Source: a virus (lineage: Duplodnaviria > Caudoviricetes). From it: a stretch of 46,695 bases of DNA. The stretch is from positions 1 through 46,695 of IMG/VR virus record IMGVR_UViG_3300037846_000042. The stretch is one strand, 5' to 3'. Position 1 is the stretch's first letter; each line of letters begins with the position of its first letter. Positions 1 through 46,695 of this stretch are shown here, one piece after another. Position numbers and translations under genes: made by a program. The notes under the pieces are model-generated. The model was not told the origin of the DNA. It did not search any database and worked only from the letters and a program-made list of their open reading frames with translations.

Positions 1-170
1 ATCGGATACTCAAGCAGCCGCAATATTTGGCAATTGCGCAGCGTCGTCGGCACGGCCACGCATGAGCCGTTGACCTTGCGGGCCTCGGGCAGGTAGTGCT
101 CCACGCGCGCGGGATCGCAGCCGCGGTAGACCAACAGGTTCCTGTTGCGATCGTGGTAGAGGTCGATCAT
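1..170 (-). CDS. N-terminal part of the SNF2-type helicase (continues at 46695)
   Basis: ATG at 170 overlaps the upstream stop (ATGA); reads MIDLYHDRNRNLLVY...LRLLEYP with no stop to position 1 and joins in frame to IQKGYKPLAHQKLMANF at the other end. Confidence 0.75.
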   Translation of the reverse strand, partial: MIDLYHDRNRNLLVYRGCDPARVEHYLPEARKVNGSCVAVPTTLRNCQILRLLEYP

Positions 171-463
171 ACGAACGGCATCCAGATATGGCCATTGTCG
201 AGACGACGGAGCTGATAGCCACACATATGTCGACGCGCAAATTCCTTGCGGACAATCAAGCCGCTTGGCGCAAGTCGCGCGTTGAGATAGGTGACAAGAG
301 TCCAAATTATGTGCTCACTCTCGGGGCCGCCATCAGGATCATCTTCATATAGATAATCAAAAATTTCTTTTCGCATAACGCCGTGCGGATGCGTAGCCAC
401 AAACCAAAAAATCTGCTTCATCCTGCCGGACAAAGCGCGAATCACTTCACCTTTAGTCGCCAT
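167..463 (-). CDS. Hypothetical protein, winged-helix/OmpR-C-like DNA-binding
   Basis: 98 aa; EIFDYLY...IWTLVTYLNARL...GYQL resembles the response-regulator wHTH pattern; tightly packed in the operon. Confidence 0.5.
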   Translation of the reverse strand: MATKGEVIRALSGRMKQIFWFVATHPHGVMRKEIFDYLYEDDPDGGPESEHIIWTLVTYLNARLAPSGLIVRKEFARRHMCGYQLRRLDNGHIWMPFV

Positions 464-735
464 GTCTCGATCGTCCTTATGACCACCTCCGCGGTGCCCG
501 CAACCACGAGCCCGCCTGCTTCCTCGATCTCAGCCATGCGTCGCTTCTGGATCGTCGTGGGGACTTTGCCTTCCCGCTTGACTTCGATGCCCCAGAACCG
601 GCCTTCGATGCACGCCACGATGTCGGGCACACCACTCTTGCCGAACCCCGCCATGTAGGGAGAGAAGAAAAAGCAGCCGAGACCCTTCAGGTAGGTTTTG
701 ATCTCGTCCTTTTCGTAGCCCTCGGGAGTTTTCAT
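442..735 (-). CDS. VRR-NUC domain nuclease
   Basis: GVPDIVACIEGRFWGIEVKREG...PTTIQ...IEEAGG matches the VRR-NUC PD-(D/E)XK pattern. Confidence 0.88.
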   Translation of the reverse strand: MKTPEGYEKDEIKTYLKGLGCFFFSPYMAGFGKSGVPDIVACIEGRFWGIEVKREGKVPTTIQKRRMAEIEEAGGLVVAGTAEVVIRTIETWRLKVK

Positions 736-920
736 CAGAATGGAATCTCGTTGTCGAGATGATTTTTAACCGGCTCCGTCGAAGGCGTGGGATTTTCATC
801 CTCAAAAAGAGCTTTGTCCAAGAGATCGTGCACGCGCAAAGAAAGACTTACACTGTCAGGAATGCGCGAAAGTGCTTCGAGCGCAATAGAAAGGTTTTTG
901 ATCGTATTTGAATTTCTCAT
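735..920 (-). CDS. Hypothetical protein
   Basis: 61 aa, stop/start overlaps with both neighbours, ends in NEIPF. Confidence 0.6.
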   Translation of the reverse strand: MRNSNTIKNLSIALEALSRIPDSVSLSLRVHDLLDKALFEDENPTPSTEPVKNHLDNEIPF

Positions 921-1141
921 TGCATCCTCGCTTTGGTAAAATCGAGCGGCTTCTCAGCGTCCCCAAACTCGACCACGATCATGTGAGCGATCTGGTCGTG
1001 CTGGATGTACACGGTGTCGGTCATGAAGTAGCCGTTGACCCGCACCATGCCGACCAGTGCGGCGAAACTGTCGCCCTCGGCCAACGGGCGGTCGAACCAG
1101 ATGGTCGGGGTTTGCTTGAGCGTGACGCGGACGACTTTCAT
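917..1141 (-). CDS. Hypothetical protein
   Basis: 74 aa, ATGA-type overlaps with neighbours. Confidence 0.65.
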   Translation of the reverse strand: MKVVRVTLKQTPTIWFDRPLAEGDSFAALVGMVRVNGYFMTDTVYIQHDQIAHMIVVEFGDAEKPLDFTKARMQ

Positions 1142-1797
1142 TTAGGTTTCCTGTTATGTTTGCAATCCATCACGGGACACCAGCCGCAAAGCGCACCTGG
1201 CGTCTTCTCGAACGTTTCCATCTTGATCGCGTGCGCCACGTCATCCATAGTCTTGTGGACGCGTTTCCACGTTGTCGCAGTGTCCGAGCAGTCGTGCGGC
1301 TCGCCCAGGCGGTTTTCCTTGAGCCAGACGTAACGACCGACGATCATCTTGATCTCGGGGTGCTTGGCCTGGAGCAAGAGCGCTTGAATTTCCAGCTCGT
1401 AAGGGTCCTCGCGCACCTTGCCAGTCTTCCAGTCAAGCAGCACGGCCGACTGCTGGCCGACGATCGGCGCATCGAGCTTCCCGCGCAGCCACACGGAGCT
1501 GTCCCAGAAGCCCACAGCGGCGCCCTGCGCCGTGATGCCGAGCTTCATCTCGGGTACGACGCCACGTCCATCGAGCGCCGCGGCGAACGGCTCGTACTGA
1601 GCGAAGCGATCGACCAGAGGATGCGGCGCCGTGGGGTCGAGACGCTTCTCCATGGCGTTGTGCACGTCGTTGCCGTACTTCATTTCGGGCGACTCGGGTT
1701 CCTTGGGCAAGTCCTTGATGATATATTTGCGCGCGGCCTGATGATTGCAAATCGACCACGTATTTAAAAATGTGTAGCTGGCTACGGGAAGGTTCAT
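1138..1797 (-). CDS. PD-(D/E)XK (Cas4/RecB-like) exonuclease
   Basis: Start reassigned to MNLPVASY; G..VH..ME, RGKLD, LLDWKTGK and C-terminal LCGWCPVMDC Fe-S-type cysteines. Confidence 0.85.
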   Translation of the reverse strand: MNLPVASYTFLNTWSICNHQAARKYIIKDLPKEPESPEMKYGNDVHNAMEKRLDPTAPHPLVDRFAQYEPFAAALDGRGVVPEMKLGITAQGAAVGFWDSSVWLRGKLDAPIVGQQSAVLLDWKTGKVREDPYELEIQALLLQAKHPEIKMIVGRYVWLKENRLGEPHDCSDTATTWKRVHKTMDDVAHAIKMETFEKTPGALCGWCPVMDCKHNRKPK

Positions 1798-1919
1798 AGC
1801 TTTTTCCAAACGATCCAGGCACAGATGAGGACTGCGATAGGGCCGGCGACGACCGCCCACGCCAGCAGCAAGTCGACCACCAATCGCGCCTGGTTCTCGA
1901 TGGCAATCGGAGGGATCAT
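1794..1919 (-). CDS. Small membrane protein
   Basis: 41 aa MIPPIAIEN...AWIVWKKL, one hydrophobic helix, ATGA overlaps. Confidence 0.45.
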   Translation of the reverse strand: MIPPIAIENQARLVVDLLLAWAVVAGPIAVLICAWIVWKKL

Positions 1920-2083
1920 CGCACTATCCTGAACAACCGCCGACCGGATGCGAGCGCGGCGCGATATTGCTCGATCGTCAGTCCGAAACACCATGCTTCG
2001 TAGCGCCGTATGTATTCGTCGCTCGGCATTCCGGCCTGGAACTCCGCAAGCGAGCAAGTGTATTTGAAAATGGGCTCGGTCAT
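1916..2083 (-). CDS. Hypothetical protein
   Basis: 55 aa MTEPIFKY..., ATGA overlap with the upstream gene. Confidence 0.5.
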   Translation of the reverse strand: MTEPIFKYTCSLAEFQAGMPSDEYIRRYEAWCFGLTIEQYRAALASGRRLFRIVR

Positions 2084-2382
2084 TTGAACACCACGGCCAA
2101 GGTATCGATCACGCGCGCCGCTGCCGCGGGTTTGAGCGTCCGCAAATGGATGAGGCACGCCTTGAGTACCATCATATCGGGTGCTTCCTCTTTGGCCGGC
2201 TGCGCAGCCTCGATCTCGGCGCGCGTGCGGCGTTTGCGCCTAGGCGCGGGTTCGGCATCACCTCCTTCCTGTTGCGTTGCATTATGTTGTCCTCCCGGAT
2301 TGGATGGCGGTTGGGAATCGGACATCACCTCCTTTCCCGTTGACTTCGGTCGTGCGGCGCGGAAACTGAATGTGTCGGTCAT
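2080..2382 (-). CDS. Hypothetical protein with basic RKRRTRAEIEA motif
   Basis: 100 aa; a similar KRTRRTKAQMEA motif occurs in the SSB-like protein. Confidence 0.6.
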   Translation of the reverse strand: MTDTFSFRAARPKSTGKEVMSDSQPPSNPGGQHNATQQEGGDAEPAPRRKRRTRAEIEAAQPAKEEAPDMMVLKACLIHLRTLKPAAAARVIDTLAVVFK

Positions 2383-2516
2383 TTCGGCTCCTTCTTCGCT
2401 CGCTCATACCTTCTCAACAGCTCCTCGAACAGGAGCAAATTAGTATTGCTGAACCAAGCCGACACTTGCTTGCGCAAGAGCGCGATCAGCTCGGCGTCAC
2501 TTAGGTTGTTTTGCAC
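2379..2516 (-). CDS. Hypothetical protein (start uncertain)
   Basis: LSDAELIALLRKQVSAWF...RYERAKKEPK fills the gap between neighbours; GTG at 2516 chosen tentatively. Confidence 0.4.
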   Translation of the reverse strand: MQNNLSDAELIALLRKQVSAWFSNTNLLLFEELLRRYERAKKEPK

Positions 2517-2973
2517 GTTTTCGCCCCAAATACGCTTTTGTTTTTGCGCGTCCACAGGCGCGACATTGCCGCATGACGACCTTTCCGCCTCGCCACACAT
2601 AAGTATTTTCTGGCGTAAATTCGTGGCCACTGTCGCAGTGGGTCTTTCTAAAGTTGACGCCGCCAAACCCACGGCCTCGACGTAAGTTTTCTAATCGCGT
2701 CACAGGTTCAAGGTGATCAGGATTGACGCAGCAGCGCAAGCGGCAAAGATGATCAAGCTCAGAAGGTGGGAGGCGCCCATGTTTCAAAACGTAAGATACG
2801 ATATGCGCGCCTGTGTTCTTGTGCGTCCCGCGCCGACCAATAGTGAATCGACCGTAGCCGGCTTTGTCCATTTCTCCGAGCCACAGCCAACACCCCGACA
2901 TAGGTTCGGGAATGTAGCTGCGCTCAAAGCGCGCCGACACGTTGCGCAGCATGGTTGCTAGACTACTTCTCAT
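2497..2973 (-). CDS. HNH homing endonuclease
   Basis: PEPMSGCWLWLG, AHIVSY, LDHLCRLRCCVNPDHLEPVTRLEN, C-terminal KTHCDSGHEF...CRAC. Confidence 0.9.
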   Translation of the reverse strand: MRSSLATMLRNVSARFERSYIPEPMSGCWLWLGEMDKAGYGRFTIGRRGTHKNTGAHIVSYVLKHGRLPPSELDHLCRLRCCVNPDHLEPVTRLENLRRGRGFGGVNFRKTHCDSGHEFTPENTYVWRGGKVVMRQCRACGRAKTKAYLGRKRAKQPK

Positions 2974-4807
2974 AGCGACTTCCGTAGTTCCCCTCCGCAT
3001 CGAGTGGGAGATCGGGCGCCCAAGAGGGCGGCACTTTCAGAGCATCCAAGCAATACTTGAATTGCTTCTCGCTCCACACCGGGTCTTTACGAATCAGTAT
3101 CCAAATTTCGTCGTGGCTCATTCCTACCACGCGCATCCCGGCGCGGCTGATCACTTTCATCGCCTCGCCTACGATCTCCCTAGCCAGAGCCTCGCACACG
3201 TGCTGCACCAGCTTGGAACCCCACATGCGGGTCCAGCCTTGCCGGGTCTTGAGCTTGTAGCCGGTCGGGAAGCCTTTCTCATCGGGTTCGTGATCATAAG
3301 TCAGCGTGTCATAGATCAGCGGCACGCCGGAGGGGGTGTACATGCGATGGTTCTCGATCCGCATCGGACCCCATTGGGTCGTCTCGCCGTTGGCCAGGCA
3401 GCCTAGGATTTGCTCGGCGGCTCGCCAGTAGGCCGTGACCGCAGTGTGGCTGCTGCGGTAAATAGCGACTCTCCGATCTCCTTCAGCCTCGCTGATAATA
3501 ATGGGAGGTCCGTACAGGCCGATTGCAGCTGTCTTTGTAAATTTACGACCCCCGCAGCCATACCCACACATAAGTTCGCCTTGCTTGCCAGCTCCTCGCT
3601 TAGCTGTAAGCTCGTCTCGTCTGGGATCGGAGTCAGCAGGCTTGTAGATTCGCTCTCCATAGAAGGCACTGGCGAGTTCGGCGTAGGGGTCCTCATGCTT
3701 TCGAAACTTGTCAACGACATCCCATTGTCCGGCGAGCCAGTTGAGGAGGCGGCACTCGATCTGGGAGGAGTCGATGACGGCGAGGTCGTAACCTTCGGGG
3801 GCAAGGATCGTACTTCTAAGCGCGTGCCCTCTTTTGAAGTTCTGAAAGTTGCTACCATCCCCTCCGCTCCAGCGAGTCGTAAGGGCTCCTGCGTAACGGA
3901 GATAAACGCATAGTGGCCCGCGTCCAGCCATAAATCCGAGCGACTCAACTCGGCTTTGGATAGCCGTGGATTTGATGCCGAGACGCGCGCGAGCCAGCCC
4001 GCTAACTCTTGGATCGTCATGATCGAGCAGCTCCTTCATGAAGTCATCGGTTTTGGCAAAGGCGTAGATCGGGCCGTTCTTTCCTTGCTTCAGAGCCGGT
4101 TCCACACCTTCCTGGCGCAATAGATCAGCAAAGCGATCAGCAGACTGAAGATCAGCAGCGCCGATCCGTAGAGCAGAAAGAACATCAAATTTTCGCTCAT
4201 TTTCCTCGCTCCAAATCTTGCCGAGCAGATCGATGTCGCCGCGCAGCGTGGGCTCGGTAAACATTCTAATCGTACAATCTACTAGCTCGTATTCGCCCTT
4301 CGGAAAGTCCTCAGCCAGTCGCTGAAACAGCGCCCATATGCTTTCCACCTCATCCTCGCACCCCTGCGCCACCAGGCGCTGCACGTCGGGCGTCAGCTCG
4401 TGCCAATGTCGTCCTTTGAACAGCTCGTAGGGGGTTTGCTTGGCCGACATATTAAAGTGCTTGCGGACGCTATCCAGGCTAACAGACAGATGATTGCCCA
4501 GAAGAAGACGAGCCATGGATAAAGTATCAAAAATAAAACGAGGCCGCACACCGTAATGATGAGCAAGTATAAGACAATCAAATTGCGCATGATGGCAGAT
4601 GACAGCCGTGTCAGACCAATCCTGTTGCGCCAATACTTTCTTGAGTGCGCTCTCATTGTACCACCCCGCAGGCTCGTTTGCGCTCCACTTGATCGCCGCG
4701 CCGTGGGCTTCGAACCGCGGATCGCGAATGTAAGACTCGGTCGTCATTTTTGACAGAGTGAACTCGGTCGAGAAAAAAGTTTCGAAGTCCAAAGCGATGA
4801 TTCTCAC
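2963..4807 (-). CDS. Family A DNA polymerase with 3'-5' exonuclease
   Basis: Exo I LDFET, Exo II HHAQFD, motif A DSSQIECR, motif B R...K...L..GYG, motif C SHDE. Confidence 0.93.
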   Translation of the reverse strand: MRIIALDFETFFSTEFTLSKMTTESYIRDPRFEAHGAAIKWSANEPAGWYNESALKKVLAQQDWSDTAVICHHAQFDCLILAHHYGVRPRFIFDTLSMARLLLGNHLSVSLDSVRKHFNMSAKQTPYELFKGRHWHELTPDVQRLVAQGCEDEVESIWALFQRLAEDFPKGEYELVDCTIRMFTEPTLRGDIDLLGKIWSEENERKFDVLSALRIGAADLQSADRFADLLRQEGVEPALKQGKNGPIYAFAKTDDFMKELLDHDDPRVSGLARARLGIKSTAIQSRVESLGFMAGRGPLCVYLRYAGALTTRWSGGDGSNFQNFKRGHALRSTILAPEGYDLAVIDSSQIECRLLNWLAGQWDVVDKFRKHEDPYAELASAFYGERIYKPADSDPRRDELTAKRGAGKQGELMCGYGCGGRKFTKTAAIGLYGPPIIISEAEGDRRVAIYRSSHTAVTAYWRAAEQILGCLANGETTQWGPMRIENHRMYTPSGVPLIYDTLTYDHEPDEKGFPTGYKLKTRQGWTRMWGSKLVQHVCEALAREIVGEAMKVISRAGMRVVGMSHDEIWILIRKDPVWSEKQFKYCLDALKVPPSWAPDLPLDAEGNYGSRYEK

Positions 4808-5061
4808 TCGCCCGGCCCTTCCGCAAGACTGCGCTTCTCTGCTGCAACGGCTGCGTCAACTCGATCTCTCGGCAGCCACACCACAAGGCCGATTTTCTTT
4901 GTCTGGCCGCCGCCGAACAGTTCCTCCGCCTGAATGCTGTTCGTGTAGAATGTGATCTTTGTTCCGTGCTTGGTTTTGTCGACAGAATGCGCGTCGTTCA
5001 ATAGGTTTTGAAAGACGACGTTTTCGTCGCCAACCGCTAAGATCAATTCGGACATCTTCAT
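4804..5061 (-). CDS. Hypothetical protein
   Basis: 85 aa, overlaps neighbours by 4 nt. Confidence 0.65.
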   Translation of the reverse strand: MKMSELILAVGDENVVFQNLLNDAHSVDKTKHGTKITFYTNSIQAEELFGGGQTKKIGLVVWLPRDRVDAAVAAEKRSLAEGPGE

Positions 5062-5249
5062 CGGCCACCTCGTTGGATTTTCTTCCAGCCAACCTTCTCA
5101 AAACGGTCTTCTTCCGCGCTGACCGCCACCATCGGCATGAAACACTTGTCGCACATCGGAACGCTATGGTCGGAGGACAGCCTATCGGATTCGGCCTCGT
5201 CGATTTCACGCTTGGTCTTACATCCGACGCATTGGGCGATGATCTTCAT
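5058..5249 (-). CDS. Small zinc-ribbon protein
   Basis: CVGC...CDKC; GGAGG RBS upstream. Confidence 0.65.
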   Translation of the reverse strand: MKIIAQCVGCKTKREIDEAESDRLSSDHSVPMCDKCFMPMVAVSAEEDRFEKVGWKKIQRGGR

Positions 5250-5284
5250 TTAAGCCTCCCTCTCAGTCCATTCCGGGAGTGTCG

Positions 5285-5599
5285 CTATTGTCGCTCAATC
5301 TGCGCTTGCCCTGATGTCGAGTCGTCGATCATCTGGGCGACCATCCGAGCCATGAGGATCGAGCTTTCCTTGAGCTGGCCGAACTTCTCGCGGAAGGAAA
5401 CAACTTGCGCCAGATAGTAGTCACGCTGAACCTTGAGGTCAGCCAGCTCGCCCTCGAAATGGATAGCCTTCTGCCTGGCAATGTCGAGGGCGTGCTGGAG
5501 CCTGACATTGTCATCCTTGAGCCCCGCATTCTCATCGTACATCGCCATGATGTCGCGGATTTTGGACTCATGCGCGTCGCGGCCGTTTGCATCGGTCAT
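5285..5599 (-). CDS. Hypothetical coiled-coil protein
   Basis: Start reassigned to MTDANGRD, which has a GGAGG RBS. Confidence 0.65.
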   Translation of the reverse strand: MTDANGRDAHESKIRDIMAMYDENAGLKDDNVRLQHALDIARQKAIHFEGELADLKVQRDYYLAQVVSFREKFGQLKESSILMARMVAQMIDDSTSGQAQIERQ

Positions 5600-5760
5600 G
5601 ACTCCTCCAGCAGTTCTTTTTCGATTTGCTTCTGCTCGATTCGTCGCGCGCGACGATGCTCTTGGCGTTTCAAATCGCGCGGAATGGGAGCGCAACAAGG
5701 ACATCCGCGACCTCCAGGCCCTACGCAGACAAGTGCGTAAGCTGCTTTTTCCAAACGCAT
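5596..5760 (-). CDS. Small Cys-rich basic protein (GPGGxxCxCC), not in ORF track
   Basis: 54 aa MRLEKAAYALVCVGPGGRGCPCCAPIPRDLKRQEHRRARRIEQKQIEKELLEES; GGGAGG RBS; ATGA overlap with the next gene. Confidence 0.7.
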   Translation of the reverse strand: MRLEKAAYALVCVGPGGRGCPCCAPIPRDLKRQEHRRARRIEQKQIEKELLEES

Positions 5761-5783
5761 TGCGGCCTCCCTTGTTTACGTGG

Positions 5784-5812
5784 ATTGTGCGCTTTGTGAG
5801 GATGGCTGTCAA
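5784..5812 (-). promoter_or_regulatory. Sigma70-type promoter driving the polymerase operon
   Basis: TTGACA-17 nt-CACAAT on the minus strand in a short intergenic gap. Confidence 0.65.
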
Positions 5813-5988
5813 GCCCTCAATAGTCGTTCTGCTAAAAACATGATTACGGGTTTCAAATCGGTAATTGTGCTTGCCGACTCGACAGCCTCCTGAACTCGGT
5901 TGAAATCGTCCCATGTTTTAGCGGCAAAAAGCGAACATTCATTCTTGGTGCGATATTCCTTGATCGCTTTAATATCGTTTGACCGCAT
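5809..5988 (-). CDS. Small protein with a ribosomal L7/L12 C-terminal-like motif
   Basis: IKAIKEYRTKNECSLFAAK resembles the L7/L12 pattern KIxxIKxVRxxTGLGLKEAK. Confidence 0.45.
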   Translation of the reverse strand: MRSNDIKAIKEYRTKNECSLFAAKTWDDFNRVQEAVESASTITDLKPVIMFLAERLLRA

Positions 5989-6224
5989 TACACCCACTCC
6001 CATTTGTCGATAGTTGGAATCTTATAGTGCAGCAGAAACCGCACGGCCATGCAGGCCAATTTATATCGACGCCAGGCATGGGCGGCGTGCGGTTTGCCGG
6101 TGCTGTTGTGGCCGGCCTCGAACAAGAAAATACTCTCGATCGAGTAGCCTGTGAGCTGGCTCAGCTCGGCCATCGTGAGCTTCATGGTGCGGCGCCATTG
6201 CTTGGCCTTGTCGTGCTCGGTCAT
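5988..6224 (-). CDS. XRE-type HTH protein
   Basis: WRRTMKLTMAELSQLTGYSIESIFLFEAG. Confidence 0.75.
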   Translation of the reverse strand: MTEHDKAKQWRRTMKLTMAELSQLTGYSIESIFLFEAGHNSTGKPHAAHAWRRYKLACMAVRFLLHYKIPTIDKWEWV

Positions 6225-6514
6225 GCCCATGGATTCCACCCTCTCCAGCCTGGACGTGAAAGTCTGCTGATTGGCGTTACGCGATGCGTCATTTTGTAGT
6301 TGGGATCATAGAGCGGAGACATCGGTTTTCCGAGCGCGTTCAATGCAGGCCGCTCTTGCAACTCTTTGGGTTTGCGCTTCTTCGCTGGCGCGAGCTGGCG
6401 CGCAATCTCCGCAAAGACCGACGTGCGCACGTCGTCGGGCAAGCCTTTAGATAGGCGACGAATCGCTTCGACGGTTTCGCTCGCGATTTGAGCGACATTG
6501 TTCATTTGACCCAT
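6221..6514 (-). CDS. Hypothetical protein
   Basis: 97 aa, AGGA-rich RBS upstream. Confidence 0.6.
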   Translation of the reverse strand: MGQMNNVAQIASETVEAIRRLSKGLPDDVRTSVFAEIARQLAPAKKRKPKELQERPALNALGKPMSPLYDPNYKMTHRVTPISRLSRPGWRGWNPWA

Positions 6515-6553
6515 TTTCGTCCTTTCCTTTTGCCTTTCGGCTACCCGTTGGTG

Positions 6554-6579
6554 AAAAGCGACCCCTTGGCGAGGTCGCT
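6554..6579 (-). terminator. Rho-independent terminator
   Basis: AGCGACC stem / GGTCGCT followed by a T run on the minus strand, just after the 6603..7427 stop. Confidence 0.6.
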
Positions 6580-6602
6580 GATGCGTTATTCTGAGTGTCG
6601 CG

Positions 6603-7427
6603 CTAGGGCAGCGGCGCGGCTTTTATGAGCGACACGAGCTTGTCGGCCATTAGGACGTAAGCCGCCGACCGCGCCGCCGACCGCGCCGCCGACTCCGCCG
6701 CCGACTCCGCCGACTCCGCCGACCGCGCCGCCGACTCCGCCGCCGACTCCGCCGACTCCGCCGACCGCGCCGACTCCGCCGACCGCGCCGCCGACTCCGC
6801 CGACCGCGCCGCCGACTCCGCCGACCACGCCGCCGACTCCTCCGCCGACCGCGCCGACCGCGCCGACTCCGCCGACCACGCCGCCGACTCCTCCGCCGAC
6901 CGCGCCGACCGCGCCGACCGCGCCGCCGACCGCGCCGACCACGCCGCCGACTCCGCCGACCGCGCCGCCGACCGCGCCGCCGACCGCGCCGCCGTTTTAT
7001 CGACGGCTTGGCCCTTTGTGAGCGGCACTAAAACATCCGCGCATTGTTTGATTGCGTCGCGCACAAGCGGATGGTCGATGCCAGGATTGACGCTCTTGTC
7101 GGTCAACAGCCAATGTAAAAATTGCCAGCCTACACACGACAGGTCGGAACCGGGCGCAACGGCCGACATGAATCGAACCGGCCACGCCTTCGCAGTGCCG
7201 TTGGGCAAGCCTTCGAAAATACAATCTTCGAGTCGCGCCAGCATTTGCGGAATGCCAAACCGCGATTCGTACTCCGCGTGATTGCCGGAATGGATCGTGC
7301 ATCCAACCGCGCACCCTTTACCTTCCTCCCAATACCGGCCTTTCACGATTTCGTCGAGCCTAGCGTGCTGTTCGAGTTGCTCTAGCACTTGTGCCTTGGT
7401 GACTGTTGTGTTGACGAAAGCAAGCAT
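6603..7427 (-). CDS. Hypothetical early protein with C-terminal SAAR/SAE/SAAW repeat tract
   Basis: 274 aa, GGGAGG RBS, globular N-terminus (YWEEGKGCAVGC, IFEGLP) followed by a ~110-aa Ala/Ser repeat. Confidence 0.8.
   Translation of the reverse strand: MLAFVNTTVTKAQVLEQLEQHARLDEIVKGRYWEEGKGCAVGCTIHSGNHAEYESRFGIPQMLARLEDCIFEGLPNGTAKAWPVRFMSAVAPGSDLSCVGWQFLHWLLTDKSVNPGIDHPLVRDAIKQCADVLVPLTKGQAVDKTAARSAARSAARSAESAAWSARSAARSARSARSAEESAAWSAESARSARSAEESAAWSAESAARSAESAARSAESARSAESAESAAESAARSAESAESAAESAARSAARSAAYVLMADKLVSLIKAAPLP
6660..6993 (-). repeat. In-frame 9/12-bp minisatellite (GCCGAC-based units)
   Basis: Tandem ccgccgact, ccgccgaccgcg and ccgaccacgccg units encoding SAE, SAAR and SAAW. 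Confidence 0.9.
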
Positions 7428-7459
7428 CTAACCCTCCCATATGATGCGAACACCTCGGC

Positions 7460-7705
7460 TTACGCCTCGGCGCCCGCGGTCCAAATAACCGCGCCCGCGT
7501 CATGCGCGCGCTTTGCCTCGATAAAGCAGCGGTAGGTCGCACGGCCATGGCTGGCGGTGCCGTTGTGTGTGTCGACAGAGTGTATGGACCAGCTTGCGTT
7601 GTCCTCGACAACGTACACGATCCGGTTGGCGCGCTGGGCCAGGATCACCAGCAGCGTGGTTGGTTCCACGGAGCGCAGGTCTTGGTCATGTTGAGTCCAG
7701 GTCAT
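7460..7705 (-). CDS. Hypothetical protein
   Basis: 81 aa, ATGA overlap with the upstream gene. Confidence 0.55.
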   Translation of the reverse strand: MTWTQHDQDLRSVEPTTLLVILAQRANRIVYVVEDNASWSIHSVDTHNGTASHGRATYRCFIEAKRAHDAGAVIWTAGAEA

Positions 7706-8019
7706 ATCGCGTGACCAGAATGAGTAGCTGGCCGGCGCGCTTCGCCTTCGCTTGATTTAGCGATTGGCGCCAGCATTGCCGACTCGGCGCGCTTCCAATC
7801 CGGCGCGTGGTTGTTGCGCGCGTCTTCATTGATCGCCGTTGCGGCTGCGCCAAGGCGAGCTGAAATCTCGATCTCGCCATCACGAAACGCGCTTGCGGCT
7901 TGAAGGCGCAAGTAAGTGGCCACAGTCTTAGGATCGCGGCCAACCGAATCATTGCCGCGATCGCCGATCAGCTTGCAGCAATATCCCAACTCACCTTCGT
8001 TCCAATGAATGTTCATCAT
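7702..8019 (-). CDS. Hypothetical protein
   Basis: 105 aa, AAGGGG RBS. Confidence 0.55.
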   Translation of the reverse strand: MMNIHWNEGELGYCCKLIGDRGNDSVGRDPKTVATYLRLQAASAFRDGEIEISARLGAAATAINEDARNNHAPDWKRAESAMLAPIAKSSEGEARRPATHSGHAI

Positions 8020-8095
8020 TTTATTTCCCCTTCCTTGCCGGCATGAGTGCCGCTACTGGCCACCAAGGTGATGACCAGAGGCTGCATTCACGTGG

Positions 8096-8386
8096 TCAAT
8101 AGTAGCAATGATGAAATACCAGATTGCCTGCGTCGTCACCTGTTAGATAGCCGCGCACGGTCCGGCCAAAGAGCTTGCACGCGGCGGGAATCGAAAAATA
8201 GGTGTCGGCTTCTCCGAGTACATAAACCGTGCGCCGCATGTCGCCTTCGAGATTGGCTAGGCGACAGTTGTTCACGCGCGCCAGCGAATCGCCGCCCATC
8301 CATCGGGCAGACCATACGATCGCGCCATCGGCCTGCGTCTCGCTTACATCAGCTCTGTATTTCTGCAACATTGCCGTGCCCTCCAT
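8096..8386 (-). CDS. Hypothetical early protein
   Basis: Probable start MLQKYRAD after GGAGGG; conserved-looking GEADTYFSIPAAC...VRGYLT. Confidence 0.65.
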   Translation of the reverse strand: MEGTAMLQKYRADVSETQADGAIVWSARWMGGDSLARVNNCRLANLEGDMRRTVYVLGEADTYFSIPAACKLFGRTVRGYLTGDDAGNLVFHHCYY

Positions 8387-8399
8387 TGTTTGACAAGAT

Positions 8400-8427
8400 A
8401 GAGATTAGCATAGGATGCTAGTTTATA
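8400..8427 (-). promoter_or_regulatory. Putative early promoter with operator-like palindrome
   Basis: Palindrome TAGCAT-agg-ATGCTA (8406-8420) lies between a TTTATA -35-like and a TGc-TAATCT -10-like element on the minus strand. Confidence 0.4.
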
Positions 8428-8478
8428 AAGGGTAAGATTGTTGTTATTTCGCGACTAACTTTGAAATCTTATTGCGCG

Positions 8479-9021
8479 CTATTCGTCTGGAATGCCAATT
8501 TCCTTGTAAAGTGCGCGCCGGCCAGAGAGTTCAGCATTATATTCTGCGATTCGGCGCTCGAACATTTCCTTGGCCCAAGGTGCTTCCGCGCCCAAGGGGT
8601 CGGGGAAAGCTTCGGGAGGCATGGTAATGCGAGGTTCCGAGCTGTGCAGCGTCTTGCCACGTTTGTCGCTCAGCATGACGCGCACTTCCCAATCGCCCTT
8701 GCGCTCGTCCAGGAAGAGGCGCCAGACCTTACCGCCAAGCGGTATCTTGTGCCATTCGCCGCGATCCTCGTCATAATCGCGGTTTGCCCATGGGTAAGGG
8801 CGAATGCGCCAGACCGAATTGACGAGCGGCGCGGCCGCTTTGATCGAAGGCGAGTGCGCTTCGAGCTTTGCGAGCACGTCCACCGGAACGGCAAACGTCC
8901 CTTTTTCCCAACGTACCACACTCAACCGGCTAACGCCTGCCAGCTCGGCGAGCTGCGCTTGCGTTATTCCGCGGCCCTTTCGCCACAATAACAGTTCTTC
9001 TTTCGTCATTTGATGCTCCAT
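8479..9021 (-). CDS. XRE-family HTH regulator with an unknown C-terminal domain
   Basis: WRKGRGITQAQLAELAGVSRLSVVRWEKG. Confidence 0.8.
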   Translation of the reverse strand: MEHQMTKEELLLWRKGRGITQAQLAELAGVSRLSVVRWEKGTFAVPVDVLAKLEAHSPSIKAAAPLVNSVWRIRPYPWANRDYDEDRGEWHKIPLGGKVWRLFLDERKGDWEVRVMLSDKRGKTLHSSEPRITMPPEAFPDPLGAEAPWAKEMFERRIAEYNAELSGRRALYKEIGIPDE

Positions 9022-9832
9022 TGGAGTTACGTTTTACGCTTCATTAGCGCTCCAAAAGGATCGAAAAACAAGCGAAATGTATAGCTGGAGTATCACTTTC
9101 GCGTGACATTTACGATACTCGAAATTTGACGTTTACGAGCGATAATCAGCATTGAATACTAAACCACCAAAAAAGTGCTTGGTTTAGCCACTGACAAAAG
9201 ATCAACGATTTCAATAACTATGAACTCAACCACCCGAAAATGCAGGAAGGGGGTGGGGGGGGTGCCTGGTATCGTACACGTTACGATACTTGAGGGGGGG
9301 GGTAGGGGGGTATAAGTGTTTCAGAATAGGTTTAGTAGGTTAGTAGTATACTATACTATATAATATATCAATCATTTCAATGGTCTGTCTATCTGGCCTT
9401 TAACCCAATTCCTATTTGTTGTATTCTATAATACGGAGTGTCTGGCTGGTTTAGCCGACAGCCTGGCCTCCACCGGCCGCCCGCGCGACCAGCATACGAT
9501 ACGATGTAGTGTGTACGACGTATGGAATACTATAGTATCAGATACAACTTGGGTTTAACGGGGGCGCCAGGCGCCAAAGTTAAAATTTTAGGGGCGCACT
9601 CCGCAACCGCATAAAATTTGAAGATTCGACTTTAGTATCCTATAATATATAACTTCCCCTTATCACACATAAAAATCCCCCGCACCTTTCGATGCGAGGG
9701 TCGCCAACTCGGCAGTACAAGGGAGGGAACCTAAGTCTCGCCCACCCGACCCACTGGACGTGGCCCGAGCGATGCGCTACCTTGCATGTTGCGCGATCAT
9801 GCGCAAGCAACTTGTGCCAACCGGAGAACCCA
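9022..9832. promoter_or_regulatory. AT-rich divergent control region (possible origin or packaging terminus)
   Basis: Only long non-coding stretch; lies between the divergent arms; several GTATC/GATAC inverted repeats, G tracts and TATAAT-like boxes. Confidence 0.6.
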
Positions 9833-10519
9833 ATGAGCGATGATCCTCGGGCTGCTGCGCAGCAGCCGCAAGCCGGCTACAATCCCACCCCTCGCCGCTC
9901 CCTGGCCGACTCGCTCGGCTTCACGCACTCCGCGCAGCCGGCCTCTCCTGTCGCGCCGCCGCGCGCGCAGCCCGTCTACGACGACCCCAATACCCCGCCC
10001 GCGAAGCCCACCGGCCAGATGCCCGCGCGCACGTCCCCGCTCGCCCACCTGCCGACCGACGTGCTCTCACGCATGCAGCGCGACATGCGCAGCATCATCC
10101 CCAGCGACCCGACCTTCCTGGCCCATGTGGGCGTGATCCTGCGCTCGCTCATCCAGAACGAGATCAGTGACCCGGCCCGCATCGAGGCTGACAAGCAGGC
10201 ACTGGCCGTTCAGCAGCAGGCCGCCGCTGACAAGCTTGCCGCGGGCACCGCTGCGCGCCACGAGCAGGAGAAAGCCACCCTGGCCGCATCCATGCCCGCA
10301 CAGCCCACGCCGGCCGACGAGCGTCAGCAACACGCTCTTGCGGTCAAGCACCAGGAGGAACTCAACGCCATCGAGCGCGAGAACGCCGTGACGGCCCTGG
10401 CCGCCAAGCAGGCTCAGGACGCCAAGGACTTCGCTATCCTCCAGCAGAAGCAGCGCGACGCCCTAGCCGCGGAGTTCAACGCCCAGATCGCTGACCCGCA
10501 GGGCGCGCCGGCCATATGA
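9833..10519 (+). CDS. Hypothetical protein (Pro-rich N-terminus, Ala/Gln helical C-terminus); positional TerS candidate
   Basis: GGAGA RBS before MSDDPRAAAQQ; first gene of the late arm. Confidence 0.6.
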   Translation: MSDDPRAAAQQPQAGYNPTPRRSLADSLGFTHSAQPASPVAPPRAQPVYDDPNTPPAKPTGQMPARTSPLAHLPTDVLSRMQRDMRSIIPSDPTFLAHVGVILRSLIQNEISDPARIEADKQALAVQQQAAADKLAAGTAARHEQEKATLAASMPAQPTPADERQQHALAVKHQEELNAIERENAVTALAAKQAQDAKDFAILQQKQRDALAAEFNAQIADPQGAPAI

Positions 10520-10722
10520 GCGTCGTCAAGCTGGCACGCGTTCCCGACAAGGTTTATACGCTCGATGAACTGTTGGGGGCCGCGCGCCAGTTCGAGGCGA
10601 TCCAGCATGTCGTCATGATCGTCGAGGATGCCGAGGGCGTGAGCATATTGACGATCGACGGCACGACTGACGAGAGGATGAACTGGCTGCTGGACAGAGC
10701 AAAGAGGATGCTGCACGAATGA
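10516..10722 (+). CDS. Hypothetical protein
   Basis: 68 aa, ATGA overlaps. Confidence 0.7.
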   Translation: MSVVKLARVPDKVYTLDELLGAARQFEAIQHVVMIVEDAEGVSILTIDGTTDERMNWLLDRAKRMLHE

Positions 10723-10916
10723 TGACCTCGCGCCCCATCGTCTCGTCCATGATCGCGAGTGCCGGCTACGACCCCGACACCCGCGCGATGGAGATTGAGT
10801 TTAGGTCGGGCAAGACCTACACTTTCGAGGAAGTGCCCCCTTACGTGTTCGAGAATCTGCTATCCTCGGACTCGCCTGGTAGATATTTCAATCAATCGAT
10901 CAAGGGCGTGTATTGA
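10719..10916 (+). CDS. KTSC domain protein
   Basis: VSSMIASAGYD...EIEFRSGKTYTF..VP.......SDSPGRYFNQSIKG. Confidence 0.9.
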   Translation: MMTSRPIVSSMIASAGYDPDTRAMEIEFRSGKTYTFEEVPPYVFENLLSSDSPGRYFNQSIKGVY

Positions 10917-12940
10917 ACGAGAAAGAGCAAGCGATCTTGAAACTCGGGCGCGATCGTATCCTCGCCCATCAGGTTCTGTTTCGGCACCGCCATCCAGATT
11001 CCACGCCTGCGTTCCACGAAGAAATAATCACGCTCTGGCACAGCCAACTCCCCAAGGCTCTGGTCATGGCCTTCCGCGAGGGTGGCAAGTCGACCATAGC
11101 CGAGGAGGCATTCGTCGTCGGCGCCGAGTACAAACTGTTTCATAACGCCATCATCGTCGGCTCCACCGAGAAGCGCGCGTGTGAGCGCCTGCGCGCCATC
11201 AAGCACGAGATCGAGACCAACGAGCTGCTCGACTCTCTCTTCGGCTATCAGGTCGGCAAGGTGTGGAACGAGGCCGAGATCATTCTCGCCAATGGCGTGC
11301 GCATCATCGCGGTCGGTCGTGGTCAGTCGTTGCGCGGCACCAAGCATCTGCATTACCGCCCCGACTTCTGTTTCTGCGACGACTTGGAAGACAAGGAGCA
11401 TATCGTCACGCCCGAGGCGCGCGACGCCACGCAAGCATGGATGATGGAGGAGTTGCTCCCCTGTCTGGACAAGGGTGCGCGCATCCGCATGAACGCCACG
11501 CCGCTCGACAAGGACAGCTTGCCGATGCGGGTGCGCAAGTGGGACGCTTGGCAGACGCGGGTTTATCCGATCGAGTACGTCGATCCGCAGGGACGCCGTC
11601 AAGCCACCTGGCCGTCGCGCTACCCGCTTGAGTGGATCGACGCCAAGAAAAAGGAGTACGACGATGCAGGCGATCCCGAGGGTTACGCTCGTGAATATAT
11701 GTGCGTTGCAGAAGACCCTCGCGCGAAGATATTCACATCTGGAATGTTTGTTGTCGAACCTAGAGTGCATACTTGGCAACCAACTTTCGCAATGTACGAC
11801 CCCGCTAGAACTACTAAAGCTACGAGCGCAACTACAGGTTGGGCAGTGTGGAGCTGGATCGTCAACCGACTGATCGTCTGGGATGCCGGTGCTGAGATGT
11901 GGAAGCCGGACCAGCTCGTCGACCACATTTTCAAACTGCACGATAAGTTCAACCCGGTGGAGATCGGCGTCGAGGAGGATGGACTTAACGAGTGGATACT
12001 TCAGCCTCTGCGTCACGAGCAACTGCGGCGCAACACACTGATCCCCTTGCGCGCCATGAAGGCGCCGAAGGGGAAGATCAGTTTCATCGAGGGGCTACAG
12101 CCCTTCTTCCTGGCAGGGGAGGTTAGCTTTGCGAAAGAGTTGTCGAATCTTGTGCAACAGTTTTTGTCCTTTCCGACGGGAAGGATTGACGCTCCCAATG
12201 CGCTTGCATATGCGCCCCGAATGCGTTCAGGAATTGTTGTCTATGACAATTTCTCAGCCGGAAATGTTTCGGATGAACTCGCAATCAGGGCTCGATCTCC
12301 AATCTGGCTCGCGCTTAACGCCGCGCAAGGACTGACCACCGCGGTCGCGGTCCAGTTTGTCGAAGGAGCTTTGCATGTCTTGGAAGACTACGTTCGAGAG
12401 GGCGACCCAGGGGCGGTGCTCGCGAGCCTGGTCGCGACTGCGCAGACCTCCCTCGGGGCTGTCCGCCTCGTGGCAGGCAACGACCATTTTGGTTCTTACA
12501 ATCATCTTGGGCTTAGGGGCGCTGTGGCTAAGCTCCCATCCGAGCTGCGACACGGCGGCACTCCCTCAGTGGGGCGCGACGAGATTCGGGGATTGCTTCA
12601 GCGTCAAATCCGCGGACTCCCCGCTCTCCAGATCAGCACCCGCGCTAGATGGACCCTGAATGCCTTCGCGGCCGGCTACGCGCGCGCGGTGGACAAGCGC
12701 GGCGTGGTGCAGGAGGAGGCGCGCGAGGGCGTCTACCGGACGCTGATGGAGGGTCTGGAGGCCTTTACGGCGCTGTTGAAAGTCGGTACGCTGTCGGACA
12801 GCCCGCCCAACGTGCGGATGACCGAAGGGGGACAACGGTATGTCTCAGCGCTTCCGGGACGTTCTGTCCCTCTGCCCGCCAAGGATGCTGTTCTTCAGCC
12901 TTCTGCTGTTACCGATTTTCCTCTTTCCGCACGACGCTGA
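10913..12940 (+). CDS. terL: Terminase large subunit
   Basis: Walker A AFREGGKST, GQSLRG, Walker B RPDFCFCDDLED, REYM, nuclease YDPA...GVEEDG...FPTGRIDAPNALAY. Confidence 0.93.
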   Translation: MNEKEQAILKLGRDRILAHQVLFRHRHPDSTPAFHEEIITLWHSQLPKALVMAFREGGKSTIAEEAFVVGAEYKLFHNAIIVGSTEKRACERLRAIKHEIETNELLDSLFGYQVGKVWNEAEIILANGVRIIAVGRGQSLRGTKHLHYRPDFCFCDDLEDKEHIVTPEARDATQAWMMEELLPCLDKGARIRMNATPLDKDSLPMRVRKWDAWQTRVYPIEYVDPQGRRQATWPSRYPLEWIDAKKKEYDDAGDPEGYAREYMCVAEDPRAKIFTSGMFVVEPRVHTWQPTFAMYDPARTTKATSATTGWAVWSWIVNRLIVWDAGAEMWKPDQLVDHIFKLHDKFNPVEIGVEEDGLNEWILQPLRHEQLRRNTLIPLRAMKAPKGKISFIEGLQPFFLAGEVSFAKELSNLVQQFLSFPTGRIDAPNALAYAPRMRSGIVVYDNFSAGNVSDELAIRARSPIWLALNAAQGLTTAVAVQFVEGALHVLEDYVREGDPGAVLASLVATAQTSLGAVRLVAGNDHFGSYNHLGLRGAVAKLPSELRHGGTPSVGRDEIRGLLQRQIRGLPALQISTRARWTLNAFAAGYARAVDKRGVVQEEAREGVYRTLMEGLEAFTALLKVGTLSDSPPNVRMTEGGQRYVSALPGRSVPLPAKDAVLQPSAVTDFPLSARR

Positions 12941-13292
12941 TGCCCAGAATATCGATGGCAACATAAAGTCGTTCATTGTCCTAAACAACACGACTTCGGT
13001 TCCGATCATCACGGGCAACCACTGGGTAACCACCGTTGAGGTTTTCAACAACTCGACCACGATTGCGTGGCTCAAGCTCTACGACGCCACGACCGCCACT
13101 TGCGGCAGCGGCACCCCGGTTGCCCGCTACATGATCCCTGGTAATACCAACGGTTCGGGCGGCATCTCGAACTACTCGGTGCAGGATCGCTACATCAGCG
13201 GTATCGTAGCTTGCGTGACTACTGGCATTGCGGATAGCGACACATCGGCACCCGCCGCCACCACATATGTGTGGCAAGTTCACTGGAGGTGA
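12840..13292 (+). CDS. Signal-peptide-bearing beta-rich protein, putative virion accessory (alternative start 12885)
   Basis: MLFFSLLLLPIFLFPHDADA|Q, followed by Thr/Asn-rich beta strands. Confidence 0.7.
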   Translation: MSQRFRDVLSLCPPRMLFFSLLLLPIFLFPHDADAQNIDGNIKSFIVLNNTTSVPIITGNHWVTTVEVFNNSTTIAWLKLYDATTATCGSGTPVARYMIPGNTNGSGGISNYSVQDRYISGIVACVTTGIADSDTSAPAATTYVWQVHWR

Positions 13293-13293
13293 C

Positions 13294-13500
13294 ATGCGCT
13301 GGCGCGTGCTGATCCTTGCGTTGGCCGCAGCCCTACTATCGGGGCGCGCCGATTCGCGCGGTATCAGTGGCATGATGGGCATACTTGGTGGCGGCAGCGG
13401 GGCACCTCCTGTTTCCGGTGCGCTTATTCTTGAGGACGGCGCCTCGTTCTTGCTGCTTGAAGATGGCTCACGCCATCTTTGTCTTGAGGGAGGTTGCTGA
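13294..13500 (+). CDS. Small signal-peptide protein with LLLEDG repeats
   Basis: GGAGG upstream; MRWRVLILALAAALLSGRADS...LILEDGASFLLLEDGSRHLCLEGGC. Confidence 0.7.
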   Translation: MRWRVLILALAAALLSGRADSRGISGMMGILGGGSGAPPVSGALILEDGASFLLLEDGSRHLCLEGGC

Positions 13501-15212
13501 TGCGCAAGTGGCTCGCAATATGGGCGCTCCTGGTAGGGTTGCCGATTACGCTTGCGTGGGCGGCAAATACGCAGCTATCTAACCTCACGGCTGGCGGCGC
13601 GGTGTCGGCTACCGACTTGTTCTACAATGTTCAGTCTGCTGGCTCTGGTGGCGTCAAGACAACCGCAGCGCAATTCGCGACATTCGCGTGGACGAACCCA
13701 GTTATCACTGGATCGCTGACCGCGACCGGGCTCGTGACCAACGCCGATCTCGTGAACCCGGCCACGACCGTCAACGGGCAGACTTGCACACTCGGCTCGA
13801 CTTGCACGGCCCCGGCTGCTGCCGGGACACTGACAGGCACAACGCTTGCTGCTGGTGTCACAGCGTCATCGCTGACCAGCACCGGAACGCTCGCCGGACT
13901 GACGGTGACGGGCTCTTTCACGGCAACAGGGCTAGTTACGAATGCTGATCTTGCGGGTTCTATTGCCGCCGCGAAACTGATCGGCACGGACATCGCGACG
14001 GTCGGCACTCTCACTAGTGGTACTGCTGGAACCGGCTTCGTCATTGGCGGCACCACCATGACGCTCGGCTCGGATGCGACCGGGGATATGTACTATCGCA
14101 ATTCGAGCGGCGTCCTGACGCGGCTTGCAGTTTGTACCGGGACGAATGTTCTCGGGGCATCTGGCGGCTTGCCGGCTTGCGTGGCGCAAAGCGGTGGTGG
14201 AGGAACTCCCGGCGGAGCAAACACCAACGTCCAGTTCAATAACTCGTCTGCCTTCGGGGGCGATGCGGGGTTCACTTACGCGGGCACCGGGCAAGTCACA
14301 ATCACGAACTCGACCGTCAACACCACGCCATTGACGATGACAGGGCAATCACTTACAGGAACAGATACGCACTCGTTCCTGAGCATGACGGGCACGTTGA
14401 ACACGTCCGGCGCTGTTGATGTGATCGCATTGCATGAAACCTGCACTTCTTGTGCGAGTGCGAACTTGTTTAACCTGTATGGCGGCGCGGCTGGCACGAC
14501 CAGTGAGTTCAAGGTTAGTCCTACGGGTGTTGTGACAGCAGCAAATAGCGTCGTAACGCTGAATAATTTTGTTATTTCAAACGGCGGCGCTGTAGTTACT
14601 GCCAACAGTCAAAATGAAATTCAATTTAACCAAGGTACAAATTTGCAAGTGTTTTGGAACAACACTGGCCCGCAATGGCAACTGAATGTTACCGACCTAG
14701 CAATGGAGCTTGCTGCGAATTATAAAGTTGCGTGGGGCGCGACGGCTGACAGCACCGGGACGCTCGACACTTTCCTAATTCGCAAAGGCGCGGCAAATGT
14801 CGCTTTCGGAACAACTGATGCAGCTGCGCCGGTTGCGCAGACTATATCCATGCAGAATGTTGTTGCGGGCACGAGCAATACGGCGGGTGCTAATACGACT
14901 ATAAAGGGCTCTATAGGCACAGGTACAGGTGTGGGTGGTGATATAATCTTTCAAGCTGCGCGCGCTGGTACAACGGGTACGGCACAAAATGCCTTGCAGA
15001 CAGTATTCACGGTCAAGAATACAGGTGTTATTCAAGATAATGTAGTGTTCTCTGCTGCCGGTACGCCGCTGCCGACTTGCAATGCTGGCGCGGAGGGCTC
15101 GCGTGGCGCTGTATCAGACGCCTTGACCCCTACGTTTTTGACCGCCTATGTCAGTGGCGGCGCTGTTCACGCATCTGTTTACTGTGATGGCACGAGCTGG
15201 AAAACGGATTGA
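13500..15212 (+). CDS. Tail-fibre-like protein with an N-terminal signal peptide
   Basis: Thr/Gly/Ala-rich; fibre motifs TGDMYYRNSSG.LTRLAV, PGGANTNVQFNNSSAFGG, VYCDGTSWK; internal repeat TGS.TATGLVTNADL. Confidence 0.75.
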   Translation: MRKWLAIWALLVGLPITLAWAANTQLSNLTAGGAVSATDLFYNVQSAGSGGVKTTAAQFATFAWTNPVITGSLTATGLVTNADLVNPATTVNGQTCTLGSTCTAPAAAGTLTGTTLAAGVTASSLTSTGTLAGLTVTGSFTATGLVTNADLAGSIAAAKLIGTDIATVGTLTSGTAGTGFVIGGTTMTLGSDATGDMYYRNSSGVLTRLAVCTGTNVLGASGGLPACVAQSGGGGTPGGANTNVQFNNSSAFGGDAGFTYAGTGQVTITNSTVNTTPLTMTGQSLTGTDTHSFLSMTGTLNTSGAVDVIALHETCTSCASANLFNLYGGAAGTTSEFKVSPTGVVTAANSVVTLNNFVISNGGAVVTANSQNEIQFNQGTNLQVFWNNTGPQWQLNVTDLAMELAANYKVAWGATADSTGTLDTFLIRKGAANVAFGTTDAAAPVAQTISMQNVVAGTSNTAGANTTIKGSIGTGTGVGGDIIFQAARAGTTGTAQNALQTVFTVKNTGVIQDNVVFSAAGTPLPTCNAGAEGSRGAVSDALTPTFLTAYVSGGAVHASVYCDGTSWKTD

Positions 15213-15216
15213 ACCC

Positions 15217-15546
15217 ATGATCAGAGCAGCGCTAGCGTTTCTACTCGCATCTGTGCTTTCGGCTAACGCCGGGAGCTTAACTATCACCTACAAGAACACG
15301 GCCGGCACCACGACGTTCGCGCCTACAGCCACGATCTCGGACGCTGACGCAGCGACGTTCGTTTCTTGGTGCTCGGCGCATTACGCCAGTACGCCGGGGA
15401 GCGGGACCGCCGCTGGCTGTTTCAATATCTACGCGAACGACATTTTTAACCAGTTGAAGTTGGCTGTGCAAGCCGCAGCGCAGACGACGGCAGCGCAAAA
15501 TGCGGCTAATGCTGTCGTGCCAATCACTGTAACGCCTGCACAATAA
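15217..15546 (+). CDS. Signal-peptide-bearing protein (possible fibre chaperone or accessory)
   Basis: MIRAALAFLLASVLSANA|G; directly downstream of the fibre gene. Confidence 0.65.
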   Translation: MIRAALAFLLASVLSANAGSLTITYKNTAGTTTFAPTATISDADAATFVSWCSAHYASTPGSGTAAGCFNIYANDIFNQLKLAVQAAAQTTAAQNAANAVVPITVTPAQ

Positions 15547-15586
15547 ACATTTCTCTATTGCGGTATGGTTCAACAAAGTAGGATAA

Positions 15587-17734
15587 ATGGCAGACGAAGA
15601 AAAAGAAGTCGAAGATTCAACACCTCCTCCGCAACAGACGGAGGATCGGGAAGCCGAGCTGAAGGACAAGCCCGGCGTCGAGAAGCATTGTCTTGAGCTT
15701 TACAAGGACATCGAGAAGGGGTTTCAGGATCAGTGGGAGCGCGGCAACTCCCAGATGGACTATTGGGACATCTACAATTGCAACCTTGGACCTAACCAAT
15801 TCTATTCGGGCAACTCCAAGATTTTCGTTCCGATCGTCCACGACGCCGTGAACGCGCGCAAAACGCGCTTCGTCAATCAGATTTTCCCGCAGTCCGGCAA
15901 GCACATCGAGGTTTCGGCCAGTGAGGATAAGCCGCAAGCCATCATGTCGCTGCTGGAGTTCTACATTCGCAAGTGTCGGCTGCGCACGTCCGTGATGCCA
16001 GGTTTGGTGCGCAACGGTGATGTGGAGGGGCAATATAATCTCGTCGTGAGCTGGACGCGCAATGAGCGGCACGTAGCGATGCGGGTGAAGAAAGGTCCGA
16101 CGATCGACGCGCTCAAGATCGAGGGCGAAGAGGAGTTCGACGACATCGAGGAGGAGACGCTCGTTCATCAGTATCCGAATGTCGAGGTTGTGCCCGACGC
16201 GGACGTGCTGGTATTGCCGTTCACGGCGCCTTCGATCGAGGCTGCGGTGCAGAACGGCGGCTCCGTGACGGTCATCCGCCGTTGGTCGAAGGCCAAAATC
16301 AGGCAGCTCATTCGCGAGAAGGAGATCGACAAGGAGGCGGGTCAAGCGCTGATCGAGGCGATGTCGCAGAAAGGCCGTGAGCAGTCGATCAACAAAGATA
16401 AGCGCATGGTCGATGCGGCCGGCATCAAGTCGGAAGGCGGCAAGATTTCGGCGCAGATTTACGAGACGTGGAGCAAGATAAACGTCGAGGGCGAGCGCCG
16501 CATGTGCCGCACTTATTTCGGCGGTGAGGATACGATCTTGTCGGTCAAGCGCAACCCGTACTGGTGCGACAAGGTGCCGGTGCTGTCGGCGCCAGTCGAG
16601 AAGGTGCAAGGCTCGTTCAAGGGAATGAGCAAGATCAAGTTTGTCGATACCATGCAGTACGCTGCGAATGACGCGGTGAACATGGGGTGGGACGCTGCCG
16701 CTTACGCGCTATTGCCGATCATCATGACGGACCCGGAGAAGAACCCGCGCACGGGCTCGATGATCCTCAATGTGGCGGCGATCTGGGAAACAAGTCCGAA
16801 GGATACGCAGTTCGCCAATTTCCCGCCGCTATGGAAGGATGCGTTTGGCTTGGTCAATGCGTCCAAGGAGCAGATATTTCAGACGCTGGGTGTCAATCCC
16901 GCCATGATGCCGCAGCAGTCGTCGGCGCCGGGCAAGAAGATGAACCAGGCACAGATTGCCAATGAGCAGCAGGTCGACTTGCTTACGACCGCGGATGCGG
17001 TGACGACGCTGGAAGGGGAAATTCTTACGCCGTTGTTGCAGTGGTTCATCTGGCTCGATCATCAATATCGCGACGAGGATATTACGTTGCGGGCGTTTGG
17101 CGAGATGGGTATCCGGGCCGAGATGGAGCGAATCGAGCCGGTGCAGATGGATCGTCGCTTTGAGTTCCGATGGTTCGGCGTCGAGGCGGCGCGCAATGCG
17201 CAGCAGCTTCAGATGCAGATGGCCGGTATGAACATGATCAACGGCATACCGCCGCAGAAATATCCGGGCTATGAGCTGAACATGGCGCCGGTCATTTCGC
17301 AGTTCATCGAGAACCTGTTCGGCCCGCGGCTGGCGCCGCAGATATTCACCGACATCAGGAGCAAGTTGACGCTCGACCCCGAGTTCGAAAACACGATGTT
17401 GGAGGCTGGCTATCCACTGCTTGTCCACCCGATGGACGACGACGCCGCGCACATGCAGGCGCACATGCAGGCGTTCCAGCAGCAAGGCGACATGCACGGC
17501 ACGATTCGCGAGCATATGATTCGGCATCAAATGAACATGCAGCAGAAGCAGCAAGCCATGCAGATGCAGCAGCAACAGATGATGGCGGGCGGTCAGCAAC
17601 AGCAGAAAGGCCAAGGAGGTCAGCCGCGACAAGGCGCGGTGCCGGGCGGCCCGCGACCGAACGGGCAGATGCCTCCGGGTGCCGTGCATCAGGATAGGAT
17701 GCACCAGGGCGCTCCACGCGCCGCGAGGGGCTGA
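15587..17734 (+). CDS. Portal protein (P22-like podovirus type)
   Basis: 715 aa; downstream of TerL; helical, with a Gln-rich C-terminal barrel-like region and DD..HM..H motif. Confidence 0.85.
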   Translation: MADEEKEVEDSTPPPQQTEDREAELKDKPGVEKHCLELYKDIEKGFQDQWERGNSQMDYWDIYNCNLGPNQFYSGNSKIFVPIVHDAVNARKTRFVNQIFPQSGKHIEVSASEDKPQAIMSLLEFYIRKCRLRTSVMPGLVRNGDVEGQYNLVVSWTRNERHVAMRVKKGPTIDALKIEGEEEFDDIEEETLVHQYPNVEVVPDADVLVLPFTAPSIEAAVQNGGSVTVIRRWSKAKIRQLIREKEIDKEAGQALIEAMSQKGREQSINKDKRMVDAAGIKSEGGKISAQIYETWSKINVEGERRMCRTYFGGEDTILSVKRNPYWCDKVPVLSAPVEKVQGSFKGMSKIKFVDTMQYAANDAVNMGWDAAAYALLPIIMTDPEKNPRTGSMILNVAAIWETSPKDTQFANFPPLWKDAFGLVNASKEQIFQTLGVNPAMMPQQSSAPGKKMNQAQIANEQQVDLLTTADAVTTLEGEILTPLLQWFIWLDHQYRDEDITLRAFGEMGIRAEMERIEPVQMDRRFEFRWFGVEAARNAQQLQMQMAGMNMINGIPPQKYPGYELNMAPVISQFIENLFGPRLAPQIFTDIRSKLTLDPEFENTMLEAGYPLLVHPMDDDAAHMQAHMQAFQQQGDMHGTIREHMIRHQMNMQQKQQAMQMQQQQMMAGGQQQQKGQGGQPRQGAVPGGPRPNGQMPPGAVHQDRMHQGAPRAARG

Positions 17735-18636
17735 TGGCTATCCTCAAGCCCCGTCAATATTTTAGGGACGATTCGTTTTTTGTTTTTTTGACTGCCGACG
17801 ACGTTCTAAATGCTTTGCTGATCAATTCGAACGCTCCTTACATTCGCCGTCGTTTAACAGGCACCACTACGTTTTATGCCGCGACGACTGGCAGTGATAC
17901 GAACGACGGCTTGACGCCCGGAACGCCGTGGCGGCACATAAATTATGGGCTGGCTTATATTTCACAGAATTACGATTTCGCTGGGCAAAGTGCGATTTTA
18001 CAGCTTGCAGATGGAACTTATGTAGAGAATGTAAATCAGACGGCGATCGTGGGCAGAGGCGCTTTGGCACAAGCGACGGCTATCATTCAGGGCAATGCTG
18101 CGAATCATTCAGCAGTAATCATTGCTCCGACGACAGGAAATTGTTCTGTCGCTGTCGATCTTAATGGCGGCGGGTGGACGTGGAAGAACGTGCGCTTTAC
18201 GACACCTGCCGGCGCAGGCATTTTTGTGGACTATAGCGCGGCGACTTTCTTTGATGGTTGCGTGTTTGACACTTGTACGAACCACATTCAAGCTTCGAAT
18301 GGCGGGTTTTCGGAAGCAATAAATAATCCTTACGATGTCGTGGGCGGTGCGGCAGGCGCTCATTTTAACATGGTAAATCAAGGAAAATTTATAGCTCAGT
18401 CTGCTGCGCATTGTCAGATTCCAAACGCTTTGGCGTTCGGCTTTTTTGCTTTTGCGAACGGGCAAGGTAATATCGACGCGGAGTTTTTGACTATCTCGGG
18501 GGCAGGAGTTGCAGGGACGACAGGAACAAGATATTCGTCTTCCGGCGTTTCCATAATAAACACGGGCGGCGGCGGACCTAACTTTTTCCCCGGCAATGTC
18601 GGGGGCTCAACGGCGAACGGAGGGCAATACACCTGA
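17734..18636 (+). CDS. Beta-helix (pectin-lyase-like) spike or fibre protein
   Basis: FYAATTGSDTNDGLTPGTPWRHI, LQLADGTY.E, IIQGN, C-terminal FFPGNVGGSTANGGQY. Confidence 0.7.
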   Translation: MAILKPRQYFRDDSFFVFLTADDVLNALLINSNAPYIRRRLTGTTTFYAATTGSDTNDGLTPGTPWRHINYGLAYISQNYDFAGQSAILQLADGTYVENVNQTAIVGRGALAQATAIIQGNAANHSAVIIAPTTGNCSVAVDLNGGGWTWKNVRFTTPAGAGIFVDYSAATFFDGCVFDTCTNHIQASNGGFSEAINNPYDVVGGAAGAHFNMVNQGKFIAQSAAHCQIPNALAFGFFAFANGQGNIDAEFLTISGAGVAGTTGTRYSSSGVSIINTGGGGPNFFPGNVGGSTANGGQYT

Positions 18637-19370
18637 TGTTGAAACCCATCGTGTTCGATTGCAATCACGCAAATCAGATCGGCTGGCACGTCGGTGGCGA
18701 GCAGGCCGGCTTCATCGCTCTCAAGGCCGCGGGCTTCGTCGGCGGCTTCCTCAAGGTGCGGCAGGGCATAGGCTTCAGCGATCCGGCGTTCGTGCGCAGA
18801 CGCGATCTCATGCGCCAGAACGGGCTCCTGGTCGGGGGTTACGATTTCTCGACTCACGACGATGTGAAGGAGAACGTCAAGGATTTCTTGGCGTCGACCG
18901 GCGCTGATCCGTCACTCGCGCATTGTCTCGATTTCGAGGATAACAAATCCTCGCAGATGACGGGCGCAATGGCGCGCGAGTTTCTCGATCGCGTGGATCA
19001 GTCGACCGGCCGCGCCTGCTGGATTTACGGCGGCAACCGGATCATCGAGCAGATCAGCAACATGCCCGACATTGAGGATGATGCGTTCTGGGCGCAGCAT
19101 CCGCTGTGGCTTTGTGCCTACAAGACCGACCCGGCATTGCGTGATACGGATGTGGCAACCTTAAAGCAACGTGTGGTTATTCCGAAACCGTGGACCAAAT
19201 GGAAGTTGCTTCAGTATACCGGAGATGGTATAGGTCCACTACCGCACAGCGCGCCCGGCCTGGAAGTGGGGGCTGATCTCAACGTCTACGACGGTGCGGC
19301 CGAGGAACTCGCGGCGTCGTGGCTGACAGATGGAGGGGCCGGTGAACAATCTCACGTGGGGACAGTATAA
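18636..19370 (+). CDS. Endolysin, GH25 muramidase
   Basis: VFDCNH, KVRQG..FSDP.F, G.YDF, CLDFED, LWLCAY, W.LLQYT, DLNVY. Confidence 0.85.
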   Translation: MLKPIVFDCNHANQIGWHVGGEQAGFIALKAAGFVGGFLKVRQGIGFSDPAFVRRRDLMRQNGLLVGGYDFSTHDDVKENVKDFLASTGADPSLAHCLDFEDNKSSQMTGAMAREFLDRVDQSTGRACWIYGGNRIIEQISNMPDIEDDAFWAQHPLWLCAYKTDPALRDTDVATLKQRVVIPKPWTKWKLLQYTGDGIGPLPHSAPGLEVGADLNVYDGAAEELAASWLTDGGAGEQSHVGTV

Positions 19371-19785
19371 GGCTGCGGGGCGCAACGCTCTCAGCTATGC
19401 GGCGGGTGGTATCACGGCTGCGGCGGCGATCGGCCTCATTTCGCAGCATGACTCGACCAGCCTCATGTCGGGGCTCAATCAGATTGCGAGCGGGCTGACC
19501 AGCATCGTCCAGGGTGTCGGCGTGATTGCCGGCATTCTGGCGCCGATTTATGCAGCGTTCAGGGCAGCTCATAGCGCGAGCCCGCAGGAGCAGATCAAGA
19601 CCGTGGCTGCGATGCCCGAGGTCAAGGGCATCGTGACCACGCCCGCGGTGGCGGATGCGCTGCCTATGGAGTCCAAGGTAGTGGCGACCGCGGCCGAGAT
19701 ACCGAGGGCGCCTATCCCCAACGGTCCAATTTCGTCTCAAGGTGTTGCGGCTGGGCAACAGAATCCGAATCGGCCCGGTGTATAG
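19342..19785 (+). CDS. Holin-like membrane protein
   Basis: Two hydrophobic segments; directly follows the endolysin. Confidence 0.55.
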   Translation: MNNLTWGQYKAAGRNALSYAAGGITAAAAIGLISQHDSTSLMSGLNQIASGLTSIVQGVGVIAGILAPIYAAFRAAHSASPQEQIKTVAAMPEVKGIVTTPAVADALPMESKVVATAAEIPRAPIPNGPISSQGVAAGQQNPNRPGV

Positions 19786-19822
19786 TTCTGTCGCACCACG
19801 GGGGTGCTGACAGGAGATCGAT

Positions 19823-20548
19823 ATGAAGATTTTGATCGCTTTGCTGATGTTGGGGACGGCGGCACACGCTGCCGATCTAAGGCTCAAGGCGCCGGCCTAC
19901 GTGACGCCCATCTGCACTGCGGGCGTGCCCATGACGCCCACCATGGCGGCTATCGCGCCGTCGTGCTCCGGCCCCTACGCCGGCTTTGGCGTCGAAGGTC
20001 TTGGCTCGAACCTCGATATCCTGGGTTCGGGTATCAACAACAGCGTGTTCGCGGGCGGCGGGATCATCAAAGCCACTGGCGGGTACCAGTTCTGGAACGG
20101 CCAGTTCTTCCTTGCGGGAGAAGCCAATGCCGGCATCAATCTGGCGAACAACGGGCTTGGCGCGCAGGTTGGCGTTGGCAAGAATTGGGATGCCAGCATC
20201 ATCGCCAAGGCTGGCGTCGGCCTGAGCAACGTGCTCGGCATCGGTTCCCAGGGAACGGTAGGCGCGGGCACACCCTCGCAGGGTATCAATCTCGCGGTGA
20301 TCCCCGGCACGTCGCTGATGTCGCCCTATCTGGCGATCGGCGAGAGCTTCAAGCAGGGCAATCAGGGCTGGACGATGGGAGCTGGGACCGAGTTCATCCT
20401 GGCCCAAGGCTGGAATCTCGACATCTACTATCACCACATCAACTGGCAGAACTCGCAAATGACGGTGTTGCCGGGAGCGCTGCCCGCCGCGGTCGTGTCG
20501 ACCACGCCTGAGAACCGGGTTGGCTTCGCGTTCCTGAAGATGTTTTAA
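19823..20548 (+). CDS. Outer-membrane beta-barrel protein, Omp25/RopB-like
   Basis: Signal peptide then AADL..KAP; SGPYAG, GGYQFWNG, GWTMGAGTEF, C-terminal Phe. Confidence 0.8.
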   Translation: MKILIALLMLGTAAHAADLRLKAPAYVTPICTAGVPMTPTMAAIAPSCSGPYAGFGVEGLGSNLDILGSGINNSVFAGGGIIKATGGYQFWNGQFFLAGEANAGINLANNGLGAQVGVGKNWDASIIAKAGVGLSNVLGIGSQGTVGAGTPSQGINLAVIPGTSLMSPYLAIGESFKQGNQGWTMGAGTEFILAQGWNLDIYYHHINWQNSQMTVLPGALPAAVVSTTPENRVGFAFLKMF

Positions 20549-20562
20549 AAGGGTTTTGGTGT

Positions 20563-21066
20563 GTGGCGATAGATCGAAACTTGGTAGGCGCGACAACAAT
20601 TGTCGCGCTTCTTTTCGGCGGGAGTTGGACGGTATTTCAGACGCAGTTCAGCTCTATCGATAAAGAAATTCTAACTTTGCGCGAGACTTTATCGATTACT
20701 GGCAAGGTGGATAAGGATGATGCCGGAAAGAAATTCGACGCTTTGGATGGGCAGATTTCCAAGATCAACGACACGCTCAGGGCCGACATTGCGAGCAACC
20801 TTATCAGCCGCAATGAATTTATGCAGTTTCAATACCGTTTCGAGTCTATGTCAAAGCAAAACGATGAAACTCGGGAGCGTATGAATACGTTGGCCGCGAG
20901 AAGCGCGCGCACGCCGGTTGAGAAGGAAACAATAGACGCGATAGTTAACGCGCTCGACAAGCAGATTCAATTGGTCCAGGGCCAGATAATAGACATTAAC
21001 CGGCAGATCGCCGCAGCTTTGATCATCATCGACAACAACGCTAAAAAGACAGCGTTGCCACCATAG
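20563..21066 (+). CDS. Membrane-anchored coiled-coil protein (lysis-associated, i-spanin-like topology)
   Basis: N-terminal hydrophobic helix followed by long heptad-rich helices. Confidence 0.55.
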   Translation: MAIDRNLVGATTIVALLFGGSWTVFQTQFSSIDKEILTLRETLSITGKVDKDDAGKKFDALDGQISKINDTLRADIASNLISRNEFMQFQYRFESMSKQNDETRERMNTLAARSARTPVEKETIDAIVNALDKQIQLVQGQIIDINRQIAAALIIIDNNAKKTALPP

Positions 21067-21075
21067 GAGGCTACC

Positions 21076-21272
21076 ATGGCGAACTTCGGTCTGATCTTCC
21101 TCGTCTTTGCATTCGTCATCGCGTGCATCGCGTGCATCGCGTCGCGTCGCGTCGCGTTCGTGGTTGGTATGCGACGCCGCAGCCTTTCAATCTTCTCGCT
21201 CTTGCGATTGCGTTCTGGATCGCGAGCGAGCTGATCGGCGGTCTGGCGAAGTCAGGCATCCTGCCCCATTGA
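21076..21272 (+). pseudogene. Small two-TM membrane protein, frameshifted at a (GCGTC)n repeat
   Basis: AGGAGG RBS; the first frame stops at 21234, but removing one 5-bp unit restores ...ASRRVRGWYATPQPFNLLALAIAFWIASELIGGLAKSGILPH. Confidence 0.6.
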
Positions 21273-21298
21273 CATAAAGTTTCGTTACAGCGTAGAGT
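21269..21298 (+). promoter_or_regulatory. Putative sigma70 promoter for the scaffold/capsid operon
   Basis: TTGACA-18 nt-TAGAGT. Confidence 0.45.
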
Positions 21299-21308
21299 AG
21301 CGCAATCT

Positions 21309-21381
21309 TCGACCGGCCCCCGTAAGGGGCTCGATTGACACCCGTAAGGTGGACCGCCCTCGACTGGTGGCCGTAAGTCAC
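21309..21381 (+). ncRNA. Putative cis-regulatory RNA: three tandem 22-nt hairpin units with CGUAA loops
   Basis: TCGAYYG + stem + CGTAA + stem at 21309, 21331 and 21360; the stems differ in sequence but all pair. Confidence 0.65.
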
Positions 21382-21398
21382 TCTATGGAGCGTGTTGC

Positions 21399-22139
21399 AT
21401 GGCCGTTGACGACGAACCTGAAGACGATCTCCCGCTCGATCCGCCCGAGGAAGAAATCGAGCAAGATGAGCAAGAGACCGATCCCGAGGAGGCAGAGGGT
21501 GAGCCTGAAGAGGCAGAACCTGAAGCGGCGGGAGAACAGGATCGTCAGCCAGGCGAGCAGCGTCAACCTTCGCGACGAGATTCTCGCATCGAGACCCTGA
21601 CCAACTCCGTCAAGGAGGAACGGCAGCGCCGAGCGGAACTCGAACGACGGTTGGACAGTCTCCTCGCCGGGCAAGTCAAGCAGCCTTCTCTTGGCGAAAG
21701 CCAGGAGCAACGCGCGCAACGCTTGGCATTGTTGACGCCGGAAGAACGGATTACGGAGACCCTGCGAGAGAGTGAGCAACGACATGCTTACGAACTTCGC
21801 AGCCTTCAGTTCTCCATTGCTGACGGCAACGACAGGGCCGCTTTCGAGGCGAAGGCTACGGTTGATCCGTTGTACGCCAAGTGGAAGTCGAGGGTCGGTG
21901 AGGAGTTGGGCAAGCTGCGTCAGCAAGGTCAGAACGTGGATCGCGAGAAGCTCATGTTCTATTTGATCGGGCAGAACGCAGTCGCAGGGCGCAAGCAGCA
22001 GGCGGGACAGCAGCGCACGGCTGCGGCTCGCCGGGTGAACCAGCAACGCACGCGCCCATCCAACTCAGGCAGCGACACGTCGACGACACGGACCCGGAAC
22101 ACTTCTCTCGAACGGCGGCTGGAGAACCAGTCAATTTAG
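21399..22139 (+). CDS. Capsid scaffolding protein
   Basis: Acidic N-terminus, coiled coil, basic C-terminus; immediately upstream of MCP. Confidence 0.8.
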   Translation: MAVDDEPEDDLPLDPPEEEIEQDEQETDPEEAEGEPEEAEPEAAGEQDRQPGEQRQPSRRDSRIETLTNSVKEERQRRAELERRLDSLLAGQVKQPSLGESQEQRAQRLALLTPEERITETLRESEQRHAYELRSLQFSIADGNDRAAFEAKATVDPLYAKWKSRVGEELGKLRQQGQNVDREKLMFYLIGQNAVAGRKQQAGQQRTAAARRVNQQRTRPSNSGSDTSTTRTRNTSLERRLENQSI

Positions 22140-22164
22140 CGCCATGCGCGCCGAGGAGAAGTAA

Positions 22165-23508
22165 ATGGCCGTCAACCAGGCATCCGGCTTCCAAGCCGAC
22201 ATTGAAGCCTATATTGCCGACAAGACTTTGCCGCTCGCCCGGCGTCAGCTCGTGGTCTACCAGTTCGGCGACCCACTGACCTTGCCCAAGGGGCGCGGTC
22301 TCACCTACACGGCCACCCGCTATAATCGTGTTGCCCTGCCCTTCGCGCCGCTCTCGGAGGGCGTGCCTCCGGTGGGCGAGATCATGACCATTGGCCAGGT
22401 CACGGCGACTGCGCTCCAGTGGGGCGACAAGATCACCATCACGGACGTGGCCGAGATGACGATCAAGCATCCGCTGTTCAAGAAGGCGATCGAGCTGCTG
22501 GGCCTTCAGGTGGCGGAAACTCTTGAACGCAACACCTTCAACAACCTGATGGGTGGCGCGCAGATCAATTACGTGAACTCGCGCGGCGCCAGAGCCTCCC
22601 TTGTGGCCGGCGACGTGATGAACATTCACGAGTTGAACCGGGCCTATGCGATGCTCGTGACCCTCGGGGCCCCGCGCTATTCGGGCGACGAGATGACGGA
22701 CACGAAGCTGGAGGCCGACGCAGGCGGCTCCAAGGCGTCGAGCGATCCGCGCAAGATGCCGCATTATGTCGCTGTCATTCATCCGTTTGTGGCGGGCGAC
22801 CTGCGCGAGAACCAGCCGATCCAGTATGCGTGGTCGCAGTCGGACATCAACCGACTTTACAATTACGAGCTGGGGGAATGGTCCGGCATCCGGTTTTGTA
22901 TGTCAAATCTTGTGCCGTCGTTCGTCGGCAACGCGCAGATCAATCCCGGCATCGCGGCGACCGGCACGTTGGCGACCGGCAACTACTTCATCGTGGTCAC
23001 GGGCTCGGACACCCAGAACCAGTACGAACAGCAAATCTATCTGGTGTCGGCGTCGACCGCGGTTGTCGGTCCCAACGGGTCGCTCACGGTGGCGCTGCCA
23101 TCGACCGCCAACTACACCTGGAGCGTCTACGTCGGCACCACGAATGCGCCGGTCAATCTGGGCCTGTCGGCTTCCGGCCCCACGTCAGGACCGTTGCAGG
23201 GGCAGGCGACGCAGCTTGCAGGCGGCCAGACCGTCACGATTACCGGCCTGGGCTCCGCGCAAATCCCGCCCGCGTCGCCGTCCGCTGGCGTGACGGTCTA
23301 TCCGAACTTCATCTTCGGCCGTGGCGCCTATGGGCAGATCATGCTCGACGACGTGAAATTCACGTACCTGAAGGAAGCGGACAAGAGCGATCCCCTGAAT
23401 CAGCTTCGGGTGGCCGGATGGAAGGCATTTTATGGAACTATTTTCCTCAATCAGCAGTTCATGATGAGGATCGAATCAACCAGCGCGTTCAATTCCACCT
23501 TTGGGTGA
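22165..23508 (+). CDS. Major capsid protein (N4-gp56-like HK97 fold)
   Basis: LPKGRG, PLSEGVPP, QWGD.I.ITD, YVAVIHP.V..DL, ELGEWSGIRF, DKSDPLNQ...GWK. Confidence 0.92.
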   Translation: MAVNQASGFQADIEAYIADKTLPLARRQLVVYQFGDPLTLPKGRGLTYTATRYNRVALPFAPLSEGVPPVGEIMTIGQVTATALQWGDKITITDVAEMTIKHPLFKKAIELLGLQVAETLERNTFNNLMGGAQINYVNSRGARASLVAGDVMNIHELNRAYAMLVTLGAPRYSGDEMTDTKLEADAGGSKASSDPRKMPHYVAVIHPFVAGDLRENQPIQYAWSQSDINRLYNYELGEWSGIRFCMSNLVPSFVGNAQINPGIAATGTLATGNYFIVVTGSDTQNQYEQQIYLVSASTAVVGPNGSLTVALPSTANYTWSVYVGTTNAPVNLGLSASGPTSGPLQGQATQLAGGQTVTITGLGSAQIPPASPSAGVTVYPNFIFGRGAYGQIMLDDVKFTYLKEADKSDPLNQLRVAGWKAFYGTIFLNQQFMMRIESTSAFNSTFG

Positions 23509-23511
23509 CGC

Positions 23512-23693
23512 ATGGCCTATCAACTGACGTGGGAAGTTGACATTGTGTGGGTGCCCCCTGGCATGGGAGCGGCGCCCTTAATGCCGCTGACATAACGGCG
23601 TTGGTTGCCGGTTTGTCGGCCGACCTGACCGCCCAACTCAACGCCAACCCGGCATTTGCCCAGATGGGGCAATGGCCGACAGGCGCAGGATAG
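23512..23693 (+). pseudogene. Internally deleted, frameshifted paralogue of 23703..23990
   Basis: Frame 1 MAYQLTWEVDIVWVPPGMG and another frame GSGALNAADITALVAGLSADLTAQLNANPAFAQMGQWPTGAG match the two ends of the downstream protein. Confidence 0.7.
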
Positions 23694-23702
23694 GAGATCG
23701 CG

Positions 23703-23990
23703 ATGGCCTACAGACTTCGCTATGTTGTTTTTGCCGATTGGATTGGGCCGGGGCAAGGGCAGCTCACGTCGGCGCAGTATCCCGGTCAAGCCGGCGCCGG
23801 CAACGCGCAGACGCTTCAGTTGCAGAATGTGCAGGGCGGCCAGAATATTGTCGGCACCGGCTCGGGCGGCGCGATTGCGGCCGCCGACATCACGACGCTG
23901 ACTAACGCTATGGCGGCCGACATTTTGGCGCAGATGAATGCGCAGCCGACGTTCGGCCGGCTTGGCAACTTCTCGACGGGGCAGCCCTGA
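23703..23990 (+). CDS. Putative minor capsid/decoration protein
   Basis: 95 aa, AGGAG RBS, downstream of MCP. Confidence 0.65.
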   Translation: MAYRLRYVVFADWIGPGQGQLTSAQYPGQAGAGNAQTLQLQNVQGGQNIVGTGSGGAIAAADITTLTNAMAADILAQMNAQPTFGRLGNFSTGQP

Positions 23991-24343
23991 TGGCCTTACG
24001 CACAATCGGTACCAACGCAAACAATACGTTGAAAGGTTTTGTCGTAGGTTTCAACGACACGATTACAGCGGACCTTGCAACGTTGAATACAGACCTTCGC
24101 GCTGATGCGCCCGGTTTCAACGCCATGGTAGTGCCGGCGACGACTGGGCTCGCGGCCGGGCTTGGGACGAACCGCCCTCGTATCAACCAAGCCTACGTCA
24201 AGAAGGGCCTGTTGATCATTCCCAATCGCGGCACGCTTAAGCTCAAGGATGGCGACGTGGTGGCGTGGGACGCTACTACAGGTTGGCCGATTGTGATCTC
24301 GGGCGACGCGGCATCCGTAGGGTCAATTTGGGTCCATTCTTAA
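23990..24343 (+). CDS. Putative virion protein
   Basis: 117 aa; IPNRGTLKL..GD.VA.D..TGWPIVIS. Confidence 0.7.
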   Translation: MALRTIGTNANNTLKGFVVGFNDTITADLATLNTDLRADAPGFNAMVVPATTGLAAGLGTNRPRINQAYVKKGLLIIPNRGTLKLKDGDVVAWDATTGWPIVISGDAASVGSIWVHS

Positions 24344-24355
24344 CAGGAGAATTGC

Positions 24356-24727
24356 ATGCCCTCGTTGGTGTCTTTGAACGCGGTTACTTCTGTGCAGGTA
24401 GGAAGCGCTCTGTCGTTTTCAGAACTTCGGGCCGGAACTGGCATGCTCGTGAATGTGACGGGTAGCCCGAGCAGCGTCAGTATTAATTTGGAAGGGACTA
24501 TTGATGGAACTAATTGGTTTGTATTGGCCAATTCTGGAAACACGGGCCAGTTTCTCATGGGAGGTGTTTTATTTCCAGTAAAAGGAGTGCGCGCAAATCT
24601 TACGGATTTGAGTGGCGGCAGTAGTCCGACTGTTACGGCTACTGTTGTGGCGGCGAGTTTGTTGTCTTCAATAGCAATAAGTCAAAGTTTGAGCACTACC
24701 GTGACCCCCAGCATTACTTACGATTAG
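24356..24727 (+). CDS. Beta-sandwich protein (LEGTIDGTNW motif)
   Basis: 123 aa, AGGAG RBS, lower GC than its neighbours. Confidence 0.65.
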   Translation: MPSLVSLNAVTSVQVGSALSFSELRAGTGMLVNVTGSPSSVSINLEGTIDGTNWFVLANSGNTGQFLMGGVLFPVKGVRANLTDLSGGSSPTVTATVVAASLLSSIAISQSLSTTVTPSITYD

Positions 24728-24735
24728 GACCTCAC

Positions 24736-25254
24736 ATGGCAAAGAAACGAACCCTCGCCGCTGCCCTGGCCGAGATCGACCAGCGTGTCGACGCCGATGA
24801 GCTTCTGGACGCCGCCGCGCGTGAGATGATCAAGAAGAAGGCGCGCGAGACCGTTTTGGCTCGCAGGCGAGCCGAGGTCGAGAAGATCGCGCTTGAGGCC
24901 GCCATCGCGGAGGAGGAGCGCAAGTTCGCGGTTGTCGAGGAGTGGGAGACCGTGACGGTCAACCTCGCGCCGTACTGCGCCATGGTGACACTCGACGGCA
25001 CGATGTATTTCCACGGCATCGACTACGAGGTTCCGTACTCGGTCGCACGCACCATCGAGGACGTGATGGCGCGCACGTGGGAACATCAGAACGAGATTCA
25101 GGGCCAGCGCCGCAAGGGCGATGTGGCCTGGGAAGCGACGCGCAAACGTCGTTATGAGAATGGCGGCGTGGCGCTGGGATCGTCGGAAGCTCAGCGGCTT
25201 CAGAGCACCATGACGCCCGGCACGATCAACACCAGAACTCTCGCGAGGGTATGA
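24736..25254 (+). CDS. Hypothetical protein
   Basis: 172 aa, codon usage typical of this genome. Confidence 0.75.
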   Translation: MAKKRTLAAALAEIDQRVDADELLDAAAREMIKKKARETVLARRRAEVEKIALEAAIAEEERKFAVVEEWETVTVNLAPYCAMVTLDGTMYFHGIDYEVPYSVARTIEDVMARTWEHQNEIQGQRRKGDVAWEATRKRRYENGGVALGSSEAQRLQSTMTPGTINTRTLARV

Positions 25255-25694
25255 TGCTCGACAAGACCGATGACCTCGATCCGACCCTCGACGTTCCCGC
25301 TATCAGTGTGCAATTGTCCTCCACGATCGGCGGCACGCGCAGCCTGACGCTGACCACCGGCTTGCCGATGGACTGCAAGAAGTCGCAGCTCGACGAGCTT
25401 TTGGACAAGATCACGGCGGCGTCCGATCGGCAGAAGAAGCTGTTCGACTTGGAGCAGACTCGCGCGCTGCTCAAGAACGAGGAGCAGAACCTGCATCAGC
25501 ATCGCACGCAGATCGGGATGCAGGAGTTGAAGTTCGAGCAGGATTACAACATCTCTGGGCGCAAGGGCGAGTTTCGACCGACTGCGAGTCAGCGGAGCGT
25601 GCTTGACGGTTTGCAGAAAAATGTCGTCAACAGCTCCGAACGCATCCAGCAATTGCGCGAACTCATTGTGAAGATGGAACAGGAATGCCGCTGA
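25251..25694 (+). CDS. Hypothetical coiled-coil protein
   Basis: 147 aa, ATGA overlap. Confidence 0.7.
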   Translation: MMLDKTDDLDPTLDVPAISVQLSSTIGGTRSLTLTTGLPMDCKKSQLDELLDKITAASDRQKKLFDLEQTRALLKNEEQNLHQHRTQIGMQELKFEQDYNISGRKGEFRPTASQRSVLDGLQKNVVNSSERIQQLRELIVKMEQECR

Positions 25695-26440
25695 CGGCTG
25701 CGCAGATATGCACCCGAGCTGCACAGATCGCCCGTGTCCCCGGTTTCCTGACCCAAGCCGGGGACTCGCTTAACTACGTCCTCCAGGAGCTTTGCCAGAC
25801 CTACGATTTCGATCTGGCAAAGCAGACCTTCAATTTCAACTTTGCCCCCGCGCAGCTCAACGGTAACGGCCAGGCGTTCCAGAACCTGCCGACGAACTAC
25901 CTGCGCGCCATCCGCAACGAGTGTTTTTACTATATCAGCGGCGTGCCTTACCCGATGATCCCGCTCGATCAGGCGGAAGGCGATATGCTGGTTCAGCAGG
26001 CCGGGGTTTCCAACTTCCCGATCTTTTTCTGGACCGACATGACGAATACGGGCGCTACGAACAACGGCACCGCGGGCGTGCCGGTCATGCTGTTCTGGAT
26101 GCCGCCCTCGGGCGCGTATCAGGCTATTTTGCGTTACTATTCGCAGATGCCCGACATTGCGAATCCGTCGACCAGCGCAACCGTGCCTTGGTTCCCGTTC
26201 ACCAACTACCTCGTGACGCGCGTGGCAGGGGAATTGATGAAGGACGCGGACGACGAGCGCACGAATCAGTATCTCGGGGACGATGACGACAAAGCGCCGA
26301 ACGGTGCGGGCACTTTGCTGCGCAAGTATCTTAAGATGAAGGATGACAAGGAGAACCGGGTCGAGACCGTGCAACTCGATCGTCGTCGGTTCGGTCGTTC
26401 GTTTGATCGACTTCGGAATACTAAGCAGATCGGGTGGTAA
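25685..26440 (+). CDS. Head-tail adaptor protein
   Basis: T..QI..RA..IA, LN..LQEL, LPTNYLR, FW.PP...Y...LRYY; located upstream of the nozzle. Confidence 0.7.
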   Translation: MPLTAAQICTRAAQIARVPGFLTQAGDSLNYVLQELCQTYDFDLAKQTFNFNFAPAQLNGNGQAFQNLPTNYLRAIRNECFYYISGVPYPMIPLDQAEGDMLVQQAGVSNFPIFFWTDMTNTGATNNGTAGVPVMLFWMPPSGAYQAILRYYSQMPDIANPSTSATVPWFPFTNYLVTRVAGELMKDADDERTNQYLGDDDDKAPNGAGTLLRKYLKMKDDKENRVETVQLDRRRFGRSFDRLRNTKQIGW

Positions 26441-26441
26441 A

Positions 26442-26714
26442 ATGGGCCATAGTTATCCGACCGCAGAAAAGCAGCGCATCGCCAATGAAGAATGGAATAA
26501 AGCGCGGGATGAACGTAAGGCTGCTGCGCGCAAGGAGCTAGCTGGAAAGATTATCATGGTTGTGGTGGACCGCATCGTAGCCGAGATCATCCGCCCAGGG
26601 CCAAAGCCGGAAGAACGCGAGTGTTACGTTATGGCTGGCGAGTTGCGCGCGATCACAGCAGACCTTGAGGAACTAACTAAGCAAGTTATTGATGTGAATG
26701 GCGGCGTTGATTGA
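26442..26714 (+). CDS. Hypothetical protein
   Basis: 90 aa MGHSYPTAEK..., inserted between adaptor and nozzle. Confidence 0.5.
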   Translation: MGHSYPTAEKQRIANEEWNKARDERKAAARKELAGKIIMVVVDRIVAEIIRPGPKPEERECYVMAGELRAITADLEELTKQVIDVNGGVD

Positions 26715-28345
26715 TGGCCCAACGCAACACCACACCGCTGGTTTGGCGTCCTAAGGGAGCGTGCGACACGCTTGATTCGTCCGACAGCTTCGCGGGCGCG
26801 ATGGCGCAACTGTCGAACCTGATCCCTGATCCGACGACCAAGAACCTGTGGCAGTGCCGCCCGGCCTCCATCAGCAAGACTTCATTCGGCAGCTACACGA
26901 CGCCCGGCTTCATCTCGGCCCTCAAGGTCATCGGCGACCTCGCGTTCGGCATGATCGCATCCGGCCGCAATGCCGGCAAGGATGAGCCGTTCTGCTATAA
27001 CCTTCTGACCAATGCGTTTGTCGTGGTTTCCGGCGTCACCAACGCCAACTCGCCCACGAGCCCATTGACCACAGGAGCATGGACGCCGCCCACGATGGAC
27101 CTCATCGGGGCGTTGCTGGTGGTCACGCATCCGGGCTTCTCGACCGGCGCCAATTTCTTTGGTTGGTTCGACATTACCAATCCCGCGGCGCCTGTCTGGC
27201 ACGCCGGCAATATGGGCGGCGCCATTGCATTCACGGTTGTGCCCACGGCGGTCAAGCAGTTCAACGGCCGGGCGTACTTCATTCAGAACGTGGTGGCACA
27301 GCCGTCCGTCGTGTTCTCCGATGCGCTCAATGCCGTGAATGCCACGAACGCCAACCAGATATTGACCTTCGGCGACAACGTGGCGTTGACCGCGCTGGGC
27401 GGCTTGCAGTTGAACAACCAGCTCGGCGGTATCATCCAGTCGCTCATCGTGTTCAAAGGCGTCACCAATATGTATCAGGTGACGGGTGACTCAGCGCTCA
27501 ATAACCTGACTGTCAACACTCTCAACATCACGACCGGCACCTTGGCTCCGAACACGATCTGCAACACGCCCGAGGGCTTGGCGTTCATGTCGCCCGAGGG
27601 AATGCGGGTCATCGATTTCCAAGCCGCCATCTCGCCGCCAATCGGGCTTGACGGCACCGGCATTGCGGTCCCGTTCGTCTACGCGGTTGTGCCGTCGCGC
27701 GTTGTGGCGCAGAGCGGCGGCAATGTCATGCGGGTGTCGGTACAGAACGGGCTTGCTGTGGGATCGCCCAATCAGGAATGGTGGTACGATTTCTCGCGCG
27801 GCATCTGGACCGGGCCGCACACCTTCCCGGCTTCACTCATCCAGCCGTACAAAGGGACGTTCATCGAGGCGCCGATCGGGATCACGGCGTCGCTGTGGCA
27901 GAGCGATGTGGTGCAATCGAGCACGTCCACTTACGTCGAAAACGGCGTGCAGATGTCGTGGAACTGGCTGACCGCCATGTTGCCGGACAACGATCAGATC
28001 AAGCAGAACTCGATGCAGTTGGCGACGCTCGATATGGCGTTGGCCTCCACGATCCCGAACATCAATGTGCAGGCGATCGATCAGAACGGCACGGCACTGG
28101 ACACGGTGCAAGTGCAGACGCCGGGGGGCTCGACCATATGGGGCGCGTTTACGTGGGGTGGCGCGCCTTGGCTCGGCCCCCCGGCTGCTCTGGCGCCGCG
28201 TCCGCTTTCGTGGACGCATCCGATCGTGTTTGCGCGGTTGCAATTGCAGGCGAACGGACAGAGCGCAGCCGGCATCAAGATCGGCACGGCGCATCTGCGC
28301 TATCAGGTTCTCGGTTACACACCCAACTTGCAGGCGGTGGCATGA
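26711..28345 (+). CDS. Tail nozzle/stabilisation protein (P22 gp10 / T7 gp12-like beta-propeller)
   Basis: 544 aa, all-beta; LSNLIPD...LWQCRP; FNGRAYF; VVFSD; position in the tail module. Confidence 0.75.
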   Translation: MMAQRNTTPLVWRPKGACDTLDSSDSFAGAMAQLSNLIPDPTTKNLWQCRPASISKTSFGSYTTPGFISALKVIGDLAFGMIASGRNAGKDEPFCYNLLTNAFVVVSGVTNANSPTSPLTTGAWTPPTMDLIGALLVVTHPGFSTGANFFGWFDITNPAAPVWHAGNMGGAIAFTVVPTAVKQFNGRAYFIQNVVAQPSVVFSDALNAVNATNANQILTFGDNVALTALGGLQLNNQLGGIIQSLIVFKGVTNMYQVTGDSALNNLTVNTLNITTGTLAPNTICNTPEGLAFMSPEGMRVIDFQAAISPPIGLDGTGIAVPFVYAVVPSRVVAQSGGNVMRVSVQNGLAVGSPNQEWWYDFSRGIWTGPHTFPASLIQPYKGTFIEAPIGITASLWQSDVVQSSTSTYVENGVQMSWNWLTAMLPDNDQIKQNSMQLATLDMALASTIPNINVQAIDQNGTALDTVQVQTPGGSTIWGAFTWGGAPWLGPPAALAPRPLSWTHPIVFARLQLQANGQSAAGIKIGTAHLRYQVLGYTPNLQAVA

Positions 28346-29424
28346 AACGCGAAAATTGGCTTTATCCGCTTATCGCTGTGCTGGTCACATTGGGCGGCTT
28401 CTTCTTTTTGGTGCCGTCCAAGGCCGGCATTACATGCTCGTTGCCGTTCAACCTGACCAACGGTACGACGGCCGATGCCTCGCAAGTCATGGCGAATTAC
28501 AATGCGCTGACGGCTTGCATGTTGAACAATTTGGCGGCAAGCGGGGCGAACAACGACGTTACGTCGCTTTCTGGTTTGACCACGCCACTCAGTCCGGCGC
28601 AGGGCGGCTCGTCGGGATTTACGGGCGGCACGTCGGTCGGCACAAACGCCATCACAGCAACGGCTTCGCCGGCTGGCTTTTCGCTGACGGCCAATTACAA
28701 GATCGTGTTCATAGCGGGCGGTTCAAACACTGGCGCGACTACGTTGAATGTGTCGGGCACAGGCGTCAAGAATTTATACCGCCCGACACCACAAGGTGCG
28801 GTTCCCACGGTCGGCGGGGAGATTGTCACCGGACAGATTGTCGAGGCGGTTTATGATGGAACCGAGTACCAGATGATTTCTCGCCCCGCACTCGATCATG
28901 TGCCGGGAGAGATATTCGATTATGGGGGCGCTGCGGGATGCCCGGCCGGCTCGTTCGAGGCGAACGCGCAGACTGTGACGACGACTTCCTATCCGACCTT
29001 GGGCACGGTACTAAGCACAACTTGGGGCGCGCCGGGCGGTGGCCTTACGCAGATTCCCGATTTGCGCGGGCGAGCGACTTATGAGTTTGATGGATCAGGC
29101 GCGCGGATTACGGTAGCGGGCGGCAATTTCAATGGCGCGGCCGTAGGCAACGTGGGCGGGCAACAGAACAACGTAGTCAACAAGGCGAACCTTGCGGCAT
29201 TCGCTTTGCCGGTGACCGACCCTGGGCACTCGCATACTTACGTTAATCAAGCTACGTTGGCGGCTGTGCAGGCTGGGGCAAGCGCGACTAACTTTTGGCA
29301 GAACACAGTTACGGCTAGTACTGGTGCTTCGCTTACCGGAATCACGGTCGCCTCGGGCGGCTCGTCGACCCCGCTTCCCACCCTGTCCAATGCCGCAATC
29401 GTCTTGAAGTGCGTCAAGGCTTAG
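28342..29424 (+). CDS. Tail fibre with tail-collar domain and N-terminal signal peptide
   Basis: Start MKRENWLYPL (ATGA overlap); collar motif PGEIFDYGG...P.G...YPTL......WG...IPDLRGR; DPGHSH. Confidence 0.82.
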   Translation: MKRENWLYPLIAVLVTLGGFFFLVPSKAGITCSLPFNLTNGTTADASQVMANYNALTACMLNNLAASGANNDVTSLSGLTTPLSPAQGGSSGFTGGTSVGTNAITATASPAGFSLTANYKIVFIAGGSNTGATTLNVSGTGVKNLYRPTPQGAVPTVGGEIVTGQIVEAVYDGTEYQMISRPALDHVPGEIFDYGGAAGCPAGSFEANAQTVTTTSYPTLGTVLSTTWGAPGGGLTQIPDLRGRATYEFDGSGARITVAGGNFNGAAVGNVGGQQNNVVNKANLAAFALPVTDPGHSHTYVNQATLAAVQAGASATNFWQNTVTASTGASLTGITVASGGSSTPLPTLSNAAIVLKCVKA

Positions 29425-29454
29425 CGTACAACCTTACTAGCCAAGGAGGCTCAA

Positions 29455-30687
29455 ATGAGGAAGTTTCTGTCTGTCGTCGGGGGGCTGGGGCTCCTCATTC
29501 TGGGCACCGCCGCGCAGGCTGCTCAGGTGCCGCTATTCGTCGGGTCGGCGTGCTCGGAAGCGAGCCAGCTTTTGTCTTGCCTCAACCAGGTGATCGCGGC
29601 CTACAACGGCCAGCTTGCCGCGGTTCCCGCGCTCGCGACCCCGCGCAACGTCTTGGACAATGGCGCCACCACGGTCCAGCAGCGCGGCACGGGCGCTGCG
29701 ACCTGCGCCCTCAACGGCGCCGCTATCACGTCGGCCGCCTACGCCGCCGATCGCTGGGGCTGCGAGGTCAACGTGGCGGTGGGCGCCGGGCAGCTCACGG
29801 TTATCACCGCGACCCCCTCGCCGCCACTCGGCTTCCAGGCATCGCAGAAATTGGTGCGCAATTCCGGTAGCCTGGCTCAACCGCAGTGCGCCTACCAGGA
29901 AATCCCGCAGGCGAGAGTGGCCGGACTGCAAGGTCAGCAGGTCACGTTCTCGGTCTTTGAGCAGGCGCTTGCCGGCCTCGCCGCCGACCAGGGCTCAACC
30001 ACGCAGTCGTTCAATCTCGTGGTGATCAGCGGCACGACCGCGGATCAGGGCTTCGGCACCTGGACGGCCTCGCCCGCGATCACGCCTGCCTGGGCCGGCG
30101 TTTCCACGCTGGTCAATACCAACTTCATTACGCCGGTCGCGCCGTCGTGGCAGCGTTACAATGTGACGGCGGCGGTGCCGTCGATGGCCTTGGAATTGGC
30201 GGTCGCTATCTGTTTCACGCCGACGACCTCGGGGCAGTCCGCGACGGACGGCATCGCATTCACGGGCGCGCAGCTCGAACAGGGCGCCGTGATGACGGCG
30301 TTCGAGACCAAGGCGCCGGGTGCGGAGCTGGCGGAAGCGCAGCGGTATTATTATCAGGTCACGGAGTCGGCCACGTCGGCCACGATGCGCGGCTCGTGCG
30401 TGAACCTCACGTCGTCGATCTCGAACTGCATCGTGCCGTTTCCGGTTCCGATGCGCGTCGTACCCACGATGACCTATGCGACCGGGTTTGGGATCGCGGT
30501 TGCGGCGCAGACCTCAATGACGGTTTGTACCGCCAACGCCACATCGACTACCGCCACGTCGGCGGCCTCCACGCTCTCGGTTCTGATGTCATGCGCCAAC
30601 GGCGCCGCGGGCGGTGCGCTCGGCACCGCGACCACGTGGGGGGACGCGGGCGGCACCGGGATCATCAGAGCCTCGGCTGACTTTTGA
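29455..30687 (+). CDS. Tail-fibre/receptor-binding-like protein with signal peptide
   Basis: AAGGAGG RBS; RNVLDNG..VQQRG...YAADRW and QLEQG...TAFE......EL..AQRYY motifs typical of phage tail proteins. Confidence 0.75.
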   Translation: MRKFLSVVGGLGLLILGTAAQAAQVPLFVGSACSEASQLLSCLNQVIAAYNGQLAAVPALATPRNVLDNGATTVQQRGTGAATCALNGAAITSAAYAADRWGCEVNVAVGAGQLTVITATPSPPLGFQASQKLVRNSGSLAQPQCAYQEIPQARVAGLQGQQVTFSVFEQALAGLAADQGSTTQSFNLVVISGTTADQGFGTWTASPAITPAWAGVSTLVNTNFITPVAPSWQRYNVTAAVPSMALELAVAICFTPTTSGQSATDGIAFTGAQLEQGAVMTAFETKAPGAELAEAQRYYYQVTESATSATMRGSCVNLTSSISNCIVPFPVPMRVVPTMTYATGFGIAVAAQTSMTVCTANATSTTATSAASTLSVLMSCANGAAGGALGTATTWGDAGGTGIIRASADF

Positions 30688-30699
30688 GAGGAGAATGCT

Positions 30700-30888
30700 A
30701 TGCCCGAACGTGGAGCGACAGGCGACGGGAAAACGGGTGTCGGCAAGACGCGCCTGCACGAGGGTCTGAAGACCCGCAGCCCGGAGCCGCCAAGTGGCAA
30801 ATTCACCAAAGGCGGCAGCGTCAACGACGGCGCGACCCGCGACAGCACGGCCAAAACTCCGGGTAGTCTCGGGCCGCGGGAAGCCTAA
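30700..30888 (+). CDS. Small basic hydrophilic protein
   Basis: 62 aa, GAGGAG RBS. Confidence 0.6.
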   Translation: MPERGATGDGKTGVGKTRLHEGLKTRSPEPPSGKFTKGGSVNDGATRDSTAKTPGSLGPREA

Positions 30889-31357
30889 ATCGCCTGCCAT
30901 TGCGGTCGAGGTCTTTTACGAGGTCCGACAGGAACTCATTCCCCTGTTCGTGCGCTTCCACAAGGAACAGGGGAAGCACGATGTCGAGCTTGATCCCGAT
31001 TGGGACGCGCTGCTGCGCATGACCGCGACGGGCGTCCTACGGGTCGTCACGGTGCGAGACGAGGGCGTGCTGGTGGGCTTTCTCCTCAATACGATCGGCC
31101 CGGCGCTGTTCTACAAGAGCACGATGCACGGCTCGACCATCGCCTATTGGCTCGATCCGGTCTATCGCACCGGCTGGTTTCCGGTTAAGGTATTCCGGCG
31201 CAATCTGGAATTGCTGCGCGAGTGGGGCGTCAAGCGGACGTTCATCGCGGCGGATGCGGGTTTCAAGGACGGTCGGATGGGCAGGGTGTTTGAGCGGCTT
31301 GGGTACGATCTTCACGAGCTGCACTACAGTCAGGTGCTTGTTGCGGAGCAACCGTGA
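30794..31357 (+). CDS. GNAT-fold acetyltransferase-like protein (start uncertain)
   Basis: LDPDWD, VTVRDEGVLVGF, YWLDPVYR.G, FERLGY; located before the ejection proteins as in other podoviruses. Confidence 0.75.
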   Translation: MANSPKAAASTTARPATARPKLRVVSGRGKPKSPAIAVEVFYEVRQELIPLFVRFHKEQGKHDVELDPDWDALLRMTATGVLRVVTVRDEGVLVGFLLNTIGPALFYKSTMHGSTIAYWLDPVYRTGWFPVKVFRRNLELLREWGVKRTFIAADAGFKDGRMGRVFERLGYDLHELHYSQVLVAEQP

Positions 31358-32271
31358 TGGACAACACGTCGAGCATCCAAGGCCCGCAGATGTTCCAGAT
31401 GCCCAACATGGGGCAGGCGGCCGGCAACGCTTTCAGCCAGATCGGCGGCTTGGGGCAATTCGGCAACCTGGGCTCGTCGGTGCTCCCGCAGGCACAGCAG
31501 ACCTCGCAGAACCTCTACAATAACCCGTTCGCCTCGCAGGGCCTCCAAGGCGCGCAGCAGGGCGCCGGCATGGGTGGGCAAGCCGCCATGACGGGCTTCA
31601 ACACGGGCGCCGGCATGGTGGGGGAGGGACAGGGGCTGATGGGTGCCGGTAACTCGCTGATCCCCTACGCCAGCCAGATCATGCAATCTGGGTTCGACCC
31701 GCAGCAGCAGCTTTATAATCGCACCTTGCAACAAGTGCAGGATCAGACGCGCGCGGGCGAAGCGTCGCGCGGCATCGCCACCACGCCCTATGGGGCTGGC
31801 CTGGAGAACCAGGCGACGCAGAATTTCAACATCGACTGGCAGAACCAGCAACTCGGCCGACAGGCGACGGCCGCGGGCGCCGCGGGCGGGCTCGTGGGGC
31901 AGGGCGCTAACGTTGCGGGTCAAGGCGCTGGCATCCAGGGGCAAGGCGTCAACATGATGAACCAAGCCCCTGGACAGATGGTGCAGAGCGCCATGCTGCC
32001 CTACGCCACGTACAGTGACATCGGACAGGGACAGAACAACGCGCTTACCAGCCTGCTTGGTATTGGCTCCCAGGGGCAAGGGCTGGCCAACCTGCCGATC
32101 CAGGACCTTTTGAGCTACCTCGGAGTGGGTAATCAGGCGGGCGGGGTGGCGAACCAGAATTTCAACAATCAGCTTGGCCAGGCGAACCAAGCCTGGAACC
32201 AGCAGGGGCAGTTTGCGCAGGGGATCGGCAGCGCGGCGTCGACCTTCCTGCCGATGCTGTTGGGGCTGTAG
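31354..32271 (+). CDS. Internal virion/DNA ejection protein (Gly/Gln-rich)
   Basis: 305 aa low-complexity G/Q/N/A; position in the late arm. Confidence 0.7.
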   Translation: MMDNTSSIQGPQMFQMPNMGQAAGNAFSQIGGLGQFGNLGSSVLPQAQQTSQNLYNNPFASQGLQGAQQGAGMGGQAAMTGFNTGAGMVGEGQGLMGAGNSLIPYASQIMQSGFDPQQQLYNRTLQQVQDQTRAGEASRGIATTPYGAGLENQATQNFNIDWQNQQLGRQATAAGAAGGLVGQGANVAGQGAGIQGQGVNMMNQAPGQMVQSAMLPYATYSDIGQGQNNALTSLLGIGSQGQGLANLPIQDLLSYLGVGNQAGGVANQNFNNQLGQANQAWNQQGQFAQGIGSAASTFLPMLLGL

Positions 32272-34314
32272 ATGGCCGGGCTGGGCGGCTTTGCGGGGTT
32301 CGTGGCGGGCGATCCGGTTGGCGCCTATCGCAAGGGCCGCGTCCAGGATCAGCAAGTCAGCCAGGGCGACGTGGACGCGCAGGCGCAGGCCGCGGCCGGC
32401 AATGCCTATATGGGCATGTTCGGCCAGCAGCAGACCCCCGGAGCGTCTCCTGGCGCCCCCGCCATGGGCGGGCAGCAAGGCCCTACGCAGCAGCAAGGCG
32501 GGCTGCTGATGCAATTGCTTCAGAAGCTCCGAGGCGGGGGTGCTCCCCAGCAGCAACCGATGATGCCGCCTCCCGGTCCCGGCATGGGGCAGCAGCCTGG
32601 CGGCATCCCGCCGCAAAGCCCCGGAGGCTCTATGCCGGGCGCCTCGCCGCCACAGCAAGGCGCCGTGCCGGGAGCGCGTCCTATGGGTCCGCCAATGGGC
32701 GGAATGCCGCAACAGCCTATGGGAGGTGTTCCTGCGCCTCCGAGCCCCGGCATGGGGGGACAGCCGCCCCCCGGCGCGAGCAGCCCCATGCCGGGGCAAC
32801 AACAGCCTATGGGCGGTCAAGCCGGGCAGCTCACATGGCAATCGATCGTGCAGAACGTGGTTCGAGCCAATCCGGGCGTGAAAGACCCGCGCGTGATCGC
32901 CGCCGCGGTCGACAAGTTTTTGCCGCTCATGAACCAGCAGACGCAGCAAGAATGGCGGCAGATGAGCCTCATGCTGGCCGGCCGACGTGCCGATCAAGGC
33001 GAGGAGAAAATCCAGCAGCAGGGGCAGCTTGGGCAACAGCGAATCGATCAGAGTGGTCGACGGCTCGATTTGACCGAGGAGCAATTGCAGCAGCGCGAGC
33101 AGCAGTTCCAGGAGCGCGAACAGCGCCTTAAGGATCGTGAGGAACAGATCACGGCGCGACAACAGACGCTGGAACAGGGCCGCAATTGGCGAGCCACTCT
33201 CAGTGCGGATACCCGCAAGGATTTACAGAACCTCTCGATCGAGGCGCGCAAGGAGATTGCAGCTAATGTTGAAGGTGGACGCGAGCAACGCGCGGAATTA
33301 TCAGCGAGCACGCGCAAAGAAATAGCTGAAATGAATGCGGGGTCGCGCAAAGAGATTCAGACCATGCTGGAAGGTGGCCGTCAGTCTAGGTCGCAAGCCG
33401 GCATTGAGTCGCGCGAAGAAATTGCGCGCGAGGGCATGGGGTCGCGAGAAGGCATTGCAGAGAGAGCTGAGTCAGGGCGCGACTATCGGGCTAATCTGTC
33501 GTCGGAAGCCAAGGCTGATATTGCGCGGCTCAATAGCCAATCCCGCATGGCCATTCAGGAATATCTTGAGGCTGGCCGCGAGGAGCGCAGCGCGCGCACG
33601 ACCGGCGAGCGCGGCCGTGAAGCCGATCAGTCGGATGCTACTCGACGTGCGCTTGGCCAGTTGAGCGCCAAGACCCGGCAAGAGCTAGAGACGCAGCGCG
33701 AGGGCGCAGCGGCGCAGCGCACACAGGCTGGCATTACATCGCGCGAGGGCATAGCTGGGCGTTCTGAGGCAGGTCGCGAAAGTCGCTTTGGTCGCTCGGA
33801 AACGGACAAACAAAGTCGGTTCGAGGAGTCAGAGAGCGGGAAGCAGGGCCGGTTCGACGCCTCGGAAGCTGGCAAGGAAGGCCGGTTCGACGCACGTGAG
33901 GGCAGGCTCGAACGCAATGCGCTTATCCAGCAGGACCAGAAGCACGACATTCTGGATATGCAGCGCCAAAGGCTAGAGCAATCCATTACAGGCAGCAAAG
34001 ATCGAACGCAGCTGGGCCAATGGCGCGCGCTCCTCGACGCGCAGCACAAGCGTGCGACCGAGATCATCACGTCGGCGGGCGGCACGATGGACCCGAAGGA
34101 GCGCAAACGCTTGCTGGACGAGGAGGACCAGTTCTACACGGGCAAGATCAAAGAGATGCAGGGCGTCATGAACGGCGCCAAGGGCGATCGTGGTGCGCCG
34201 TCCGGCGACGAGCCCGGCAAAGCGACAGTCAAGGTCAAGACGCCCGAGGAAGCCGCCAAGCTCGCGCCCGGTACGAAGTACGTCACGCCTGACGGCCAGG
34301 AGTTCACGCGATGA
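32272..34314 (+). CDS. Internal virion/DNA ejection protein
   Basis: Pro/Gly/Gln N-terminus, long charged helical repeats, C-terminal KTPEEAAKLAPGTKYVTPDG. Confidence 0.7.
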   Translation: MAGLGGFAGFVAGDPVGAYRKGRVQDQQVSQGDVDAQAQAAAGNAYMGMFGQQQTPGASPGAPAMGGQQGPTQQQGGLLMQLLQKLRGGGAPQQQPMMPPPGPGMGQQPGGIPPQSPGGSMPGASPPQQGAVPGARPMGPPMGGMPQQPMGGVPAPPSPGMGGQPPPGASSPMPGQQQPMGGQAGQLTWQSIVQNVVRANPGVKDPRVIAAAVDKFLPLMNQQTQQEWRQMSLMLAGRRADQGEEKIQQQGQLGQQRIDQSGRRLDLTEEQLQQREQQFQEREQRLKDREEQITARQQTLEQGRNWRATLSADTRKDLQNLSIEARKEIAANVEGGREQRAELSASTRKEIAEMNAGSRKEIQTMLEGGRQSRSQAGIESREEIAREGMGSREGIAERAESGRDYRANLSSEAKADIARLNSQSRMAIQEYLEAGREERSARTTGERGREADQSDATRRALGQLSAKTRQELETQREGAAAQRTQAGITSREGIAGRSEAGRESRFGRSETDKQSRFEESESGKQGRFDASEAGKEGRFDAREGRLERNALIQQDQKHDILDMQRQRLEQSITGSKDRTQLGQWRALLDAQHKRATEIITSAGGTMDPKERKRLLDEEDQFYTGKIKEMQGVMNGAKGDRGAPSGDEPGKATVKVKTPEEAAKLAPGTKYVTPDGQEFTR

Positions 34315-34436
34315 TGCCGGTCGACGAGTGGGATTCGTACCCTGGCTATCAGGAAGAAGATGAGGACGTTGATTGTTTTGGTCCCGACGAGCCCGATGAT
34401 TGGTTGTCCGAGGCGGATGAGCTATGCCCGAAGTGA
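34311..34436 (+). CDS. Small acidic protein, not in ORF track
   Basis: 41 aa MMPVDEWDSYPGYQEEDEDVDCFGPDEPDDWLSEADELCPK; ATGA overlap; fills the intergenic gap. Confidence 0.45.
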   Translation: MMPVDEWDSYPGYQEEDEDVDCFGPDEPDDWLSEADELCPK

Positions 34437-37312
34437 ACTGGCCGGGACAGCCTGCCGCGCCAGCGTGGCCCGGCACTCCGGCAAAACCCGCCGCGCAGGC
34501 GACGCAATGGCCGGGCGAACCTGTGCGACAAGATGCTGCACCACAGTCACGCGCCCTCCCTTGGGAAACCGCCAAGCCCGGTCAGCAGCAGGCGACGTGG
34601 GGCGAGATACCTGCCGCCATCGGCACGGCCGGCAAGGAGATGTTGCAAGGGCTCTACAGTGCCATGAAGCTGCCGGGCGACGTGTGGCAGGCCGGCATGA
34701 AGGGCGAGGAGAACCCGATCGACACGCCCGAGGGGCAGGAGCGCGCGTTCGGGCTTGCTTCCATGATCACGCCAGGCGGCAAGTTTCCCGGTCCCAAGAC
34801 TTCGATCGCTCCGGCCGTCATCGAGGTCAAGAAGCTCCTCTCCCCCCAATCCGTGTCGCCCATCGCGGGCGAGGCTGCGGGCGAACTGCGGCGCGCAGGC
34901 GGCATAGCCGCCCGAGACACCGCGTCGACCGCGGCGGCGCTGGAGGAATACCGTCCGATTGTCAACGCGATGCCGGATGCCGATCGGTTGGCGTTCATCA
35001 ATCACGTTGAGGGCGGATCATCCAAAGAACTAAATTTGTCAGGCAACGAAACCGTAAGAACCGCAGCTTCAAAAATTGGAGATAAGGTTTATGAAGGGTC
35101 TAATCATTTAGACGCAATTAAAAAAGCTGCGGATGAGCGCGGCGAGGATGTGATGCAGACTCTCAACCTTTTTAATGAGGGAAAAGCATCTGATGGCTGG
35201 ATAACTTCTGCTGGTCGCTTTGTCGATCGTGATGAAGCGACTAGAATAGCCACAAAAAGCGGGCAAAGAAAAGATTTGCCTGCGGGATCGCGTAAAGCAT
35301 CAGAAGGATTAGGACACAATGAATTGGGCAAAAATAACATTCAGGAGTTAGCTGATACGCTCAAGGCCGAGTTCCAGAAGCGCCGCGCCAAGATCGAAGC
35401 GATGCCTGGCAAGGAGCAGATGGATTTCGTCGAGGACTATTATCCGCATCATTGGCAAGACCCGAAGTCCGCGAGCGCGGTTGTCAACGAGTTCCGCGGC
35501 GCAGGCGGCAAGCAGGGCTCTGGCGCCTCGCTGAAGAAACGCTCCATCCCGACGATCGCTGATGGCATCGCGGCCGGTTTGAAGCCGCTCACCACCGATC
35601 CGATCGAAGCGACGATGCGCTACGTGTCCAGCATGGACAAGTTCATCGCCTCGCAAGGCGTGCTCGATGCTGCTAAGGCGAATGGGACTGTGCGCTATTT
35701 TCGTCCTAAGACAATGGGCGCTTCTGGACATCCGGCAAGTGGCGGCAGCAACGTTGCGCCGAGCGGGCCTATTCCTGAAGGGTGGGTTCCTATTAAGGGC
35801 AGAGGCGCAACTAACGCCATGGGACAAACCGCTTATGCCCCCGAAGATTGGGCGCGCGTCTACAACAACTATATCTCGCGCGGATTTCATGAGATGGACG
35901 AGACGCTTGGAAATTCTGTTGATGCCTTCCAACGTGCGTCGAACTCTGTGACCGGCTTGGAACTTGGGCTGTCAGGCTATCACGCATTCACCATGGCCAA
36001 CGAAGCCGTGATTTCGGATGTGGCCAGGGCTGTGTCCAATGCCGCGGGCGGCAAGCCGATCAAAGGATTGAAAGCCCTGATTACGGCTCCGGTTTCTCCT
36101 ATTCGAGGTGCGATCCAAGGCAAGAAAATGGAGCAGGTTTATCTTGGACGCTCGCAAGGCTCTCCTGACATGCGGCGCATTGTCAACCTAATGACTGAAG
36201 CAGGTGGGCGCGGCGTCGGCAAAGGCCACGCGAGCGACTACGGTTTCTCTGCCGCAGGTTCCTATTTCACGGCATGGAAGCGCGGCGCGCTCAAGCAGGA
36301 GATGCGACAGTCTCTCCAGAACATCAAGGATCGCCCGATCGTCGGCACGGTTAAGGAGATCGGCAAGATTGTCGGCCGGACTATGGAGACTGTTTCACAG
36401 CCGTTGTTCGAGAAATATATTCCGCGCCTCAAAAATTCAGCTTTCTACGATACCATGAAAGATTGGCTTGAGGCTAATCCGAACGCTTCGCATGAGCAGC
36501 AGGTCGCCATGGCGCGTAAGCTGGTCGACTCGATAGATGATCGCTTTGGAGAATTGATTCAAGATAACGTGTTCTGGAACAAGGCGATGAAGCAAACCGC
36601 GCAGATTGCCATGCGGTCATACTCATGGAACTTCGGCACAGCGCGCACGATCGGCGGCGGAGCATTGAGCGCGTTGCGCAACCCCAAGCGGCTGTCAATC
36701 TCACATCCTGAACATGATCCGCGCGTTGCCTACGTGGTTGCCCTTGCTGTTACAGTGCCGCTCATGAACATGGTTTATCAGTATCTCAAGAGTGGCAAGC
36801 ATCCTGAAAGTGTGGACGACGCGATGGCGGGGCGCACGGGCGGCACGGCTCCCGGGTTTGGCGGTCGCGGCGAGGTCGAGGAACGCGCCATGCTGCCGGG
36901 CTATCAGAAAGATGTGTTTGGCTGGTACAACGATCCTAAGCAGGAAGCGCTTAACAAGCAAAGCCGTATGCTGGAAATCATCGAGGAGACGATAAGCGGG
37001 AAGGATTGGCAGGGCCACCCGTTTGTCGATCCTGATGCAGAGATCGAGCAGCAACTTGCGCAGTACCTTCAGCACGTGGCCGAGAGTCTTGTGCCGATTT
37101 CCGTGCAGACGTTGGGACAAGGCCGCAAGACAGGCTCGGCGCTCGGCGTTTCGTCCGAATTGATGGGCATTCGTCCGGCTCCTGGCTGGATGCAAGACCC
37201 GGAAGGCACGAAGGCAGGCTTGCAAAAGATACACTCTCGTGCATACAAACAAGGCCAAAAGTCAGAACGTCGTCAACAATCGCAATACGGAGGACCAGCG
37301 GAACATGAGTAA
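34424..37312 (+). CDS. Large internal virion/DNA ejection protein
   Basis: 962 aa; N-terminal WPG repeats; DYYPH.W; last large structural gene. Confidence 0.75.
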   Translation: MPEVNWPGQPAAPAWPGTPAKPAAQATQWPGEPVRQDAAPQSRALPWETAKPGQQQATWGEIPAAIGTAGKEMLQGLYSAMKLPGDVWQAGMKGEENPIDTPEGQERAFGLASMITPGGKFPGPKTSIAPAVIEVKKLLSPQSVSPIAGEAAGELRRAGGIAARDTASTAAALEEYRPIVNAMPDADRLAFINHVEGGSSKELNLSGNETVRTAASKIGDKVYEGSNHLDAIKKAADERGEDVMQTLNLFNEGKASDGWITSAGRFVDRDEATRIATKSGQRKDLPAGSRKASEGLGHNELGKNNIQELADTLKAEFQKRRAKIEAMPGKEQMDFVEDYYPHHWQDPKSASAVVNEFRGAGGKQGSGASLKKRSIPTIADGIAAGLKPLTTDPIEATMRYVSSMDKFIASQGVLDAAKANGTVRYFRPKTMGASGHPASGGSNVAPSGPIPEGWVPIKGRGATNAMGQTAYAPEDWARVYNNYISRGFHEMDETLGNSVDAFQRASNSVTGLELGLSGYHAFTMANEAVISDVARAVSNAAGGKPIKGLKALITAPVSPIRGAIQGKKMEQVYLGRSQGSPDMRRIVNLMTEAGGRGVGKGHASDYGFSAAGSYFTAWKRGALKQEMRQSLQNIKDRPIVGTVKEIGKIVGRTMETVSQPLFEKYIPRLKNSAFYDTMKDWLEANPNASHEQQVAMARKLVDSIDDRFGELIQDNVFWNKAMKQTAQIAMRSYSWNFGTARTIGGGALSALRNPKRLSISHPEHDPRVAYVVALAVTVPLMNMVYQYLKSGKHPESVDDAMAGRTGGTAPGFGGRGEVEERAMLPGYQKDVFGWYNDPKQEALNKQSRMLEIIEETISGKDWQGHPFVDPDAEIEQQLAQYLQHVAESLVPISVQTLGQGRKTGSALGVSSELMGIRPAPGWMQDPEGTKAGLQKIHSRAYKQGQKSERRQQSQYGGPAEHE

Positions 37313-37463
37313 AGCACCCAAGAAGATGACCGGCAACAAGAAGCAGACCGAGGGCTATACTCCGCGCATGGGAATGCCCGCCGGCAAGAAAGCCGGTAAA
37401 GCGCCGATCGCCGGCCGCAGCCTTGCCAAGCGCGAGAAGCGGCTTGAGAAAGTCGCGATGTGA
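37305..37463 (+). CDS. Small Lys-rich basic protein
   Basis: 52 aa MSKAPKKMTGNKK...; GGAGG RBS; coupled to the ATP-grasp gene. Confidence 0.6.
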   Translation: MSKAPKKMTGNKKQTEGYTPRMGMPAGKKAGKAPIAGRSLAKREKRLEKVAM

Positions 37464-38791
37464 GGCTTCTGGTTATCGACCCCGAGGGCTCGTCGGGACT
37501 CGACCTCGCGCTCCGCGCCTATCGCGACGGCCACGAGGTTAAACTCGCGATCCGCGATACCGAGAAACAAAAGCTCCGCGGCAAGGGGTTCGTCGATGTG
37601 GTGCGCGACCCGCGCGAGTGGTTCCGCTGGTCGAACCTGATCGTCAATTGCGATAACAGCGTTTATCTGCGCGACCTTGACGCCCACCGCAAGACGGGCG
37701 GCAAGGTCATATCAGCATGTCAGGAGACGGCGCTATGGGAAATCGACCGCGAAGTCGGCCAGAAGATCATGGAGAAGGCGGGAATACCAACCCTTAAATC
37801 CACGCCGTTCACAGACTACGATGCAGCGATAGCGCACGTCAGCAAGACGATGAAGCGTTACGTCAGCAAGCCTACTGGCAGCTTCGAGAAGGACAAGTCG
37901 CTTTCTTACGTCTCCTCCGGCCCTGACGACATGGTGTTTATGTTGCAACGATGGAAGAAACTAAACAAGCTCAAGACGCCGTTCATCTTGCAAGAGTTCG
38001 TGCCCGGCGTCGAGATGGGCGTGGCCGGCTGGTTCGGGCCAGGTGGCTGGAACGAGGGATGGGAGGAGAATTTCGAGTTCAAGAAGTTCATGAACGACGA
38101 CCTCGGCCCGGCAACCGGCGAGCAAGGCACGATTGCACGCTACACCAAGACCAGCAAGCTCGCCCGCAAGGTGCTCCAGCCGTTGACGCCGATCCTCGAA
38201 AAGATGGGCTATTGCGGCGACATCGATGTGAATTGTATTATTGACGAAAAAGGACAGCCTTGGCCGTTGGAGTTCACGACTCGGCTCGGTTGGCCCGCTT
38301 TTAACCTCCAGGTGGCATTATGCCAGGGAGACGTGACGCAATGGCTGATGGACTTGGCTTCTGGGATCGACTCGCGACAAATGACCATGGAGAAGGTCGC
38401 GTGCGGCGTCGTCATGTCGATACCGGACTATCCGTACTCCCATGCGACGGGGAAGGAAGTCTGCGGGATTCCGATCTACGGGATTTCCCCCGGCTTATGG
38501 AAGCATTTGCATCCGTGCGAGATGGCGTTACAGGATGCCCCGGTCTCGATCGAGGGCAAGATCGTCACGATGCCAATGCCGGTCTCGGCGGGGGATTACG
38601 TGCTGGTAATGACGGCGGTAGCGGACACGGTGAAGGACGCGGCGCTCACGTGCTACCGTCGCTTGGGTCGCTTGACGATGCCGTGCTCCCCGATGTGGCG
38701 CTCGGACATCGGCAAGAAGTTGGTCAAACAACTCCCCAAGATACAGGCACAGGGCTACGCGACGGGGCTAACATACTCGCAGCAGCCCTAG
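37460..38791 (+). CDS. ATP-grasp ligase, PurD (GAR synthetase)-like
   Basis: AGIPT, YVSKP, ILQEFVPGVE, EFKK...DLGPATGEQG, LEFTTRLGWP correspond to PurD DHKR..GDxGPNTGGMG and EFNxRFGDP. Confidence 0.85.
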   Translation: MRLLVIDPEGSSGLDLALRAYRDGHEVKLAIRDTEKQKLRGKGFVDVVRDPREWFRWSNLIVNCDNSVYLRDLDAHRKTGGKVISACQETALWEIDREVGQKIMEKAGIPTLKSTPFTDYDAAIAHVSKTMKRYVSKPTGSFEKDKSLSYVSSGPDDMVFMLQRWKKLNKLKTPFILQEFVPGVEMGVAGWFGPGGWNEGWEENFEFKKFMNDDLGPATGEQGTIARYTKTSKLARKVLQPLTPILEKMGYCGDIDVNCIIDEKGQPWPLEFTTRLGWPAFNLQVALCQGDVTQWLMDLASGIDSRQMTMEKVACGVVMSIPDYPYSHATGKEVCGIPIYGISPGLWKHLHPCEMALQDAPVSIEGKIVTMPMPVSAGDYVLVMTAVADTVKDAALTCYRRLGRLTMPCSPMWRSDIGKKLVKQLPKIQAQGYATGLTYSQQP

Positions 38792-39045
38792 ATGACGCAG
38801 CGCAATTGTCGATCCAGGAATCGATTCGCATCCTGCGCATGACGGAGAACGAGGAGAACGAGAAGACGTTTGGCGTGATAATCCGCGCCAAGTGCGCGAT
38901 CATCGGCCATATATCGAACGCCAAGCTGCGCGTATCCGAGGAGAGCTTCAGGCAGCAGCGATTTGATCGATTGCCGGAGCTGCTGAAGCTAATTGCGGAT
39001 GAGGAAAAAAGAATGCCGGCGAGATTGATCGAGGCTAGTTTTTAG
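38695..39045 (+). CDS. Hypothetical helical protein (start uncertain)
   Basis: LDDAAQLSIQESIRIL...DRLPELLKLIADEEK fills the gap to the convergent arm. Confidence 0.55.
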   Translation: MALGHRQEVGQTTPQDTGTGLRDGANILAAALDDAAQLSIQESIRILRMTENEENEKTFGVIIRAKCAIIGHISNAKLRVSEESFRQQRFDRLPELLKLIADEEKRMPARLIEASF

Positions 39046-39394
39046 CAGCATTCTGCTTAAGAGCTTGCGTCGCAATTCTAATCGCGTCGTCGAGCGGCTC
39101 GCCGGCTTCGCTATCAGATAGATCAGCGATGCGCTTGAGCGCCGCCCGCAGCCGCTCTGCCTGCGCCTCAAACTCCGGGATGCAATCAACGACCTCGAAT
39201 CGGTCAGCAGCCGATCGCAGAAAGTCCGCAATGGAAGTAGTCTGCTGGACATTCAGATCGCTTGGATTCATGTAATCCCGATCTCCGTCCGTTCGCATAA
39301 CCATGTTCGCAACGAGCCGCAGGCTTGCACCAAACTCGGCATTAGTTATACCCTCTGGCGCTTGGTTCCGTTCGGTCAGCTTTTGGCGTTCCAT
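39035..39394 (-). CDS. Hypothetical protein
   Basis: 119 aa, AGGAGAG RBS. Confidence 0.65.
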   Translation of the reverse strand: MERQKLTERNQAPEGITNAEFGASLRLVANMVMRTDGDRDYMNPSDLNVQQTTSIADFLRSAADRFEVVDCIPEFEAQAERLRAALKRIADLSDSEAGEPLDDAIRIATQALKQNAAKN

Positions 39395-39415
39395 TTAGTC
39401 TCTCCTGTCCACATT

Positions 39416-42274
39416 CTACTGAAATTTCTTCGCCAGCGACACTACGTTGTCAGCCACGATTGGCGCTATGCCGCCTAAGTCCTTGTGCGCGCCATCGACC
39501 TCCACGCACCACACCTGCCCGCCTGGTATGTCGGTTCCGGCTCCCAGCGTGGCTTGGCATCGCCGTCTCGTCACCACGCCTGATGCTTCAAGCGAGCGTA
39601 CCATTTCCTGATAGCTCTGTTCCTTGTCGATCAGCCACTCGCGCAACGCAGTCTGCGCGATAAGATAGCGTCCCGAGCTTTTCTCGTATCGGATCGCCAA
39701 TCGGAACCGCGGTTCCAGCGACGGTCGCTGCCGCTCGCCCGGAATATATGCCCGCTCCACTACCAGTGTCGAGTCGCGGTTGGCGTTGAGGAACTCGGCC
39801 AGGGCATCGACGGGCCAAGAGCTGGTTGTGGTCTTGCGTTCTCCGACATAGCCGAACAGCCAAGTCATGATGCGCTCGACCGAGAACTCCACGAGATCGA
39901 GCTTCTTGACGATCACGCCCGCGACTGCGATGGCCGCGATGGTGCGGACCCAGAATCGATGCTCGGACTTGAGGCCGGTGCGTTCCCAGGTTTGTTGCGT
40001 CATGCGCTCCAGCGCTGCCTTGGTCCAGGCGAGATTGTCGGGCTTGACCAGCCAGTCGAGGAACACGGCGCCGGCATGGCCCGAGTTGTTGCGCAACGCC
40101 TTGCGCAGCTTGTCGCCCTGCTGGTGCGCTCGCTGATGGTCGGGAACCTCAAGCTGGAACTCCAGGATGCGGTAAGCCGGAGCTTCAGCCATGCCGGTGC
40201 CCGACAGCACGTCGACGAGGGAACTATTGGCGGCCGAGATCATGATGGTCTGCCAGGTCGACGCCGTGTGCTTGATCTCGCCCGAGCGAGTGGCCCGCAT
40301 CTTGTCGCGGCCGTTGGTGAAGTTGATCACGAAATTGCGAATAGCCTCGGGGTCGCGGATCGTCATTTCGTCGTAGATGACGGGTAGGTTGCCTAAGGCT
40401 CCGAGGGTGAGGGCTTTGCTGACTTTGGTGTCATCGTTGGTGAGTCCAAGGCCTTCTCGTCGTCCCCAGACGGAAGCTGCGCCAATAAGAGCTGTGCTCT
40501 TTCCAGTACCTGATTCGCGAGTAACAAGATGAATGATAGCTCCTCCCTCGTCTCTTTCTTGGAAACGCATGAGAGGTGCCGCAAAACTTGCAAGCAATGC
40601 GACTGACTGCGGCTCACACCCGAGAGCAAAAAGACTATTGATTGCTCGTTTCCACTCACCGAGGTCTCCTCCTGTGCAGGGTCCGACCCAATCCTCGCGG
40701 CATCGGGTTTGAATCTCGTCATTGCCAACGACTTTGGCAGCGCCGCCAGCGGAATACAGATCAAGCCCATAAAGAAAAGAATTATCTCCACCCTTCCACC
40801 CAAATTGGTCGTAGCGTGTGGTCAATTTGCCGCTCCGGTAGTGCATATCGATAGCAGCACGGACATACCTGACGAAGTGGGAATGTTCATGTATATTGGC
40901 GCCTGCGCTAGCGAGATCGGCGGCGGATTGACTTCCAAACAAGACCCGCGCAGCAATGCTGATGTCAAACCATCCTCGTTCTGGAATGAATTGCTTGAGG
41001 ATGAAGGTCCACTCGCCGCGCACTTCTCCTGTCTGGACGCTATCAAGATAGATAGGATAATTTGACACAACAATATCGACACCCCCACCTTTAGCATTCT
41101 CGGATTTGCTGATGAGGGCACGTTGCGGACTCCAGAAAAAATCGTGAGGGAGAGGCGGGAGATCATCTACTTCTTGAACTTGATCCCTTGTAGCGTTCCC
41201 AAAGACCCCTTGAAAATTTTGACCTTCCGTTTGCGCGCGAGGGCCTTGTGAATGTGGCCTGCCCAACGAGATCGGGCTTTTGATCTTCCCCCAATGCGGA
41301 CACGCTTCGCACGTTTTGGGGTCGAGCGAGTGGAATTTCTCGCAGGTCGTGGCGCCGGAGAGTCGTCGAGCGCGTGCAAGTCTCTCCTCGGTTTCTTCGT
41401 GGGTGTAGCCGGCGAAGCCGCTTGACCACTCGTGTCCGCGCTCGCTCCCATCTGTGCAGAAAGTGCAGACCCCAAGAGCCGCATACCAAAGAGGTTCCGG
41501 CAATCGGCCGCGATGCTTGCGCATTGCTCCAAGCTGTCCGCATTGATCTGCAACAAGCGCAGCAGAGCGCGGCTCGTCGTCAAACACGTTTCCAAGCGCC
41601 CCCGCAAGTCGCGGAGCATCTCGTCGGCTTTCTCTGCGCGATGCTCGTCCGTCATCTGTTCGCTCATCCAACAATCTCCCAAAGGCTTCGATCGGATAAG
41701 GCCCGACGAGCGGGCCGCATTGTACCGGAACAATCAGTCCGTTTTTGCGGTTGTGGGTTCCCGGAGTGCGTAATATCGAAGCAATATCAGATGTACGTTC
41801 AGGCCCAGCGTCCAACGCAAACTGATGGCAAAGTCGCTTGAGAGCACCGGCGTACTGCCTCCATTCTTGAGCCACCAAAGTCTGCTCCAACGGCCAATAA
41901 ATATGCAGACCGCGGCCTGAACCAACGTAGACGGGAACGGGCAATCTCGTTTGCTGGCAAAAAACGGCAACTCCTTCGGCTGCTGATTGGACATTTGCAT
42001 ATTTGCTCTTTGGCGCTAGGTCGATGTCGAGCCAGAACGCACGAGCGCCCTTAGCCCTTTCCTGAGTGCGTCGAGTTGCGTCCACAAAGCTCGCGCAGCC
42101 GTGGTAGACCGTATGGCTGGCGGCATCTGCGCGAAGTATTGCATCGCTGAGTTCGTCCGTTCGATTAAACCAAAGATGTCTTTTTGTTCCTTGGATAAAG
42201 CAGGCATAGTATCCCTCATCGGGCAGCACGTGCCGCAGGAACGCGGCCGTGATGTTGTCGTTGCCGCCTGACAT
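39416..42274 (-). CDS. Primase-helicase (AEP/RepB-like primase plus DUF927 P-loop helicase)
   Basis: FWLDID, SGRGLHIYW, ILRTPGTHN; Cys cluster CEKF...CEACPH; QFGWK; Walker A ESGTGKST, Walker B VIYDE. Confidence 0.88.
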   Translation of the reverse strand: MSGGNDNITAAFLRHVLPDEGYYACFIQGTKRHLWFNRTDELSDAILRADAASHTVYHGCASFVDATRRTQERAKGARAFWLDIDLAPKSKYANVQSAAEGVAVFCQQTRLPVPVYVGSGRGLHIYWPLEQTLVAQEWRQYAGALKRLCHQFALDAGPERTSDIASILRTPGTHNRKNGLIVPVQCGPLVGPYPIEAFGRLLDERTDDGRASRRESRRDAPRLAGALGNVFDDEPRSAALVADQCGQLGAMRKHRGRLPEPLWYAALGVCTFCTDGSERGHEWSSGFAGYTHEETEERLARARRLSGATTCEKFHSLDPKTCEACPHWGKIKSPISLGRPHSQGPRAQTEGQNFQGVFGNATRDQVQEVDDLPPLPHDFFWSPQRALISKSENAKGGGVDIVVSNYPIYLDSVQTGEVRGEWTFILKQFIPERGWFDISIAARVLFGSQSAADLASAGANIHEHSHFVRYVRAAIDMHYRSGKLTTRYDQFGWKGGDNSFLYGLDLYSAGGAAKVVGNDEIQTRCREDWVGPCTGGDLGEWKRAINSLFALGCEPQSVALLASFAAPLMRFQERDEGGAIIHLVTRESGTGKSTALIGAASVWGRREGLGLTNDDTKVSKALTLGALGNLPVIYDEMTIRDPEAIRNFVINFTNGRDKMRATRSGEIKHTASTWQTIMISAANSSLVDVLSGTGMAEAPAYRILEFQLEVPDHQRAHQQGDKLRKALRNNSGHAGAVFLDWLVKPDNLAWTKAALERMTQQTWERTGLKSEHRFWVRTIAAIAVAGVIVKKLDLVEFSVERIMTWLFGYVGERKTTTSSWPVDALAEFLNANRDSTLVVERAYIPGERQRPSLEPRFRLAIRYEKSSGRYLIAQTALREWLIDKEQSYQEMVRSLEASGVVTRRRCQATLGAGTDIPGGQVWCVEVDGAHKDLGGIAPIVADNVVSLAKKFQ

Positions 42275-42512
42275 GCTCGCGCCTCGCAATGGGCGACAGA
42301 TGGATGGGAACCGGGAAACCGTTCTCGTGCTCGACAGCCCGTTCGAGCACCGTCAGCGCCCGCCGCGCTTCCTCGCCGTTCGGCCCCCAGGGCTCATACC
42401 CTTGGAGCCACCCCCTGACGGTAGCGTAAGGCCGGCCGAACCACGTTGACAAGTCGGCCGTGGTCAATAGGCCATCCTTACTTACCTTCTCCAGTCGGCG
42501 CGCGAAGGTCAT
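42216..42512 (-). CDS. HTH DNA-binding protein
   Basis: LTTADLSTWFGRPYATVRGWLQG. Confidence 0.7.
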   Translation of the reverse strand: MTFARRLEKVSKDGLLTTADLSTWFGRPYATVRGWLQGYEPWGPNGEEARRALTVLERAVEHENGFPVPIHLSPIARREHVRRQRQHHGRVPAARAAR

Positions 42513-42518
42513 GGTACC

Positions 42519-43640
42519 TCAAGTCTTCAGTCCGAACACATTGGCGAGTGCCGACTCCAGCTCGGCGTTGGGAGCCGGGGCGTTGTTCACGATTCCCCCC
42601 ACCTGTTGCGCCGCAGGCTGCTGCTGGAAGGGCGCGGTATGCGGGGCGTGCTGTTGCGCTGCCCGCTGGAGGAACGGCGGGATGCCGGTGTCTTGCTGGC
42701 CGCCCTGGGCCGCCTGCGCGTCGGCTTCCATCTGCGCTTTGGTGCGGCGGGTACGCTTAGGGGGCTCCGCTGGAGTGCCCGCAAACGGCGCAGAACCACC
42801 GGCCTGTGTCGGCTGGAAAGGCGCTGTCGCGGCCTGAGCACCAGCAAGCTGGGCAGGCACAGGAGCCAAAGGGCGTTGCTGAGCGATCTGCGCCGCCTGC
42901 CCACTCCACACCTGATCCCCGCGGCCCACCAGGGCGTCGGTGATCTTCTGATCGAGGAACTTGGTCACCAGCGCCTCGGTCCCCTCGTCGGTGAAGCCCG
43001 CGGCAGCGAAGTCGAGCTGCCCCACCTGGCCGTGGACGAAGGTAATGCGGGTGACGACCTCGGACACGTCGAAATCCTGGCCACCGAACTTGGCCGAGTA
43101 GGCCCGCAGGTTCTCGTGGCTCATGACCGGCACGCGCAGCAGGAACGGGAAATCGTAAGTCTCATTCGGAGCATAAGTCCCGTCAGGCTGGACGGCGCCG
43201 ATGACCGGCAGGACCGCTACCTTCTTGATGACGTGACACGCCTTGACGGGCTTGCCGGTGACCTTGCTGGTGGCCGACCCCCATGTGTTCTGCGGGCACG
43301 TCATGCAGCTTGTGGACTGCGGCTGGGCGGCCTGGGCCGACGCTCCGATGCCGTTATCCGAGAAGCAGGCGGGCGGCTCGTACACGTCGCTGTTGGGGTT
43401 GTAGACCTTCTCGCCCCAGAACACGCGCGACGGCACGTTAGTGTCAATGATCACGCAATCGAGCCACTTGGTCTCGACCGGCTCCTGCTCGCCGTTAGCG
43501 TCCACCAGGGTGAACGAGCCGCCCTTGATCGACACATAAGGCGGCGACGCCATCCCGAGGCCCTGCACGACGGCCTGGACGATCTGGCGGCGGTTCTGAC
43601 GGTTGGCGAAGCGAGCAGGCAACTGGACTTGTTGGGTCAC
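42519..43640 (-). CDS. ssDNA-binding/replication protein
   Basis: VSIKGGSF, P.CFSDNG, C.TCPQN.WGS...GK.VKAC, typical of this helicase-primase module. Confidence 0.65.
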   Translation of the reverse strand: MTQQVQLPARFANRQNRRQIVQAVVQGLGMASPPYVSIKGGSFTLVDANGEQEPVETKWLDCVIIDTNVPSRVFWGEKVYNPNSDVYEPPACFSDNGIGASAQAAQPQSTSCMTCPQNTWGSATSKVTGKPVKACHVIKKVAVLPVIGAVQPDGTYAPNETYDFPFLLRVPVMSHENLRAYSAKFGGQDFDVSEVVTRITFVHGQVGQLDFAAAGFTDEGTEALVTKFLDQKITDALVGRGDQVWSGQAAQIAQQRPLAPVPAQLAGAQAATAPFQPTQAGGSAPFAGTPAEPPKRTRRTKAQMEADAQAAQGGQQDTGIPPFLQRAAQQHAPHTAPFQQQPAAQQVGGIVNNAPAPNAELESALANVFGLKT

Positions 43641-44056
43641 TAAATTTCTCCTTTTTTGCGAAGGGTGTTGCAGGTTCCGCAGTAGCGCATGAATCCACCA
43701 GTTTTCAATTTGTATGTAATTGAGAACTCATGCCCTCTGATACAGAGTGTCTTTTGCATGTTCGCAGCAGTAGGACCTATGCCGCGTCGCGTATTCTCGC
43801 GCCGCGTTACCGGCTCCAAATGATCAGGATTGACGCAACATCGTACTCGACAAAGATGATCGAGTTCAAGCCCTTTCGGAACAGGACCAAACTTTTGTTC
43901 GTACAAAATTTTATGTACGATGGTTGTCTCTTTGGAATGCCTGCCGCGAGCTATTTGCGCATAACCGTGACTACCCACTGAGCCTGTCCAGAGCCAACAT
44001 CCACTGTTGGGCTCTGGAGATATTTTTGTATCGATTCTATCAAACACAGAGAGCAT
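43640..44056 (-). CDS. HNH homing endonuclease
   Basis: PEPNSGCWLWTG, LDHLCRVRCCVNPDHLEPVTRREN, KTLCIRGHEF...CGTC. Confidence 0.9.
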   Translation of the reverse strand: MLSVFDRIDTKISPEPNSGCWLWTGSVGSHGYAQIARGRHSKETTIVHKILYEQKFGPVPKGLELDHLCRVRCCVNPDHLEPVTRRENTRRGIGPTAANMQKTLCIRGHEFSITYKLKTGGFMRYCGTCNTLRKKGEI

Positions 44057-44058
44057 GA

Positions 44059-44460
44059 CTAACTCTTGGGCATATTAATTCGATCGATGAACGAAACCTC
44101 GACACCGGGCGGCGGCTTGCCGCTCGACGACTCGATGAACTGCTTAACCGGGTCTTTGACGGCGTTGACCGTCATCATCTCGGCGCCCAGCGTCGACCAG
44201 TTGTCAAGGCAGAATTTCATGAACTCGTCGCGCGCCACCACCTTGACATTCATGATCGTGGATTTGTAGGGCGTGCCGAACTCGGTCTTGGAATTGGTTG
44301 AGCCACGCTCGTTGAACCGGCGCAGGAACTCGTTCTTGATGGTTTCCATGCCGTCCTTGTATGGCTTCAACTCCGTCGCAAGCATGGCCTCTTGAGCAGA
44401 AACATGCGCTGAGAGTTCTTGGTACTTCTGGACGAGCGCGTCGTCTTTATACTCGTTCAT
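44059..44460 (-). CDS. Replication-module protein
   Basis: N-terminal coiled coil, SKTEFGT.YKS, PPPGVEV; lies between helicase and SSB. Confidence 0.7.
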   Translation of the reverse strand: MNEYKDDALVQKYQELSAHVSAQEAMLATELKPYKDGMETIKNEFLRRFNERGSTNSKTEFGTPYKSTIMNVKVVARDEFMKFCLDNWSTLGAEMMTVNAVKDPVKQFIESSSGKPPPGVEVSFIDRINMPKS

Positions 44461-46695
44461 ATCTTCCCTTCCCTCACCATTTGCAGCAGCAGGCCTTGCA
44501 GGCTCTCGTTCGTTTCCAGGCGGCGGAATATTTCGCGCTCCAACTTGTTGCTTACGATTTGGACCACGGTAACGGGGTGTTTTTGACCCGGCCGATGCGC
44601 TCGCTTGTTGGCCTGGAGATAGAGTTCGGTCTTGTCCGTGCTTCCGAACCAGACGACTGTTTGAGCCATCCAGAGATTGAGGCCATGAGCCATTGTGCCT
44701 GGGTCGGCGATGAGCAATCGCAGATCACTTTGAGCGGATTGGAATCGCTCAAATATATCTGAACGCTCTCGCTGGGGGACTTCGCCATTGACAACCTCGC
44801 ACTTGTGCTTTGTGCTGATTACGGACTTTATGCGGTTAACGACGGAAGTCAAGGGGGCAAAAACTAAAAGTTTGCCGGGAGCCTCGTCAATGATCCGGTC
44901 CAGCTCGGCATAGCGCGGCGCCGCGTCAATCAAATGCGCCTTGTGGTCGCTGTCATATATCGCGCCGAGACTGATCTGGATAAATTTCTGCCTCGCCGCC
45001 GCCTCGTTGGCCGCCGTGATGGGATGCCCCGACTTGACCACGATCTGCAAGTCACGCTTGAGCTGCGCCATAGCGCGCTTTTGCTCGTCTGTGAGCGCAA
45101 CCTCGCGCTGCTGCGTGGTCATGGGCGGCCCGTCCCACACGTCGCGAATGTCGAACCGGATGGCGGGAGTCAATAGCTTGCGCGCCTCCTCGTTAGCGCC
45201 GGCGCGCGGTATCCATTTGAACTGGCTCAACCGCATCATGGTCCGGTTGTGGAAGCTGGAGTAGGATTCTCCTTTTCCATTGTTGACAAGCTTGGCCAGT
45301 CCATATGCATCCGTAGGTCCATTGGGGGTCGGGGTGCCTGTAAGCAGCCAAAGGTAGTCTCGTTGTCCAAGAACCAGTCTTGCGATCCGATGGCGCTTAG
45401 TCGTGCTATCTCGATAAGCGCTTGCTTCGTCAATGAGGGCAAGTCGTATGTCTGCTCGATTTGCAATTTCCTGCGACAAGCCGTCGAGCTTGAACTGCTT
45501 TCTGGTCTTGGCTCCAACTCCCACACCATCGAAATTGATAATGTAGAAGTCGCAATTAGTTCCGAACTCTTCTGCGCGCTGGCCAGCGCTTCCGTGCGCA
45601 ATTGCAAAAGTGCGTCGACCAAGAAAGTTCGCAAAGATTGCGTCGCCCCATACACGTTGGAGGATGCTGAGTGGTGCGACGATGAGAGCACGGCACTCTC
45701 CCTTCGGATATTGCGACATGACAAAATCGGCGGCCCACAGGGTCGCAAGCGTTTTCATCGTATTGTGATTGCACAGTCCATGCGCCACATAGTTCTCGTG
45801 CGTCGGAACGTGCATGTCGTAGTAGACATCCGTTCTTTCATATGCGATATGGGTCACAGTGTCAAATGGAGAACGTAATGCCCGCTCATAAGGAATACAA
45901 AGTCGCAATTCCTGATCTTCGCCAGTTGCTCGAAGCCGGTTGGGGAACAGGCGATATCGCGCGGAAATATGAAATGAGCTACAAGTCAGTTTGGTGGCGT
46001 ATTCGGAAAGAAAAGCTCCCGTTCCACCCCGATCGATCCGGCCGCCATAACGGGTCCTGGAAAGGCGGGCGTCAGCAGACAGGACGCTATGTGTACATTC
46101 ACTGCCCGGAACATCCTTTTGCCACTCAAAAGGGTTGTGTCTTGGAGCACCGCTTGGTGATGGAACTGAAGTTGGGACGATATCTGCTTCCGTCAGAGGT
46201 TGTTCATCACAGACGGGGATATAAGAATTCTGAAAAAAATCTTCAGTTATTCGCAACGAATGGCGCGCATTTGGCAGCAACTCTGAAAGGCAAGGTGCCC
46301 AAATGGACTGTTCAGGGTAAACGTCGAATACGGGAAGGGATTCGCCGGTCTGTAGCTGCTCGCAAGAAGTCCAACCGCGAGAAGTCAAAAAGACATGCCT
46401 AGCTGTAACGACGATCTGCCGTCCAGACTGAAACGAAACGCGATAAAGTTTGTCAAAGCCCTTCCTGAACGGCGGGTCTATTTCGACAAAGCGCGGACCT
46501 TCGTTCGTCAATGTCCGAACTTTGAATCGCCTGCCGTAAGAAAGTCTCTCAATTGATTGCGGGCCTTCTAAGGTATCGATCAGCGTCTCACCGCCAACAC
46601 AGCCCATGTCGCTGAGATTAAAGCATCTAGGGTGCGTCACCATGAAATTAGCCATGAGCTTCTGGTGCGCGAGCGGCTTGTAGCCCTTCTGGATC
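44457..46695 (-). CDS. SNF2-family helicase, intein-containing (N-terminus at 170..1)
   Basis: Q-motif PLAHQ; Walker A DMG|TMKT split by the intein; LIVAPLS, IDEAS, LTGTP, HGLNL, QANKRAHRPGQ. Confidence 0.92.
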   Translation of the reverse strand, partial: IQKGYKPLAHQKLMANFMVTHPRCFNLSDMGCVGGETLIDTLEGPQSIERLSYGRRFKVRTLTNEGPRFVEIDPPFRKGFDKLYRVSFQSGRQIVVTARHVFLTSRGWTSCEQLQTGESLPVFDVYPEQSIWAPCLSELLPNARHSLRITEDFFQNSYIPVCDEQPLTEADIVPTSVPSPSGAPRHNPFEWQKDVPGSECTHSVLSADARLSRTRYGGRIDRGGTGAFLSEYATKLTCSSFHISARYRLFPNRLRATGEDQELRLCIPYERALRSPFDTVTHIAYERTDVYYDMHVPTHENYVAHGLCNHNTMKTLATLWAADFVMSQYPKGECRALIVAPLSILQRVWGDAIFANFLGRRTFAIAHGSAGQRAEEFGTNCDFYIINFDGVGVGAKTRKQFKLDGLSQEIANRADIRLALIDEASAYRDSTTKRHRIARLVLGQRDYLWLLTGTPTPNGPTDAYGLAKLVNNGKGESYSSFHNRTMMRLSQFKWIPRAGANEEARKLLTPAIRFDIRDVWDGPPMTTQQREVALTDEQKRAMAQLKRDLQIVVKSGHPITAANEAAARQKFIQISLGAIYDSDHKAHLIDAAPRYAELDRIIDEAPGKLLVFAPLTSVVNRIKSVISTKHKCEVVNGEVPQRERSDIFERFQSAQSDLRLLIADPGTMAHGLNLWMAQTVVWFGSTDKTELYLQANKRAHRPGQKHPVTVVQIVSNKLEREIFRRLETNESLQGLLLQMVREGKI
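45762..46601 (-). mobile_element. Intein (280 aa) in helicase Walker A
   Basis: Block A CVGGETLIDT, block B IVVTARHVFLT..GW, block F DVYYDMHVPTHENYVAHG, block G NHN followed by Thr +1. Confidence 0.93.
45878..46402 (+). CDS. HNH endonuclease encoded antisense within the intein
   Basis: GGAGA RBS; 174 aa with HTH-like N-terminus, NGSWKGG, YVYIH.PEHP, VLEHRLVME..LGRYL...EVVHH...KN...NL. Confidence 0.85.
   Translation: MPAHKEYKVAIPDLRQLLEAGWGTGDIARKYEMSYKSVWWRIRKEKLPFHPDRSGRHNGSWKGGRQQTGRYVYIHCPEHPFATQKGCVLEHRLVMELKLGRYLLPSEVVHHRRGYKNSEKNLQLFATNGAHLAATLKGKVPKWTVQGKRRIREGIRRSVAARKKSNREKSKRHA

Follow-up and report, generated by a model that had tools for sequence, protein, structure and literature searches.

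Signal peptides and paired cysteines in the fibre genes of an uncultured P22-like podophage suggest periplasmic maturation of its receptor-binding apparatus

The late region of the window

The window analysed here, IMGVR_UViG_3300037846_000042, is a complete 46.7-kb genome of a P22-like podophage, and portal, adaptor, gp10-like hub and ejection genes of this architecture are all present. The features described below are located on the + strand. The portal (15587..17734; phrog_1216), the major capsid protein (22165..23508; profile match), the head-tail adaptor (25685..26440; PF24175, E 3e-8) and the tail hub or nozzle (26714..28345) are leaderless. The assignment of the hub as P22 gp10-like rests on its Atlas neighbours and synteny (PF11134 in 11% of the members of the neighbour cluster, TM 0.74). 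Within the hub, a loop with three Trp residues (W476, W481 and W486; 28139..28171) is invariant in 63 of 63 sequences and, by analogy to Pa223 gp59, represents a candidate fibre-attachment site. A GNAT-like gene and three Cys-free genes, all leaderless, occupy the ejection-protein position (30794..37312), where gene order suggests an ejection role for the last three.

The phage belongs to a family without a cultured member. Among cultured phages, the best capsid match reaches only 28% and none has a close capsid; the hub was not found in any cultured phage searched. A terminase scan yielded no relative, and profile searches with hub and adaptor matched no solved structure. A scan of GTDB for the host returned two short MAG contigs (Vulcanimicrobiota and Terracidiphilus), which may be mis-binned.

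On the portal side, a gene encodes a leader-bearing protein of 135 aa with 2 mature Cys from a virus-only family (12885..13292). The earlier note had placed its start at 12840, which is an alternative start; the gene caller favours the ATG at 12885, and the 12840 ORF overlaps TerL by 101 nt. The leader from 12885 is the weakest of the set (score 7.4, no basic n-region), and the longer one from 12840 holds a third Cys. Next comes a leader-bearing protein of 68 aa (13294..13500). It contains a Cys pair as well as three L-x-L-E-D/G-G repeats and is possibly a linear dock for a trimeric fibre. After it lie a leader-bearing fibre of 570 aa with 8 Cys (13500..15212), whose mature N-terminus occurs leaderless as well, and a leader-bearing 109-aa protein with 2 Cys (15217..15546). 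For the proteins at 13294 and 15217, the fetched loci contained no homologue.

Downstream of the portal lies a leaderless spike- or fibre-like protein of 300 aa with 4 Cys (17734..18636; weak match to the tail-fibre phrog_32409, E 0.003), indicating that export is not universal among appendage-type genes. Domain and profile searches identified a leaderless GH25 endolysin (18636..19370); a holin candidate (19342..19785) is suggested by one hydrophobic segment and its position, and a crude motif screen gave no o-spanin candidate. An outer-membrane beta-barrel with a leader, 2 Cys and a C-terminal Phe (19823..20548; PF13505, E 4e-5, below the gathering score) points to a Gram-negative host. Its start may resemble those of rhizobial outer-membrane proteins, and it is without a match among plasmids. 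By its leader it is a seventh putatively exported protein, absent from the six listed earlier.

Directly after the hub lies the gene of the fibre F1, with a signal peptide of 28 aa ending in S-K-A (28342..28425; homologue profile). Domain searches and a model divide the mature fibre (28426..29424) into an anchor (residues 29-64, with C32-C59), a fibre repeat, a beta domain, a collar and a tip (C200-C357). Across the fibres, collar, shaft repeat and CBM tip were all detected, PF07484 scoring above its cut-off, and within the tail operon a conserved N-terminal anchor is combined with a variable tip. The anchor matches no solved structure; for F1, Foldseek lists the 215-aa fibre of Pa223 with its T4 gp37-like tip (E 0.03). 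Next to it, F2 (29455..30687) comprises, according to profiles and models, a leader, an anchor helix related to that of F1, a CBM4/22-like sugar-binding domain (structural match with Z 15.6, rmsd 2.5, 162 residues aligned), a C-terminal domain and five Cys pairs. The three tail-fibre motifs reported previously (PDLRGR, DRW...QRYY and PGG.NT.VQFN) are present in the sequence.

Leaders and cysteine pairs among relatives

Leaders were scored by a hand-made heuristic for n-, h- and c-region, not by SignalP, and called at a score of at least 7, with some noise. The leaders described earlier for the ORFs at 12840, 13294, 13500, 15217, 28342 and 29455 were all recovered at this threshold. Only 8 of the 62 called genes reach it, the remaining two being 19823 and 21076, a hydrophobic ORF of 52 aa; the next best gene scores 5.5. 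For each of the six genes, 0-2 of 500 whole-protein shuffles match the observed score. Furthermore, a score of at least 7 is found in 109/120 sequences for F1, 117/120 for F2 and 109/120 matches to the N-terminal region of 13500. That core proteins lack leaders also holds in the relatives (portal 0/44, MCP 0/85, adaptor 0/64, hub 0/53; 1/600 core proteins with a score of at least 7). The leader call of one relative, L243, looks false.

Among 100 homologues of F1, the leader varies in length from 17 to 33 residues and carries K/R at positions 2-5 in 97; residue -1 is Ala in 94, Ser in 5 and Gly in 1, and residue -3 is Ala in 76 and Ser in 15. Identity within the leader is 25%, in contrast to 75% over residues 1-30 of the mature protein. 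Heuristic and profile together reveal the basic n-region, hydrophobic h-region and small -3/-1 residues of Sec/SPase I leaders, least clearly at 12885. Judged from their sequences, the leaders of the homologues look like true SPase I substrates. A Tat route (twin-arginine motif in 0/100 F1 homologues) and a lipoprotein route (lipobox in 0/100 and in none of the six genes) were rejected. The same applies to chance and to mis-annotated starts: leader-bearing forms keep the -1/-3 rule, and in most leaderless ones the start codon is closely preceded by a stop in the same frame.

The mature Cys counts of the six proteins given in the earlier note (2, 2, 8, 2, 4 and 10) were borne out. The six genes have 1.69 Cys per 100 aa, compared to 0.30 in ten core virion proteins, where the Cys are few and unpaired. 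An even number occurs in 137/150 Cys-bearing leader proteins as opposed to 211/548 others. In F1 homologues, C32-C59 is present as a pair in 104 and missing altogether in 10, and C200-C357 in 42 and 66, respectively, with 0 discordant cases for both; in F2, each of the five pairs is discordant in 0-2 cases and the count is even in 117/117. Cys are thus gained and lost pairwise, as expected of disulfide-bonded periplasmic proteins.

The anchor also occurs without a leader, in 51 of 141 cases, and these leaderless twins begin at the mature N-terminus. The anchor gene directly follows the hub in 79/90 leader-bearing and in 44/51 leaderless cases. On the hub tree, the leader changed at least 9 times. 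A check proposed earlier was whether leader and Cys pairs co-occur in homologues, and they tend to do so: the anchor pair is found in 58/76 leader-bearing and in 0/41 leaderless forms on this tree, 18/76 leader-bearing F1 being without it. Leaderless anchor forms have an even Cys number in 13, an odd number in 20 and no Cys in 18 cases. The test corrected for the tree is weak (p~0.06): of 9 independent contrasts, 4.5-4.7 show the anchor pair changing along with the leader and 0 show it changing against the leader.

In 6 of 10 relatives, 1-3 leaderless fibre-like genes are kept, as is one in the window, and these might provide receptor binding; in the other 4 every fibre-like gene carries a leader. 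One provirus combines an 82-aa leaderless stub with a 709-aa leader-bearing fibre with 10 Cys; at this place, each of three sister proviruses carries a single fibre without a leader. An extra leader-bearing fibre follows the hub in 5/6 loci whose hub has a C-terminal extension and in 1/80 without it, the five being related and not independent.

A putative two-compartment assembly

Tailed phages build their particles in the cytoplasm, and the completion of every virion protein is, to our knowledge, placed there as well. The earlier note had proposed that receptor-binding parts are instead exported, oxidatively folded and joined to the particle only at lysis. The leaders, the covarying Cys and the fibre folds support this proposal, and its last step, the joining at lysis, is an inference that we consider likely. 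Here, the host Sec pathway would export the leader-bearing appendage proteins, signal peptidase I would remove the leader and free the N-terminal anchor, and host Dsb enzymes would oxidise the Cys pairs in the periplasm, where trimers may assemble. Lysis would then merge both compartments, so that the freed anchor could dock on the cytoplasm-built particles, for F1 possibly on the three-Trp loop of the hub. We give this complete sequence of events a probability of roughly two in three. That the fibre proteins are exported and folded with disulfides is very likely, since export leaders combined with paired Cys point to folding in the periplasm. Exported fibres and particles built in the cytoplasm would probably meet only when the cell bursts. 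Since the N-terminus predicted after cleavage is nearly identical to the start-Met N-terminus of leaderless orthologues, the docking chemistry may stay unchanged, and export would act as a gene-by-gene switch providing disulfide-stabilised domains. A crude CxxC screen of the leader-bearing proteins revealed no phage-encoded oxidase, including none of thioredoxin type, suggesting that the putative system would borrow Sec and Dsb from the host.

More likely than not, this mode of virion assembly is shared by a large group of tailed phages, with heads and hubs from the cytoplasm and a receptor-binding apparatus from the periplasm (host Sec and Dsb), joined at lysis via docks such as the three-Trp loop, stubs and hub extensions. 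Leaders would be gained and lost per gene, and some members would have no cytoplasmic fibre at all.

Alternatively, the leader-bearing proteins might be exported and oxidised and yet never enter the virion, acting as soluble receptor-blocking decoys set free at lysis, superinfection blockers or host-surface adhesins, with binding left to leaderless genes such as 17734. An outer-membrane-like host-envelope protein in the same operon, the retained 17734 and two F1 homologues with a leader and no anchor (P0043 and P0056) would fit, as would the leader-bearing fibre-like adhesins of Bdellovibrio (accessible text of PMC10769870). Nevertheless, the anchor stays 75% identical beneath swapped tips in the slot next to the hub, and 4/10 relatives would be fibreless. 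Moreover, periplasmic proteins have no access to receptors on the outer surface before lysis. Leaderless orthologues in the same slot and relatives without a leaderless fibre candidate favour joining at lysis, and a decoy role is considered unlikely.

F1 could also be the central tail needle or plug in the position of P22 gp26. It would be exported and enter the particle at lysis, F2 and the portal-side products would be lateral appendages, and until then the hub or a small cytoplasmic protein would retain the DNA. The order from adaptor, hub and F1 to the GNAT gene and three ejection-type genes equals that of P22, the hub is gp10-like, all loci except L248 have a single F1-type gene, leaderless anchor forms are short (median 237 aa), and in Pa223 the needle gp58 adjoins the hub gp59. 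Against this, F1 has no gp26 match in PDB or PHROG, although its position fits, L108 carries its anchor gene far from the hub, and the invariant three-Trp loop resembles the fibre-attachment loop of Pa223, whose partner is the 215-aa fibre. Furthermore, the base of the P22 needle plugs the DNA, as stated in the accessible text of PMC3741392, and would be needed before lysis. A needle is considered unlikely. The least credible option, at long odds, is incomplete or incidental export: copies left in the cytoplasm after failed export, or made from an internal start, would equip the virion as in other tailed phages, and air oxidation after lysis would form the disulfides. Virions of Milano and 7-7-1 are indeed disulfide-rich, and the accessible text of both papers mentions neither periplasm nor signal peptides (PMC10811340, PMC12796354). 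In 7-7-1, however, core capsid proteins are cross-linked, unlike the Cys-poor core here; Cys pairing tracks the leader, no ATG separates leader and anchor of F1, and an uncleaved leader would cover the anchor.

Known systems and implications

Close counterparts are the podophage tail fibres of Pseudomonas phage Pa223 (gp60/gp59), SU10 and HRP29. Shared features are a P22 gp10-like hub that has a three-Trp loop, a trimeric collar fibre with T4 gp37-like tip and a common fibre repeat. F1 differs in its Cys pairs and in a leader predicted to be cleaved; the Pa223 fibre was modelled from residue 2, and its paper does not mention disulfides. F2 has homologues among cultured CBM-type fibres annotated as tail fibres (S-2L gp50, HMO-2011 gp28, MEP402 gp55, Silvanus gp19 and Kurepalu-1 gp1; HMM E 1e-32 to 8e-14), but all five are leaderless and without the near-invariant C145/C253. 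Filamentous phage pIII is Sec-exported and disulfide-bonded, and is likewise a receptor-binding protein matured outside the cytoplasm; inoviruses, however, assemble at the membrane without lysis, in contrast to this portal/HK97-type tailed phage. The Bdellovibrio MAT fibres are also phage-fibre-like trimers after a signal peptide, but these adhesins of the cell are encoded on the chromosome, outside a virion operon, and have a distinct N-terminal domain; 'disulfide' is absent from the main text (PMC10769870). The Agrobacterium phages Milano and 7-7-1 share disulfides in tailed virions, there cross-linking core proteins, with export undescribed in the accessible text (PMC10811340, PMC12796354). 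As far as accessible, dsbA effects are ascribed to host receptors or pili and not to phage fibres (PMC13412088, PMC13596461), and PMC13001222 names SignalP in its methods only. No description of exported tailed-phage fibres was found in the largely open-access papers searched.

If periplasmic maturation holds true, virion assembly would gain a final step at lysis, and infectivity would hinge on Sec and DsbA of the host in the preceding round of infection. Fibres might be shielded from cytoplasmic defence sensors and proteases, co-infecting phages could swap them, and their expression or engineering would require a periplasm. The natural sister pairs of leaderless and leader-bearing fibres make this directly testable. 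In annotation, such genes are labelled as secreted 'microcystin-dependent' or hypothetical proteins.

Leaders of the late genes

The window, with an estimated completeness of 100% (46,695 bases, whole virus record), is that of a P22-like podophage. Family matches exist for the terminase, portal, capsid, GH25 endolysin and GNAT genes, and the adaptor matches PF24175. For the 543-aa product of the gene at 26714, the tail hub, Atlas neighbours point to the P22 gp10 family, with PF11134 in 11% of one cluster and a TM of 0.74. No close cultured phage was found, the best capsid match being at 28% and the hub being without match; 135 capsid relatives come from IMG/VR, with 68–92% identity in the best 80. 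The OMP-like gene at 19823, whose product has a Sec-type leader and a C-terminal Phe, points to a Gram-negative host; its PF13505 match (E 4e-5) is below cut-off.

Leaders were scored with our own n/h/c-region heuristic, not SignalP, at a threshold of 7. Among 62 called genes this was reached by six late genes (12840, 13294, 13500, 15217, 28342 and 29455), the OMP-like gene and one 52-aa hydrophobic ORF, and shuffled sequences match the scores of the six in 0–2 of 500. The six ORFs, their leaders and the mature Cys counts of 2, 2, 8, 2, 4 and 10 reported in the earlier note were all recovered. The first has leader and cysteines as claimed, but more probably begins at 12885, and its leader is the weakest. 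The absence of leaders from core proteins was also upheld, with 1 leader in 600 proteins of nine core clusters from 108 loci of relatives. The spike-like gene at 17734 is leaderless with 4 Cys, so that the proposed export of appendage proteins has an exception in this genome.

In the same loci, leaders are present in 25/28 members of the cluster of F1 (the fibre gene at 28342) and 7/7 of that of F2 (the fibre gene at 29455). Among database homologues 109/120 and 117/120, respectively, score at least 7; of the 11 F1 homologues below this, one is truly leaderless and has no Cys, and the others lie near the threshold or are truncated calls. For the N-terminal region of 13500, 109/120 matches are leader-bearing, 104 of those with even Cys, and two leaderless proteins start at its mature N-terminus. 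In 100 F1 homologues fitting a pattern of the anchor (F1 residues 29–64), the leaders are 17–33 aa long and share 25% identity vs 75% in the first 30 mature residues. Ala occupies position -1 in 94, Ala/Ser position -3 in 91, and K/R occurs in positions 2–5 of 97; no Tat motif or lipobox was found in the 100. This profile is that of signal peptidase I substrates, and judged by sequence the leaders appear real. In three proviruses (L240, L237, L284), the products of the capsid, scaffold and decoration genes have in common a short hydrophobic motif at the N-terminus that ends in LFP; it triggers the score and is possibly a processing or scaffold signal.

Paired cysteines and fibre identity

Among unique proteins of at least 90 aa, with kinship ignored in the statistic, even mature Cys numbers occur in 137/150 leader-bearing proteins (8 further ones have no Cys) vs 211/548 others. 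Across F1 homologues, C32-C59 are both present in 104, both absent in 10 and discordant in 0; for C200-C357 these numbers are 42, 66 and 0. The F2 pairs C33-C42, C84-C103, C145-C253, C315-C325 and C358-C380 show 0–2 discordant cases each, and all 117 leader-bearing F2 homologues have even Cys. By parity and covariation the cysteines are paired, as putative disulfides, in line with the suspected co-occurrence of signal peptide and Cys pairs. In two relatives (G001 30497–32932, G007 13416–15653) the adaptor is fused to a leaderless, Cys-rich 500-aa domain with 11–13 Cys, odd in number; this would be a cytoplasm-built appendage.

F1 and F2 are fibres by domain and fold; their AlphaFold models have a pLDDT of 77 and 88, respectively. 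F1 has a collar domain over the Pfam cut-off and sequence matches to SU10, HRP29, A-1(L) and T4 fibres, and its six best Foldseek rows are tail fibres (best E 1e-4). F2 begins with a helix, which is followed by a CBM4/22-like sandwich (Z 15.6, rmsd 2.5, 162 aligned; also CBA120 TSP4, Z 14.1) and a C-terminal domain. It is matched by 23 phage records, and the five examined are annotated tail fibres which, unlike F2, lack a leader and C145/C253. With E-values down to 3e-6 for leaderless F1 anchors, the F2 anchor profile indicates that both proteins begin with related modules. No fold was assigned to the small genes 12885, 13294 and 15217; by position, and for 12885 by virus-only look-alikes, they are candidate appendage parts.

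Proposed virion membership and docking

Five indirect lines suggest that the leader-bearing fibres are virion parts. Two scans (best 80 of 293 and best 80 of 184 matches) place the F1 anchor in at least 141 distinct proteins, 90 leader-bearing and 51 leaderless among the matches listed. Of these listed proteins, 79/90 and 44/51, respectively, are encoded directly after the same hub gene, and Cys are even/odd/none in 80/9/1 leader-bearing vs 13/20/18 leaderless ones. The latter begin at most a few residues from the mature N-terminus, and their Cys are sparser and unpaired. Across a hub tree of 117 taxa the leader state changes at least 9 times, and the anchor Cys pair is present in 58/76 leader-bearing and 0/41 leaderless fibres; two leaderless fibres without the pair group as sisters with leader-bearing fibres (SH-aLRT 100 and 97). 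Tree-corrected, with 9 independent contrasts only, p is ~0.06 for the anchor pair and 0.03 (median) for four or more Cys.

A heuristic filter (leaderless, Gly/Ala/Ser/Thr-rich, non-core, at least 150 aa) found no leaderless fibre candidate in 4/10 fetched relatives (G002, G003, G004, G009), which leaves leader-bearing genes as the sole fibre candidates there; the other six and the window have one to three. Three of four leaderless-F1 proviruses encode a single leaderless 521–599-aa fibre with 0–3 Cys after the portal. The fourth (G012, 15799–18180) has in its place a leaderless stub of 82 aa, which shares that N-terminus, and then a leader-bearing fibre of 709 aa containing 10 Cys. Furthermore, an extra leader-bearing fibre follows 5/6 hubs with a C-terminal extension vs 1/80 without, the five being kin. 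The extension (86–99 aa in L049, L076, L184, L195 and L196) is a candidate dock for the extra fibres, which share an N-terminal motif. Late joining predicts just this, a dock in the cytoplasm next to an exported fibre.

F1 sits in the needle slot of the P22 gene order, and by this slot it could be the needle counterpart; structure and sequence comparisons found no needle homology of F1. The P22 needle base is described as plugging DNA (PMC3741392). Three Trp (W476, W481, W486) are invariant in 63/63 aligned hubs, which parallels Pa223, where three hub-loop Trp are described as forming a pseudo-threefold surface holding a trimeric fibre of 215 aa whose tip is T4 gp37-like (bioRxiv 10.1101/2025.06.11.659172). 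This analogy favours six lateral F1 trimers on the hub.

Proposed route and further genes

Late expression of the leader-bearing genes would be followed by Sec export and leader cleavage by the host (probability about 0.9), and Dsb oxidation and trimer folding would occur in the periplasm. Heads and hubs, whose core genes are leaderless, would be completed in the cytoplasm. The endolysin has no leader, so lysis would be holin-dependent; its opening of the inner membrane would probably let anchors meet docks. Fibres and tailspikes of T4 and P22 can join finished particles in vitro.

The pattern is real and family-wide, and exported fibres of tailed phages, absent from the literature searched, would be a new biogenesis route for a known kind of part. 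Virion disulfides are described for Milano (PMC10811340, in which a term search found no 'periplasm' or 'signal peptide') and 7-7-1 (PMC12796354, export not described in the part covered). The effects of dsbA in sections of PMC13412088 and PMC13596461 are ascribed to host structures, and Bdellovibrio MATs are presented as leader-bearing fibre-like cell adhesins (PMC10769870).

The gene of the OMP-like outer-membrane beta-barrel (19823–20548) lies inside the lysis cassette, and in relatives five homologues are likewise placed with lysis or tail genes; its product could be an exclusion or lysis factor. At the late-operon end, an ATP-grasp gene (37460–38791; PurD-like, far below cut-off) is kept in distant relatives. 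A helicase-like ORF (44457–46655, minus strand) contains, by eye, an intein-like insertion, with an HNH-like ORF (45842–46402) on the opposite strand. The ORF at 6603–7427 (minus strand) has a long Ser/Ala/Arg/Glu/Trp low-complexity repeat, and a KTSC-domain gene (10719–10916) directly before the terminase is conserved among relatives.

Follow-up and report, generated by a model that had tools for sequence, protein, structure and literature searches.

An HTH-HNH endonuclease gene predicted on the opposite strand of a Walker A intein in a soil phage helicase

Introduction

Where is the endonuclease of an intein whose middle section encodes no recognisable domain? This question is raised by a soil phage SNF2 helicase gene, which lies on the minus strand of a 46,695-nt viral record (the whole stretch analysed here, referred to as the window) and is split by a 280-codon class-1 intein. 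The initial annotation proposed that the element is dual-coding: the intein would have intact splicing blocks around an open middle without a recognisable domain, while the plus strand of the same DNA would carry a separate 174-aa reading frame with its own GGAGA ribosome-binding site and an HNH signature, and the sense frame would be kept free of stop codons for the sake of splicing. Here we describe the two genes that share this DNA, the selection acting on each of their frames, the recurrence of the arrangement among phage genes and the state of related helicase alleles at the insertion site.

Results

The helicase gene and its class-1 intein

In this circularly permuted record the helicase frame crosses the ends, with one codon being composed of bases 2, 1 and 46695 (Table 1). 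The product of the segment at the far end of the record (3..305) matched the N-extein of the helicase of L001, the closest relative of the window by HNH core, with an E value of 6e-12 (BLASTP). Pfam matches to the helicase ORF comprised SNF2-rel_dom (1.5e-12), Helicase_C (9.3e-11) and Intein_splicing, and PHROG 62 'DNA helicase' (4.1e-81) aligned to it only from residue 314, just past the intein. A second, free-standing HNH gene, unrelated to the antisense gene described below, is located at 43640-44056 of the window.

Table 1. Positions, strands and supporting evidence for the features of the helicase locus
Feature	Position	Strand	Basis
SNF2-family phage helicase gene including the intein, cut by the record end	44457..46694	-	ORF open off the record end; Pfam and PHROG 62
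N-terminal part of the same helicase	3..305	-	open at the 3' end; start codon not fixed
Helicase C-extein, beginning TMKTLATLW...	44457..45761	-	62-76% identity to 10 intein-less IMG/VR helicases
Class-1 intein, 280 codons, in Walker A (DMG / C1...H279-N280 / TMKT)	45762..46601	-	PF14890, blocks, intein-less relatives
Hint N-terminal lobe, intein residues 1-95, blocks A and B	46317..46601	-	pLDDT 93-98, beta strands; PDB mini-intein matches
Intein-frame spacer, residues 96-240, reverse complement of the HNH gene	45882..46316	-	stop-free, unconserved, predicted disordered
Hint C-terminal lobe, residues 241-280, blocks F and G (D262, H279, N280)	45762..45881	-	pLDDT 86-99; PDB matches
Shine-Dalgarno GGAGA, 5 nt before ATG 45878	45868..45872	+	sequence; Shine-Dalgarno common in relatives
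Predicted antisense HTH-HNH homing-endonuclease gene, 174 aa and TAG	45878..46402	+	PHROG HNH families; 138 homologues; start by alignment
Predicted three-helix N-terminal HTH DNA-binding domain of the HNH protein	45917..46009	+	AF2 helices, VIA, HTH_23 in relatives
Predicted HNH (His-Me finger) catalytic core	46061..46294	+	pLDDT 90-96; I-HmuI top structural match; invariant residues

Class-1 intein residues are present (C1, T66-A-R-H69, D262, H279-N280 and T+1), and all 56 aligned inteins share C1, H69, D262, H279 and N280. Intein_splicing (PF14890) scored 39.3 bits for the 280-aa piece and 36.0 bits for the whole protein (cut-off 35.8), and TIGR01445 scored under its cut-off on the intein (22.3 vs 24.5 bits). 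A profile of the 56 inteins matched DnaB and RecA mini-inteins in the PDB (E 1e-26 to 1e-17), the matches being confined to the lobes, at profile positions 2-106 for the N-lobe and 255-292 for the C-lobe. Both Hint lobes are intact, catalytic residues included, as initially stated for the splicing blocks. A group I intron reading of the locus was dropped because a search of 44400-46695 against Rfam returned no family at E<=1.

The stretch between the lobes is of a different character. In the AF2 model, residues 96-240 had pLDDT values of 42-52 and were devoid of secondary structure, and they found no match in Pfam, PHROG or NCBIfam, which agrees with the earlier description of an open middle. 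Since both conservation and pLDDT are low, we discarded the possibility that this spacer constitutes an independent domain.

An HTH-HNH gene opposite the intein middle

The plus-strand ORF spans 45842/45878..46402, and the alignment of homologues begins at the Met-Pro of ATG 45878. It faces intein codons 67-242, a stretch with no break in the intein frame. At its 3' end it is overlapped by residues 67-95 of the Hint N-lobe, and its TAG stop coincides with intein codons 67-68 (A-R), confirming the reported overlap with the TARH codons of block B. The opposite strand of the C-lobe DNA supplies the ribosome-binding site and 5' leader. The start of the gene, which had been placed just inside block F, instead falls a few codons before that block, with the ATG opposite codon 242 and the ribosome-binding site opposite codons 244-245.

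Five PHROG HNH-endonuclease families matched the encoded protein (2.5e-22 to 6.4e-4). Although Pfam and NCBIfam scans with the window's own protein were empty, PF13392 (HNH_3) was matched by 9 of 27 aligned relatives (best 6.3e-11) and is carried by more distant homologues, and HTH_23 was matched by 15 of the same 27. The profiles of the two strands, Intein_splicing on the minus and the PHROG HNH families on the plus, uphold both the HNH signature and the two-strand assignment made from the letters of the sequence. Residues H122, H123, N129, N133, N140 and H143 (numbering of alignment A1, 27 sequences) are invariant and include those which, from the HNH_3 motif, we take to be catalytic.

The AF2 model of the HNH protein had a mean pLDDT of 79.9. 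Its HTH helices, at residues 26-56 (pLDDT 81-86), resembled the HTH domains of GcrA, resolvase and Tc3 (VIA, Z 4.2-5.0), and, as regards a beta-beta-alpha-metal fold, the top VIA match of the core was I-HmuI (1u3e_M), at a middling Z of 6.1, with an rmsd of 2.9 A over 70 residues and 23% identity; I-PpoI gave a Z of 4.2. A Foldseek search of the model against the PDB yielded nothing at E below 0.4, and the A1 sequence profile matched only HTH-like chains in the PDB.

Protein-level selection on one frame and stop avoidance in the other

To gauge the openness of the two frames, the HNH gene was shuffled synonymously, in a set of 63 non-redundant elements and with 200 shuffles for the window. The three antisense frames of the 63 elements held 304, 455 and 1 stops; the single stop was in the intein frame, where the shuffles lead one to expect 4.3 stops per gene. 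For the gene of the window, 3.9 intein-frame stops are expected and none is present, and because none of the 200 shuffles left the intein frame stop-free, the coexistence of the two open frames goes beyond chance. This agrees with the claim that the sense frame is maintained free of stops.

Differences per site within the HNH core of the non-redundant set were most frequent at codon position 3 (0.65), followed by position 1 (0.38) and position 2 (0.30). Identity in the HNH core was 55%, compared with 23% when the same DNA is read in the intein frame; across HNH identities of 24-55%, the intein frame reached 12-23%, or about half. Over the tail of the gene, which faces Hint residues 68-92, the HNH-frame alignment was poor (14.6% identity). 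Judged from these comparisons, selection for amino-acid sequence is on the HNH frame only, and not, as the alternative to be checked had it, on the sense frame only, the intein frame being kept stop-free.

A Shine-Dalgarno core precedes the in-frame ATG in 44 of the 63 non-redundant elements, as compared with 7.7% of control ATGs. A scan of both strands of 45300-46695 with a sigma-70-type consensus, which may not be that of the host, found no promoter-like site, and a terminator scan of the same interval found two terminator-like sites, not above shuffles. The sequencing runs listed as containing the region are five DNA metagenomes from soil or rhizosphere, two of which are possible sources, with no RNA run among them. 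HNH-frame selection, the stop-free intein frame, the separate Shine-Dalgarno site and the intein-less alleles described below all favour the dual-coding reading of the initial annotation.

The antisense arrangement recurs in P-loop inteins of phage ATPases

Neither the HNH protein nor the intein, scanned singly against IMG/VR, revealed relatives; an alignment-based scan gave 381 confirmed IMG/VR relatives, of which the best 80 were examined. In 79 of these 80 loci the HNH gene is antisense inside a long ORF and keeps one codon register, in which first codon positions face each other. The host ORFs include helicases, many large terminases, clamp-loader-like ATPases and AAA genes, and their inteins occupy the P-loop. 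Intein_splicing was found at E<=1e-3 in 52 of 60 representative host ORFs, with boundaries of the form C...HN[STC] within Walker A. This HNH subfamily only rarely shows in-frame fusion of Hint and HNH (one of 11 longer matches). Also among the best 80 of the 381 relatives is L006, a free-standing HNH gene without an intein that lies between small genes and against the orientation of its neighbours.

Identities of the Hint lobes and the HNH proteins co-vary (r 0.37, a value reached by none of 1000 permutations), and the nearest HNH neighbour is within the top three Hint neighbours for 27 of 56 elements. Because this co-variation is only moderate, some shuffling of nucleases and inteins among elements is likely. 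By HNH core, the nearest relatives of the window after L001 lie in terminase inteins, for which Hint-lobe identity is only 25-41%.

Cultured phages also carry elements of this kind. Pseudoalteromonas phage PHS3 has a record that lists a truncated terminase adjoining an 'HNH endonuclease', whereas that of Pectobacterium phage Ymer, which stands for a group of carriers, leaves the nuclease without annotation.

Related helicases lack the intein at this site

The intein is absent at exactly this site from 11 of the 11 nearest IMG/VR helicases, which read ...SDMG/[TV][MG]KT..., the slash marking the insertion point. In 6 of them the context is identical (DMG/TMKT), so that the intein-less DMGTMKT alleles whose existence the initial annotation had made a point to check are indeed found among close relatives.

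Discussion

A probable homing element encoded on both strands

These findings point to a probable sequence of events in which the antisense HTH-HNH gene, predicted to be expressed from within the Walker A intein of the SNF2 helicase, would mobilize the element as a whole. Read on the other strand, the central ~175 codons of the intein form the intact 174-codon HTH-HNH gene, whose plus-strand transcript may arise from a promoter within the helicase gene. Its product would recognise the uninterrupted ...GACATGGGC/ACGATGAAAAC... through the HTH domain and nick or cut intein-less helicase alleles, nicking being the more probable by likeness to I-HmuI, and repair would then copy the entire element into the allele. 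The helicase precursor would be translated across the spacer, presumably a loop that is merely tolerated at the usual insertion point of endonucleases, whereupon the intein would splice itself out. As to origin, a free-standing HNH gene may have entered a mini-intein in inverted orientation, the survivors being only those insertions that, together with later mutations, kept the essential host frame open.

Part of the evidence can also be read in terms of an HNH gene that is selfish in its own right, using intein DNA as a safe harbour and homing into mini-intein alleles or moving between inteins, without mobilizing the intein itself. While the free-standing L006, oriented against its neighbours, the moderate co-variation of Hint and HNH (with neighbour agreement in 27 of 56) and the poorly matching Hint lobes of the terminase inteins closest to the window by HNH core would all be at home in such a scheme, we regard it as unlikely: the 11 nearest helicase alleles lack the whole intein and include no mini-intein, the correlation between Hint and HNH lies far above all permutations, and all but one of the best 80 relatives, out of 381, sit inside inteins.

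Some phage HNH proteins assist terminases, and many carriers of the present element are large terminase genes; the window, moreover, contains the unrelated free-standing HNH gene at 43640-44056. One might accordingly imagine a nuclease domesticated for a phage function, such as competitor exclusion, help with packaging or replication, and only housed by the intein. The occurrence of the same nuclease family in helicase, clamp-loader-like and AAA genes makes this quite improbable, as does its patchy distribution, with absence from the closest helicase relatives, which fits a selfish element and not a needed function. Least credible of all is a silent relic, that is, a mini-intein with a long junk loop whose plus-strand ORF is open only because the element is young, since, for all that the sigma-70-type scan (of a type possibly foreign to the host) found no promoter-like site in 45300-46695, HNH proteins at 35-60% identity keep their catalytic residues and the 3 > 1 > 2 codon pattern, the Shine-Dalgarno site is kept in 44 of 63 elements and an antisense ORF without expression would collect stops fast.

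Returning to the proposed homing element encoded on both strands, we put forward more tentatively that this HTH-HNH subfamily may occur almost exclusively antisense in P-loop inteins of unrelated phage ATPases, that its inverted register is an adaptation, and that intein and nuclease hop together between P-loops. If this is true, the register would allow synonymous choices to hold the host frame open with no change to the protein sequence of the nuclease, the inverted layout would give the nuclease its own timing of expression, and selection on the host gene would police the element against disruption.

Significance for annotation and overlapping genes

The short list of inteins with a separate antisense mobility nuclease now reaches the HNH family, for which the antisense layout appears to be the rule and not a curiosity. 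Because it is the rule, many phage annotations of 'large inteins without endonuclease' and of orphan 'HNH endonucleases' are probably the two halves of one element; the layout also bears on the annotation of PHS3, with its truncated terminase beside an 'HNH endonuclease', and of Ymer, with its unannotated nuclease. As cultured carriers, such phages allow direct tests of expression, splicing and homing. The ~520 nt of antisense dual coding, in which one frame is constrained as a protein and the other only to stay open, offer a clean natural case that should be useful for studies of overlapping-gene evolution, and the compact HTH-HNH enzymes, with a predicted activity on long targets in P-loop codons, could yield new site-specific nickases.

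Comparison with known systems

In inteins whose nuclease is part of the polypeptide, the Hint lobes and the insertion point between blocks B and F are as in the present element, and the nuclease may likewise be of the HNH_3 type. Here, however, the nuclease is a separate gene on the opposite strand, and the polypeptide holds only a spacer predicted to be disordered. In phage SPO1, an intron encodes the HNH nicking endonuclease I-HmuI (PDB 1u3e), to which the predicted catalytic core has its best structural match. Like the modelled protein, I-HmuI is a modular enzyme that binds DNA through a separate part, but the match is of middling strength, and I-HmuI resides in a group I intron and has other DNA-binding modules.

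Mycobacteriophage methylases with the ShiLan insertion have been described to contain a 'hidden' out-of-frame HNH endonuclease (Arsenault, Gosselin, Gogarten 2025, PMC11855218). As presented in that report, this insertion shares with the present element an HNH gene laid over an in-frame, stop-free stretch inserted into a phage gene, an in-frame product without a known fold and the behaviour of a homing element. According to the same account, the ShiLan HNH is read from the same strand in another frame, with no splicing domain and no ribosome-binding site detected, and the insert is thought to be retained in the host protein, whereas the HNH gene here is antisense, has a clear ribosome-binding site and lies in a bona fide intein with intact Hint lobes. 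The opposite-strand ORF and the intact lobes rule out a ShiLan-type insertion. In 'fractured genes', as outlined by Dassa et al. (2009, PMC2677866), a free-standing GIY-YIG or Vsr-like endonuclease gene lies between the halves of a split intein, which supports the notion that free-standing nuclease genes invade inteins. Their host gene is divided into two ORFs whose products splice in trans, whereas the host frame here is continuous across the nuclease gene; the single open frame through the intein, with zero intein-frame stops, excludes a fractured gene or split intein.

The closest known parallels are inteins with antisense nuclease ORFs. Antisense LAGLIDADG ORFs are reported in the inteins of Synechocystis DnaX and a Chloroflexus SpoVR-like protein (Gorbalenya 1998; Gogarten et al. 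2002, both as cited in bioRxiv 10.1101/2025.01.02.630785), and that preprint itself describes actinobacteriophage inteins with antisense LAGLIDADG and VSR-like ORFs. Novelty had thus been rated too high at first, antisense homing-endonuclease ORFs in inteins having been published for these two types. The five mentions of HNH in the main text of the preprint all concern in-frame HNH, and no antisense HNH counterpart turned up in our literature search. As the preprint presents them, these inteins and the present one are alike in being contiguous and presumably splicing, with an opposite-strand nuclease ORF between the splicing blocks, an in-frame middle without recognisable structure and signs of ongoing invasion. 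The present element differs from them in its HTH-HNH (HNH_3-like) nuclease, its SNF2 helicase host and its Walker A site; here, in addition, the layout is the usual one for the nuclease subfamily (79 of the best 80 of 381 loci), stop avoidance has been measured and the codon register is fixed. On sequence evidence, the antisense HNH intein is a new variant of the antisense-nuclease intein architecture, outside the LAGLIDADG and VSR-like types described so far, because its nuclease belongs to neither of these but is of the HTH-HNH type.

Results

The window is a complete virus record from IMG/VR (46,695 bp). It is circularly permuted, and its helicase gene crosses the record ends in frame (1–305 plus 46602–46695). 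The minus-strand frame at the start of the record has a homologue in the N-extein of L001, the nearest intein-bearing helicase (E 6e-12). In Pfam the helicase ORF matches SNF2-rel_dom (residues 312–510, 1.5e-12) and Helicase_C (9.3e-11), and in PHROG family 62, 'DNA helicase' (4.1e-81), with the alignment confined to residue 314 onward. Pfam Intein_splicing scores 36.0 bits with the whole ORF and 39.3 bits with the 280-aa piece alone (cut-off 35.8); no Rfam family was found in the helicase-intein region.

Positions of the features in the window
Feature	Position	Strand	Basis or remark
Plus-strand ORF	45842–46402	+	ORF search
HNH gene, 174 aa	ATG 45878 (MP...) to 46402	+	start set by alignment with 26 homologues
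Shine-Dalgarno GGAGA	5 nt upstream of ATG 45878	+	sequence
SNF2-family helicase ORF	46694 down to 44457	-	open at record end
Intein	45762–46601	-	first residue Cys after ...NLSDMG; last His-Asn, then TMKT
N-terminal ~100 helicase codons	3–305	-	frame joins helicase frame across record ends

The initial annotation had described intact splicing blocks around an open stretch with no recognisable domain, and both descriptions hold. C1, block B (T66-A-R-H69), D262 within block F and the terminal His-Asn followed by T are all present, and the residues flanking the junctions therefore place the intein inside the Walker A motif. AlphaFold2 models residues 1–95 and 241–280 with beta strands at pLDDT 86–99, and a profile of 56 antisense-HNH inteins matches solved mini-inteins (DnaB, 1e-26; Mtu RecA, 1e-17 and better) using only its N-terminal (2–106) and C-terminal (255–292) parts. 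Residues 96–240 have no match in Pfam, PHROG or NCBIfam, and residues 100–235 are modeled without secondary structure at pLDDT 42–52.

The opposite-strand HNH ORF with its GGAGA ribosome binding site, also proposed initially, is borne out by matches to five PHROG HNH-endonuclease families (best 2.5e-22) and by the aligned start. Its ATG lies opposite intein codon 242 and its RBS opposite codons 244–245, while the TAG stop overlaps intein codons 67–68, within the TARH motif as had been claimed. Homologues number 138 at E<=1e-3, 20 of them 57–74% identical. Pfam and NCBIfam scans of the window's own HNH protein were empty; among its 27 aligned relatives HNH_3 matches nine and HTH_23 matches 15, and most of the more distant homologues carry PF13392 (HNH_3). 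The AlphaFold2 model built with the homologue alignment (mean pLDDT 79.9; core 90–96) begins with an N-terminal domain of three helices. A Foldseek search of the PDB gave no match. A VIA structure search against representatives ranked the HNH homing endonuclease I-HmuI first, at a middling Z of 6.1 (rmsd 2.9 Å, 70 residues), and likened the N-terminal part to helix-turn-helix DNA-binding domains, also at middling Z (4.2–5.0). About a third of the close homologues (alignment rows P0006, P0009–P0012, P0015, P0016, P0018 and P0020) are extended at the N terminus by a further HTH repeat of ~45 aa, so the DNA-binding part is modular, with duplication in some lineages. The window also holds, two genes downstream of the helicase, a second HNH endonuclease gene (43640–44056, minus strand; PHROG 826, 1.5e-40) that is unrelated and free-standing and shares the strand of its neighbours.

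Selection differs between the two frames. Across 63 non-redundant HNH genes, made up of the window's and those of 62 representatives, stops in the three antisense frames total 304, 455 and 1, the only one in the intein register being that of L006. Synonymous-codon shuffles within each gene predict 4.3 per gene in that register. The near absence of stops supports the initial annotation's view that the sense frame must stay open. For the window gene 3.9 such stops are expected, and none of 200 shuffles was stop-free. Amino-acid constraint lies in the HNH frame: differences per site in the HNH core are 0.38, 0.30 and 0.65 at codon positions 1, 2 and 3, an order repeated in a binned-pair comparison in which four rows were mis-registered, and amino-acid identity in the core is 55%, versus 23% when that aligned DNA is translated in the intein frame. 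Because of this pattern the intein frame is most variable at its second codon position, the reverse of a protein under selection. By the genetic code, an intein-frame stop arises only where an HNH-frame NTT, NCT or NTC precedes a codon beginning with A, combinations that synonymous choice can avoid, so the register explains how the demands of both frames are met. A Shine-Dalgarno core (GGAG, GAGG or AGGA) lies 4–17 nt ahead of an in-frame ATG in 44 of the 63 genes (~2.4 candidate ATGs per gene), as against 7.7% of 5,810 other ATG triplets.

The arrangement recurs widely. Scanning IMG/VR with an alignment gave 600 matching stretches, of which 381 encode a relative; the best 80 of the 381 were analysed. 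Some opposite-strand frame is open over the entire HNH match in all 80, and 79 share the window's register, with codon position 1 opposite position 1. The exception, L006 (4010–4528, plus strand), is a free-standing 172-aa HNH gene, the sole relative outside an intein among these 80; flanked by small minus-strand genes, it is therefore also oriented against its neighbours. The long opposite-strand ORFs formed 62 clusters at 80% identity, and Pfam was run on 60 representatives (L078 and L079 left out), of which 52 (28/30 and 24/30) match Intein_splicing at E<=1e-3, many scoring under the cut-off that Pfam sets. Host proteins comprise SNF2 helicases, large terminases (Terminase_3, Terminase_6N), DNA_pol3_delta2/AAA clamp-loader-like proteins and an AAA_33 protein. 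When the non-redundant segments were aligned to the window, 57 of 61 had Cys at the intein's first column and Asn at its last, the remaining four being cut or misaligned; in most of the 57, S/T/C comes next and the surroundings are those of a Walker A motif (G|[STC]GK[ST] or GK|[ST]). In the 56 aligned inteins, a set that also omits L062 and L071 (badly aligned C-terminal ends), C1, H69, D262, H279 and N280 are invariant.

Two Walker A insertion registers occur, one between G and [STC]GK[ST] (helicases, many terminases, clamp loaders) and one between GK and [ST], e.g. ...NRxGK|C...HHN|T in another terminase type. Two host ORFs, L027 (1227–5021, minus strand) and L030 (1698–4850, minus strand), have further Hint-type matches (PT-HINT, Hint_2) far from the HNH-bearing intein, which points to another intein elsewhere in each gene.

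Among 50,697 phage records tblastn gave 41 distant matches, and these include cultured carriers. One is Pseudoalteromonas phage PHS3 (KX912252.1, 1179–3305), where a large-terminase ORF of 708 aa carries a C...HHN|SGKS intein. Its deposited annotation limits the terminase to the portion that follows the intein and lists a plus-strand 'HNH endonuclease' opposite, leaving the full ORF unannotated. Pectobacterium phage Ymer has the same layout in a 754-aa 'hypothetical protein' adjoining the portal gene, its 232-aa antisense HNH ORF lacking annotation. The tblastn match list shows similar matches in six further Pectobacterium phages and one Dickeya phage.

Empty alleles exist at the window intein's site. 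The insert is missing from all 11 IMG/VR helicases nearest to the C-extein (62–76% identical, one at 37%), and six read ...SDMG|TMKT..., the intein-less sequence that the initial annotation had proposed looking for, three ...DMG|VGKT... and two ...MG|TGKT.... The three with Val at +1 are L084, L086 and L091 (about 2495–2506). Valine is unable to act as a splicing nucleophile, and these alleles may thus be non-permissive for the window's intein.

Across pairs of elements, Hint-lobe identity (measured outside the overlap) correlates with HNH-core identity (r 0.37), a value reached in 0 of 1000 permutations; in only 27 of 56 elements does the nearest HNH neighbour also rank among the top three Hint neighbours. 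HNH_3 and Intein_splicing share one chain in only 1 of 11 matches among longer proteins.

Discussion

The antisense-HNH intein is a genuine feature with selection acting on each of its strands, and its function is predicted. The Hint lobes are intact, the HNH protein is conserved with its own RBS, and the intein-frame spacer is stop-free and otherwise unconstrained. We propose that the helicase precursor is translated through the spacer and then splices, that the HNH gene is transcribed from the opposite strand, and that its enzyme would nick or cut empty Walker A alleles, into which repair would copy the element. The element may have originated when a free-standing HNH gene invaded a mini-intein in inverted orientation.

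Related arrangements are known. One preprint (bioRxiv 10.1101/2025.01.02.630785) describes anti-sense LAGLIDADG ORFs in inteins of Synechocystis DnaX and a Chloroflexus SpoVR-like protein, credited to Gorbalenya 1998 and Gogarten et al. 2002, and, in actinobacteriophage inteins, anti-sense LAGLIDADG and VSR-like ORFs and one out-of-frame EndoVII-like ORF; the five HNH mentions in its main text all concern in-frame HNH. Three other papers report an out-of-frame HNH on the same strand in an insertion without splicing domains (PMC11855218), free-standing GIY-YIG or Vsr genes accompanying split inteins (PMC2677866) and splicing by an intein with in-frame HintN and HNH_3 (PMC6293099). A full-text search found no paper, within the literature covered, on an antisense HNH gene inside an intein, and this HNH branch of antisense-nuclease inteins is apparently undescribed. 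The helicase intein of the window belongs to a large HNH branch of an intein architecture that is known but rare, and differs from the antisense inteins in the preprint's main text in that its nuclease is an antisense HNH rather than LAGLIDADG or VSR-like.
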